Assembly: GCA_039621445.1 (NCBI GenBank)
Contig: CP154954.1
Coordinates: forward strand, 40,479,572-40,543,571
Direction of reading: 5' to 3'
Length of the DNA: 64,000 bases
Source: Euglena gracilis
Taxonomy: Eukaryota
Every line of letters starts with the position of its first letter. Positions within the stretch are counted from its first letter, which is position 1. Under the pieces are notes generated by a model. The model had not been told where the DNA came from. It did no database searches and saw nothing but the letters and a program-made list of their open reading frames with translations. Position numbers and translations under genes: made by a program. Positions 1 through 64,000 of the stretch are shown here, piece by piece.

Positions 1-3000
1 CAGTTGGGAAACAAAAGGGATTTGCCTCCGAAAACGGGTGGGTACCACAAGGGATTTGCCTCCGAAAAGGGGTGGGAAACACAAGGGATTTGCCCCCCAA
101 AACGGGTGGGTAACACAAGGGATTTTGTAATTTTGGGGCCCTCGAACAGTTGGGCAACAAAAGGGATTTGCCCCCGAAATTAGTGTGTTACCCACCTTGT
201 GTTACCCACCCGTTTTGGGGGGCAAATCCCTTGTGTTACCCACCCGTTTTGGGGGGCAAATCCCTTTTGTTGCCCAACTGTTCGAGGGCCCCTAAATAAC
301 AAAATCCCTTGCGTTACCCACCCGTTTTGGGGGGCAAATACCTTGTGTTACCCACCCGTTTTGGGGTGCAAATCCCTTTTGTTGCCCAACTGTTCGAGGG
401 CCCCTACATAACAAAATCCCTTGCGTTACCCACCCGTTTTGGGGGGCAAATCCCTTGTGTTACCCACCCGTTTTGGGGGGCAAATCCCTTTTGTTGCCCA
501 ACTGTTCGAGGGCCCCAAAATAACAAAATCCTTTGTGTTACCCACCCGGTTTGGGGGGCAAATCCCTTGTGTTACCCACCCACTTTCGGGGGCAAATCCC
601 TTTTGTTGCCCAACTGTTCGAGGGCCCCTAAATAGTGTTACCCACCCGTTTTGGGGTCAAATCCCTTTTGTTGCCCAACTGTTCGAGGGCCCCAAAATAA
701 CAAAATCCCTTGAGTTACCCACCCGTTTTGGGGGGCAAATCCCTTTTGTTGCCCACCCGTTTTGGGGGGCAAATCCCTTTTGTTGCCCAACTGTTCGAGG
801 GCCCCAAAATAACAAAATCCTTTGTGTTACCCACCCGGTTTGGGGGGCAAATCCCTTGTGTTACCAACCCATTTTCGGGGGCAAATCCCTTTTGTTGCCC
901 AACTGTTCGAGGGCCCCTAAATAGTGTTACCCACCCGTTTTGGGGTCAAATCCCTTTTGTTGCCCAACTGTTCGAGGGCCCCGAAATAACAAAATCCCTT
1001 GTGTTACCCACCCGTTTTGGGGGGGAAATCCCTTGTGTTACCCACCCGTTTTGGGGGGCAAATCCCTTGTGTTGCCCAACTGTTCGAAGGCCCCAAAATT
1101 ACAAAATCCCTTGTGTTACCCACCCGTTTTGGGGGGCAAATCCCTTGTGTAACCCAACTAATTTCGGGGGCAAATCCCTTTTGTTGCCCAACTGTTCGAG
1201 GGCCCCAAAATTACAAAATCCCTTGTGTTACCCACCCGTTTTGGGGGGCAAATCCCTTGTGTTACCCAACCGTTTTCGGGGGCAAATCCCTTTTGTTGCC
1301 CAACCGTTCGAAGGCCCCAGAATTACAAAATCCCTTGTGTAACCCAACTGGGATTTTGTTATTTTGGGGCCCTCGAACAGTTGGGCAACAAAAGGGATTT
1401 GCCCCCCAAAACGGGTGGGTAACACAAGGGATTTGCCCCCCAAAACGGGTGGGTAACACAAGGGATTTTGTTATTTTGGGGCCCTCGAACAGTTGGGCAA
1501 CAAAAGGGATTTGCCCCCCAAAACGGGTGGGTAACACAAGGGATTTTGTTATTTAGGGGCCCTCGCACAGTTGGGCAACAAAAGGGATATGCCCCCGAAA
1601 TTAGTTGGGTTACACAAGGGATTTGCCCCCCAAAACGGGTGGGTAACACAAGGGATATTGTTATTTCGGGCCCCTCGAACAGTTGGGCAACAAAAGGGAT
1701 TTGCCCCCGAAATTAGTTGGGTTACACAAGGGATTTTGTAATTTTGGGGCCTTCGAACAGTTGGGCAACAAAAGGGATTTGCCCCCCAAAACGGGTGGGT
1801 AACACAAGGGATTTACCCCCCAAAACGGGTGGGTAACACAAGGGATTTTGTAATTTTGGGGCCCTCGAACAGTTGGGCAACAAAAGGGATTTGCCCCCGA
1901 AATTAGTTGGGTTACACAAGGGATTTGCCCCCCAAAACGGGTGGGTAACACAAGGGATTTTGTAATTTTGGGGCCTTCGAACAGTTGGGCAACACAAGGG
2001 ATTTGCCCCCCAAAACGGGTGGGTAACACAAGGGATTTTGTTATTTCGGGGCCCTCGAACAGTTGGGCAACAAAAGGGATTTGCCTCCGAAAACGGGTGG
2101 GTACCACAAGGGATTTGCCTCCGAAAACGGGTCGGTAACACAAGGGATTTGCCCCCCAAAACGGGTGGGTAACACAAGGGATTTGCCCCCCAAAACGGGT
2201 GGGTAACACAAGGGATTTTGTAATTTTGGGGCCCTCGAACAGTTGGGCAACAAAAGGGATTTGCCCCCGAAATTAGTTGGGTTACACAAGGGATTTGCCC
2301 CCTAAAACGGGTGGGTAACACAAGGGATTTTGTAATTTTGGGGCCTTCGAACAGTTGGGCAACACAAGGGATTTGCCCCCCAAAACGGGTGGGTAACACA
2401 AGGGATTTGCCCCCCAAAACGGGTGGGTAACACAAAGGATTTTGTTCTTTAGGGGCCCTCGAACAGTTGGGCAACAAAAGGGATTTGCCTCTGAAAACGG
2501 GTGGGTAACACAAGGGATTTTCCCCCCAAAACGGGTGGGTAACACAAGGGATTTTGTAATTTTGGGGCCCTCGAACAGTTGGGCAACAAAAGGGATTTGC
2601 CCCCGAAATTAGTTGGGTTACACAAGGGATTTTGTAATTTTGGGGCCTTCGAACAGTTGGGCAACAAAAGGGATTTGCCCCCCAAAACGGGTGGGTAACA
2701 CAAGGGATTTACCCCCCAAAACGGGTGGGTAACACAAGGGATTTTGTAATTTTGGGGCCCTCGAACAGTTGGGCAACAAAAGGGATTTGCCCCCGAAATT
2801 AGTTGGGTTACACAAGGGATTTGCACCCCAAAACGGGTGGGTAACACAAGGGATTTGCCCCCCAAAACGGGTGGGTAACACAAGGGATTTTGTTATTTCG
2901 GGGCCCTCGAACAGTTGGGCAACAAAAGGGATTTGCCTCCGAAAACGGGTGGGTAACACAAGGGATTTGCCCCCCAAAACGGGTGGGTAACGCAAGGGAT

Positions 3001-4318
3001 TTGCCCCCCAAAAAGGGTGGGTAACACAAGGGATTTTGTTATTTTGGGGCCCTCAAACAGTTGGGCAACAAAAGGGATTTGCCCCCCTAAACGGGTGGGT
3101 AACACAAAGGATTTTGTTATTTAGGGGCCCTCGAACAGTTGGGCAACAAAAGGGATTTGCCCCCCAAAACGGGTGGGTAACACAAAGGATTTTGTTATTT
3201 TGGGGCCCTCGAACAGTTGGGCAACAAAAGGGATTTGCCCCCCAAAACGGGTGGGTAACACAAGGGATTTTGTTATATTGGGGCCCTCGAACAGTTGGGC
3301 AACAAAAGGGATTTGCCCCCCAAAACGGGTGGGTACTGGTAACACAAAGGATTTTGTTATTTTGGGGCCCTCGAACAGTTGGGCAACAAAAGGGATTTGC
3401 CCCCCAAAACGGGTGGGTAACACAAGGGATTTTGTTATTTTGGGGCCCTCGAACAGTTGGGCAACAAAAGGGATTTGCCCCCCAAAACGGGTGGGTAACA
3501 CAAGGGATTTTGTTATTTTGGGGCCCTCGAACAGTTGGGCAACAAAACGGATTTGCCCCCCAAAACGGGTGGGTAACACAAGGGATTTTGTTATTTAGGG
3601 GCCCTCGAACAGTTGGGCAACAAAAGGGATTTGCCCCCCAAAACGGGTGGGTAACAGAAAGGATTTTGTTATTTTGGGGCCCTCGAACAGTTGGGCAACA
3701 AAAGGGATTTGCCCCCCTAAACGGGTGGGTAACACAAGGGATTTTGTTATTTTGGGGCCCTCGAACAGTTGGGCAACAAAAGGGATTTGCCCCCCAAAAC
3801 GGGTGGGTAACACAAAGGATTTTGTTATTTTGGGGCCCTCGAACAGTTGGGCAACAAAAGGGATTTGCCCCCCAAAACGGGTGGGTAACACAAGGGATTT
3901 TGTTATTTTGGGGCCCTCAAACAGTTGGGCAACAAAAGGGATTTGCCCCCCTAAACGGGTGGGTAACACAAGGGATTTTGTTATTTTGGGGCCCTCGAAC
4001 AGTTGGGCAACAAAAGGGATTTGCCCCCTAAACGGGTGGGTGACACAAGGGATTTTGTTATTTTGGGGCCCTCGAACAGTTGGGCAACAAAAGGGATTTG
4101 CCCCCTAAACGGGTGGGTAACACAAGGGATTTTGTTATTTAGGGGCCCTCGAACAGTTGGGCAACAAAAGGGATTTGCCCCCGAAATTACTTGGGTTACA
4201 CAAGGGATTTGCCCCCCAAAACGGGTGGGTTACACCAGGGATTTGCCCCCCAAAACGGGTGGGTAACACAAGGGATTTTGTTATTTTGGGGCCCTCGAAC
4301 AGTTGGGCAACAAAAGGG
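1..4318. repeat. 78-bp satellite array built from related 44-bp and 34-bp subunits, with an internal inverted block at ~184-1349
   Basis: Unit GGGATTTTGTTATTTTGGGGCCCTCGAACAGTTGGGCAACAAAA (44) + GGGATTTGCCCCCCAAAACGGGTGGGTAACACAA (34). Extra 34-bp subunits occur in 1-3030 and near-pure 78-mers in ~3030-4150. The array runs off the left edge of the window. Confidence 0.97.
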
Positions 4319-4899
4319 ACAACCAAAGTTTTTTTTCTTTGGAGGGGGGGTGAGGTCGTGGGGTGGGCCGACCCTAAGTCGACCCTAGGTTTGTTGGGGG
4401 AGGGGGGAGGTCGTGGGATGGGCCGACCCTAAGTCGACCCTAGGGACGGCCCATAAGGGTCGCCACCCACCCCACAGTCTAGGGGGGGGGTCAATCACAG
4501 CGACCTTTGGCGATCTTTGGCGACCGTGGGCCGACGTTAGGGTCGGCCCACAACCCCCCCCCCCCCCAGGCCAGATCCGGGAGCCCAAACCCTGTGACCA
4601 GTGGTGCACCTGTGAGGAAAAAAACAAAAGCACGCCTGTTGATCCATTTGAAGGAGGTTAGGCAGGGGTGGGGGGGAGGGTTGGGGGCTTCGCCCCTAAA
4701 GGAATTTCAATGGACAAACTTCACCGGTGAAGTTCACCGGTGAAGTTCACCGCCATGTATTTCCAATGAAGAGGGGGGGGGTGGGGGGGGGTCCCGCCCG
4801 AAAAACCCAAAGTCACCGCCTGATCTCCGAAGAATGGCCTGAACACATTTTCCATCTTCGGTGGTGTGAAAATAATTCTGTGAAAAAAATGCAAAAAAG

Positions 4900-4988
4900 A
4901 TTGCGGAAAAATTGCGGAAATTGCGGAAAAATTGCGGAAAATTGCGGAAATGGCGGAAAATTGCGGAAAATTGCGGGAAAATTGCGGA
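4900..4988. repeat. (AAAATTGCGG)n 9-10 bp microsatellite
   Basis: About 9 tandem ATTGCGGAAA(A) units. Confidence 0.9.
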
Positions 4989-5094
4989 TATCAATTTCCC
5001 CCCTGCGCGGGGGGGACGCGGGGGGGGGGATGTGGGGGAGACGCCATTTTTTTGGGACAGTGGAATTAGGGGGGGGGTTGGGGTTGGGGGGGGG

Positions 5095-5685
5095 GGGTCG
5101 CGGGGGGGTCGTGGGGGGGGGGTCGCGGGGGGAAATGGGTTTCGCGGCAGGTCATCTGTGACTTGTGTGACGTCGCCCTATCCTCTAATTTTAGATCCCA
5201 ATTAGGAATTTGCGTGCCATTTGGGTCCGAAAATAGATCCAATTAGGAATTTGGGGCCAATTTTTCGTGTTTTTGATTCCTAATTGAGTGGCAAATTCCT
5301 AATTAATGCAAATTTTTTGTACTTTTTGGGAACCCGAATTGGGCTCAGAGTGGGGTCGCGGGGGGGTCGCGGGGGGGGGGCGCGGGGGGGTCGCGGGGGG
5401 GTGGGGTCGCGGGGGGAAATGGGTTTCGCGGCAGGTCATGTGTGACTTGTGTGACGTCGCCCTATCCTCTAATTTTAGATCCCAATTAGGAATTTGCGTG
5501 CCATTTGGGTCCGAAAATAGATCCAATTAGGAATTTGGGGCCAATTTTTCGTGTTTTTGATTCCTAATTGAGTGGCAAATTCCTAATTAATGCAAATTTT
5601 TTGTACTTTTTGGGAACCCGAATTGGGCTCAGAGTGGGGTCGCGGGGGGGTCGCGGGGGGGGGTCGCGGGGGGGTCGCGGGGGAA
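5095..5685. repeat. Tandem duplication of ~280 bp with GGGGTCGCGGGG and AATTAGGAAT motifs
   Basis: GGAAATGGGTTTCGCGGCAGGTCAT...GGGCTCAGAGTGGGGTCGC occurs at ~5131-5360 and again at ~5415-5645. Confidence 0.9.
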
Positions 5686-7705
5686 ACACCCCCAGGAATT
5701 TGCCACGAGAAAATTTTGGTCAAATTAGGATTCTACCACAACAAATTGGGACAAACACACCCCAAATTAGGAATCACCCGCCGCAAGTTAGGAATCACCC
5801 ACGCCAAATTAGGAATCACCAACCTCAAATTTGAATTAGGAAACAGATTCCTAAAATTGGCTGTCTCGAGAACAATTTTTTGGTTCCAAGGTGGGACGCA
5901 GGGGGGGGGGACGTGGGGGGGGGACGCGGGGAGACACCCCATTGTCTTTGTCCAGGAGTTAAGGAGCAGGATTCGGCCCTCATCGCGCTCCCGAATGAAC
6001 CTCGATATGCGAACTTAGTCGGCGTACATCCTCCATCCTCTGGGGGGGGGGAGGCAATCCCCTTCTTTGTGCAAGGCCCGAACCGGTTCGGGCGTGAATC
6101 CAGTGTCTGGGAGACATCTCAAGGCACATAAACTGAACGCAGTGAATGGTCAGACATTTTGAGTGAATAGAGCAGAGCCAAAAATCGGGCTAATGTGGGG
6201 AGCGCATTGGGGACAAGGCAGTACAGTTGGTCAAACCTTGGGACCCCCCTCCCCCCCTATACAGCTTCCAACCCCCCCCCTGGAACCCCCCCTCCCTCCC
6301 CTGTGCCTTGTCTCCATTGATGGCAATGGTTGTAACCTGGCCCTTCGTTGTGCCATTTATCGGCATTTTTTGTTCTTTTTATCCAAAAAAAAATCGTTTT
6401 TATTTTTCTGTTTCAAAAAAAACGGGCAAAGGAAGGCAAAAAAACTAGGCAAAAATGATGGCAGGGCGGGATTGAGGTTGAAACCGACCGCGGCGCCTTC
6501 GGCGCCGTGGTCCCCGCCCCTGGGCTCCCCCTAACTCTTGGCCCAAACACAGTTCTTGACACAGAGGATTTCAAAAAAAAAGTTCAACTTCAATGTCAAC
6601 GACCTCAACGCCAATGTTCAATGTTCAAAATTCAAAAAAAAAACGAACTCACAAAAAGCACGGATTAGACCATCTCCTCTTCTAAAACCTTCCTCAAAGG
6701 CAAGGGGGCGACGGCAGTACAGTTGGGGTTTTTTAGGTTTTAGCCCCCCTCCCCCCCCCCTGTACAGGGGTACGCCGTGGTGAGGGGGTCCGAATAGGGG
6801 GGGGGGAGGGGGGTAAATGGCGTGGCGAGGGGGTCGGCGACCAAGGGGGGGGGAGGGGTGTACCATGGTTTCCAACAAAATTTTCGTTCAAAAAAAATCG
6901 CGAAAATCCCCGGTGGCGTGGCGAGGGGGGGGGTAAATGGCGTGGCGAGGCCCTCGGAGAGGGGGGGGGGGGTACCAAGGGGGGGCGGCACGCCGTGGCG
7001 AGCCGTCCGGCTAGGGGGGGGGGGAGGGGTCCCGGATGGGGGGGGGGGAGGGGCGCGCGGGGGTTTTCCAAGAAAATTTTTTTTGGCTCGGGTCTGAAAA
7101 GGGGGGGGGGTAAAATGGCGTGGCGAGGGGGTCGGTGGGGGGTGCGGGGGAGGGGTGTGCCGACCCCCCCAACCCCCCACAGTTGGGATTTTCGGGACCC
7201 CCCCCCCTGGTGCCGACCCCCCCGAGACAGATGAAAATTTTGACACTAAAAATGGCCTTTTTAGACCAAAAAAAAGGCCTTAAAATTTTTTCCGGCGCAT
7301 TCGGCGTCGGTTTTTGGCCGATTTTTGAGGGGGGGTTGGCAGCACAATTGGGACCCCAGGACCCCCCCTGTGTTGAGACAGTACAGCAAAAAGTGCCAAA
7401 AAATGCAAAAAAAAACTGACCTCGGGACCCCCCTCCCCCCTGCCAACGCTCCAAGTTTGACACCTTTACACACTTGCACACGTGCACGCAGAAAGTGTGG
7501 CTGGTGGCGGTTTCTTCACGGTTCTTTTTGTCGTCGAGGGAGGTCCCCATTTTGCCGTGCCGAGGGGGTCAGTTCTCCAGGGGGGTCCACCCCCGTGAAG
7601 CTGGAATTTCGCAAGGAAAATTCATTGGTATGGTTCGGCATGCCGTGCTTAGGAGGTCGGCTGACCAGGGGAGGTGTCCCATTTTGTCTGGCTGCCCTGG
7701 CTGGT

Positions 7706-8179
7706 CTCGGCACGGCTCGGCACGGCTCGGCACGGCTCGGCACGGCTCGGCACGGCTCGGCACGGCTCGGCACGGCTCGGCACGGCTCGGCACGGCTCGG
7801 CACGGCTCGGCACGGCTCGGCACGGCTCGGCACGGCTCGGCACGGCTCGGCACGGCTCGGCACGGCTCGGCACGGCTCGGCACGGCTCGGCACGGCTCGG
7901 CACGGCTCGGCACGGCTCGGCACGGCTCGGCACGGCTCGGCACGGCTCGGCACGGCTCGGCACGGCTCGGCACGGCTCGGCACGGCTCGGCACGGCTCGG
8001 CACGGCTCGGCACGGCTCGGCACGGCTCGGCACGGCTCGGCACGGCTCGGCACGGCTCGGCACGGCTCGGCACGGCTCGGCACGGCTCGGCACGGCTCGG
8101 CACGGCTCGGCACGGCTCGGCACGGCTCGGCACGGCTCGGCACGGCTCGGCACGGCTCGGCACGGCTCGGCACGGCTCG
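7706..8179. repeat. Perfect (CTCGGCACGG)n minisatellite, ~47 copies
   Basis: Uninterrupted 10-bp repeat, itself a dimer of CWCGG. Confidence 0.99.
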
Positions 8180-9946
8180 CACGTGTCTCGCGCGTGTCGT
8201 GCCCGCGCGTCGCCCGTGCGAGCGTGTCGCCCGTGTCGGCGTGCTGTTCTTTGCCGTCGGGACGGGTCACCGCGAGCCGTTGCACCCGCCTGTCACTTGG
8301 GCGGTTTCACTTCGATTCTCGCTGGCCTTACCCAGAGGGGTGTGGGCCCTTTTCTATTTTTTTTTGCGTCGGTTGGTCTCCCCACGTTTGCCTGCGCGAA
8401 CAGAATTCAAGCAATGAATTCAACAACAGTTATCATTATTGATTTGCTGTGGATGACGGGATTGCTGCCGGTGTGCACTGATGCAGAAGTTCGCCTGTTT
8501 TTCCGAGTTCATTGTTCACATGTTTTGTGATCAACACGAAATCTCTCCCGCTGTAAGGGTTTATGATGCTTGTTATTAAAAAAACCTGGTCATAAATCCA
8601 GGTCCCTGGTCATCCTGCGTTGGGCTCCAGATCATGGAACGTTTGGCCACTGAAGGTTGAATGCAGGTTTCCCAAAAAACGTCTCGATTGAGCTGTCAGA
8701 GAGTCAACGGCAGTTGACTCTGCTGACAGCTGACAATTGGATCATTTGCATCATTTGGCACTTGGCGATTCTGTTTCAGCAGCAGACCTCAGAAGTTTCG
8801 CCATTTGCTTGATTAAAGAGGTGCACTGCACTGCACTGCACTGCACTGCTGTCAGAGAGTCAATGGCGGTTGACTCTGCTGCCAGCTGCCAGTTGCATCA
8901 TGGCACTTGCACTTTGGTGATTGGGTTTCAGCAGCAGACCACCAGTGTCACCATTGGCTTGTTTGATGAGGTGCACATGGGACTTGCCTCACTTGATGGC
9001 AAGAATGCCTTCATTGCACTGCACAGCCAACTTCCACTGCCACTGCTTGCATTTCACTGCCAGGGCTTGCAATTGTCCTGAAGTGAGTCAAGGCCGAGGA
9101 AATCCCCCTTGCAATTCATTGTTCATGGTTTGTTTTATATGAGGATATGTCAAAGACCGCAGCGACTTTGGTGGCCACTGGAAGTTTTGAGTGACAGAGG
9201 GAAGCATAAAGTGGACTTGTTCACTTGACGACAATTGCACTTGGCCCAGCAGTGCAGTGCAGGCAGTGGCAGTGTGGAGAAATCAGTGGCAATGCAGCAG
9301 GTGGTCAGTGACTCGATGCTCAGTGGCAATCAGCAAACAGTGCACTGCACTGCGCCCAGCCATTCCAGTTCCCATGTTGTGATGCATTTGCACTGATTGG
9401 TTTTGCCTTTCAGATCATGTGCTTCACCCAGCTGACTGCCCTTGTTAATTCATGAGGTGCCATGGCTTGCCTTTTGAATGGAGGACCATCCACTGCACAA
9501 AGGACTTGCATTGATGGCAGAGGCTGCAAGGGAACTGGCACTGCATCACAGTGTGACAAGCCAGATTGCATGGCGAAGTGCAGTGCACAGCAAAGCATAA
9601 GTGAAAGACAGTGCATTGGCCCCAAATGGAGTCAGTGGAGGGAGGCAGAAGAAATGGAAACAGTGCAAACGTAGAAAAAGGCAATGAGCAAACAGTGGGA
9701 AGTGATAAAAGAAATGCAAAACAAAAAAAAGCAGAAACTCGGTGGGCAAAAACAAAAATCAAAAACCCAGCAAGGGGAAACGGGGTGCCCAGTGGCTCAG
9801 AAAAGGCCAAAATTGCATTTTTGGTTCGTTTTCATCACCACAAAAGAAAAGCTGAAAAGAAATGCCATCCCGGCTGGATTTTGGCTTTTTTCCCCCTGTT
9901 TTCGGGGTACCCGCCAGGTCCTGGCACCTCCCTGGACCCTGGGTTC

Positions 9947-10013
9947 TCCAAGCATTGAGTGGAAAATGCCAAATTTGGTGTGTAAACTTGGCATTTTCCA
10001 CTCAATGTTTGGA
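9947..10013. repeat. Near-perfect fold-back palindrome (26-bp arms)
   Basis: TCCAAGCATTGAGTGGAAAATGCCAA ... TTGGCATTTTCCACTCAATGTTTGGA, with one mismatch. Confidence 0.92.
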
Positions 10014-10130
10014 GGACCCCCCAGGGTCACCACTGATTGACAAGGATTGCATGCAAGTCCTTCACAAACGAAGAATGTGTTCTGTATCTTAGGGCCAGAA
10101 AACGCCTCCTCCGTTATACGACCGCCACAA

Positions 10131-10238
10131 TTTTTAGGGTTATTGAAGGAGTGGGGTTAGGTGCGCAAATGGCCATGGCCATTTTGCGCAACCCAACCAT
10201 TTGCACACCTGACCCTACTCCTTCAATAACTCTAAAAA
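10131..10238. mobile_element. Short fold-back MITE-like element, probably TA-flanked
   Basis: TA|GGGTTATTGAAGGAGTGGGGTTAGGTGCGCAAATGG ... CCATTTGCACACCTGACCCTACTCCTTCAATAACTC|TA. The same left end (TAGGGGTTATTGAAGGA) recurs at ~43923. Confidence 0.7.
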
Positions 10239-10527
10239 ATCCGACGCAGAAAAATTTCGGTGGCGGTCTTTTGACGAAGGACACCCAGAAAACCCCCCCT
10301 CCGCCACCACCCAGGCCTCAATTCGGGCTGTTTTCTGTGCAGATGATGGTGTCAAGTTATGTCAAGTTGGGTGAAGTGTTTGAATGTGAACTTAGTCGGC
10401 CCACAGCCTCCTCACAGGAGGGGTGTTGTCCCCTCCCCCCCTCCACCTCAAACAACACAAAATACTGGGGTTCTTCGCTCCTCGACCTTCACCCCCCAAA
10501 CGACTCTTGAAGGAACAGGGTTGGGCC

Positions 10528-10563
10528 AGGGTTAGGGTTAGGGTCAGGGTCAGGGTTAGGGTT
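10528..10563 (+). repeat. Short interstitial telomere-like tract (TTAGGG/TCAGGG)x6
   Basis: AGGGTT AGGGTT AGGGTC AGGGTC AGGGTT AGGGTT. Confidence 0.8.
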
Positions 10564-12116
10564 GGGTGGTGGTTGAGTAGCGAGTTTGTTGGCCAATTAG
10601 CCAAAAGGGGGGGGGGCTTGAGGACCCCTAATTTTTCACCCATGCAAAAATGGTTGATTTTTTGTGCACAGTTCATGACTTTTTCTCATCTGGCGAAGTT
10701 CAAAAAACGGACGCTTTTGGAGGTTTTTGTGCCTGCCAATCACCCTCACCCCCCCCAATTGCCCCCCAACTGGCTAATTGGGGCCAAAGGACGTCCATTG
10801 GCATTGGCCAATGCGGGGGGGTCGGGGGGGAATTGGCCACGGGGCTCCAGTGAAGGTACCCCAAAGATAAAAAGAATTCCACGAGCTAGATTTTGGCATT
10901 CTGCCCCAGGAAAATTTTTTCCACTCCCACATTTGGCCATTTTGGTTCAAAAATGATGCCAGATTGTCCCCAGATTGGCCATGTGGGCCGAGGCTGCCCA
11001 AGGAACCAATCTGCCCCCCATCATTGTCCGTGGGGGCAAAAAAGGGCAAAATGGCAGAAAATGGCATCAAAACGGACCAAAAAATGGCTGAAAATAGGTC
11101 ATTTTTTTGCGTCAAAAGTTTAAGTGTTGGTCACATCAATGCAGTGCCATCGAATTCTTCTCTCCTTCAAGGTCGTGAAGGCCAGATTTCTGCTTCGGAA
11201 ACCCACCCCACGGGGGGGGGGGGGGGCTAGGGGCAGGCACGACGAGGGGTGTGCCTGCTGGGCAGGCAACCTGTAGCACCCCCCCCCCCGGTTGGTAAGC
11301 AAAAGCTTGGTGGAGGCTGCATTTTTTGGCAAAATTCGGAATTTCTTGGCCATTTTCACCCAATTTGGGTCATTTCATGGTCATCTTGAAAGGTCGTTGG
11401 GGAGTTTCCCCTTCCTCCTCTCTGTCACAGCTACCGGTACAGTGGCACAGTCCCCCCCAGCGCCCCAGTGCTCCAGTGCCTGGCGATCACCTGGTGACCG
11501 CCAAGCCATACAATTGCTCCTGGGGTTGATCTCTCACTGAAAAGACCTCCACTTGGGAAAATATGCATGATGTGAGCAATCCATGACACCAAGGGATTTG
11601 GGCACACTTTTTGGTGATAAAACCTGGTGTATTTCCATTTCTCACCAGGACGTCGTTTTGGCCATTTTAATCAGTTTCGGAGCAATTGTATGCTGGCAGC
11701 AACTCCTCCTCCCCCCTCCAAAATTTGCCCTCCCCGCCGCCCCGGTGCATCACGTGGTGACCACCGGCGGCGGCGCCCTTCCCTCCGCTCTCCCCGCCTT
11801 TCTCCCCCTTCGACGCCCCGCCCAGGGCTGCCTCAATAATTCTACACAACCACGAGCTCCAGACAATGTCCACAATTCAGGTTATCTTCTTTGCAAATGA
11901 GCCAGAAATCGAACTGTGTGGTGAGCAAGTTTGTTGTCATCGTGGTCCCCCCAACCATTCATTTTGCTGGCAGCCAAAACCACACCGCCCCACCGAAGTT
12001 TTCCCGCTGTCTTTTTTTTTAAACCCAAAAGAGCTGCTTATTTAAGGGGTCCCTGGCTCTGTCAAATTTGAGGAGGGGTCATTCTTGGAAGGCAACATTT
12101 GCATGAAATGAAGCAG

Positions 12117-12270
12117 CCTTATCCACGTCCCACGGCTGGCCCTCCCGGCCCCACGGCCCACCCTGCCGGCCCCGCCAGCCCCTCAGCGGCCCCTGCCGGC
12201 CCTGCTGGCCCTCCCGGCCCCGTGGCCAGCCCCGCAACTCCTGTTGGTCCTGGCCACACCATTGCTCATG
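12117..12270 (+). CDS. Candidate Pro/Gly/Ala-rich exon (PYPRPTAGPPGPTAHPAGPASPSAAPAGPAGPPGPVASPATPVGPGHTIAH)
   Basis: CAG acceptor at 12114-12116, open frame with C-ending codons, GTTTCT at 12271. Linkage to the downstream exons is not demonstrable. Confidence 0.4.
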
Positions 12271-13168
12271 GTTTCTGACCCCCCCAGGGGGGGTTGGCTG
12301 CTTTTTTCGTAGTTATTATTGGCTCCAGGAAGGCTTCCTATTCAGGAAGTGGGTGACTGCTTTTCAAGAAGTGACTGACTGGTTTTTTTTTGAAAGTGCA
12401 AAGTGCCACCATCCCCTCCAGGGTCGGCAAGCAATGGATGCTTCTGACCCCGCGAGAAGGAAGGAAAGAAAGAGACTATAAACACACCGAAAGAAGGGAA
12501 CGAAAGGAAACAAAATACCTGGCACCGGAACCAACGCACGGGCGCGCATTGCCAGGGAGTTAGGCCTAGACTACAGGAACCAAACCCAGACCAATAAGAC
12601 GGATGCTGGGGGATCCTACCGGACCACAAGGACAGGAAGGGTGACCAACCACAAAACAATACAGGACAACAAGCCAGCCTGCTTGTTTTGCCTGGGGACA
12701 ATTACCGGCACCCCAACCCAAACAAGCCACATCTAGTGGCCACCTCCCGGACCCCCCCCAGCACAAACCCCGACCTACCCGACCCCAGAAGACAGCACGG
12801 GAGCCTCCCTCCCGGCCCCCCCCCAGCCACTGGCCTGGCCATGCAGGCGCCCCACACAAAGCCCCACCTACCCCACCCAACAGCATCCTGGCTCCTTCCA
12901 GGCCCCCCCCCACACAACAGCCCCCCTCGCCCTCCCGGCCAACCCAGCACGGACGGCCCTATGGCCGCCCGGCACCCCAGAACGGCGGAAATCCGGCCTA
13001 CAGCACCGCAGCACCTTGCAGCCAGTCCTGGGACCCTGATGAAACCGCGAGAGAAGCGGGCCAGAGCCTCATGCTTGAGATGGAGGCCCAAAGCCCCCTT
13101 TTGTTTTGTTTTTCTTTTTTTTTTTTTTTTGTTTTTTTATTTTTTTTTCTTTTTTTTCGTTTTTTTTT

Positions 13169-13567
13169 GCTGAGGCCAAGCCAGAGCCCCTCGACGAGGC
13201 CGAACCTGAACGCCTCGATGAGACCCAGCCTGAGCCAGAGTCCCTCCACGAGCAGGAGCCAGAGTCTCTTGCTGAGCTGGAGCCCCAGGCCCTCTACGAG
13301 CCCAAGCCAGAGCCCCTCAAAGAGCCCAAGCCAGAGCTCCTCGACAAGCCCGAGCCAGAGCCCCTTGACGAGGCCAAGCCAGAACCCCTCGATGAACCCG
13401 AACCAGAGCCCCTTGGCGAGCCTGAGCCAGAGTCCCTTGACGAGCCAGAGCCCCTCGACGAGGCCAAGCCAGAGCCCCTCGGCGAGCCCAAGCCAGAGCC
13501 CCTTGACAAATCCGAGCCAGAGCCCCTCGATGAGCCCCAGCCAGAGCCCCTCAGCGAGCCTCGAATG
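13169..13567 (+). CDS. Candidate coding 24-bp minisatellite encoding (PEPLDEPE/K)n, acidic Pro/Glu-rich repeat; boundaries uncertain
   Basis: About 16 units with the frame preserved and synonymous-looking variation (GAC/GAT, GAG/GAA, CCA/CCT/CCC). The upstream boundary is obscured by a poly-T tract. Confidence 0.5.
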
Positions 13568-13701
13568 GCCTTCCGCACCCCCCGCTATTTTTCCACTTCC
13601 ACTGCCCCCTCCTGAGGCTGCTTTCAGCGGTCACTGAATAAGTGTCAGTTTTCCTTTTTTTGGAAAATAACAACTGGATTTTTCGCATTTCAGACCGTAT
13701 A

Positions 13702-14486
13702 CCCTCACCCCCCCTCAAAGTGTCCCCCCCTGAAAGTGGCCAAAATTTTTTGGCGCCCCTTCCGCCCCGATTTATACCAAAAAATTGCCAAAATTTTGCT
13801 ATTGTGGGGTGTTTTCAGCAGTGGTTTCAGTTATTATGGGGTTTTTGGGGGTGGGGAACCCAGCTGACCTGGTCCCGGGGGCTGGTCGCACGTTTTGGCA
13901 CCCCCGAATTCCTGGCGTTGAGGCAATCTGGTCCCGAGAACCACACCCCCCCCCCTTCCGCCCCGATTTATACCCCAAAAAAATTGCCAAAGTTTTGCAA
14001 TTGTCGGGTATTTTCAGCAGCGGTTTCAGTTATTATGGGGTTTTCGGGGGGTGGGGAACCCAGCTGACCTGGTCCCGGGGGCTGTTCGCTTTTTTCGGCC
14101 CCCCCAATTCCTGGCATTGAGGCAATCTGGTCCCGAAAACCATGCCCCCCCCTTCCGCCCCCCGTCCCCTTCCGCCCCGATTTATACCAAAAAAAAATTG
14201 CCAAAACTTTGCAATTGTGGGGTGTTGACCAGCAGCGGTTCCGGTTATCTTGATGTTTTTGGGGGTGGGGAACCCAGCTGACCTGGTCCCAGGGGCTGGT
14301 CGCATGTTTTGGCACAATCTGGTCCCGAAAAATTTTGGTTTCCCTCCGCTCAAAGTCGCCATTATCCTTCGGCGCCTTTGGCTCCAAAGCCAAAATTCAC
14401 TCCCCCCCCAAAGTGTCCCCCCTCCCAGAGTGGCCGTTTTGGGGTCCCACGGTGCCTGGAGGGTTGCATTTTGAGGGGGGTGAGGG
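13702..14486. mobile_element. TA-flanked TIR element carrying three tandem copies of the ~200-bp satellite monomer
   Basis: TA|CCCTCACCCCCCCTCAAA ... TTTGAGGGGGGTGAGGG|TA. Internal GGGGAACCCAGCTGACCTGGTCCC at ~13852, ~14053 and ~14267 is the reverse complement of the satellite core. Confidence 0.75.
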
Positions 14487-15408
14487 TATTTTTGCACTTC
14501 CGCCACCAACTTGTTTGCATTTCACCTCAAAGATGTTTGCACCTTATCCCAAAAATATTTCCCTCTTTTCGGAAAATTTTGCAGTTGGCTGCACAGTTGC
14601 CCTTTGAAACTTCAACCTTCAAAGCATTCCTTCGGCGCCGAAAAGTACATCCCACCCCCCTCATCCCCCCCCCACGGGGGGGGGGGGGGGGCTCGGTCGG
14701 ACCCACCCACCCTTCTCCCTCCCAAAAAACCCCAAAAAACCCCTGGTCCCCACCCCGTCCTGAACCACCCCACTGCTGTACTGTCATTTTGCTTTTGCTC
14801 AATGAAAAAAAAAATCTTCACATTGGACAATGGAAAAATATCCATGCCGGCTATCTTTAGCATTTTTAGTCATTTTTTGCCCTTTTCAGGGGAAATCCCC
14901 CCCGGTCTTTAAAAAAAAACCCCCTGGCGGGGGAATGAGGGGGGTGCGCGGCCCAACGATGCAGATGCACAATTTTTGGGGGGTTTTTGACAAAAATCCT
15001 TTTATTTTTTCGCCATTTTTTTGGCTGAGTGGCCAAAGCGACCGACAACCTTCCCCATGGGGGGTCAGGAAGGGTGACTGGTTTTTGAGAAGTGACTGAT
15101 TGGTTTTTTGAAAGTGGAGAATGACCCCCCCCCGGGGGGTCAGCAAGCAATGGGGGTGGGATATACTTTTCGGCGCCGCAGGCGCCGAAAAAATTCTATT
15201 TTTAGCACTTTTCGCGATTTTTCGGCCATTTTTTGTGGGTCCCCCGGACCCCCCTCCGCCCCCCCCGGGGTGGTCCCCCCCCGGGGGGTGGGTGGGTGGG
15301 GGGGGGCCCCCCCCTCCCCCCCCCGGTCTTAAAAAAACCTTTGGTGCGGTCCAGGCCCCCTCCTCAAAACCTCTGATTCCAAGCAGCTTTATCCCCGTCC
15401 GTTTCCAG

Positions 15409-15627
15409 CCCCGCAACGCCACCCCCTACGCCGCCATCATTGCCTACATCACCGCCGACAGCGTCCACCCCAGCCCGCAGCTCACCGTCACCGCTCCCAC
15501 AGCCCCAGCGGAACGCCTGCAGCACCGCCGCCCAGCCCTGCAGCCTCCGCGCCCCACCCTCCGCAGCTGGGCAGCGCGGGCCGTGGCCACCGTTGCCGCC
15601 GCCGTCATCCTCCTCCTCGCCCGCCGG
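15409..15627 (+). CDS. Exon A1 of multi-exon hypothetical protein (PRNATPYAAIIAYITADSV...AVATVAAAVILLLARR)
   Basis: TTTCCAG acceptor, GTTTGC donor, phase 0/0, strong C/G third-position bias. Confidence 0.75.
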
Positions 15628-16164
15628 GTTTGCCTCTTGTGTCGCGCTTTTGCGTTTGCCTCTTGGTTGAAAATTCAAAGCAGTCTGAACCCCCTGGTTT
15701 CAAAAACATGAACCCCCTGGTTTCTGTTTTTTTTTCTTTTTGGGACCCTCTCGTCAAGATCACTGCCGAGGGCCGAAGGGGGGTCCGGGGACCCCCTGGA
15801 ACCAAAAAAAATTTTCTTCCCCGGCACTTTGTGCCGGCAAATTTCTGTTTTTATCCTCTGTTTTTGCCCTTTTGTGGAAAAAAAATTGCCTGAAATCACA
15901 ATTGCTTTTTTTGAAGCCCCTCGGAAAATTTTCTGGCGCTTCGCGCTGGTTTTTTTCACCCAAGGGGGTTGGGGGTGTCGTTATTCCCCCCCCCCCCCGG
16001 GGTCATTGATCCCCCCCCGACGTTCTTTCAGATTCACTGGAAATTTTTTTGATCATGATTCCTTCTTTGCCCCCGATTTCCCCTCAGGCCAAAAATTTTT
16101 TGACCATTTTTTTTATTAAAAGGCGTATTTTCATGTCTCCCTGTGTATTATTAATATTGTCATT

Positions 16165-16197
<33 letters not shown>

Positions 16198-16244
16198 GGT
16201 ATTATCATGATGATGATTATGATGATGATGATATTATTATTATA

Positions 16245-16306
<62 letters not shown>

Positions 16307-16551
16307 AAGTCCAAAATCGACAAAATTGACGAAAAATTGCGAAAAATGACTTCCAATGGGCAAAAATGCAGCGCCTCCACACTCAACGATGAACATGACC
16401 TTGAAGGAAGATTGGCGTTAATATATTTTTGGTCAAGGCCTGTGCTCGGTCATTTTCCTGTGAGTCACACCGGCTGGCCGACGGTTGGCCGACGGCTGGC
16501 CGACGGCGTGCTCCCCTATTATTATTATTATTATTATTAATACTATTAATA

Positions 16552-16612
<61 letters not shown>
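16165..16612. repeat. Compound microsatellites (GTT)n/(GAT)n/(ATT)n at 16165-16305 and (ATT)n at 16517-16612
   Basis: Directly visible trinucleotide runs, with a 12-bp GGCTGGCCGAC-type repeat between them. Confidence 0.97.
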
Positions 16613-16616
<4 letters not shown>

Positions 16617-17102
16617 CATTATTAAATATAATATTATTATTTGTCACGTTAACATCCCCCTGGTGGGGGGCCCGCCTGGCTGTGGGGCTGTCCCAGGTTC
16701 CCCATTTTGCTTCTCACTCGGTGTGCTGTTTCAACAAGTCCCCAAACCCAAGGACTGCTCGACATTGTTTTCCAGCATCCCCCCCCCCCAAGAAACCTGG
16801 CGGAGTGGCAGGTTATTGGAACCAACTTTTGGCCCTGCCCCTTGCCAGGTTATTTGGGCCCTTTTTTCATGATTGTAAACGCAAGGCCCCCTGGGGGACC
16901 CACTCAATTTCCGAAAATGGCCTAAATAATCACGGAAATTGCTTTTAAAAAAGGCATCTTCCAAAAAAAATTGGAGCTTTGGCACCAAAAAAGCACATCC
17001 CTCGGGGGGGGGGGGAGGGGGCTCAGCCGGACCCACCCCCCCACCCCCCATAAATGTGGCGTGTTTGCCACATTTTTTTTGTGTTGTTCGTTCCTTCCAC
17101 AG

Positions 17103-17177
17103 ACCCCGCCGCCCGCCAACATCGTCACCGCCGAGCAGCTCCAGCAAGCGGACGACGACGCGGCGCAGCAGGAGCGG
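17103..17177 (+). CDS. Exon A2 (TPPPANIVTAEQLQQADDDAAQQER)
   Basis: TTCCACAG acceptor, GTCCGG donor, phase 0/0. Confidence 0.75.
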
Positions 17178-17803
17178 GTCCGGCACACAGACCCCATTGG
17201 GTTTTGTATTTTTTTTTTGCTTTTGCCCCCCCAGGTCTTCTGGAAACGGCCGAAGGGGATTTCAGAAGTCTGGAAAGTGGAGAGAATGCCAGGGTGGTTG
17301 CAAGGGGACCGGGTAAGTGGGCAAAGGAACTCAGGGGGGAGGATGAGCAAAATTTTCTGGTTTCAGAACAAATAAAATGGTCCAAATTGAAAAGAAAATG
17401 GGGTTTGGAGGAGTTTTTTCTTTGATGGAATTTCAGCCCCAACCCCCTGATTTTTTCCCAAGAAAAGCATATAAAATGATGATAAGGGGGTTTGAAATCT
17501 TTTCAATGGGATTTTGCTTTACCCCCTCCAGGGTTCCCAGGGAGAAGTGGGAAGCCTTTCGGTTTTTGTGGAGGTGGCGTGGTGGGGGGGCCTGACCAAA
17601 GTCCCCCAAAGTCAAATTTTTTCCACTTCTGTGGATTTATTTGGGCAATTTTTTTGCATTTTTTTGACAAATGTTGCCCAAAAAAGTGCCCAAAGTCCCT
17701 CTTTTGGCCAATTCTGGGGGAGGGGCAACATTTTCAGCTTTGTGCCGCCCCCCCCCCCACCTGTCCGTATATCAAACCCCAGCCCCAGCCCTCTCCGCTC
17801 CAG

Positions 17804-17909
17804 TGGGGCCTGGGGGCACCGCCAGCTGCACCCCGCCCCGACCTGGATTGAGCGGCTCTTCAACCCCGTCATCGCCCCCTACCGCGGCATCCGCCAGCTC
17901 CTCGAGCAG
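17804..17909 (+). CDS. Exon A3 (..AWGHRQLHPAPTWIERLFNPVIAPYRGIRQLLEQ)
   Basis: CTCCAG acceptor. Needs a 1-nt indel in the G run (or a missed exon) to join A2 in frame. A CAG|GCCGGG GC donor gives the phase 0 needed for A4. Confidence 0.65.
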
Positions 17910-18133
17910 GCCGGGTGTTGTTTGATTTGACCCAACTTTGGGGGGTTTTGAAGAAAGGGTCGAAGACGATGAACAATGGTGAGCGTGTGGGGGGTTTCAC
18001 ATGGTGGAGTTTTTCCACCTTGGGTGCCTTCCAAATCCATAAGAGCTTCATGGCACACCACCGCTGCTGTCCCTGTTTGAGACCCTCTCTGAAAAAGAAA
18101 AGCTCTTCATCGCAGCCTTCCACCAATACTCAG

Positions 18134-18208
18134 CCTGCCGGCGAGTACTGGTGGATCGTGGAGACGGCGGAGGAGGCCACCGCGAAGCGCCTCCAGGCGC
18201 TCCACGCG
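18134..18208 (+). CDS. Exon A4 (PAGEYWWIVETAEEATAKRLQALHA)
   Basis: CTCAG acceptor, GTGGCC donor, phase 0/0, coding-like codon bias. Confidence 0.7.
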
Positions 18209-19503
18209 GTGGCCGACCCCGCCCTCTGCGCCCGCTGCCACTCACGCGCTTATTTGCTTTGTCCAATGAAATCCAACTAATGGGTCGGGTGTGAATCACC
18301 GTTGCCCAGGCCCCCCCCGGGTTGGATCTCCACCCCAAGCTCATTCAACCCCCCAGCCTGTGTTGAACACCACTCTCTGGTTTGGGTTCTTTTGACCCGG
18401 GAAGACCCCCGAGCCCGAGCCCTGCAGCTGTGGGGGGGTTTCTGGGTTGGGGCCAGCAGCCCCTGGTCCATCCATATTTTTTTTAGAAAAAAATTGTTTT
18501 AATTGGAAACACGTTGTGAAAAGTATTGAAGGCTTCATTGACACAGGAAATTATGAAATGAAGCTTGACGCCGGGCGCGTCTGAAGTCTTGAAACGTAAA
18601 AGAAATTGAGAAAAGTAAAAAAAATAAAATAGAAATTAAGCGCGTGGCCACACCACCACCGCTTCGGGCTGAAGGAGACGGATGTGAACGGCACCATGGT
18701 GCCATTGTGCCCATGGTGCGTATATGCACCGGTGTGTTCGCCACCCCCTGTTTTGTCGTACCTTTCAATGGGGCGGGGTTGGTGCATGGGGGGGGGGGTG
18801 GCTGTGCCCCTCACCATGCGGGGGTTGGGGGGGGAGTGGCCATGAGTTGCCAGAAATGACGTGTTCTTGCTCCCTTGCTTTCGCAAAGTGCCGAAAAATT
18901 TATAAGCTGTCATATTTACCCCCCCCCCCAAGGTGCCCCATGGTGCCCACCCTGGGAGTGAGTGGATGCTGACCAGGGATTTTTTAAGTTTGGGCGGGGG
19001 GGGGTTGGTGAGTCTGCTGCCCCCTCCCCCCGAAAAGTGCCGAAGTTTTTTGACCCCCCAAGAAATGGGTGTGAGTTTCGGAGAGGTGTGAGTTTCGGTG
19101 CGAAACCCCAAAATTTTTCAAAAAAACGCCCTTAAATGCCCTGATTTGGGGGGGCTCGCCAGGTTGGGTGTGTGGAGGGGGAGTCTTGAGAAGAAGCCCG
19201 GACCGTCCCCCCCCCCGGTCTTTTGAAAAGGGCGGTGGGTGAAAATTCTGACACGTTGGGACAAATATTTTGCCAGGCGTGGAAAAACTTTGGGAGCCAG
19301 GTGTACTATTTTTGCAAGTTTCATTCATCTGGTGTCCAATTCACGCGTAATTCAAAATCCCTTTTCCAATTCTGCTGCGGTCTCTAAAAATTCTCACTTG
19401 AACCTTGGTCATTCTTTGGGGTTGGGGAAACATTCTTCTCCAGATGCACATGCACCTGCCAACGATTCTGATTTTAAAGCTTACATCCCCTTTCCCTTCA
19501 CAG

Positions 19504-19575
19504 TGGGCCCCAGCTGTGGCCGCCCGCGAAGCCGCCCAGAACGCCGCCCGCCACTACAGGCCGCCAACCCGCACG
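19504..19575 (+). CDS. Exon A5 (WAPAVAAREAAQNAARHYRPPTRT)
   Basis: CCTTCACAG acceptor, GTGTGT donor, phase 0/0. Confidence 0.75.
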
Positions 19576-19860
19576 GTGTGTGATGCCTCCTCAATGTGCC
19601 CCCATCCCATGTGCCCCAAGTGGAAAGTGCCAATAGTTAGAAGCCAGCACCTTTCTTCCAGCTGGGAGTCGTGGTGGTGCAAACGCAAATTGGTGCCAAA
19701 TGTTTTTTTTGGTATTTATCATGTTTCCAGTTAGCCTGGCACTTCCCGTTTTTAAGACATGGAACGGAGAAAGAAGTTCTTTGCTCGATGGTGAGTCAAC
19801 AAAAAACGTATTGGCAGGAAATCTGTTGTTTGGGCGACATCCTGTCATGGAAGCTCCACC

Positions 19861-20136
19861 CAGGGTTTTTTTTTTAGCCTTCGCCCCCCTCCCCCTGGGG
19901 GGGGGGGTAGGGTGGGTGGTTCCCTTGGAATCCCTCCCCCGGGGGGAGGTGTAGGGGCTGGTGGGTATATCTTTTTCGACGCTGAAGGCACCGAAAATTT
20001 TGAAAAGGTGCCATTTTCAGCATTTTGGCCATTTTCGGGCAAAAGTGGGTGGGTCCCCCCCGGGGGGGGGGGGCTCGCGGGGGGGGGGGGGGGGGTGGAT
20101 GCCGACCCCCTCCCCCCCGGTCTTAAAAAACCCCTG
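19861..20136. mobile_element. hAT-like MITE, CAGGG(T)n...(A)nCCCCTG family
   Basis: TIRs CAGGGTTTTTT / AAAAAACCCCTG. Flanks GCTCCACC / GCTCCAAT (6 of 8 match). Confidence 0.75.
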
Positions 20137-20472
20137 GCTCCAATGCCAAATTTTCTTTTTGTTGCAAATTTTCTGTTATTTTCCCAATTTTTGCCCACTT
20201 GAACGCTTTTGTGAAACTCAAGGGGGGGCGATTATGATGATGAAAGTGAAGGAATTTTTTGTTGAATCCCGGAAAGGTTTGGAGCAGGCTTCTTTTGAGT
20301 GAACGTCTTTTTTGGCCCCCAAAATGCCCCCCCCCCGGACTTCTTCCTTCGCTTTTTGGGGGGTGCAGGGCACCCCCCTCCCTCTTCAAAAAAAAGAACT
20401 CTTCCCTTTTTTCCGGCATTATCCCAAAGTGCTTTTGCATTTCCGCATTCCCCTTCCCCCCCAATCTCACAG

Positions 20473-20541
20473 TTCCGTGGCTGCCGGTGGTGGCTGGTCC
20501 CCCTCCTCACCGCCATCGGCTCCGCCAGCTGGACACGCAGG
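20473..20541 (+). CDS. Exon A6 (FRGCRWWLVPLLTAIGSASWTRR)
   Basis: CTCACAG acceptor, phase 0. An in-frame TGA follows at 20551, so a GC donor (AGG|GCGGCG) is inferred. Confidence 0.65.
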
Positions 20542-20753
20542 GCGGCGCTGTGAAAATGGGATGTCTTTTCGGGAATGCACCCCCCAAACTGGGCGATGAG
20601 GGTTTTCTCACAACAGAACCCCCCCAACCCTGGTCGGTGAACACCCAAATGTATTTCTCAGTGCAAAGCGGCAAATCTTCTCTGCGGTGTTTGTCCTCCC
20701 TGACAGGTAGTTGCAGCTCCCTAACAGACCCATTTTGGGGTTTTGGCCAGAAG

Positions 20754-20935
20754 CAGGGGATTTTTTTAGTCTTGGACCCCCGGAGGGGAGGTGGGTGTGC
20801 CCGGCGAAGCCCCCCCCCCCAGGGGGATGTTTTTGAAAAGGTGCTGGTTTCAGCATTTTTGCGATTTTTGGCCATTTTGGGGGGAAAGTGAGTGGGACCC
20901 CTGGGACCCCCCCGGTCTTTAAAAAAAAACCCCTG
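20754..20935. mobile_element. hAT-like MITE with perfect 8-bp TSD GCCAGAAG
   Basis: GCCAGAAG|CAGGGGATTTTTTTAG ... TTTAAAAAAAAACCCCTG|GCCAGAAG. Confidence 0.9.
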
Positions 20936-20976
20936 GCCAGAAGTGTCCACCAAGGAACGGCGCGCCCCTGCCGCAG

Positions 20977-21081
20977 ATCTCACCCATCGACAGCTGCCTG
21001 GCCAACACGTTGGCGTGGGCAGTGGTGGCCGGCACCTACAGCTGGCTGTGGGTGGATTACCTCCGCCCACGGCTGCTGTGG
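20977..21081 (+). CDS. Exon A7 (ISPIDSCLANTLAWAVVAGTYSWLWVDYLRPRLLW), putative transmembrane segment
   Basis: CCGCAG acceptor, GTGCCG donor, phase 0/0. Confidence 0.72.
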
Positions 21082-21433
21082 GTGCCGCGCCGCTACCCAT
21101 GCTCCGCGATCGGGGGGCTTTTTGCCCTGGGTGTAGTTGGTCAAACTGTCTCTCACCCAGAGTTCGATAGGCCGGGGGGGGGGTCGTCCCCCCATTGACC
21201 GGAGGGTCTCACCTGACCCGGGTCCTTTGGGGGTGTCTTTCTGTCCACCTGGGATGACACCTGGGGGGTGTCATCCCCCCCACCTGCCTTTTATGTTGCA
21301 CCCTGCCCACACCCCATCTTGTTGGCATTCCCACTTGCCCCACCCCTTTGGACATGATTCAGATTTGGCGCTGTTTTGCACCTGTCCATTTAAGTTTACG
21401 CTGTCTGTCTATCGATCTCCCTGGGGTCATGTC

Positions 21434-21771
21434 CAGGCAATTGCTTAAGCACTGCCCCCCCCCCCCCGGTGACTGGTTTTTTCAAAGTGACTGACTGGTT
21501 TTGGGCCCGGCCCCCCTCCCCCCCCCTGGGGGGGGGTCGGCCAGGAGTGGGCAAAAGTGGCTTGAGTGACCCCGGCGCCGAAGGCGCCGGAAAAATTTTT
21601 GGGGCCTAAATGGCCTAAAGTGACTGGAAAGTGGCCGTTTTTCTGAGTGGCCGACCCCCCCCCCCCGGGGGGGTGGTGACTGGCTGGTTTTTTGAAAATG
21701 AGTGACTGACTGGTTTTTAAAAAAAATGGAGTGACCCCCTCCCCCCCCCCGGGTCGGTAAGCAATTGTATG
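21434..21771. mobile_element. hAT-like MITE, CAGGCAATTGCTTA family, perfect TSD GTCATGTC
   Basis: GTCATGTC|CAGGCAATTGCTTA ... TAAGCAATTGTATG|GTCATGTC. Internal GTGACTG repeats and a CGGCGCCGAAGGCGCCG palindrome. Confidence 0.88.
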
Positions 21772-22010
21772 GTCATGTCACAGAGGCAGCCAAATTTTCA
21801 TTTGGTTTTGATGTATTCCTTCCTGGGGGGTGGTCGCCTGCACTTGAGTGATTGACTGTCAATTTTTAAGGAAACATTCAAATTTTCGGACCCAGATGAG
21901 AGTGGGGAGGGGGGAAGTTCCAACGCTCAGTTCATTTTCTCACAATTTCTGAGACTCTCAGCATCTGTTGAAATGGAAAAGGCTGCATCGCCCCCCCTCC
22001 CCCTGACAAG

Positions 22011-22093
22011 GGGCCCCCCGCCGCTAGCCGCCGCCGCCCTCGTCCACGCTACCGCTGCCCGCCTCCGCCCCCTCGTCGAAGGCAACGGCTACG
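22011..22093 (+). CDS. Exon A8 (GPPPLAAAALVHATAARLRPLVEGNGY)
   Basis: AAG acceptor, GTGGGC donor (phase 1). Needs a 1-nt indel in the C run to join A7 in frame. Confidence 0.55.
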
Positions 22094-22509
22094 GTGGGCC
22101 ACGCCCTGCCTTAGAATCCCCCCACCCCCCTGGCTGGAAATGTGTTTTGATTTGCTTTTCATTTGACAGCGTGGCCAGACTTCTTTTTTGAGGAAAGTCG
22201 CACCGCACCCCTCAGGGTGAGTGCTGTTGGCAGGTTGGGGGAGGTATTTTTGATCCCCACCTGGGGGGGGGGTCAAGTTTTGGGGTGAGCAGTGCTACAG
22301 CACATCCGGTGTCGGGGGGGGAGGCTGAAAATGGCCATTTGCAAAGGGAAAATGGCTGGGTCGGAAGGCACCAGGGGCCGAACCCCCCCCGGGGGTGCCT
22401 GTCATGGGCAGGCGCCCCACTGCACAACGCACAAACCCTGGGGGTTTGTAAAACGAAGCCTGAGCGTGGCCCCTTCCTTCCCTCCCCTCCCCCGCCCCCT
22501 CCCCCTGAG

Positions 22510-22610
22510 ACCAGGCGTGGCGGCACAACGCCGCCTACTACGGCGTGCGGCTGGCCCACCTCATCGCTATCGCGGCCGGCGGCCTGGGGGACCTGGGCCT
22601 ACACGCCCTA
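22510..22610 (+). CDS. Exon A9 (..AWRHNAAYYGVRLAHLIAIAAGGLGDLGLHAL); start ambiguous (22510, 22513 or 22515)
   Basis: Strong coding bias. GTCCTA donor, phase 0. Confidence 0.68.
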
Positions 22611-23261
22611 GTCCTACACCCAGGCTTCCTTTCTTACTTCTTTCTTTTCCTTCTTTTCCCCCTGCTTTGGGGGGGGGCAGGGCGTGCCGTGACCCTCCCT
22701 CCTCCCAAATTATTCTCGTGGTTTCGCAGGCATTCTAAACTTCACTGACACCACCCCGGGGCACATGGAACGGGGAGGGGGGTCCAGGGTGCGGCCACCT
22801 CTGCCTCCGGGGTGGGTGGGGCACTGCATGTGGCTTTCGGGCAGGCTTTTTGGTGCCAGGCCCATCTCCTTTCGGCGCCAGAAAAGGGCCGTTTTCAGGC
22901 AAATTTTAGCCAACGGCCATGCATCCACCAGTCCACCACACCCAGAACAGGGTAGCATTGCACAAAAAAAATTGGTTTGGCAAGGCGATGAACGAATGAT
23001 TTTACTGAAAGTTCGACGCTCTGGAAATACGACAAGGCTTGTGTGACTTGGCTTAAGGCTTGTAGACAATACGACAAGGGGCAGACCCCACCCTGCCCAG
23101 GATGGGGGTGAGGGGTCAGGGATCCCCTACCACCTCCTGAGTATTTTTTTTGGAGATTCTCTTCAGCCTTTCGAGGCACAAGGCACATGTGCAGTTTCAA
23201 ACGGGAAAAAGCCTGCCGCCAAGCCCCCGCCCCCTTCATCAACACCCGCAGCCCCCTCCAG

Positions 23262-23351
23262 TGCTGGCGGGACCGACAACCGCCCCCACCGCCTGGCATG
23301 ATCGCCTGGTTTCGCGAAGCCCTCGGGCTCGGCAACCCCCCTGCCGTACAG
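23262..23351 (+). CDS. Exon A10 (CWRDRQPPPPPGMIAWFREALGLGNPPAVQ)
   Basis: CTCCAG acceptor, CAG|GCCGTT GC donor, followed by a 52-nt intron. Confidence 0.62.
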
Positions 23352-23403
23352 GCCGTTGCCTAACCCCCCACCCCTCAGCCCCCTTTCCTGCACTTCGCGG
23401 CAG

Positions 23404-23474
23404 AACAGCCAGGCCAACCCTCCTTCAGCGGTGGACCCTCCTCCAGCGCTGGGGTGGCTTCGAAGGAACTCAGG
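23404..23474 (+). CDS. Exon A11 (NSQANPPSAVDPPPALGWLRRNSG)
   Basis: GGCAG acceptor, GTTTGT donor (phase 2), followed by a 63-nt intron. Confidence 0.58.
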
Positions 23475-23537
23475 GTTTGTGTTCAGCTGAAGCTGGGGGG
23501 ATGGGACACCCGGGCCACCCCGTCCCTCCCATCAAAG

Positions 23538-23633
23538 GCAATGGCTTGCCGCCGCACCGCCTGCCGCACCGCCGGCGCAGCCTGGAGCGCCGCCGCCGGC
23601 CGATGCTGCGGCGCAGGAGCCAGTCCAGCCAGG
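23538..23633 (+). CDS. Exon A12 (QWLAAAPPAAPPAQPGAPPPADAAAQEPVQPG)
   Basis: AAG acceptor, GTTCAG donor, phase 2/2, consistent with both neighbours. Confidence 0.62.
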
Positions 23634-23820
23634 GTTCAGTGCCCAGAGTTCGTGAATTCAGACGTTTTTTTTTAAAAAATTTTGTTGTCCGGGGTGGGGG
23701 GGACGAACCTCCTCCCCGGGGCCGCCGGTGTCATGCCAGATTTGCTTTTGTTTTTGGTGCGAGTTTTTTTTTGGACCCCAAAATTCCCCAAACGTCGGTC
23801 CCCCCCCCAAGCACCCCCCC

Positions 23821-23949
23821 CAGGGTTTGATATAAGGAGGGCGAACATGGTTTAGGTTGGGGGTTGTCCCCCACCCCCCCCCCTCCTGGCCTGCAGGGGG
23901 GTCCGGACCACCCCCCCACCTGTCCTTATCAAATCCTTATCAAATCCTG
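23821..23949. mobile_element. Short hAT-like MITE, CAGGGTTTGATATAAGG family
   Basis: CAGGGTTTGATATAAGG ... CCTTATCAAATCCTG in a poly-C target. Looks like an internally deleted relative of 28531-28966. Confidence 0.75.
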
Positions 23950-24043
23950 CCCCCCCCCCGGTCCCCCCCAGGGGAAGGTGTGACCAACCAGGACCCTCAT
24001 GGCAGGAAGTGAGCGTTAGTTTTGAGCAGGGGGGTCTGGGGAC

Positions 24044-24271
24044 AAAGGTTTTTTTTTTAGCCTTGAACGCCGAGCCCCCCCTCCCCCTGGGGGGGTCCCC
24101 CCAGGGGGTGGTGGGATGCACTTTTCGACGCCGAAGGCGCCGGGAATTTTTGAGCGAGGTGCTGTTTTTTGCATTTTCACGATTTTTGGTCATTCTTTGG
24201 GGAAATTGATTGGTCCCCCGGATCTCCCCCGGGGGGGGGGTCCCACCCCCTGGTCTTAAAAAAAACCCCTG
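24044..24271. mobile_element. hAT-like MITE with perfect TSD CTGGGGAC, left TIR decayed
   Basis: CTGGGGAC|AAAGGTTTTTTTTTTAG ... CTTAAAAAAAACCCCTG|CTGGGGAC. Confidence 0.82.
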
Positions 24272-24598
24272 CTGGGGACCCCTGAAACCCAGAAAAAACC
24301 CTTCCCTGGTCTTTTGTGCTTCTTTTGGCCTCTTTTTGCCAATTTGTTGAATAAATCTCCAAAATGCGATTTTGCAATATGCACAAAAACGGCATAAAAT
24401 GCATTAAATAAGAGGTTTTGGGGGGGGAAGAAACGCAAAAAAAAAATGAATTTTCTGTTCTTTTTTGGAGCAGTCTGTTGTTATTTTTTCCAGTTAAATT
24501 GATTGTTTGGTGGGAGTATGTCCTGAAATCAGACAGGCGTGGCTACCTTTGGGATGGGGTATCCTTCTCAATGCCCCCCCCCCCCCCGTGCCGCACAG

Positions 24599-24674
24599 CC
24601 CCAGTGCTGCGCCCTGCACACGACCAAACGCCCTGCGCCGGGCGTGGAGGAAGTTGAAGACCAAGCTGCGGTGA
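24599..24674 (+). CDS. Exon A13, probable last coding exon (PSAAPCTRPNALRRAWRKLKTKLR*)
   Basis: GCACAG acceptor, phase 2, TGA at 24672-24674. The overlapping GTGAAC could alternatively be a donor. Confidence 0.6.
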
Positions 24675-26496
24675 ACAGAGGACATCGCCATCAATTGATG
24701 CCCAAGGATGGTAAATGGTGTCTATGTGCATTGGTGGTGCATGTTCACACAACATGAGATTGCGCCCCATCTTTGTTTGGCCGGGCCAGATTTTCAAAGT
24801 TTCGTTTCAAACGGAGCAATCTCTTTTTGGATGTTCAATGACTGGGAAGGGAAGGCCCAGGGTTGCCAATTGGGGGCTGAGAGGAGGGGGCAGGGGGGGG
24901 GGCTTTAACTTGTCATCAGTCCCTCGCCACCTGCAGATTGATGAATCATCAATTTTCCCAAACTTGGAATTTTTAATTCAGTTTTCCCTCAGTCATTGCG
25001 TCATTCTTGTTTCCTGCCATTTTATCCGGATAATATGTTGTATGTACCAAGGTGTGCACATGCATGTGTTTGTATGAAATATTACTGGGTCAATTTTATT
25101 CTTCTTTGTTGTTTTTTTTTACGATCCTTGGCGCCAGCCAAAGCCCAAGCCCAAGCCCGGGGCTAGCGCCCGGTGCCCATGGGCCTGGGGCAGGGAATTT
25201 CTTGAGCTGACCCCCTCCGGTGGGGGGGACGCTCAAGGGATTCCCTGGAGACTGGGGTGTGCCATCCCTCTGGGGAGGGCAAACCCACGGGTGGAAGCCT
25301 TGGCTGGGCACTCCTTGGAGGGTTGAGTTTTTGTCTGGTGTTTTTTTTTATTTTTTTTCCCAACAATCGGGCCTTTTTTTTTGAGTTTGGTGTCAGAAAA
25401 AGAAGAGAATTGGTTTGTTGCAAACAAAAAAAGGCACCTTCAGCACCCAATAGCGGCATTGGGTTTGAGATTTCCCAGCAAACGTTCTGGGTGAGAATTT
25501 GGGGTTGGCTCTTGAGGGAAGGCAGAGGAGAGGGTCTGGTTCCCCCCCCCCCCGCTTTCTGCATCCACAACCGGAAGCAAACTCATCCCTCGTAGGATTG
25601 CCCAGCCAGCCCCCCACCCCCCCCCTCCCCCCTCCCAGGCCAAAATGGAAATGGCCTGAACGTTTTGTTTTGGAGGGTTGCATGCAACTTTCAAGGGTTT
25701 CAAGGGTCAAACCCCCCTTTTCCTCTATTTTTGGCACAATGAGTTTCAGCCTCCAAAAATGACCCCCTATGGAATTAGTCCCTCACAAAGGTTTTTTCCC
25801 CCAAAGGATGGCGGCAGGTGGGGGGGCATGGACGGATCGGGAGGGGGGCAAATCTGCACCCCTGGAAGGTCTACCCAAAGTGCCGATTTTTGGGACATTT
25901 TTTTGAGCCCCCCCCCAAATTTGACCGCGACAAGAGGAACCCTTTGAGCCGTTGGTGGCCACCCCCAAGGAATGGGTGGGTTGGTGCCGACCTCCCTAAT
26001 CCTCGTGTTTCCCATTCTGGCCTGGCCGTGCCACAGGCTGACTGTGATGCAATGGCACCCCTCGCCCCGAGAGGGAGGGGTCAAGGCCCATCCCAGCAAA
26101 GGAAGCAAATCAAACCCAGATTCGAAGACTTTTCACTGCCTGGAAAAAAAGCACTGGGGACCCCCCCTTTGTGCCAAAATTTTGGCATTTTTGGCAAAAT
26201 TTCCCCCCAAGTGCCCCAAAATGACATTCTGGCCGCTTTGGTGGGGGGGGCAACGTTTTCCGTCTGGTGCTTTGCGCTGGACCAAAAATGGATCACCTGG
26301 ACCCTGGCTTCTTTTCAAGTCAGCAGAAACTAGGGTATGGGTTTCAGCGCGAAGGGAAATGGCCTCAAACAGCCCGATTTTATTGGGGGGAGGGGTCCCC
26401 CCCCCTGCACCGGGCTGGGTTGGGGGACCCCACCCCGGCGTTGTTTGGGGGGGGGGGGCTGGACCGGAGGAGAGCCCAACCGATATGAGTTGGGGT

Positions 26497-26769
26497 CAGG
26501 GATTTTTTTAAGTTTGGCCCCCGGGGGGGGGGGAGGGGGGGGTAGGGTGGGTGGGTCCGCCGGACCCCCTCCCCCCCCCCCCCGAGGGGGGTGGGATATA
26601 CTTTTCGGCGCCGCAGGCACCGAAAAAATTCTATTTTTAGCACTTTTCGCGATTTTTCGGCCATTTTTTGTGGGTCCCCCGGACCCCCCTCCCCCCCCCG
26701 GGGGGGCCCCCCCCGGGGAGGGGGGGGGGGCCCCCCCTCCCCCCCCCCCCGGTCTTAAAAAAACCCCAA
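26497..26769. mobile_element. hAT-like MITE, CAGGGATTTTTTTAAG family, right TIR decayed
   Basis: Body nearly identical to 30250-30517 and 41378-41646. Flanks GTTGGGGT / CTTGGGGT (7 of 8). Confidence 0.85.
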
Positions 26770-26863
26770 CTTGGGGTGCATCGCATCACAGCCAACCAGC
26801 CCCGCACGGGAGACCCCCATCCCTCACCCACTGACCACCCCCCACCACCCCCACCCCCACCAG

Positions 26864-27058
26864 GGCCATGGGCACCAAGTGGTGCTGGCCCCTGGCGCAC
26901 CTGCTGGCCAGCCCGGGTGATGGGAGCTGCCACGCCCTCGCCCTCCGCCCCACCGCCGCTGCCACCACCGCCATCGCCACCCCGTGGCAACCATCCGTTG
27001 GTCAGCGCCCCTGCTCCAACGACGCCTCCGACTGCCACCACCGACGCCCCCCGTCAGC
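26864..27058 (+). CDS. Candidate GC-rich exon, frame ambiguous (AMGTKWCWPLAHLLASPG... or PWAPSGAGPWRTCWPARV...)
   Basis: CACCAG acceptor, non-repetitive GC-rich island, two open frames. Confidence 0.4.
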
Positions 27059-27139
27059 GTCCCCGGTCCCACCGAGGCCTTTTTTTGCTCATACAAAGGC
27101 TGTACAGTTTTGGGAGAGGGAGGTTGTTAAGGTTGGAAT

Positions 27140-28163
27140 CTGGGGGTTTCTTTAGTCTTGGACCCCCGGGTGGGGGGGTGGGGGGTCCAGGGATGGATGG
27201 GAAGCCCTTCGGTATTGAGGTAGGTGGTGGGGGGGGTCCCTCCCTAGGGGGGTGAGGTGGTCGGGGGGGGGGGGTCCGGACCCCCCTTAGACGTTGGGAG
27301 GAGGGTTCAAAAAAATTCAAAACTGAGCATTTTTGGATCGATTTTCAAAGAAAAATCAGGGATTTTTGACCGATTTTGACCCAATATCCGGCCTTTTGCC
27401 CGTCCATGAAATCAAAAAATCTTTGCCCCCCCTCAGTTTCGAGGTACCGGGGGGAAAAAATTGGATGCCGAAAAAATTGATTGGGAAAAAATTGGCGTAC
27501 AGAAATCCTGCCAAATTTTTCCGGGCCTTTTTTGAAAATCCTGCCTCAAAATTTTGAAAATCACCCTTTTTCCAGTCATCTTGCATACAAAACCTGCCAA
27601 TTTTTTTGGGCCGTTTTCTGGTTTGGCACCAATTTTTTCGGCTTCCAATTTTGTCGGGTCTAATTTTATCTAGCTTCAATTTCCCCCCCCCCCCCGGTAG
27701 GGGGGGTCCGCCCCCCCCCCCGTGTCGGGAGGGGGTCCGACCCCCCCCCCGTGTCGGGAGGGGGTCCGACCCCCCCTCCCCCCTCCCTCAAGGCTTCCAA
27801 CATTTTTGGGGGGGAAAACCACCAACACATCAAAAAATGGGAAATATGTCCAAAAGTCAGCAAAAGGGGTGTTATTGCTCTTTTCCGGCGCTGTGCGCCG
27901 GAAGAAAATTTTCTGCTATTTTTGGCACCTGTCGAGGAGGGGGGGTCCGGCCAAGTCCCCACCCGGGGTCCACCCAGCGGGGGGTGGGGTATATTTTTCG
28001 GCGCCGAAGACATCAAAAATTTTGAAAAGGTGCTATTTTTAACATTTTTCGCGATTTTTTGGCCATTTTGGGGGGAAATTTAGTGGGTCACCCGGGACCT
28101 CTCCCTCCCCCAGGGGGTGGGTGGGTGAGGGAACCCCCCCCTGGTCTTAAAAAAAAAACCCTG
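27140..28163. mobile_element. Composite MITE: outer CAGGG/CCCTG family with an inner GGATGGGAAGCC family element from 27188
   Basis: GTTGGAAT|CTGGGGGTTTCTTTAG ... CTTAAAAAAAAAACCCTG|GTTGGAAA (7 of 8). Inner CAGGGATGGATGGGAAGCCCTTCGGTATTGAGG is the reverse complement of the right end of 29958-30241. Confidence 0.7.
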
Positions 28164-28530
28164 GTTGGAAACCTCCCAGGAGTGAAGGGACCGGACGCAA
28201 AGTTTTTTTTGTTTTGTCTCTGGCAAAAATGGGCAAAGGGGGCCAAAGTGTGGCCAACCGTTGCCAAAAGTGGCAAAAACGACCAAACATGGCAAAAAGC
28301 GGTCAAAAATGCCTAAAAATTCCCAAAAGTGTCCCAAAAATGTCCAAAACTGGCCAAAAGTGGCCAACCGTAGTCAAGACATAGCATAAATGGCCAAAAA
28401 CAGCCCAAAAATGGCCATATACCCCCATCTATGGTAAATTTTCCTCTGACTTGGGGTCCACTCCGCTTGTCTAACGACCACCACCACCCCCTGGTCGAGA
28501 CGAACATTGGCCATTTTAGCGACCCCCCCC

Positions 28531-28966
28531 CAGGGTTTGATATAAGGAGGGCGTACATGGTTTAGGTGGGGGGGTGTCCCCCCCACCCCCCCCCCCCTCC
28601 TGGCCCGCAGGGGGGGGTCCGGACCACCCCCCCCCCCCCACCTGCAAGGGGGGTCCGGACCGACCCTCGGGGGCGAAAATTGACCCCCCCAAAAAGGGTC
28701 AATTTTTTCCTCCGGCGCTTTGCGCCGAAAATTTTTTGCATTTTTCGCACATTTTTGCCCAAAAAGTGCCCAAAATGGCACTTTTGGTCGTTTTGGGGGG
28801 TCAAAAATTTTCGGCCCGGCGCTTTGCGCTGGGCCGAAAATTCGGCCACCCTGACCGCGCACCTGTTTAGGTGGGGGGGGTGTCCCCCCCCACCCCCCCC
28901 CCCCCCTGGCCCCCAGGGGGGGGGGTCCGGCCCACCCCCCCCCACCTGTCCTTATATCGAACCCTG
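28531..28966. mobile_element. hAT-like MITE, 18-bp TIR CAGGGTTTGATATAAGGA, TSD CCCCCCCC
   Basis: C8|CAGGGTTTGATATAAGGA ... TCCTTATATCGAACCCTG|C8. Confidence 0.88.
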
Positions 28967-29304
28967 CCCCCCCCGTCAGACACGAACATCAGTGGTCGTT
29001 GGACAAGGGGGGGGGGTAGGGGGACCTTCTCCTGCCCTTGTATCCAGTGACCCGTTTCCTCAAAAAAATTTTCATTGTATTTTCTTTTCCCTTTTGGCAA
29101 GGACTCAGCCGACCACGGGCACCCCGGGGCTGCCCCCCCCCCCTCGGGGGTGTGCCCCCCCCCGGTCGGTAAAAAAAAAGCCTGGTACCTGCTGACCTGA
29201 CCTCCTGTACTCGCTGATTTGTCTGGAGACAGTTTCCAGGGGGAGAGGAATTCTGTGCTTGCACTGGAAACTGGCCTGCCTGTGAGTCAGCCCACAACAC
29301 CAAC

Positions 29305-29872
29305 CCCTCAACCCCCGAAGCCCCCGGCCACCCTGGGCCCACCCCCGCACCTCCGGCTCAACCCCCGAAGCCCCCGGCCACCCTGGGCCCACCCCTGCCC
29401 CCCCCCCCCCGGCCGTGTCGGATGACCTCGCTTGGCCTCGGTTCGCCCTGGCCGAGCGAGGGTTCCCGGCGCGGAACGGGGGTGCTGTGCACAGCCACCT
29501 GAACCCCACCGCCTGAACCACCGACCCCCACAGCATTGGGCTCACCCCCGCAGCTCTGGCTCAACCCCCGAAGCCCCCGGCCACCCTGGGCCCACCCCCC
29601 AACCTCCGGCTCAACCCCCGAAGCCCCCGGCCACCCTGGGCCCAACCCCGCACCTCCGTCTCAACCCCCGAAGCCCCCGGCCACCCTGGGCCCACCCCCG
29701 CAGCTCCGGCTCAACCCCCGAAGCCCCCGGCCACCCTGGGCCCAACCCCGCACCTCCGTCTCAACCCCCGAAGCCCCCGGCCACCCTGCCACATCCCCTC
29801 CCCCGTGTCGGATGACCTCGCTTGGCCTCGGTTCGCCCTGGCCGAGCGAGGGTTCCCGGCGCGGAACGGGGG
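29305..29872. repeat. ~50-bp GC-rich minisatellite in two blocks, each ending in the same 62-bp stem-loop
   Basis: Unit CTCAACCCCCGAAGCCCCCGGCCACCCTGGGCCCACCCCCGCACCTCCGG, about 7 copies. Confidence 0.92.
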
Positions 29873-29957
29873 CCCCAGTCCGTATGGCCCCTGGCTTCCG
29901 CCACGTGGGACATAACAACGTGGTGTGCCTCTATTTGAGCCTGCTGTGTGTTGACAC

Positions 29958-30241
29958 CACGGTTGGATGGGAAGCCTTGAGGGGGGGGGGGTCGGACCCC
30001 CCCTCCCGACACAGAGGGGGGGGATGGGCAAAAAATGGGCAATATGTCCAAAAGTCAGCAAAAGGGGGTGTTTTTGCTCATTTTCCGCAGCGGAAGAAAA
30101 TTTTCTGCTATTTTTGGCACCTGTCAAGGAGGGGGGGGGTGGGAGGGTCCGGACCCCCCTCCCAACATCTGGGGGGGGGGGGGTGGTCCGGACCCCCTCT
30201 ACCACCTACCTCAATACCGAAGGGCTTCCCATCCAACCCTG
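29958..30241. mobile_element. hAT-like MITE, CA(C/G)GGTTGGATGGGAAGCC family, perfect TSD GTTGACAC
   Basis: GTTGACAC|CACGGTTGGATGGGAAGCC ... GGCTTCCCATCCAACCCTG|GTTGACAC. Confidence 0.9.
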
Positions 30242-30249
30242 GTTGACAC

Positions 30250-30517
30250 CAGGGATTTTTTTAAGTTTGGACCCCGGGGGGGGGGAGGGGGAGGGGTAGG
30301 GTGGGTGGGTCCGCCGGACCCCCTCCCCCCCCCGGAGGGGGGTGGGATATACTTTTCGGCGCCGCAGGCGCCAAAAAAATCTATTTTTAGCACTTTTCGC
30401 GATTTTTCGGCCATTTTTTTGTGGGTCCCCCGGACCCCCCTCCCCCCCCGGGGGGCCCCCCCCAGGGGGTGGGTGGGTGGGGGGACCCCCTCCCCCCCGG
30501 TCTTAAAAAAACCCCTG
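30250..30517. mobile_element. hAT-like MITE, CAGGGATTTTTTTAAG family, perfect TSD GTTGACAC
   Basis: GTTGACAC|CAGGGATTTTTTTAAG ... CTTAAAAAAACCCCTG|GTTGACAC. Confidence 0.92.
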
Positions 30518-30939
30518 GTTGACACCCTCTCCATTGGTTGTGTCTCCCCATTGGAATGTCTCTGTGTGTTTGAGAAGGGAACACGTGTGGGGGTGGGTCC
30601 ACCCTGGGGTGCCTCAAAAATCTGAATTGTGCCTGATCATCTGAAGCCCTGGGCAAATGACGGATTTTGGGATGCATGGGATCCGTGGTGGTTTCTCCTG
30701 TGGAACGGTTGGGAATATCGAAACTGACAATAGCCTGGAAGGACTCGAGGAAGCCTCTCTCCTCAATATTTCCCCCTCACAGGCTCCCCGTGGTTTTATC
30801 AGCAGCCCCATTATGTGCGCTCCATCCGCAGCTTGGCAAACAGCCCCCTGGGCTTTATGTGGTATGTGTGTGTTTGTGTGTGGGGGCGTTGTTTTAAGGG
30901 CCAGATTGCCTCAATGCCAGGAAAGCGGGGGGTGCCAAA

Positions 30940-31207
30940 CAGGGGTTTTTTTGTCATGGACCCGGGGGGGGGGAGTAGGGTGGGTCGTCCGGCCAAGCCC
31001 CCCACCCGGGGGGGGGTCCCCCCGTAGGGGGGTGGGATATACTTTTCAGCGCCTTTGGCACCGAAAATTTTTGAAATTGTGCATTTTTTAACACTTTTCG
31101 CGCTTTTTCGGTCATTTTTTTGTGAGCCCCCCGGGACCCCCTCCCAGGGAGGGTCCCCCCCAGGGGGTGGGTGGGGGCCCTCCCCCCTGGTCTTAAAAAC
31201 ACCCCTG
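30940..31207. mobile_element. hAT-like MITE with perfect TSD GTGCCAAA, inserted into a solitary 200-bp satellite monomer (~30895-31345)
   Basis: GTGCCAAA|CAGGGGTTTTTT ... AAAAACACCCCTG|GTGCCAAA. The flanks join into CCAGATTGCCTCAATGCC...GTGCCAAA...CCAGCCCCCGGGACCAGG. Confidence 0.9.
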
Positions 31208-31787
31208 GTGCCAAAATGCGCAACCAGCCCCCGGGACCAGGTCAGCTGGGTTCCCCACCGCCAAAAACCCCATCAATGCCAGAACCACTGCCGCCCGCCT
31301 CCCCCCGAACAGCAAAATTTTGGCAATTTTTAGGTATAAATCAGGGCATGGGGGGTGGTTTTGGAAGCAGACCTTAGAAGGTCGCATGATACCCAAAAGG
31401 ATGGGTTCTGTTGCAGGGTGACAGACAAGGTTTTCTTTCTGTGACGAGATCCTATTTTGGGGGAATTCCACATCCCCCCCCCAATACCAGCCTTAAAAAT
31501 GCCAAACGAAGCCCAGCAAACTGGGGGTTCAGCCCAACAGCGCAGTTCCCACCTTGCAGGCCGCGGTGGGCAGCCCCTCAGCCCCGGCCCCTCAGCTCCA
31601 CCCAGCGCATCTGCCAGGCCTCTTTTTCTCCCCATCCCCTTGCTTTTGGGATCTACGCCCCCTCCCTCCCTCCCAGCGCAGTCTCCCCTCCCTCCCAGGG
31701 GGAGGCTGGTGGGTGGCCCACAGGGATGCCGGCCCCCCATCAGTCCCCCCTGTTTTTCGCCCTCTCCCCCCCCCTCCGGTTTGAAAG

Positions 31788-32015
31788 GTGGCCACGACAC
31801 GCAGCGGTTGGCACGCACGCCGGGGGCAGGGTTGGCGGGCGGCCCACAGCGATGTGGGCGGCCCACCAGCCCTCCCCCAACCCCCCATCCCCTCCCTCCC
31901 ATGTCCCATCCCCCTCCCTCCTGGAAAGGAGGCCGCCCCCGAGGCTGCCCCCCCCCACCACCGCCCCCGGCGCCCCGGCGCCACTAAGCGCGGCTGGGCC
32001 AGGGCCCTGGGCCAG
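31788..32015 (+). CDS. Two candidate exons, 31788-31853 (VATTRSGWHARRGQGWRAAHSD) and 31929-32015 (EAAPEAAPPHHRPRRPGATKRGWARALGQ), split by a 75-nt intron
   Basis: AAG acceptors, GTGGGC and GCAAAC donors, phase 0 compatible. Confidence 0.4.
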
Positions 32016-33898
32016 GCAAACCGGCAGACCGCGGCCAAGGGGAATGGGGGACCCCCTTGGCCTTCCGCCACAAGAAGGGCCGGTTGGGAGCGGGGGCCGT
32101 AGGGGAGGGTGAGGGGGGACACCGTAGCCGGGATTCCCAACCGGCCCTTCGTTTGTCGCCTGACTGCCCCGCCTGGCGGGGGCTGTCACATAGCGTAGGG
32201 CCCCGGGGGGACAGGGTTGGGGTGGGGGGGGGGGCTGGGCACACGGGGGTGAAATGACAGCTCCCAGGATCGCCTCAGCCGCCACCCAATCCTCCCTCCC
32301 TCCCCCTTCCTCGATTACAACAACATCGGCACCTTCACCACCACCATCATCTTTTTATTTGCCGTGCCTGGGGTGTCATTTCGGGGTGTCTGTTTGTGCA
32401 AGTAGGTGGAGCATGAGGAATTGCTTTTTCAATGGGCTGTGTGGGGGTGTTTTGAAGAGTTTTGTGAGGCACGATGGTCATGGGGCCTGTTCATTGCTTT
32501 GAAAACGATGTCCAGTCAACTTCAAGCTTGTGGAAAGAGGTCAGAGTGCTTTCTTGGAGGTTTGAATGAGAATTTGGTGTTTCTTTGTTCCATTTTTTTT
32601 GTTCCATGGTGTTCCCCCCTCTTTGATCCAAGAGCCCTGGGCACTTCCCGTCATATGGTGGCTGGACTAAAAGGGCTATGGTGATGGGCCATTGGTTTTC
32701 ATTTTTTGTGCAATTATTCCATCAAACGTTACGGCATCAAACGACATCCATTGCTGTGCTGTGAAAGGGGGGTGGGTCAGTGAAAGGGGGGTGGGTTTGG
32801 GAAAGAAAATGTGATAGTTTCACCAACAAACTCTATGTATGCCCAGTGTGGTCACCAAGGTGATATTTTTATGGTTCACCTGTGAGCACCAAAAATTTTT
32901 ATGGCTACAAGTGGAGACCCCCCAAAAACACTTTGTGGCTCACAACCATGATTTCGTGGGTTGTCTGTGGGCGCTCACGGATCATCCGAGGGCACTCACA
33001 ATTTTGTGCTTTTCAAAATTTTTGTGGATGACATTGCAATTTGCAATCATTCAGCAACAGCGGGAGTCGTTTGTGGCCATCAAGTTTTTTTGGTTGTTTC
33101 TGTTGTTGACTCAGTTTTTCTTTTGTTCTTTATTTGAAGTATTCAAAGATATATGGTATTTTATGTTCATTTGATCATGACAATTTTTTTGATTCAACAA
33201 TTAAAAAAAAATGATTTGATTCTTTGTTACAAGTTGTATTTTATGAAGGTTGGTTGTTTTATATATTTTGTAGCTAGCTCTCTTGGGCTATTTTGAGCAT
33301 ATCGTCTGTTTGTTTTCATGAGATCTTTGGTCTTTGATGTTGCATTTTTCCATGTGATTGTTCTCTCCACTCCATTATTGGGTTGGCCTTTCACAACGTG
33401 GCCCTACCACAACCCAACAACCCCCTCCAAATCCAGTGCCCCGTGGCACTGCCCACATTTCTGTGGTTGGTTTGCGCCCCCTTCCTCAAAATCCCCTTCC
33501 TTTCTTTGCACTTGCGCGCTGGCACACACATGCACACCAATGATAACAAATCATGGCAATTATTGTATTGAGCGTGGTCATCCAACAGTTCAAGGCAGCT
33601 TCCCAAGTGTCAGAAGTGTTATGTGCCCTGTCTCTTGTTTTCTGCTTGCTGGGTGTTTTCCCCTTGAAATGACGTCATTGGGGGGGGCTTGATTGCATAT
33701 AAACCTCATAAAAAGGAATAATGCGGTCCCGGTCGCCTACACTGATGGGGCGTTAAGCACCTGGAGGTGGCTTTCGCTCTCTCTCTTTCTCTCTCTCTGT
33801 CTGTCTGTCTGTCTCTGTCTTGCGCCTTGCCCCCACCTCACGCAGTCTGCGCCGCCCCCCCACCCCCCATATGTCTTTGGCTTGCGGCGCACGACCAG

Positions 33899-36800
33899 GG
33901 GACACTGAAGACGCTGCGGCCGGCGGCGGCGGCGGTCTGAGCGGCGGGTGCGGGTGCGGGTGCGGGCAGCGCCCCCAGTCCCCAGCTGCTCCCCAGCCCC
34001 CGCAACGCCAACGACCATTGGCCGGCCTCTCCGTCAGGTATCCTGTGCATTGAACGCAAGGCCGCCTGGCATTGCCCCACCACAGGGAGCAGGCTTCTGC
34101 TCAAGGGTTCGCAGCCCCCCCCCACAGCAGTACGGGAATCCCCAAACCCCATAGACAGTGGGGGATCGACCCCCCCCTCCCCCAATCCTGGTGGGTGCAG
34201 GGCAGCACTTCCAGCAACAAATCCCAACAAATCCCGACACATCCCGACAAATTGCGACAGGAGAGCAAAAGTTTTTGGAAGAACTAAAGAGAGGGTCGAA
34301 ATTGCCGAAAAGGAACGTTATGACTGGTTGTTAATGATGCGTCTTTTTCCCCCCTGCTGGTGGCCCCCTGATTACCTTGATGGGGAACCCAGCTGACCTG
34401 GTCCCCGGGGGCTGGTCGCATTTTTTTTTGGCACCCCCCCCATTTTTTTGGCTTTGATGCAATCTGGCTGTAAAAATCACGCCCCCCCCATCCCTACCAG
34501 ACAGACCTTTTTCCGGCATTTTTTGAAGAAAAAGCCGTGCAAGCCACATTTTTTCCTGCTCTTGCCCCCCCCCCCCAAGCCCAATGAACGCCCTTGCCCA
34601 ATGAACAGGGGTGTTCGGACCGTCTAGATTGTCACCAGAAACTTTACCTACCCCCCCCCCCCCGGGAAACTGTCATGCCCGAGAACCTGTCAGGGTCCCG
34701 CCCGGGAAACTGTCAGGGTCCCTGGTACTAGCCAACCTGTCAGTATAGGAAGTTGTCAGGGTCTTCGGTACTGGCCAACCTGTCAGGTGACAGTTTCCCA
34801 GGGGGGGGGTAGGTATCACACAGAAAGCACATTTCATGCCCAATGAACGCCCCCCGTTCGGACCGTCTGGATTGTCACCTTAGTGTTCATTGGGGGGGGG
34901 AGGTATGTGTTTTGTTAGAGAGTCCAAAACGTGCACCATGTTGCATTTCAAATACTGCTGCAAAGTGGGAAAAAAAAGTCCCCGGAGGTGGCCAACAGTT
35001 TTCTGTCTTCTCCAGCAAAAAAGTGTGCAGTCTGGGGTGTTTACATGCTGTTCACGTTTTTTTGCAATTATTTTTGCACCTTGGTGCATGCCCCCCCCCC
35101 TGGTGTGTGGTCGTTCTGGAATGGAGGACTCTTATTTGTTCCCCCCCTGTGGTTGTGTAGTTCTTCCCCTCCATTTTATTTGTTTATCCATCTTTTCAGG
35201 TCGGCCTCTCACGATGCGGGCGGCCACAGCACTCTCCCCAGTGAATGGACCCTCAAACAGCGTGCGCGACGCAAAAACACAAATAAATGCAAACAGGGCA
35301 AAAAAAAACACGAACTGCTTGCAAAATCCTTCAGGAGCTCCCCCGGGATGTACATTTTCCCATTGCCGGGAATTTTTTTCCATTTTGCATAAAATCCCCC
35401 CCCCCCCGAATGTGGTCCAGAACCATTTTCTTTTTGAATCCTTCACCTGGCTTTTTGTGCCATCCCCAACTGTTTTCGTGCACACACGGATGCACATACA
35501 TCTGAGAATATTTGCCCTGTGACAGAATTGCGATTGGATTGCAGTTGTGCTGTTTACGTCCCAGTTTTTGCTTTCCTGGTTAGTGGTGGGGAGCAGGGGG
35601 TGCTGAAGCGGCGGGGCAGTGGCAGCAACCCGTCCCCCTCCCGGCCGTGGTCCCCTCCCTCCCCCCGTCCACTTCCAGGTGTGGGTGACTGCATTGCACA
35701 GAAGCTGGGCGGTGCGCAGATGGGTCTTTGGGTCCCCAGCTGGCAGGGTGACAGGGGGGTAATTTGCTGACTTTTCAATTGGTATATGGTTACAGGTTTT
35801 CGGCATTGCAGTGCAAATTTGTGAATATTTGCGAATATGCATGCTCATTTTGTGGCAAAGATGAATAATACGTGCATTATTGTCTTGCTTTCGGGCTTTG
35901 TTGCCATTTGTTGAGGTTTGACGCCAGTTAGATTTATTCCTCAAAAAATCAAAACAATAGCATTTGAAAATGCCACTCCCGCTCCGGGGGGTTCTGATCT
36001 GAAATGACATGTGGCCAGCTGGTTCTGAAGGGTTTTCCGTTTTCGAACCGCCATGGTGGGCACCTCCTGCATGGATTCTGCTGCTGTTCCTGTTCCAGAG
36101 TTCTTGTCCCCCTTTTTTCAGACTGCACGACGGTCGGCAACCCCCAGCCCAAGCTGGCGATCCCTCCACAAAAATTTATGCATGGATGGTAAATTATTAA
36201 TTAGGTTGTGTTGCACATCTCTCAGTGCCGGGTTTCAGTGGTGAAGAATACCGCAGAGAATGGGTTGAATTGCCAAACCGGGTGCCAGGGATCCAGTTTG
36301 GCTGGGTTTTTTTTTGCATGGCTTTCATGTGGGATTGGCATGAAGATGTGACAAGCAAGTTTTTGACACTGCGAAATCCGGCCAGAAGAAAATTTGGCGG
36401 CTTCCTCCAAAATAATGGTATTTTGCTAACATGTTTGGAGGAAAATTTTCCTTCTGCATTTTCTTTGAAGTTTTTTAAAGCACCTCCCCCACCACCAGTA
36501 CTCCCTTTCAGCACCATCTGCATGCAGTAAAGGTGACAGTTTTGCAAAGCTGAAGCTTGCAATTCTTACTTTTCACTTTTCCTCAAAATTTGGGCACTGG
36601 CGTTCCAGCATTGATAGTTTTTTTTTGCAACTTTTGCCAGGGTGCCAATGGGCCCACATACTGCCACCACCAGACGAATGGTGTCCCGGCCGGGTGACTG
36701 GAATGTTTAGTTGTAGTTCCAAGCAGGTGGGAAGTCCGGCGCGGTCGAAGCAAGCAAATGGCAGCCGGCGCAGACGCATGGCGCGGACGAAGCAAGCAAA

Positions 36801-39538
36801 TGGCCGACGCAGACGCATGGCGCGGCCGAAGCAAGCAAATGGCCGACGCAGACGCATGGCGCGGCAGAAGCAAGCAAATGACCGCTGGTGCGGTAGAACC
36901 AAGCAAATGGCCGCTGGCGTGGTCGAAGCGAGCGAATGGCCGTTGGCGCGGTCGAAGCAAACAAATGGCAGCCGGCACAGCAGAAGCAAGCAAATGACCG
37001 CTGGTCTGGCAGAAGCAAGCAAATGACCGCTGGTGCGGCCGAAGCCAGCAAATGGCCGCTGGTGCGGCCGAAGCCAGCAAATGGCCGCTGGTGCGGCAAA
37101 TGGCCGCTGGTGCGGTCGAAGCAAGCAAATGGCCGCTGGTGCGGCAGAAGCAAGCAAATGGCCGCTGGTGCGGCAGAAGCAAGCAAATGGCCGCTGGTGC
37201 GGTCGAAGCAAGCAAATGGCCGCTGGTGCGGCAGAAGCAAGCAAATGGCCGCTGGTGCGGTCAAAGCAAGCAAATGGCCGGCGCAGACACATGGCGCGGT
37301 CGAAGCAAACAAATTGCAGCCGGCGCGGCAGAAGCAAGCAAATGACCGCTGGTGCGGTCGAAGCAAGCAAATGGCCGCTGGTGCGGTCAAAGCAAGCAAA
37401 TGGCCGGCGCAGACACATGGCGCGGCCGAAGCAAACAAATTGCAGCCGGCGCGGCAGAAGCAAGCAAATGACCGCTGGTACGGTCGAAGCAAGCAAATGG
37501 CCACTGGTGCGGTCGAAGCCAGCAAATGACCGCTGGTGCGGTCGAAGCAAGCAAATGGCCGCTGGTGCGGCAAATGGCCGCCAGTGTGGTCGAAGCAAGC
37601 AAATGGCCGCTGGTGCGGCAGAAGCAAGAAGCAAGCAAATGGCCGCTGGTGCGGCAGAAGCAAGCAAATGGCCGCTGGTGCGGTCAAAGCAAGCAAATGG
37701 CCGGCGCAGACACATGGCGCGGTCGAAGCAAACAAATTGCAGCCGGCGCGGCAGAAGCAAGCAAATGGCCGCTGGTGCGATCGAAGCAAGCAAAGGACCG
37801 CTGGTGCGGTCGAAGCAAGCAAATGGCTGCTGGTGCGGTCGAAGCAAGCAAATGGCCGCAGGCGTGGCAGAAGCAAGCAAATGGCCGCTGGTGCGGTCGA
37901 AGCAAACAAATGGCCGGCGCAGACACATGGCACGGTCGAAGCAAATTGCAGCCGGCGCGGCAGAAGCAAGCAAATGGCCGCTGGTGCGGTCGAAGCAAGC
38001 AAATGACCGCTGGTGCGGCAGAAGCAAGCAAATGGCTGCTGGTGCGGTCGAAGCAAGCAAATGGCCGCAGGCGTGGCAGAAGCAAGCAAATGGCCGCTGG
38101 TGCGGTCGAAGCAAACAAATGGCTGCTGGTGCGGTCGAAGCAAACAAATGGCCGCTGGTGCGGCAGAAGCAAGCAAATGATCGCTGGTACGGTCGAACCA
38201 AGCAAATGGCCACAGGCGTGGCAGAAGCAAGCAAATGGCCGCTGGTACGGTCGAAGCAAGCAAATGGCCGCTGGTGCGGTCGAAGCAAGCAAATGGCCGC
38301 TGGTGCGGCAGAAGCAAGCAAATGGCTGCTGGTGCGGTCGAACCAAGCAAATGGCCGCAGGCGTGGCAGAAGCAAGCAAATGGCCGCTGGTACGGTCGAA
38401 GCAAGCAAATGGCCGCTGGTGCGGCAGAAGCAAGCAAATGACCGCTGGTGCGGCAGAAGCAAGCAAACGATCGCTGGTACGGTCGAACCAAGCAAATGGC
38501 CGCTGTCGCAGCCGAAGCAAGCAAATGGCCATTGGCGCGGTCGAAGCAAACAAATGGCAGCCAGCGCAGTCGAAGCCAAGCAAATGGCCACCGGCGCGGT
38601 CGAAGTGAGCAAATGGCCGACGGCACGGCCGAAGCAAGCAAATGGTCAGTGTCCGCTGGTGCGGCCTAAGCAAGCAAATGGCCGTTGGCGAAACAAATGG
38701 CGGCCGGCGCGGTCGAAGCCAAGCAAATGGCCAGCGCAGGCGAAGCAAGCAAATGACCGCTGGTGCGGCAGAAGCAAGCAAATGACCGCTGGTGCGGCAA
38801 ATGGCCTCTGGCGCGGTTGAACCGAACAGATGACCGCTGGTGCGGCAGAAGCATGCAAATGGCCGCCGGCGGGGTCAAAGCAAGCAAATGGCCGCCGGCG
38901 TGGTCGAAGCGAGCAAATGACTGTTGGCGTGGTCGAAACAAGCAAACGGTCGCCAGCGCGGCCAAAGCAAAGCAAATGGCTGCAAACGAAGGAAGCAAAT
39001 GGCTGGCAGCTGAAGGCTAGTGTTGAGAGATGGCCTCAGGTGGGCAGCAGCCACTCGACCAAAGCAAATGCCCTCCTCGGCACCTTTGAACGGGCACTGT
39101 AGAGATTTAAGGCAGGTTATAAGTGCCTGGCCAGCAGTTTCATTGTGCGAAGTTGACCCATCCTGATAACCCTGCTGATGTTTGGTGGTGGTCAGTGTTG
39201 GGCCAGAATTGGTGGCACCCACCAATCGGGGGGTGGTTTGTGCGTTTCCCGCTTTTGTGGCTTTCGGAGCAACCGATTCCCCCCCCCTGCAGGTTAGGCA
39301 GGTTTCTCGGACAGCATTTTCTCCGTTTTTTGTTGCTTTTTTTGTGTCCGGTTCCGTGGGGCATCCATTGGGGGTCACCAGGCAGCAGCGGCCCCACTGA
39401 AGAAGCGGGCCCCGGACCCCTCGGGCCCGCCGCGCACTGGGACGTCGCTGGCCTGCAGCGCAGCGCAGCGAGCGGGCGAAGGAGCCGGCCGTGCTGCGGT
39501 GCCCATGGTGTTGCCCCCGGACGCCTGAAGACCTGAAG
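33899..39538 (+). CDS. Chain of candidate small exons (33899-34037, 35200-35261, 35584/35597-35678, 39382-39538); frame ambiguous
   Basis: GC-rich unique islands bounded by YAG and GTATCC/GTGCGC/GTGTGG donors. More than one phase-compatible joining exists. Confidence 0.33.
34647..34813. mobile_element. TA-flanked MITE nested in a CCCAATGAAC-repeat element
   Basis: TA|CCTACCCCC..GGGAAACTGTCA ... TGACAGTTTCCCAGGGGGGGGGTAGG|TA, with internal CTGTCAG repeats. Confidence 0.72.
36735..39005. repeat. 29-bp minisatellite (GAAGCAAGCAAATGGCCGCTGGTGCGGTC/GGCA) with longer variant units
   Basis: Roughly 70-75 tandem units with recurring variants and decayed edges. Confidence 0.97.
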
Positions 39539-40117
39539 GTGTGGCGCTGCCCCGGAAGTTGATGGAGTCCTTGCATGCTTCCAACCCCAGGCCACCCCCC
39601 CCCCCCCAGCAGACCTTCCCGTGTTACCAGGGTGCCGATTTTCAGGACAAAACTTTCCTTTGGTGAACGGTGGTTTTGTGGGGGGGGGGGAGGCGGGGTC
39701 CAGGACCCCCGGAAACCCCCCAAAAACTCGCGCCAGAAAACACAAAAAAGCGCGCAAAGATGCGGTTTTTGGGTTTTGCCAGGCCCAGAACACATTTCCT
39801 GCGCAAAGCGCCAGAACTTTTTTTTTTGCAAATTCGACCCAACCCCCATCCCCCCTCCAGGGGTGGGGGGGGGTGTCCGAGCCACTCCTCATTTATTACC
39901 CCGGTCGGGTTGACCTCGGGTGGGGTCAACCACCCCCACCAGACCTGTGGAAGACGATGGAAAGTTATTTGATTTTGGGTCTTTTGCACGGGTGGAGGGG
40001 ACTGGTGGAAGTGGACCGCCCCATGCTGTATTTTCCGTAGGACTCCTCCCCCCTCTGCCTTCAGGTCCAAAATTTTTCCCGTATCTTGGGTTCGGCAAAT
40101 TTTGCAACCGAAAATGT

Positions 40118-40362
40118 GGTGTTCCCTGTGACCCAAACCATGCCCTATGCATGTGACGCACCTTCCGCACCTTCTCCAGATTCATTGCAAGAAATGATCA
40201 TTTATTGAGATTGAGCAATCACCATTCTTTGGATGGAACCTGATGTCGAAACAATTGAATATTTGGACAAAGACGAAGACGAAGATTTGGATGATGATTG
40301 TTATGAAGGTAATGTCTCTCACGAGGTCAAGAATGACATGAAGGTCATGAATGTTGAGTGCT
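40118..40362 (+). pseudogene. Degenerate acidic coding relic (MEPDVETIEYLDKDEDEDLDDDCYEGNVSHEV), further copies near 41031 and 42563
   Basis: Copies differ at several synonymous positions. Copies 2 and 3 are frameshifted and stopped. Confidence 0.45.
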
Positions 40363-40445
40363 TTTAAACCGGCGTTTGGGCCGCCGGGTTCACGACAGAA
40401 CCGGCGTCCCCCCCACTGGTTTTCGGACGCCGGTTCTGTCCATAG

Positions 40446-40750
40446 CAGGCTGTATTTTGGTCGGGTGCCGACCCCACCCCGGGGGGGGGGTGCCTGCCTG
40501 GGCAGGTACCCCAAGGCACTCCAAATCCGTCCCCCGGGGGGGGGGGGTAGGGCACACGGCCAAAAGTGCCCTAGCACAACCCCGGCGCCGAAGGCGCCGG
40601 GGAGCCAAAAAATGGCCTATTTTCAAAGGAATGTGCCCGGGCACAGGCCGAAATCTGACCCCCCCGGGGGGGGGGTAGTGCCTGCCTGGACAGGCACTCA
40701 CAGGCAGTCCGGACCCCCCTCCCCCCCGGGGTTGGTAAAAAAACAGCCTG
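40446..40750. mobile_element. hAT-like MITE, CAGGCTGT family
   Basis: GTCCATAG|CAGGCTGTATTTT ... AAAAAAACAGCCTG|GTCCGTAA (6 of 8). Internal GTGCCTGCC repeats and a CGGCGCCGAAGGCGCCG palindrome. Confidence 0.78.
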
Positions 40751-43140
40751 GTCCGTAACCCGGCGTCGCTGACGCCGGTTCTGTCATCACAAAAAGCATT
40801 GTTAAAAATGTCCCAAAATGGCCGAAATAGGTCATAGAGGTCCTGATTTGACTGTTTTAGCCATGTGTTGCATTGTAATTTGCAATTTGGGGACCACTGG
40901 GGTGGGTCTGCGGGTGTTCCCTGTGACCCAAACCATGCCCTATGCATGTGACGCACCTTCCGCACCTTCTGCAGATTCATTGCAAGAAATGATGATTTCT
41001 TGAGATTGAGCAATTACCATTCTTTGGATGATGGAACCTGATGTTGAAACCATTGAATACTTGGAAGACGACAACGAAGATTTGGACGACAATTTATGAA
41101 GGTGATGTCTCTCACGAAGTTGAGGATGACAATATTGAGTGCTTTTTGAGTCAGCAAGGTTTGTCGAAATTTGAAAGCAGCCAGCCAATTCTGTTTCTGA
41201 CGTGTTTTTTGACCCCATGTATCACCAAAGCAGCAAAATTTTGGAAATTTTGAGGTGTTAATTGCTCGGGGTGGGGGCCCGATTGCCTCAATGCCAAAAA
41301 ATGGGGGGTGCCAAAAAGTGCGACCAGCCCCCGGGACCAGGCCAGCTGGGCAGCCACCTCCCAAAACCCATATATACCAGGGATTTTTTTAAGTTTGGAC
41401 CCCCGGGGGGGGGGGGGGGGGGGGTGGGTCCGCCGGACTCCCCCCCCCCCCCCCCCGGGGATCCCCCCGGGGGGGGGTGGGATATACTTGTCGGCGCCGC
41501 AGGCGCCGAAAAATGCTATTTTTAGCACTTTTCGCGATTGTTCGGCCATTTTTTGTGGGTCCCCCGGACCCTCCTCCCCCCCGGGGGGGGCCCCAGGGGG
41601 TGGGTGGGTGGGGGGGGGACCCCCCCGGTCTTAAAAAAAACCCCTGATATATACCCATACATATACATACATAAACATACACGAACACATATACCCTAAA
41701 CCCAAAACAAAAAAAAATATATCCCACCCTGGGGGGTCCTCCTGGAGGGGTGCTCCCGGAGGGGGGTGGGATATATTTTTTGGCGCGGAAAAATTGCTAT
41801 TTTTAGCATTTTTTTCACGATTTTTGGCCATTTTTTTTGTGGGTCCCCTGGGACCGCTGGGGGGGGGGGTAGGGGGTGGGTGGGTGGGGGGGATCCCCCC
41901 TCCCCCCTTAAAAAAAAACCCCTGTCAATGCCCCCAAATAGCAAAATTTTGGAATTTTTTTTGGTATAAATTGGTTGGTTGGGGGGGGGGTGATTTTTGA
42001 GGGCCAGATTGCCTCAATGCCAAAAAATGGGCGGTGCCAAAGAGTGCGTCCAGCCCCCGGGACCAGGCCAGCTGGGTTCCCCACCCCCAAAACCCCGTTG
42101 TCACCAGAACGGCTGGTGGTCAACACCCCCAAATGCTGGGTTCCCCACCCCCCAAAACCCCGTAATCACTAGAACGGCTGATGGTCAACATCACCCAAAC
42201 AGCAAAATTTTGGCTGCATTTTTGGTATAAATTGGTTGGTTGGTTGGTTGGGGAGGGGTGATTTTTGGGGATTGCCTCAATGTCCGTAACCCGGCGTCGC
42301 TGACGCCGGTTCTGTCATCACAAAAAGCATTGTTAAAAATGTCCCAAAATGGCCGAAATAGGTCATAGAGGTCCTGATTTGACTGTTTTAGCCATGTGTT
42401 GCATTGTAATTTGCAATTTGGGGACCACTCGGGTTGGGTCTGCGGGTGCTCCCTGTGACCCAAACCATGCCCTATGCATGTGACGCACCTTCCGCACCTT
42501 CTGCAGATTCATTGCAAGAAATGATGATTTCTTGAGATTGAGCAATTACCATTCTTTGGATGATGGAACCTGATGTTGAAACCATTGAATACTTGGAAGA
42601 CGACAACGAAGATTTGGACGACAATTTATGAAGGTGATGTCTCTCACGAAGTTGAGGATGACAATATTGAGTGCTTTTTGAGTCAGCAAGGTTTGAAAAC
42701 AACCAGACAATTCTGTTTCTGACGTGTTTTTTTGACTCCATGTATCAACAAAATTTTGGAAATTTTGAGGTGTTAATTGCTCGGGGTGGGGGCCCGATTG
42801 CCTCAATGCCAAAAAATGGGGGGTGCCAAAAAGTGCGACCAGCCCCCGGGACCAGGCCAGCTGGGCAGCCACCTCCCAAAACCCATATATACCCATACAT
42901 ATACATACATAAACATACACGAACACATATACCCTAAACCCAAAACAAAAAAAAATATATCCCACCCTGGGGGGTCCTCCTGGAGGGGGGCGGGATATAC
43001 TTTTTGGTGCGGGAAAGTTGCTTTTTTTAGCTTTTTGCGGGATTTTTGTCCATTTTTTTGGGGGTCCCCGGGGCCCCCCCCGGGGGGGGCCCCCGGGGGG
43101 GGGGTGGGGGGGGGGATCCCCCCTGTCAATGCCCCCAAAT
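40751..43140. repeat. Local segmental duplication (~0.85 kb): 40751-~41940 vs 42282-~43140
   Basis: Near-identical from GTCCGTAACCCGGCGTCGCTGACG to CCCTGTCAATGCCCCCAAATAGC. Copy 1 has an extra MITE. Confidence 0.93.
41378..41646. mobile_element. hAT-like MITE with perfect TSD ATATATAC; empty site present at 42885-42892
   Basis: ATATATAC|CAGGGATTTTTTTAAG ... CTTAAAAAAAACCCCTG|ATATATAC versus a single ATATATAC in the paralogous copy. Confidence 0.95.
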
Positions 43141-46100
43141 AGCAAAATTTTGGTAGTTTTTTTTTGGTATAAATTGGTCGGTTGGTTGGGGGGGGGGGTG
43201 ATTTTTGGGGCCAGATTACCTCAATGCCAAAAAATGGGGGGAGCCAAAGAGTGCGCCCAGCCCCCGGGACCAGGCCAGCTGGGTTCCCCACCCCCCCAAA
43301 CCCCCGTTATCACCAGAACGGCTGATGGTCAACACCCCCAAATAGCAAAATTCTGGCAGTTTTTGGTGTTAATTGGTCGGTTGGTTGATTCGGGGGGGGG
43401 GGGGGATTTTTGGGGCCAGATGGCCTCAATGCCAAAAAATGAGGGTAGCCAAAGAGTGCGCCCAGCCCCCGGGACCAGGCCAGCTGGGTTCCCCACCCCC
43501 CAAAGCCCCGTTATCACCAGAACGGCTGATGGTCAACACCCCCAAAAAGCAAAATTTTGGCAGTTTTTGGTGTTAATTGGTCGGTTGGTTGATTCGAGGG
43601 AGGGGGTGGTTTTTGGGGCCAGATGGCCTCAATGCCAAAAAATGAGGGGAGCCAAAGAGTGCGCCCAGCCCCCGGGACCAGGCCAGCTGGGTTCCCCACC
43701 CCCCAAAACCCCGTTATCACCAGGACGGCTGATGGTCAGCATCTCCCAAATAGCACAATTTTGACAATTATTTGGTATAAATTGGTCGGTTGGTTGGTTG
43801 GGGGGGGGGGGTGATTTTCGGGGCCGGATTGCCTCAAAGCCAAAAAATGGGGGTGCCAAAGAGTGCGTTATCGCGCGACACCTGATTTTGGTTATCGCCA
43901 CGGACACCTTATTTTGTAGTACTAGGGGTTATTGAAGGACCCACCCCCCCACCGCACACCCCCCCCCCCCCCCCCCCCCCACCCCCCCCCCCCCCCCCCC
44001 CCCCCACCCCCCCCCCCCCCAAAAAAAAAAAACCCCCCACCCCCCCCCCCCCCCCCCGCCCCCCCCCCCCCCCCCCCCCCCCCCTCACCAGGCTTTTTCG
44101 CCCCCACCCCAATTCCCCCAAACCCAAAAAAAAAAAAAAAATTGTTTCACCGAAGGCTTGATGGTCAACACCCCAAGAAAATGGCAATTTTTTTTGGTAT
44201 AACCAAAGGGGTGTTGTTTGGGGGGGGGTGATTTTCGGGTGCCAGATAACAGCCAAAAAATGGGCGGTGCCAAAGAGTGCGTCCAGCCCCCGGGACCAGG
44301 CCAGCTGGGTTCCCCACCCCCCAAAACCCCGTTATCACCAGAACGGCTGATGGTCAACACCCCCAAATGGCAATTTTTTGTCAATTTTTGGGTATAAATT
44401 GGTTGGTTGGTTGGTTGGTTGGTTGGGGGGGTGATTTTCGGGGCCAGATTGCCTCAATGCCAAAAAATGGGCGGTGCCAAAGAGTGCGTCCAGCCCCCGG
44501 GACCAGGCCAGCTGGGTTCCCCACCCCCCAAAACCCCGTTATCACCAGAACGCTTGATGGTCAACACCCCCAAATAGCAAAATTTTTGGCAATTTTTTTG
44601 GTATAAATTGGTTGGTTGGTTGGGGGGGGGGGGTGATTTTCGGGGCCAGATTGCCTCAATGCCAAAAAATGGGCGGTGCCAAAGAGTGCGTCCAGCCCCC
44701 GGGACCAGGCCAGCTGGGTTCCCCACCCCCCAAAACCCCGTTATCACCAGAACGCTTGATGGTCAACACCCCCAAATAGCAAAATTTTTGGCAATTTTTT
44801 TGGTATAAATTGGTCGGTTGGTTGGTTGGGGGGGGGGGGTGATTTTCGGGGCCAGATTGCCTCAATGCCAAAAAATGGGCGGTGCCAAAGAGTGCGTCCA
44901 GCCCCCGGGACCAGGCCAGCTGGGTTCCCCACCCCCCAAAACCCCGTTATCACCAGAACGGCTGATGGTCAACACCCCCAAATAGCAAAATTTTTGGCAA
45001 TTTTTTTGGTATAAATTGGTCGGTTGGTTGGGGGCGGGGGGTGATTTTCGGGGCCAGATTGCCTCAATGCCAAAAAATGGGCGGTGCCAAAGAGTGCGTC
45101 CAGCCCCCGGGACCAGGCCAGCTGGGTTCCCCACCCCCCAAAACCCCGTTATCACCAGAACGCTTGATGGTCAACACCCCCAAATAGCAAAATTCTGGCC
45201 ATTTTTTTTGGTATAAATTGGTCGGTTGGTTGGGGGGGGCTGATTTTTGGGGCCAGATGGCCTCAATGCCAAAAAATGGGGGGAGCCAAAGAGTGCGCCC
45301 AGCCCCCGGGACCAGGCCAGCTGGGTTCCCCACCCCCCAAAACCCCGTTGTCACCAGAACGGCTTATGGTCAGCATCCCCCAAATAGCAAAATTTTGGCA
45401 ATTTTTTTTGGTATAAATTGGTCGGTTGGTTGGGGGGGGGGGTGGTTTTTGGGGCCAGATGGCCTCAATGCCAAAAAATGAGGGGAGCCAAGAGTGCGCC
45501 CAGCCCCCGGGACCAGGCCAGCTGGGTTCCCCACCCCCCAAAACCCCGTTATCACCAGAACGGCTGATGGTCAACACCCCCAAATAGCAAAATTCTGGCA
45601 ATTTTTTTGGTATAAATTGGTCGGTTGGTTGGGGGGGGGGGCTGATTTTTGGGGCCAGATGGCCTCAATGCCAAAAAATGGGGGGAGCCAAAGAGTGCGC
45701 CCAGCCCCCGGGACCAGGCCAGCTGGGTTCCCCGCCCCCCAAAACCCCGTTATCACCAGAACGGCTGATGGTCAACACCCCCAAATAGCAAAATTCTGGC
45801 AATTTTTGGTATAAATTGGTCGGTTGGTTGGGGGGGGGGGTGATTTTTGGGCATTGCCTCAATGCCAAAAAATGAGGGGAGCCAAAGAGTGCGCCCAGCC
45901 CCCGGGGCCAGCTGGGTTCCCCACCCCCCAAAACCCCGTTATCACCAGAACGGCTGATGGTCAACACCCCCAAATAGCAAAATTCTGGCAGTTTTTGGTA
46001 TAAATTGGTCGGTTGGTTGAGGGGGGGTGATTTTTGGGGATTGCCTCAATGCCAAAAAATGGGGGGAGCCAAAGAGCGCGCCCAGCCCCCGGGACCAGGC

Positions 46101-47695
46101 CAGCTGGGTTCCCCACCCCCCAAAACCCCGTTATCACCAGAACGGCTGATGTCAACACCCCCAAATAGCAAAATTCTGGCAATTTTTGGTATAAATTGGT
46201 CGGTTGGTTGGGGGGGGGGGATTTTCGGGGCCAGATTGCCTCAATGCCAAAAAATGGGGGGAGCCAAAGAGTGCGCCCAGCCCCCGGGACCAGGCCAGCT
46301 GGGTTCCCCACCCCCCAAAACCCCGTTATCACCAGAACGGCTGATGGTCAACACCCCCAAATAGCAAAATTCTGGCTTTTTTTTTGGTATAAATTGGTCG
46401 GTTGGTTGAGGGGGGGTGATTTTTGGGGATTGCCTCAATGCCAAAAAATGGGGGGAGCCAAAGAGTGCGCCCAGCCCCCGGGACCAGGCCAGCTGGGTTC
46501 CCTACCCCCCAAAACCCCGTTATCACCAGAACGGCTGATGTCAACACCCCCAAATAGCAAAATTCTGGCTTTTTTTGGGTATAAATTGGTCGGTTGGTTT
46601 GGGGGGGAGGGATTTTCGGGGCCAGATTGCCTCAATGCCAAAAAATGGGGGGAGCCAAAGAGTGCGCCCAGCCCCCGGGACCAGGCCAGCTGGGTTCCCC
46701 ACCCCCAAAAACCCGTTATCACCAGAACGGCTGATGGTCAACACCCCCAAATAGCAAAATTCTGGCTTTTTTTTTGGTATAAATTGGTCGGTTGGTTGGG
46801 GGGGGGGGATTTTCGGGGCCAGATTGCCTCAATGCCAAAAAATGGGCGGTGCCAAAGAGTGCGCCCAGCCCCCGGGACCAGGCCAGCTGGGTTCCCCACC
46901 CCCCAAACCCCCGTTATCACCAGAACGGCTTATGGTCAACACCCCCAAATAGCAAAATTCTGGCTTTTTTTTGGTATAAATTGGTCGGTTGGTTGAGGGG
47001 GGGTGATTTTTGGGGATTGCCTCAATGCCAAAAAATGGGGGGAGCCAAAGAGCGCGCCCAGCCCCCGGGACCAGGCCAGCTGGGTTCCCTACCCCCCAAA
47101 ACCCCGTTATCACCAGAACGGCTGATGTCAACACCCCCAAATAGCAAAATTCTGGCTTTTTTTGGGTATAAATTGGTCGGTTGGTTGGGGGGGGAGGGAT
47201 TTTCGGGGCCAGATTGCCTCAATGCCAAAAAATGGGGGGAGCCAAAGAGTGCGCCCAGCCCCCGGGGCCAGGCCAGCTGGGTTCCCCACCCCCCAAAACC
47301 CCGTTATCACCAGAACGGCTGATGTCAACACCCCCAAATAGCAAAATTCTGGCTTTTTTTTGGTATAAATTGGTCGGTTGGTTGGGGGGGGGTGATTTTT
47401 GGGGATTGCCTCAATGCCAAAAAATGGGGGGAGCCAAAGAGCGCGCCCAGCCCCCGGGACCAGGCCAGCTGGGTTCCCTACCCCCCAAAACCCCGTTATC
47501 ACCAGAACGGCTGATGTCAACACCCCCAAATAGCAAAATTCTGGCTTTTTTTGGGTATAAATTGGTCGGTTGGTTTGGGGGGGAGGGATTTTCGGGGCCA
47601 GATTGCCTCAATGCCAAAAAATGGGGGGAGCCAAAGAGTGCGCCCAGCCCCCGGGGCCAGGCCAGCTGGGTTCCCCACCCCCCAAAACCCCGTTA

Positions 47696-47737
<42 letters not shown>

Positions 47738-47848
47738 GGTGGGTTGGTTGGGGGGGGGGGGATTTTTGGGGCCAGATGGCCTCAATGCCAAAAAAATGGG
47801 GGGGCCAAAGAGTGCGCCCAGCCCCCGGGACCATTTTTTTTTTTTTTT

Positions 47849-47927
<79 letters not shown>

Positions 47928-48002
47928 TTTTCAGGCCAGCTGGGTCCCCCACCCCCAAAACCCCGTTGTCACCAGAACGGCTGATTTTTTTTTTTTTTTT
48001 TT

Positions 48003-48033
<31 letters not shown>

Positions 48034-48299
48034 CAGGCCAGCTTTCCCCACCCCCCAAAACCCCGTTATCACAGAACGGCTGATGTCAACACCCCCAAAT
48101 AGCAAAATTTCTGCGTTTTTTTTTGGGTATAAATTGGTCGGTTGGTTGGGGGGGGGCTGATTTTTGGGGCCAGATGGCCTCAATGCCAAAAAATGGGGGG
48201 AGCCAAAGAGTGCGCCCAGCCCCCGGGACCAGGCCAGCTGGTTTTTTTTTTTTTTTTTTTTTTTTTATCACCAGAACGGCTGATGGTCAACACCCCCAA

Positions 48300-48390
<91 letters not shown>

Positions 48391-48711
48391 CTTGGACCAG
48401 GCCAGCTGGGTTCCCCACCCCCCCAAAACCCCGTTATCACCAGAACGGCTGATGGTCAACACCCCCAAATGGCAAAATTTTTGGCAATTTTTTTGGTATA
48501 AATTGGTCGGTTGGTTGGGGGCGGGGGTGATTTTGGGGATTTTCTCAATGGGCCAAATTGCCTCAAAAAATGGGGGGAGTTTTCCCAAGAGCGCTCCCAG
48601 CCCCTGGGACCAGGCCAGCTGGGTTCCCCACCCCCCAAAACCCCGTTATCACCAGAATGGCTGATGGTCAACACCCCCAAAAAGCCAAAATTTTTTTTTT
48701 TTTTTTTTTTT

Positions 48712-48752
<41 letters not shown>

Positions 48753-49543
48753 GGAAATTTTTTTTTTGCCTCAAAGCCAAAAAATGGGGGTGCCAAAGAG
48801 TGCGCCCAGCGCCGGGGGCCAGACCAGCTGGGTTAACCACCCCCCAAAACCCCGTTATCACCAGAATGGCTGATGGTCAACACCCCCAAATATTCCTTGG
48901 CTGTTTTTTTTTTTTTGGGATAATTTGGTCGGTGTGTCGTCGTTTTTTAGTGGTTTTATTTGGGGGGGGCGGGGGCTTTTTTTTCTTTTCGGGGCCAGAT
49001 GGCCTCAATGCCAAAAAATGGGGGGAGCCAAAGAGTGCGCCCAGCCCCCGGCACCGGGCCAGCTGGGTTCCCCACCCCCCCAAAACCCCGTTATCACCAG
49101 AACGGCTGGTGGTCAACACCCCCAAATGGCAAAATTTTTGGCAATTTTTTTGGTATAAATTGGTCGGTTGGTGGGGGGGGGGGGGGATTTTCGGGGCCAG
49201 ATTGCTTCATGGCCAAAAAATGGGGGGGGAGCCAAAGAGTGCGCCCAGCCCCCGGGACCAGGCCAGCTGGGTTTTTTGTTTTTTTTTTTTTTTTTTTTGA
49301 CTTTGGTGCTTTTTTTTTTTGTTGTTTTTTTTTTTTTTTTTGTTTTATAAATTGGTCGGTTGGTTGGGGGGGGGGGGGTGATTTTCGGGGCCAGATTGCC
49401 TCAATGCCAAAAAATGGGGGTGCCAAGAGCGTTCCCAGCCCCTGGGACCAGGCCAGCTGGGTTCCCCACCCCCCAAAACCCCGTTATCACCAGAATGGCT
49501 GATGGTCAACACCCCCAAATAGCAAAAGTTTTGGCAATTTTTG

Positions 49544-49579
<36 letters not shown>

Positions 49580-50414
49580 CCAAAAAATGGGGGGAGCCAA
49601 AGAGTGCACCCAGACCCCGGGACCAGGCGAGCTGGGTTCCCCCCCGCCCCCCAAAACCCCGTTATCACCAGTTTTTTTTTTTTTTTTTTTTTATTTTTTT
49701 TTTTTTTTTTTTTTTTTTTTCAGATTGCCTCAATGCCAAAAAATGGGGGGAGCCAAAGAGTGCGCCCAGCCCCCGGGACCAGGCCAGCTGGGTTCCCCAC
49801 CCCCAAAACCCCGTTATCACCAGAACGCTGATGATGGTCAAAACACCCAAATTAGCAAAATTCTGGCTTTTTTTGGTTTAAATTGGTTTTTTTTTTTTTT
49901 TTTTTTTTCAATGCCCAAAAATGGGGGGAGCCAAAGAGTGCGCCCAGCCCCCGGGACCAGGCCAGCTGGGTTCCCCACCCCCCAAAACCCCGTTATCACC
50001 AGAACGGCTGATGGTCAACACCCCCAAATAGCAAAATTCTGGCCAATTTTTTGGTATAAATTGGTCGGTTGGTTGGGGGGGGGGGCTGATTTTTGGGGCC
50101 CGTTTGCCTCAATGCCAAAAAATGGGGGGAGCCAAAGAGTGCGCCCAGCCCCCGGGACCAGGCCAGCTGGGTTCCCCACCCCCCAAAACCCCGTTATCAC
50201 CAGAACGGCTGGTGGTCAACACCCCCAAATTTTTTTTTTTTTTTTTTAAATTGGTCGGTTGTGGGGGGGGATTTCGGGGGGGATTGCCTCAATGCCAAAA
50301 AATGGGGGGAGCCAAAGAGTGCGCCCAGCCCCCGGGACCAGGCCAGCTGGGTTCCCTGCCCCCCAAAACCCCGTTATCACCAGAACGGCTGATGGTCATT
50401 TTTTTTTTTTTTTT

Positions 50415-50445
<31 letters not shown>

Positions 50446-50534
50446 ATTTCTTTTTTTTTTTTTTTCCAAAGAGTGCGCCCAGCCCCCGGGACCAGGCCAG
50501 CTGGGTTCCCCACCCCCCCAAAACCCCGTTATCA

Positions 50535-50610
<76 letters not shown>

Positions 50611-50700
50611 TGCCTCAATGCCAAAAAAGGGGAGAGCCAAAGAGTGCGCCAGCCCCCGGGGACCAGGCCAGCTGGGTTCCCCACCCCCCAAATGCAGTTA

Positions 50701-50768
<68 letters not shown>

Positions 50769-53700
50769 CATTTTTTTTTTTTTTTTTTTTACCCCGTTAT
50801 CACCAGAACGGCTTGATGGTCAACACATTTTTTTTTTTTTTTTTTTTATAAATTGGTCGGTTGGTTGGGGGGGGGGGGATTTTCGGGGCCAGATGGCCTC
50901 AATGCCAAAAAATGGGGGGAGCCAAAGAGTGCGCCCAGCCCCCGGGACCAGGCCAGCTGGGTTCCCCACCCCCCAAAACCCCGTTATCACCAGAACGGCT
51001 GATGGTCAACACCCCCAAATGGCAAAATTTTTGGCAATTTTTTTGGTATAAATTGGTCGGTTGGTTGGTTGGGGGGGTGATTTTCGGGGCCGGAATGCCT
51101 CAATGCCAAAAAATGGGGGGTGCCAAAGAGTGCGTCCAGCCCCCGGGACCAGGCCAGCTGGGTTCCCCACCCCCCAAAACCCCGTTATCACCAGAATGGC
51201 TGATGGTCAACACCCCCAAATAGCAAAATTTTGGTAATTTTTGGGTATAAATTGGTCGGTTGGTTGGGGGAGGGGGGGGATTTTCGGGGCCAGATTGCCT
51301 CAATGCCAAAAAATGGGCGGTGCCAAAGAGTGCGTCCAGCCCCCGGGACCAGGCCAGCTGGGTTCCCCACCCCCCAAAACCCCGTTATCACCAGAACGCT
51401 TGATGGTCAACACCCCCAAATAGCAAAATTTTTGGCAATCTTTTGGTATAAATTGGTCGGTTGGTTGGGGGGGGGTTGATTTTTGGTGCCAGTTTGCCTC
51501 AATGCCAAAAAATGGGGGGAGCCAAAGAGTGCGCCCAGCCCCCGGGACCAGGCCAGCTGGGTTCCCCACCCCCCAAAACCCCGTTATCACCAGAACGGCT
51601 GATGGTCAACACCCCCAAATAGCAAAATTTTGGCAATTTTTTTTGGTATAAATTGGTCGGTTGGTTGGGGGGGGGGTGATTTTTGGGCATTGCCTCAATG
51701 CCAAAAAATGGGGGGAGCCAAAGAGTGCGCCCAGCCCCCGGGACCAGGCCAGCTGGGTTCCCCACCCCCCAAAACCCCGTTATCACCAGAACGCTTGATG
51801 GTCAACACCCCCAAATAGCAAAATTTTTGGCAATTTTTTTGGTATAAATTGGTCGGTTGGTTGAGGGGGGTGATTTTCGGGGCCAGATTGCCTCAATGCC
51901 AAAAAATGGGGGGTGCCAAAGAGTGCGTCCAGCCCCCGGGACCAGGCCAGCTGGGTTCCCCACCCCCCCAAAACCCCGTTATCACCAGAACGCTTGATGG
52001 TCAACACCCCCAAATAGCAAAATTTTGGTATTTTTTGGGTATAAATTGGTCGGTTGGTTGGGGGGGGGGGGGGTGATTTTCGGGGCCAGATTGCCTCAAT
52101 GCCAAAAAATGGGCGGTGCCAAAGAGTGCGTCCAGCCCCCGGGACCAGGCCAGCTGGGTTCCCCACCCCCCAAAACCCCGTTATCACCAGAACGCTTGAT
52201 GGTCAACACCCCCAAATAGCAAAATTTTTGGCAATTTTTTGGTATAAATTGGTCGGTTGGTTGGGGGGGGGGGGGATTTTCGGGGCCAGATTGCCTCAAT
52301 GCCAAAAAATGGGGGGTGCCAAAGAGTGCGTCCAGCCCCCGGGACCAGGCCAGCTGGGTTCCCCACCCCCCCAAAACCCCGTTATCACCAGAACGCTTGA
52401 TGGTCAACACCCCCAAATAGCAAAATTTTTGGCAATTTTTTTGGTATAAATTGGTCGGTTGGTTGGTTGGGGGGGGGTGATTTTCGGGGCCAGATTGCCT
52501 CAATGCCAAAAAATGGGGGGAGCCAAAGAGTGCGCCCAGCCCCCGGGACCAGGCCAGCTGGGTTCCCCCCCCCCCCCCTATCACCAGAACGGCTGATGGT
52601 CAACACCCCCAAATAGCAAAATTTTTGGCAATTTTTTTGGTATAAATTGGTCGGTTGGTTGGGGGCGGGGGTGATTTTCGGGGCCAGATTGCCTCAATGC
52701 CAAAAAATGGGCGGTGCCAAAGAGTGCGTCCAGCCCCCGGGACCAGGCCAGCTGGGTTCCCCACCCCCCAAAACCCCGTTATCACCAGAACGGCTGATGG
52801 TCAGCATCCCCCAAATAGCAAAATTTTGGCTGCATTTTTGGTATAAATTGCTTGGTTGGTTGGGGGGGGGTGATTTTTTGGGGCCAGATTGCACCAATGC
52901 CAAAAAATGGGGGGAGCCAAAGAGTGCGCCCAGCCCCCGGGACCAGGCCAGCTGGGTTCCCCACCCCCCAAAACCCCGTTATCACCAGAACGCTTGATGG
53001 TCAACACCCCCAAATAGCAAAATTTTTGGCAATTTTTTTGGTATAAATTGGTCGGTTGGTTGGGGGGGGGGTGATTTTCGGGGCCAGATTGCCTCAATGC
53101 CAAAAAATGGGGGGTGCCAAAGAGTGCGTCCAGCCCCCGGGACCAGGCCAGCTGGGTTCCCCACCCCCCAAAACCCCGTTATCACCAGAACGGCTGATGG
53201 TCAACACCCCCAAATAGCAAAATTTTGGCAATTTTTTGGCATAAATTGGTCGGTTGGTTGGGGGGGGGGGATTTTTGGGGCCCAGATGGCCTCAATGCCA
53301 AAAAATGGGCGGTGCCAAAGAGTGCGTCCAGCCCCCGGGACCAGGCCAGCTGGGTTCCCCACCCCCCAAAACCCCGTTATCACCAGAACGCTTGATGGTC
53401 AACACCCCCAAATAGCAAAATTTTTGGCAATTTTTTTGGTATAAATTGGTCGGTTGGTTGGGGGGGGGGGGGATTTTCGGGGCCAGATTGCCTCAATGCC
53501 AAAAATGGGGGGGTGCCAAAGAGTGCGCCCAGCCCCCGGGACCAGGCCAGCTGGGTTCCCCACCCCCAAAACCCCGTTATCACCAGAACGGCTGATGGTC
53601 AACACCCCCAAATAGCAAATTTTTTGGCAATTTTTGGGTATAAATTGGTCGGTTGGTTGGGGGGGGGGGTGATTTTCGGGGCCAGATTGCCTCAATGCCA

Positions 53701-56700
53701 AAAAATGGGGGGTGCCAAAGAGTGCGTCCAGCCCCCGGGACCAGGCCAGCTGGGTTCCCCACCCCCCAAAACCCCGTTATCACCAGAACGGCTGATGGTC
53801 AACACCCCCAAATGGCAAAATTTTTGGCAATTCTTGGTATTAATTGGTCGGTTGGTTGGGGGGGGGGGGTGATTTTCGGGGCCAGATTGCCTCAATGCCA
53901 AAAAATGGGGGGTGCCAAAGAGTGCGTCCAGCCCCCGGGACCAGGCCAGCTGGGTTCCCCACCCCCCAAAACCCCGTTATCACCAGAACGCTTGATGGTC
54001 AACACCCCCAAATAGCAAAATTTTATCAATTTTTGGTATAAATTGGTAGGTTGGTTGGTTGGTTGGGGGGGGGGGAATTTCGGGGCCAGATTGCCTCAAT
54101 GCCAAAAAATGGGGGGAGCCAAAGAGTGCGTCCAGCCCCCGGGACCAGGCCAGCTGGGTTCCCCACCCCCCAAAACCCCGTTATCACCAGAACGCTTGAT
54201 GGTCAACACCCCCAAATAGCAAAATTTTTGGCAATTTTTGGGTATAAATTGGTCGGTTCTTTGGGGGCGGGGGTGATTTTCGGGGCCAGATTGCCTCAAT
54301 GCCAAAAATGGGGGGGTGCCAAAGAGTGCGTCCAGCCCCCGGGACCAGGCCAGCTGGGTTCCCCACCCCCCAAAACCCCGTTATCACCAGAACGGCTGAT
54401 GGTCAACACCCCCAAATGGCAAAATTTTTGGCAATTTTTGGGTATAAATTGGTCGGTTGGTTGGGGGCGGGGGTGATTTTCGGGGCCAGATTGCCTCAAT
54501 GCCAAAAAATGGGCGGTGCCAAAGAGTGCGCCCAGCCCCCCGGGACCAGGCCAGCTGGGTTCCCCACCCCCAAAACCCCGTTATCACCAGAACGGCTGAT
54601 GGTCAACACCCCCAAATAGCAAAATTTTTGGCAATTTTTTTGGTATAAATTGGTTGGTTGGTTGGTCGCGTGGGTGATTTTCGGGGCCAGATTGCCTCAA
54701 TGCCAAAAAATGGGGGGGTGCCAAAGAGTGCGTCCAGCCCCCGGGACCAGGCCAGCTGGGTTCCCCACCCCCCAAAACCCCGTTATCACCAGAACGCTTG
54801 ATGGTCAACACCCCCAAATAGCAAAATTTTTGGCAATTTTTGGGTATAAATTGGTCGGTTGGTTGGGGGGGGGGGGGATTTTCGGGGCCAGATTGCCTCA
54901 ATGCCAAAAAATGGGGGGAGCCAAAGAGTGCGCCCAGCCCCCGGGACCAGGCCAGCTGGGTTCCCCACCCCCCAAAACCCCGTTATCACCAGAACGCTTG
55001 ATGGTCAACACCCCCAAATAGCAAAATTTTGGGCAATTTTTTTGGTATAAATTGGTTGGTTGGTTGGTTGGGGGGGGGGGGTGATTTTCGGGGCCAGATT
55101 GCCTCAATGCCAAAAAATGGGGGGTGCCAAAGAGTGCGCCCAGCCCCCGGGACCAGGCCAGCTGGGTTCCCCACCCCCCAAAACCCCGTTATCACCAGAA
55201 CGGCTGATGGTCAACACCCCCAAATGGCAAAATTTTTGGCAATTTTTGGGTATAAATTGGTTGATTTTCGGGGCCAGATTGCCTCAATGCCAAAAAATGG
55301 GGGGAGCCAAAGAGTGCGCCCAGCCCCCGGGACCAGGCCAGCTGGGTTCCCCACCCCCCAAAACCCCGTTATCACCAGAACGGCTGATGGTCAACACCCC
55401 CAAATAGCAAAATTTTTGGCAATTTTTGGGTATAAATTGGTCGGTTGGTCGGTTGGGGGGGGGGATTTTCGGGGCCAGATTGCCTCAATGCCAAAAAATG
55501 GGGGGTGCCAAAGAGTGCGCCCAGCCCCCGGGACCAGGCCAGCTGGGTTCCCCACCCCCCAAAACCCCGTTATCACCAGAACGGCTGATGGTCAACACCC
55601 CCAAATAGCAAAATTTTTGGCAATTTTTTTGGGTATAAATTGGTCGGTTGGTTGGTTGGGGGGGGGGGGTGATTTTCGGGACCGGATTGCCTCAATGCCA
55701 AAAAATGGGGGGAGCCAAAGAGTGCGCCCAGCCCCCGGGACCAGGCCAGCTGGGTTCCCCACCCCCCAAAACCCCGTTATCACCAGAACGGCTGATGGTC
55801 AACACCCCCAAATAGCAAAATTCTGGCAATTTTTGGTATAAATTGGTCGGTTGGTTGTGGGGGGTGGGGATTTTCGGGGCCAGATGGCCTCAATGCCAAA
55901 AAATGGGGGGAGCCAAAGAGTGCGCCCAGCCCCCGGGACCAGGCCAGCTGGGTTCCCCACCCCCCAAAACCCCGTTATCACCAGAACGGCTGATGGTCAA
56001 CACCCCCAAATAGCAAAATTCTGGCCATTTTTTTTGGTATAAATTGGTCGGTTGGTTGGGGGGGGGCTGATTTTTGGGGCCAGATGGCCTCAATGCCAAA
56101 AAATGGGGGGAGCCAAAGAGTGCGCCCAGCCCCCGGGACCAGGCCAGCTGGGTTCCCCACCCCCCAAAACCCCGTTATCACCAGAACGGCTGATGGTCAA
56201 CACCCCCAAATAGCAAAATTCTGGCAATTTTTGGTATAAATTGGTCGGTTGGTTGGGGGGGCTGATTTTTGGGGCCAGATGGCCTCAATGCCAAAAAATG
56301 GGGGGAGCCAAAGAGTGCGCCCAGCCCCCGGGACCAGGCCAGCTGGGTTCCCCGCCCCCCAAAACCCCGTTATCACCAGAACGGCTGATGTCAACACCCT
56401 CAAATAGCAAAATTTTGTCAATTTTTGGTATAAATTGGTCGGTTGGTGGGGGGGGGGGTGATTTTTGGGGCCAGATTGCCTCAATGCCAAAAAATGGGGG
56501 GAGCCAAAGAGTGCGCCCAGCCCCCGGGACCAGGCCAGCTGGGTTCCCCACCCCCCAAAACCCCGTTATCACCAGAACGGCTGATGGTCAACACCCCCAA
56601 ATAGCAAAATTCTGGCAATTTTTGGTATAAATTGGTCGGTTGGTTGGGGGGGGGGGAATTTCGGGGCCAGATTGCCTCAATGCCAAAAAATGGGGGGTGC

Positions 56701-59700
56701 CAAAGAGTGCGTCCAGCCCCCGGGACCAGGCCAGCTGGGTTCCCCACCCCCCAAAACCCCGTTATCACCAGAACGGCTGATGGTCAACACCCCCAAATAG
56801 CAAAATTCTGGCAATTTTTGGTATAAATTGGTCGGTTGGTTGGGGGAGGGGGGGGATTTTCGGGGCCAGATTGCCTCAATGCCAAAAAATGGGGGGAGCC
56901 AAAGAGTGCGCCCAGCCCCCGGGACCAGGCCAGCTGGGTTCCCCACCCCCCAAAACCCCGTTATCACCAGAACTGCTGGTGGTCAACACCCCCAAATAGC
57001 AAAATTTTATCAATTTTTGGTATAAATTGGTAGGTTGGTTGTGGGGGGGGGGTGTTTTTGGGGGCCAGATGGCCTCAATGCCAAAAAATGAGGGTAGCCA
57101 AAGAGTGCGCCCAGCCCCCGGGACCAGGCCAGCTGGGTTCCCCACCCCCCAAAACCCCGTTATCACCAGAACGGCTGATGGTCAACACCCCCAAATAGCA
57201 AAATTTTTGGCAATTTTTTTGGTATAAATTGGTCGGTTGGTTGGGGGCGGGGGTGATTTTCGGGGCCAGATGGCATCAATGCCAAAAAATGGGCGGTGCC
57301 AAAGAGTGCGCCCAGCCCCCGGGACCAGGCCAGCTGGGTTCCCCACCCGCCAAAACCCCGTTATCACCAGAACGCTTGATGGTCAACACCCCCAAATAGC
57401 AAAATTTCTGGCAATTTTTTTGGTATAAATTGGTCGGTTGGTTTTGGGGCGGGGGTTTCGGGGCCCGTTTGCCTCAATGCCAAAAAATGGGGGGAGCCAA
57501 AGAGTGCGCCCAGCCCCCGGGACCAGGCCAGCTGGGTTCCCCACCCCCCAAAACCCCGTTATCACCAGAACGGCTGATGGTCAACACCCCCAAATAGCAA
57601 AATTTTTGGCAATTTTTTTGGTATAAATTGGTCGGTTGGTTGGTTGGGGGGGTGATTTTCGGGGCCGGAATGCCTCAAAGCCAAAAAATGGGGGTGCCAA
57701 AGAGTGCGCCCAGCCCCCGGGACCAGGCCAGCTGGGTTCCCCACCCCCCAAAGCCCCGTTATCACCAGAACGGCTGATGGTCAACACCCCCAAATAGCAA
57801 AATTCTGGCAATTTTTTTGGTATAAATTGGTCGGTTGGTTGGGGGGGGGGATTTTTGGGGCCAGATGGACTCAATGCAAAAAAATGGGGGGGGCCAAAAA
57901 GGGGGCCAACCCCCCGGGACCAGGCCAGCTGGGTTCCCCACCCCCCAAAACCCCGTTGTCACCAGAACGGCTGGTGGTCAACACCCCCAAATAGCAAAAT
58001 TCTGGCAATTTTTTTTGGTATAAATTGGTCGGTTGGTTTTGGGGCGGGGGTTTCGGGGCCCGTTTGCCTCAATGCCAAAAAATGGGGGGAGCCAAAGAGT
58101 GCGCCCAGCCCCCGGGACCAGGCCAGCTGGGTTCCCCACCCCCCAAAACCCCGTTATCACCAGAACGCTTGATGGTCAACACCCCCAAATAGCAAAATTT
58201 TTGGCAATTTTTTTGGTATAAATTGGTCGGTTGGTTGGGGGGGGGGGGTGATTTTCGGGGCCAGATTGCCTCAATGCCAAAAAATGGGCGGTGCCAAAGA
58301 GTGCGCCCAGCCCCCGGGACCAGGCCAGCTGGGTTCCCCACCCCCCAAAACCCCGTTATCACCAGAACGGCTGATGGTCAACACCCCCAAATAGCAATAT
58401 TTTGGCAGTTTTTTTGGTATAAACTGGTCGGTTGGTTGGGGGGGGGGGGCTGAATTTTGGGGCCAGATGGCCTCAATGCCAAAAAATGGGGGGAGCCAAA
58501 GAGTGCGCCCAGCCCCCGGGACCAGGCCAGCTGGGTTCCCCACCCCCCAAAACCCCGTTATCACCAGAACGGCTGATGGTCAACACCCCCAAATGGCAAA
58601 ATTTTTGGCAATTTTTGGGTATAAATTGGTCGGTTGGTTGGTTGGGGGGGGGGGGTGATTTTCGGGGCCAGATTGCCTCAATGCCAAAAAATGGGGGGAG
58701 CCAAAGAGTGCGCCCAGCCCCCGGGACCAGGCCAGCTGGGTTCCCCACCCCCCAAAACCCCGTTATCACCAGAACGGCTGATGGTCAACACCCCCAAATA
58801 GCAAAATTTTTGGCAATTTTTTTGGTATAAATTGGTCGGTTGGTTGGGGGCGGGGGTGATTTTCGGGGCCAGATTGCCTCAATGCCAAAAAATGGGGGGG
58901 TGCCAAAGAGTGCGTCCAGCCCCCGGGACCAGGCCAGCTGGGTTCCCCACCCCCCAAAACCCCGTTATCACCAGAACGGCTGATGGTCAACACCCTCAAA
59001 TAGCAAAATTTTGTCAATTTTTGGTATAAATTGGTCGGTTGGTTGGGGGGGGCTGATTTTTGGGGCCAGATGGCCTCAATGCCAAAAAATGGGGGGAGCC
59101 AAAGAGTGCGCCCAGCCCCCGGGACCAGGCCAGCTGGGTTCCCCACCCCCCAAAACCCCGTTATCACCAGAACGGCTGATGGTCAACACCCCCAAATGGC
59201 AAAATTTTGGCAATTTTTGGGTATAAATTGGTTGGTTGGTTGGGGGGGGGGATTTTCGGGGCCAGATTGCCTCAATTCCAAAAAATGGGGGGTGCCAAAG
59301 AGTGCGCCCAGCCCCCGGGACCAGGCCAGCTGGGTTCCCCACCCCCCAAAACCCCGTTATCACCAGAACGGCTGATGGTCAACACCCCCAAATGGCAATT
59401 TTTTGTCAATTTTTGGGTATAAATTGGTCGGTTGGTTGGTTGGGGGGGGTGATTTTTGGGGATTGCCTCAATGCCAAGAAATGGGGGGAGCCAAAGAGTG
59501 CGCCCAGCCCCTGGGACCAGGCCAGCTGGGTTCCCCCACCCCCCAAAACCCCGTTATCACCAGAACGGCTGATGGTCAACACCCCCCAAATAGCAAAATT
59601 TTGGCAATTTTTCGGTATAAATTGGTTGGTTGGTTGGTTGGTTGGTTGGGGGGGGGATTTTCGGGACCGGATAGCCTCAATGCCAAAAAAATGGGCGGTG

Positions 59701-61400
59701 CCAAAGAGGGCGTCCAGCCCCCGGGACCAGGCCAGCTGGGTTCCCCACCCCCCAAAACCCCGTTATCACCAGAACGGCTGATGGTCAACACCCCCAAATG
59801 GCAAAATTTTGGCAATTTTTGGTATAAATTGGTCGGTTGGGTTGGGGGGGGGGGGGCCAGCCAAATGGGGGGGAGCCAAAGTGGGGCCCCCCCCCCCGGG
59901 CCCCCCCCGCCCCCGTTCACCCCCGTTATCCACCCCAAATTGGTTCCCCCCCAATTTTTGGGTATTTTATAAATTGGTGGGGTGATTTTTGGGGCCAGAG
60001 GCCTCAAACCAAAAAATGGGGGAGCCAAAGAGTGCCCCCCGGGGGCCAGCTGGGTTCCCACCCCCCAAAACCCCGTTATCACCAAAACGGGTACAATCCA
60101 AAGGCAATTTTTTTTTTGTAAATTTGGGGGTGGTGGGAGCCAAAGAGTGGCCAGCCCCCGGACCAGGCCCTGGGTTCCCCCCCCCCCCGTTATCACCAGA
60201 ACGGTCAACACCCCCAAATGGTCAAATTTAAATGGGAAAATTGGTGGGGGTTGGGGGGGTTTTTGGGGGGGGACCAGATTGTCCTGCCAAAGGGGGGGGC
60301 CCGGGCCAGCCCCCGGGACCAGCACTGGGCCCCACCCCCCCCCCCCAACAAACGGCCAATACCAAAAAAATTTGGCAATTTTTTGCTATTTTGGGGTTGG
60401 ATTTTTGGGGATAAGGGGGTGGGGGGGGTGGGGCCCAGCCCCCGGGACCAGGCCAGCTGGGGCCCCCCCCCCAAAACCCCCCGACTGGGTCAACACCCCA
60501 AATATTTGGCAAATTGCGTTTTTGGCCCCCAAAATGTTTTTGGTGGTGGGTGGGGGCGATGGGCAACCCCCAGCCCAAAATTCCCCCCACAAAAGGCTGG
60601 TCCCCAGAAAGCCCAAATTCCAAAAAAGGGGGTAGCCAGGTAAAAATTCCCCACCCCCCAAAAAATAATCACCATCAAACGGCTGTGTCAAAACCCCCAA
60701 TAGCAAAATCTGGCAATTTTTGGGGGTCGGTGTGATTTTTGGGAGCGAAATTCTGCCAAAATGACCTGCAACCCCCCAAGGGCTGGCCCCCCCCCACAAC
60801 CCCGGATGGGTTCCCACCCCCCCCAAAAAGAAGAAAGGAGGTAAAAAAAAGCAAATAAGAAAGGAATGGTATAAAAGGGAGGTTGTTGTGGGAATTTTTG
60901 GCGAATGGAAAAGAGAAAAAAGGGGAGGACAAAGAGTGCGAGCCCCCAACAGGCCAGTGGGTTGACCCCCCAAAAGAAGAAGACCAACAGAAACGGGAGA
61001 AGTCAAACCCCCCAAATAGCAAAAGAAGGCACATTTTTTGGAAGTATAGAAAGGGGGGGGGGGGGATTTTTTGGGCCAGATGGCCTCAATGCCAAAAATG
61101 AAAGCCAAAGTGAGGAGGAAAGCAGCCAAGCCAACCCCCCACCCGTTATCACCGAACGGCTTGTCAACACCCCCAATAGCAGTGTATTTGGACCTTTTGT
61201 CGTTTGCAATCAAAAATGGGGGAGCCAAGTGCGCCCAGGGGTTCCCCAGCCACCCCCGTGGTCAACCGCATTTTTTTTTCAAAACCTAAATTGTCACATG
61301 GGGAAACATGACATGGCGTTTGTGTCCCCCCCCCCCCAAACCCCCCCGTGTCAACGGCACTCTTCCTGGTATAAATTGGTCGGTTGGTGGGGGGGGGGAG
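41925..61400. repeat. ~200-bp satellite array, about 90 monomers (main body 43125-59850, decayed or noisy beyond)
   Basis: Monomer GGTATAAATTGGTCGGTTGGTT(G)nTGATTTTCGGGGCCAGATTGCCTCAATGCCAAAAAATGGG..GCCAAAGAGTGCGYCCAGCCCCCGGGACCAGGCCAGCTGGGTTCCCCACCCCCCAAAACCCCGTTATCACCAGAACGGCTGATGGTCAACACCCCCAAATAGCAAAATT. Confidence 0.98.
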
Positions 61401-62924
61401 GAGGGTACTGCCAAAAAACATGTTTTTGAGGTGGACCCCCTTTTGTGAATTGTTGGTGTTATTGTTTCCTCCAGGTGAGTACACAGTGCAATACAGGAAC
61501 TCAACTGAACTAAGGACCATGGTTTTTTGGGTTGCACACACAGGCCGGTGGGTTCTTCGCACGCAGTCCCACGCCACTGCCACACACTTGCTTCCCCGCG
61601 CACACACCACCCCAACACTCACGCAAACCCTCACCGCATATGCACTCAGAAGTGGTGGAACCACACATCAAAATTTCGAGCTTGTGTGTGATTTGTTGTT
61701 TGGTGGGCAGGGGGGGCCAAAATGGGGAGGCTGGCAGCCGGCCCCCCCCCGCAGGAGCGGCACGCAGGAGCGCATGGCTCGCCCTTGCCCCCCACCTCCA
61801 CCTGCCCAAACCGTCCACTCCTTGGCCAGGTGTGGTGTTTTGGCCTGCATCAGTGGGAAGGGGGGCTGGGCTGTGAGCGAGTGTCCGCATTCCGGTTGAC
61901 CAGAATGAAAATGGCAACGGTGTCAAAAAAAAGGCAAAGCACCAGATTCTTCCGCACCAATTTTTTTGGTTCAATGGGAGGTGAGGGTGAAAGTACCCCC
62001 CCCCCCCGTGATCATGGTTTAATGTTAAGAATTTCCGTCTTGAAAAACCTGCTGCCAGCCTTTCAAGCTCAAAAAAAAACCAGTCCCCCGTATGACCACC
62101 ATGTTTTTTTTTTTCAAACCGCTTGTTCCTGGGGGTTCCCCCTTCCCCCCGTGCCCTGGAAATTGGGCATGGCAGACATGAACAGGGGGGGAGGGGAATC
62201 AAATTTTTTTGCATAATGCAGCACAACTTAAAACGGCTCCGCCCCCAAATTTTTTTCCATTTTTTTTTTTTTTTTTTATTATTGAAATTTTTTTTTTTTT
62301 TTTTGAATTCCTTTGGGTTTTTTTGTTTTTTTTTTTTTTTTTGCATTTTTTTTTTTTTGCATAAATACCCCCCCCCCAAGGAAAAATGGTTTGTAAGTTT
62401 CCGAAGTCTTGAAAAATGCTGCCCCCTTTGGATTTGCATATTGCATCACAAAATCAAATATTTTTTCCCTGGAAAATTTTTTTATTTTTGGAATGTTGCC
62501 ATATTTTATTGGAATTTTGGCAGGGCAGCATAAAATATTTTGCCCTGGAAAAAAATTTTCCTAGGCAGCAAAGCTTGATATTCCAGCTCTCATGTTTTTC
62601 ATGCAAGTTGCATTTTTTTGCATTTTTTTGCATTTTTTTGCATTTTTTTGACTTGCATAATTTGAAGGGCCCAGTTGCATCCCCCCCGGGCTTTTCTAAA
62701 AAAATTTTGCTATTTTCGACGTTTTGGTGGATGGATCTAGATCAAAGCTGGGGGCTGTGATGGAGGAAGCGGTGGTGAAGGGAAAAAATGCAGGCTGGCC
62801 CCGACTTTATTTCACTCGCCCCCAGGGGGGGGGGCTCCCTGCCCGAATTTGGGCTGCTGGCTGGATTTGAGCTGGCTGGTTGGACCCCTCCACGTGGTGT
62901 GTCGGGAAGGAGGCCAGCGCCAGC

Positions 62925-63421
62925 CATACATCTCTCTAAGGTTTTGCGAACCCCCCCCCCCCCGGGGGGGGGCGGCTGCAGCCAGCCCCGATTTGGGCCC
63001 AGCCCAAGCCTCAGCAACAGCCCCCCCCCCGGGGGGGGGTGCTGCTAGCCCAGCTAGCCAGCCCATTTTTTTTTTGGGGGTCCAGCCCAAAATTTTTCGG
63101 GGGGGCGCGAAGCGCCGAAATTATTTGAAAAACTTTGTTCAAAATTGGCCAAAAATGGGGTTTGGGGGGTGTTTGGGGCATTTTTGGGGGGTTTCAGAGG
63201 CATCAGCTGGGTTTTTTCAAACTGTGTTCTGCAGGTCATTTTTTGGGGCATTTTTTTTTTCCGATTTCAGTCCAGCCTCGCCCGGTTCGGGTCCAGCCGG
63301 GGCCTAGCCCCCCCCCCCCCCCCCGGGGGGGGGCGGGCTAGCCAGCCCAAATTTCTAGCCAGCCCAAATTTCTAGCCCTAGCCCAGCAACCCCCCCCCCG
63401 GGGTCCTTAGAGAGATGTATG
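62925..63421. mobile_element. hAT-like MITE, 17-bp TIR CATACATCTCTCTAAGG, perfect TSD GCGCCAGC; partial second copy at ~63600-63720
   Basis: GCGCCAGC|CATACATCTCTCTAAGG ... CCTTAGAGAGATGTATG|GCGCCAGC, with internal CTAGCCC subterminal repeats. Confidence 0.92.
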
Positions 63422-63941
63422 GCGCCAGCGCGACGGTCTGCCTGGCCACCCCTTTGGTGGTGTGAATGGTTTCGCATCCCAACCCACAACCCCCCCACAA
63501 AAGCTGGTCAGAAACTTTTTTCCAGAATGCATTTTTTAAAGGTTTTGTTATGTTTTCTGACGTATTTTGGCATTTTGACCAAATGCTTTTTTTTAAGAAG
63601 CCCCGCCCCCCCCCCCCCGGGGGGGGCGGGCTAGCGCCAAGCCCAAATTTCTAGCCAGCCCCAAATTTTCTAGCCCGTAGGCCCAGCAACCCCCCCCCCT
63701 GGGTCCTTAGAGAGATGTAAATGGCTTGGTTGGGAGGCCAACGTTTCCCCATTGAGGCTGGAGGTGATTTGCTTTTTTTTGGCTGAGCGAACTGCAGCAT
63801 GCTGCATTTTCCCCAGAATTTTGTGTGGTTGTCAGTCCCCACGCCCCTCAGTATCCGTATGTGTTGTTGTTTCCCCCAGGTGGCTATACAGCACAACACA
63901 GGAACAAAGCTGAGCATGTTCTCTTTTTGAGGAGGCTTGCA

Positions 63942-63994
63942 GACACACACACACACACACACACACACATGTGCGCGCACGCGTACACACACAC
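63942..63994. repeat. (CA)n microsatellite
   Basis: Directly visible. Confidence 0.9.
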
Positions 63995-64000
63995 AGACGC

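Follow-up and report, generated by a model that had tools for sequence, protein, structure and literature searches.

The origin of euglenid nonconventional introns and the mechanism of their removal have been unsettled since the 1990s. Proposals of a MITE origin have recurred, none with a named transposon family, superfamily or length of target-site duplication (TSD). The short repeats in the window, the 64,000-nucleotide stretch of DNA analysed here, raise the question of whether transposons that duplicate 8 bp of their target could supply such introns. In our account, which we consider very probable, a repeat region without recognisable genes has collected at least 14 non-autonomous cut-and-paste hAT-like MITEs that were mobilised in trans. 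A hAT transposase encoded elsewhere would move them, cutting the target with an 8-bp stagger and thereby leaving an 8-bp TSD. Of the interpretation given in the initial annotation, the insertions, the 8-bp TSD, its arithmetic and the published junction repeats were upheld, while splicing, the surrounding introns, the Y|R junction and self-excision found no support here.

Insertions and duplicated target sites

By a TSD-first scan and a TIR-first scan, 14 structurally intact MITEs of 129-1024 bp in six end-families, A-F, were recovered between 19861 and 63421 (Table 1), and the elements named earlier were present where they had been placed, in six families of terminal inverted repeats (TIRs). 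Family A has eight copies, D two, and B, C, E and F one each, and an element-versus-window BLAST added degraded copies and several fragments beyond the intact set. The TIRs of all elements start with CA(G/T/C) and end with (C/A)TG, a few termini being mutated. The TIR match is at least 10/12 in 11 of the 14 copies, and the TSD match is 8/8 in 10, 7/8 in three and 6/8 in one. All TSDs reported in the initial annotation (GCCAGAAG, GTCATGTC, CTGGGGAC, GTTGACAC, GTGCCAAA, ATATATAC, GCGCCAGC and C8) were found again, and the exact AGCGTGGC at 22168-22470 is additional to them. For family D, the poly-C TSDs are uninformative.

Table 1. Intact MITEs of the window and one paralogous empty site
Feature	Interval	Body	Length (bp)	TSD	TIR match	Ends and remarks
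Family A MITE	19853..20144	19861-20136	276	GCTCCACC/GCTCCAAT, 6/8	11/12	CAGGGTTTTTTT / rc CAGGGGTTTTTT
Family A MITE	20746..20943	20754-20935	182	GCCAGAAG, exact	11/12	
Family B MITE	21426..21779	21434-21771	338	GTCATGTC, exact	10/12	CAGGC.../...GTATG
Family C MITE	22168..22470	22176-22462	287	AGCGTGGC, exact	10/12	CAGAC.../...GCCTG
Family D short MITE	23813..23957	23821-23949	129	ACCCCCCC/CCCCCCCC, 7/8	11/12	90% identity with left 103 bp of D copy 28531
Family A MITE	24036..24279	24044-24271	228	CTGGGGAC, exact		left end mutated to AAAGG
Family A MITE	26489..26777	26497-26769	273	GTTGGGGT/CTTGGGGT, 7/8		right end mutated to CCCCAA; 91.7% identity with copy 30250
Family A MITE, split by other repeat DNA	27132..28171	27140-28163	1024	GTTGGAAT/GTTGGAAA, 7/8		E-like end from 27188, E-like internal pieces to ~27945
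Family D MITE	28523..28974	28531-28966	436	CCCCCCCC, low-complexity, uninformative	11/12	
Family E MITE	29950..30249	29958-30241	284	GTTGACAC, exact	11/12	CACGG.../...CCCTG
Family A MITE	30242..30525	30250-30517	268	GTTGACAC, exact		left TSD is right TSD of E copy 29958; GTTGACAC three times in tandem order
Family A MITE	30932..31215	30940-31207	268	GTGCCAAA, exact		
Family A MITE, filled site	41370..41654	41378-41646	269	ATATATAC, exact		
Paralogous empty site of 41378 insertion	42885..42892			ATATATAC, lone		in segmental duplicate
Family F MITE	62917..63429	62925-63421	497	GCGCCAGC, exact	12/12, perfect	CATACATCTCTC

When the flanks of the 14 elements were compared at each repeat length k, exact identity was found in 10 elements at k = 8 (13 with at most one mismatch), in two at k = 7, both of them poly-C sites, and in none at k = 9 to 14. 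CA..TG pairs having an inverted repeat of at least 10/12 and an exact flanking repeat numbered 9 at k = 8, 3 at k = 7 and 2 at k = 6, and did not occur at k = 9 or 10. Across ten third-order Markov shuffles, the mean was 0.1 and the maximum 1 such pair at k = 8, against the 9 real ones, and this control together with the empty sites rules out a chance origin of the elements.

Empty sites were identified for two copies of family A. The 41378 copy is associated with a segmental duplication (40751-41377 versus 42282-42892, 96% identity over 629 bp), in which the flanks of the empty site are identical to those of the filled site at 128/128 and 104/104 positions and hold one ATATATAC. The host of the 30940 copy is a diverged unit of a 200-bp satellite, 67 units of which serve as empty sites, with left and right flank matches that overlap by exactly 8 bases. 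Because these paralogous empty sites contain a single TSD copy, the 41378 and 30940 copies are real, recently mobile insertions, and at least family A seems to have moved recently. Most copies of the family are old, as pairwise identity among them amounts to no more than 64-92%.

Target-site preference and superfamily

The earlier statement that many TSDs fit nTnnnnAn agrees with the counts, since T at position 2 and A at position 7 occur together in 6/14 TSDs (binomial p = 4e-5), or in 5/13 (p = 3e-4) when both elements sharing GTTGACAC are counted once. Taken singly, T2 was found in 8/14 (p = 0.007), A7 in 7/14 (p = 0.019), G at position 1 in 9/14 (p = 0.004) and C at position 8 in 10/14 (p = 0.0007), and the preferred target is a palindromic GTnnnnAC pattern. 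Within family A alone, T2 and A7 are each present in six of the eight copies. A purine at position 6 of the + strand, previously ascribed to most copies, does occur in the majority (9/14) but not above chance (p = 0.20), and position 5 is a pyrimidine in 7/14. The Y|R tendency claimed for the TSDs is thus not significant, and the insertion preference itself does not yield Y|R.

The terminal motif of hAT elements is YARNG, with which the ends CAGGG, CAGAC and CAGGC agree. Families A, C, D and E, representing 12/14 copies, start with CAGGG or CAGAC or have one end mutated, whereas the motif is not matched by family F, with CATAC...GTATG, or by the CATAC end of family B. Duplications of 8 bp can also be generated by the P, Merlin, Mutator-like and Zisupton superfamilies. 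We regard an origin of the elements in one of these as unlikely: the CATAC starts and the lack of a visible transposase in the window would fit it, but the TSD is uniformly 8 bp with no 9- or 10-bp cases, the ends are CAGGG, and the T2 and A7 frequencies of family A follow the pattern of Hermes-type hAT elements. Hermes itself produces 8-bp TSDs at nTnnnnAn, as described in the available text of PMC10368747.

Pfam was run on 101 ORFs of the window, of which 99 were taken from the 461 ORFs of at least 80 aa for their length, complexity and location outside satellites and two were picked by hand, and no family was found, including any transposase or hAT domain. A protein search with a MITE-spanning ORF returned no relatives at E<=0.001, and the family A right end had no matches in metagenome contigs. 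Considering that the window contains no transposase or hAT domain, the superfamily call draws only on the TSD, the ends and the target bias. An autonomous partner would carry the same ends and code for a hAT transposase, with BED finger, DDE core and hAT dimerisation domain. The empty sites, TSD statistics and shuffles support the earlier reading that these are true insertions of transposons, with an 8-bp TSD and with ends and a target bias of hAT type, and the elements appear to be ordinary hAT-like MITEs, probably belonging to the hAT superfamily. Like hAT-type MITEs (Ac/Ds, hobo, Hermes), they combine an 8-bp TSD, short TIRs from CAG(G/A) and an nTnnnnAn target with a lack of coding capacity, and what a filled site has over an empty one is the element and a single TSD copy. 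In contrast with known hAT elements, the target consensus extends to G1 and C8, several unrelated bodies share identical terminal trinucleotides, and families B and F carry CAT..ATG ends.

Transcription and gene content of the region

Of each of three RNA runs bearing the same species label, some 5-6% was read and placed on 19.5-35.5 kb (16 kb, 30 bins). Depth was roughly 0-6x in 27 of the 30 bins in the three runs, leaving the interval essentially uncovered, and the other three bins, in which poly-G/C tracts anchor the reads, reached ~20x. Of the placed reads, about 95-99% match only in part, and every element in the interval has a depth of ~0-1x, save where poly-G/C tracts catch reads. At nearly no depth, the splice junctions foreseen in the initial annotation did not appear: no joint removing an element was present among the 15 listed of 142 joints from the three runs, and no back-joined read over an element, such as a full-length circular intron RNA would give, was among the listed joints of this unexpressed region. 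No exonic copy is apparent in these 16 kb, and no element was seen in a transcribed gene and absent from its mature mRNA in the three runs.

The joint 30919->31224 of run X15 was considered as an excision and rejected, as it comes from 1 contig (side 22), skips 304 bases instead of 276, and is most simply explained by a satellite paralogue. Run X15, labelled 'RNA?', has a low and even depth across all 30 bins, which is DNA-like behaviour. A sequencing-run search gave 20 runs containing part of the stretch, all of them guessed to be DNA or 'RNA?' and none RNA.

Rfam at gathering thresholds had no matches in the window (no rRNA, no SL RNA). Because neither a gene nor a Pfam domain can be recognised there, the earlier placement of copies inside predicted GT/GC-AG introns, with twintron-like nesting, is without basis. 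The window is repeat-rich and silent, with no recognisable genes and no detectable transcription of its own, and within it the elements act only as ordinary insertions.

Relation to the nonconventional-intron code

According to the available text of PMC12501133, knock-in experiments define the Euglena code as N3-CDG...CH'G-N5-6|R, comprising a 3-nt donor spacer, a 5-6-nt acceptor spacer, CAG/CTG, paired ends and an exon-start purine, and five synthetic introns built on it were all spliced. The sum 3 + 5 = 8 put forward in the initial annotation is correct, and the resulting geometry equals this experimentally defined code; the intervals it gave for removal, 20751-20940 and 30937-31212, correspond exactly to TSD positions 6-8, the element and TSD positions 1-5. 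When these TSD positions are counted as intron, the elements resemble euglenid nonconventional introns in having CAG at +4..+6 and CTG at -8..-6, pairing inside CAG/CTG, directly repeated sequence at the junctions, and an A/C tendency at exon +2/+3, which are TSD positions 7/8. Unlike those introns, which are defined from mRNA and not as transposon families, the window copies are known as DNA insertions. Complementary CDG/CH'G ends are present in 8/14 copies, and in 7/8 of these the base that would begin the exon is R on one strand or both. Since CAG...CTG ends have at least 10-12 paired bases and 8 = 3 + 5, a copy landing in a Euglena-type exon would meet the code if TSD position 6 is a purine, and its removal, by deleting the element with one TSD copy, would give back the mRNA as it was before insertion. 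These elements are a plausible source of nonconventional introns.

That the host is a euglenid whose nonconventional introns actively arise from these MITE families, as an introner system in which exonic copies would be removed at TSD position 5|6 on either side, seems possible rather than probable. We put forward with similar reserve that the 3-nt/5-nt splicing rule may be the RNA-level mirror of the 8-bp staggered cut of the transposase, by which exonic insertions with a purine at TSD position 6 would be erased exactly. Apart from the identical geometry, direct repeats at the junctions of 84.4% of E. agilis introns (available text of PMC12501133) speak for such a source. The strain-specific, recently gained gapC intron of E. 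agilis, which is the youngest nonconventional intron known, is bordered by junction repeats of eight nucleotides (PMC4770533), and one tubulin intron has nine possible positions (PMC3935182) and therefore an 8-nt repeat; the initial annotation had staked its proposal on such repeats in young introns, and the published record is favourable. Known introns (n=55) conserve A in 43/55 at exon +2 and C in 30/55 at exon +3; these would be TSD positions 7 and 8, enriched here (A 7/14, C 10/14), and the exon-start purine that splicing needs would be echoed at the intron start (51/55) through the duplication. Published proposals of a MITE origin of these introns also exist, though they do not make the hAT/8-bp link. 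On the other hand, the 16 kb covered by the three RNA runs contain no exonic copy, no transcription and, among the listed joints, none that removes an element, and the TSDs show no significant Y|R. A lack of conservation is reported for intron positions +2/+3 (PMC3935182), which must be explained by decay of the intronic TSD copy, and the authors of the gapC study credit its 8-nt repeat to double-strand-break repair (PMC4770533).

It is highly improbable that the elements splice themselves from RNA without host factors. Only the paired ends favour this, as the termini pair when the 41378 copy is folded (z=-4.1), but for the 20754 copy the fold does not surpass shuffles (z=-1.4), no ribozyme-like conserved core is present, the six families share just terminal CA..TG, and Rfam found nothing. 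Euglena splices 50-bp introns of wholly artificial sequence (available text of PMC12501133), which points to a trans-acting machine reading a short code. Published work presumes trans-acting factors as well, and beyond the paired ends nothing speaks for the earlier term 'self-excising'.

Our literature search found no paper that connects these introns with hAT elements or with a duplication of 8 bp, and the hAT/8-bp link sharpens the MITE-origin hypothesis in a way that can be tested and has apparently not been published. In a genome-wide study of 2025, 'slidable' introns, which have junction repeats, were set aside; they are the very class for which the link makes predictions. If it is true, the 3+5 spacers and the direct repeats at 84% of introns would be explained together, the paired Y|R at both junctions would be duplicated copies of one site, and A/C at exon +2/+3 would be the right half of the GTnnnnAC target. 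The question of origin would then turn into counting on existing data (repeat length, register, intron family membership), and hAT transposition may be what the splicing machine evolved against, or from. If the link is false, the window is merely a transposon-rich, silent region.

The elements are also similar to the introners of Micromonas, Polarella, Amoebophrya and Fritillaria, which in the available text of PMC11282704 are MITE-like with TIRs and TSDs, are proposed or shown to become introns, and have a TSD that helps restore the reading frame. Those introners are removed by the spliceosome, often at TSD-built splice sites, and have TSDs of 3-5 nt or other lengths, whereas the removal proposed for the window elements would follow a non-GT-AG code measured from the TIR, with a TSD of 8 bp.

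Short elements and their target sites

A four-step search of the window, combining a scan seeded on 8-bp direct repeats, a scan seeded on inverted repeats with flank identity then checked at every length, BLAST searches of the window with each element and inspection of degraded copies, yielded 14 intact MITEs between 19861 and 63421. By their terminal inverted repeats, they fall into six end-families (A, eight copies; D, two; B, C, E and F, one each). The initial annotation had described MITEs with 8-bp target-site duplications (TSDs), and these are present; two intervals that it named read GCCAGAAG-CAGGGGATTTTTTT...AAAAAAAAACCCCTG-GCCAGAAG and GTGCCAAA-CAGGGGTTTTTTT...AAAAACACCCCTG-GTGCCAAA, both textbook insertions. 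Exact flank identity was found at 8 bp in 10 of the 14 elements (13 with at most one mismatch), at 7 bp in two, both at poly-C sites, and at 9-14 bp in none. When CA..TG inverted-repeat pairs (at least 10/12) were collected window-wide, an exact flanking repeat accompanied nine pairs at 8 bp, three at 7 bp, two at 6 bp and none at 9 or 10 bp. In ten third-order Markov shuffles, the number of such pairs at 8 bp averaged 0.1 and never exceeded one.

The flank repeats are true target-site duplications, because two family A insertions have empty sites inside the window. The copy at 41378-41646 sits within a segmental duplication; the paralogous empty site at 42765-42988 is identical to it over 128/128 left-flank and 104/104 right-flank positions and carries ATATATAC once. 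The copy at 30940-31207 occupies a diverged unit of a 200-bp satellite; in 67 other units, its left- and right-flank matches overlap by exactly eight bases. Since the segmental duplicates differ by the family A insertion, that insertion can be dated relatively, and at least family A was probably mobile after the duplication, now 96% identical. Taken as a whole, family A is old and diverse, its copies sharing 64-92% pairwise identity. Where family E and family A MITEs adjoin, the later of the two insertions went exactly into the 8-bp site already duplicated by the earlier one, suggestive of either strong site selection (GTnnnnAC) or targeting beside an existing end. In addition, GGGGGGTC lies on both sides of the provisionally delimited piece at 27188-27945; this piece is a possible nested insertion bearing an 8-bp TSD of its own.

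Coordinates of degraded copies, composite elements and repeats in the window
Position	Feature	Detail
14629-14745	Family A fragment	
~14850-14926	Family A fragment	
15152-15339	Family A fragment	
41755-41924	Family A fragment	
43013-43127	Family A fragment	
63599-63719	Family F truncated copy	
29950-30525	Adjoining, unrelated family E and family A MITEs	GTTGACAC present three times
27188-27945	E-like end within family A element	Followed by ~470 bp of AT-richer DNA of unrelated sequence, plus internal pieces resembling E
40751-41377 vs 42282-42892	Segmental duplication	96% identical
41647-42134 vs 42885-43343	Segmental duplication	84% identical
20077-20095, 26523-26583, 28884-28907	Homopolymer G/C tracts	Within MITEs
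44216-59854	Satellite, 200-bp unit (398-bp higher-order)	~78 units; broken at ~47.8-50.8 kb, where pure poly-T runs 60-100 bases long intervene
13754-14315, 30.89-31.3 kb, 41.9-43.9 kb	Diverged units of 200-bp satellite	
195-4319	78/112-bp satellite	Large inverted blocks, e.g. arms 938-1346 / 2200-2608, 92% complementary
36857-38980	29/58-bp minisatellite	~66 units; long open frames kept on both strands
7706-8183	Perfect 10-bp microsatellite CTCGGCACGG	48 copies, 99% matches
13172-13560	24-bp tandem repeat	16 units; one frame gives a putative acidic proline-rich peptide repeat (…EPEPLDE…)

Target bias and superfamily

Along the eight TSD positions (t1 to t8), G was enriched at t1 (9/14, p=0.004), T at t2 (8/14, p=0.007), A at t7 (7/14, p=0.019) and C at t8 (10/14, p=0.0007). 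T2 and A7 occurred jointly in 6/14 TSDs (p=4e-5), or in 5/13 (p=3e-4) when two elements with a common site were counted once, in agreement with the nTnnnnAn pattern noted initially. The ends CAGGG, CAGAC and CAGGC match the hAT terminal motif, and the CATAC ends, found in family F and at one terminus of the B element, do not. For the hAT transposase Hermes, an 8-bp duplication at nTnnnnAn is documented in the available text of PMC10368747. None of the Pfam families matched among the 101 ORFs scanned in the window (99 chosen from 461 of at least 80 aa plus two hand-picked, with the minisatellite at 36857-38980 excluded), and the elements are therefore non-autonomous; no transposase was found among these ORFs. 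We class them all as hAT-like MITEs. They are genuine and, as transposons, ordinary, the families being new and the type known. No relatives beyond the window were found when metagenome contigs were searched with the family A right end, or in a protein search with a MITE-spanning ORF.

Correspondence with nonconventional introns

When an 'intron' is drawn as TSD[6-8]+element+TSD[1-5], CAG falls at +4..+6 and CTG at -8..-6, and its removal leaves one TSD intact. As such, the arithmetic proposed initially, in which 3-nt and 5-nt spacers make up one 8-bp TSD, is correct. According to the available text of PMC12501133, the experimentally determined Euglena code is 5'-N3CDG-/-CH'GN5-6|R, where a change of +/-1 nt is not tolerated in the donor spacer but +1 is in the acceptor spacer, and both a purine at the exon start and pairing beside the motifs are required. 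Complementary CDG/CH'G ends are kept in 8/14 copies, seven of which have a correctly placed purine on at least one strand. The Y|R step expected at TSD 5|6, the would-be splice point, was not borne out, with t5=Y in 7/14 and t6=R in 9/14 on the + strand (p=0.20), and 8/14 and 10/14, respectively, on the - strand. Should the link hold, Y|R would have to reflect selection for spliceable insertions and not target choice. Self-excision, also suggested initially, finds no backing, as the families have no common conserved core and wholly artificial code-built 50-bp introns were spliced in 5/5 cases in Euglena (PMC12501133, available text).

That the spacers and junctions of nonconventional introns derive from the 8-bp TSD of hAT-like MITEs is an idea we hold tentatively, as possible and rather doubtful. 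It is a precise, cheaply testable refinement of the existing MITE-origin hypothesis. A MITE-like origin with TSD-like repeats already appears in the accessible portions of PMC3935182, PMC4770533, PMC11282704, PMC12501133 and PMC12621601. In the literature searched (subscription papers and closed supplements excepted), no paper was found that connects these introns with hAT elements, with an 8-bp TSD or with the 3+5 spacer sum, and 'hAT', '8 bp' and '8-bp' are absent from the accessible portion of the review PMC11282704.

Three published facts fit this duplication model. Junction direct repeats occur in 84.4% of E. agilis introns, and these 'slidable' introns were left out of motif analysis (PMC12501133, available text); the published E. 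agilis intron set comprises 649,158 junctions. The initial annotation had proposed looking for 8-nt junction repeats in young introns, and they are found in gapC intron 4 of E. agilis ACOI 323, the sole intron known as a recent strain-specific gain; these repeats, the longest among the introns studied, were attributed by their authors to double-strand-break repair (PMC4770533, available text). One tubulin intron has nine possible positions (PMC3935182, available text). Known introns have A at exon +2 in 43/55 and C at exon +3 in 30/55 cases, a conservation left unexplained. Under the model, exon +2/+3 would be t7/t8, and both of these right-half TSD positions are enriched here. A purine at the intron start is found in 51/55 known introns, and the exon-start purine would be mirrored there because both are copies of one base. 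Intron +2/+3 is reported without conservation in the available text of PMC3935182, which the model would have to ascribe to decay of the TSD copy within the intron. A perfect TSD allows nine registers giving one mRNA, so the junction reads proposed initially can show removal and not the 5|6 register.

RNA and genomic surroundings

The window is repeat-dense, with 50-62% G+C. Three RNA runs of the same species label, sampled at ~5-6% of each, were mapped to 19501-35500, where 95-99% of the placed reads matched only in part and depth on unique sequence was ~0-1x. Depth reached ~20x in three bins only; their loose ends were poly-G or poly-C, so the signal is repeat capture and not locus expression. 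There is therefore no support for exons, for GT/GC-AG introns or for 'twintron-like' nesting as predicted initially at ~20.4-22.7 kb. Junction reads had also been proposed as a check, and none of the best 15 of 142 RNA joints in 19501-35500 removed an element plus one TSD copy. No RNA-family matches to Rfam were found in the window. The region behaves as silent DNA, rich in transposons and satellites, and within the window the elements do nothing intron-like. The homopolymer tracts within MITEs capture hundreds of RNA reads, the rest of each read being poly-G/C, and such reads give rise to false 'joints' linking distant places and opposite strands.
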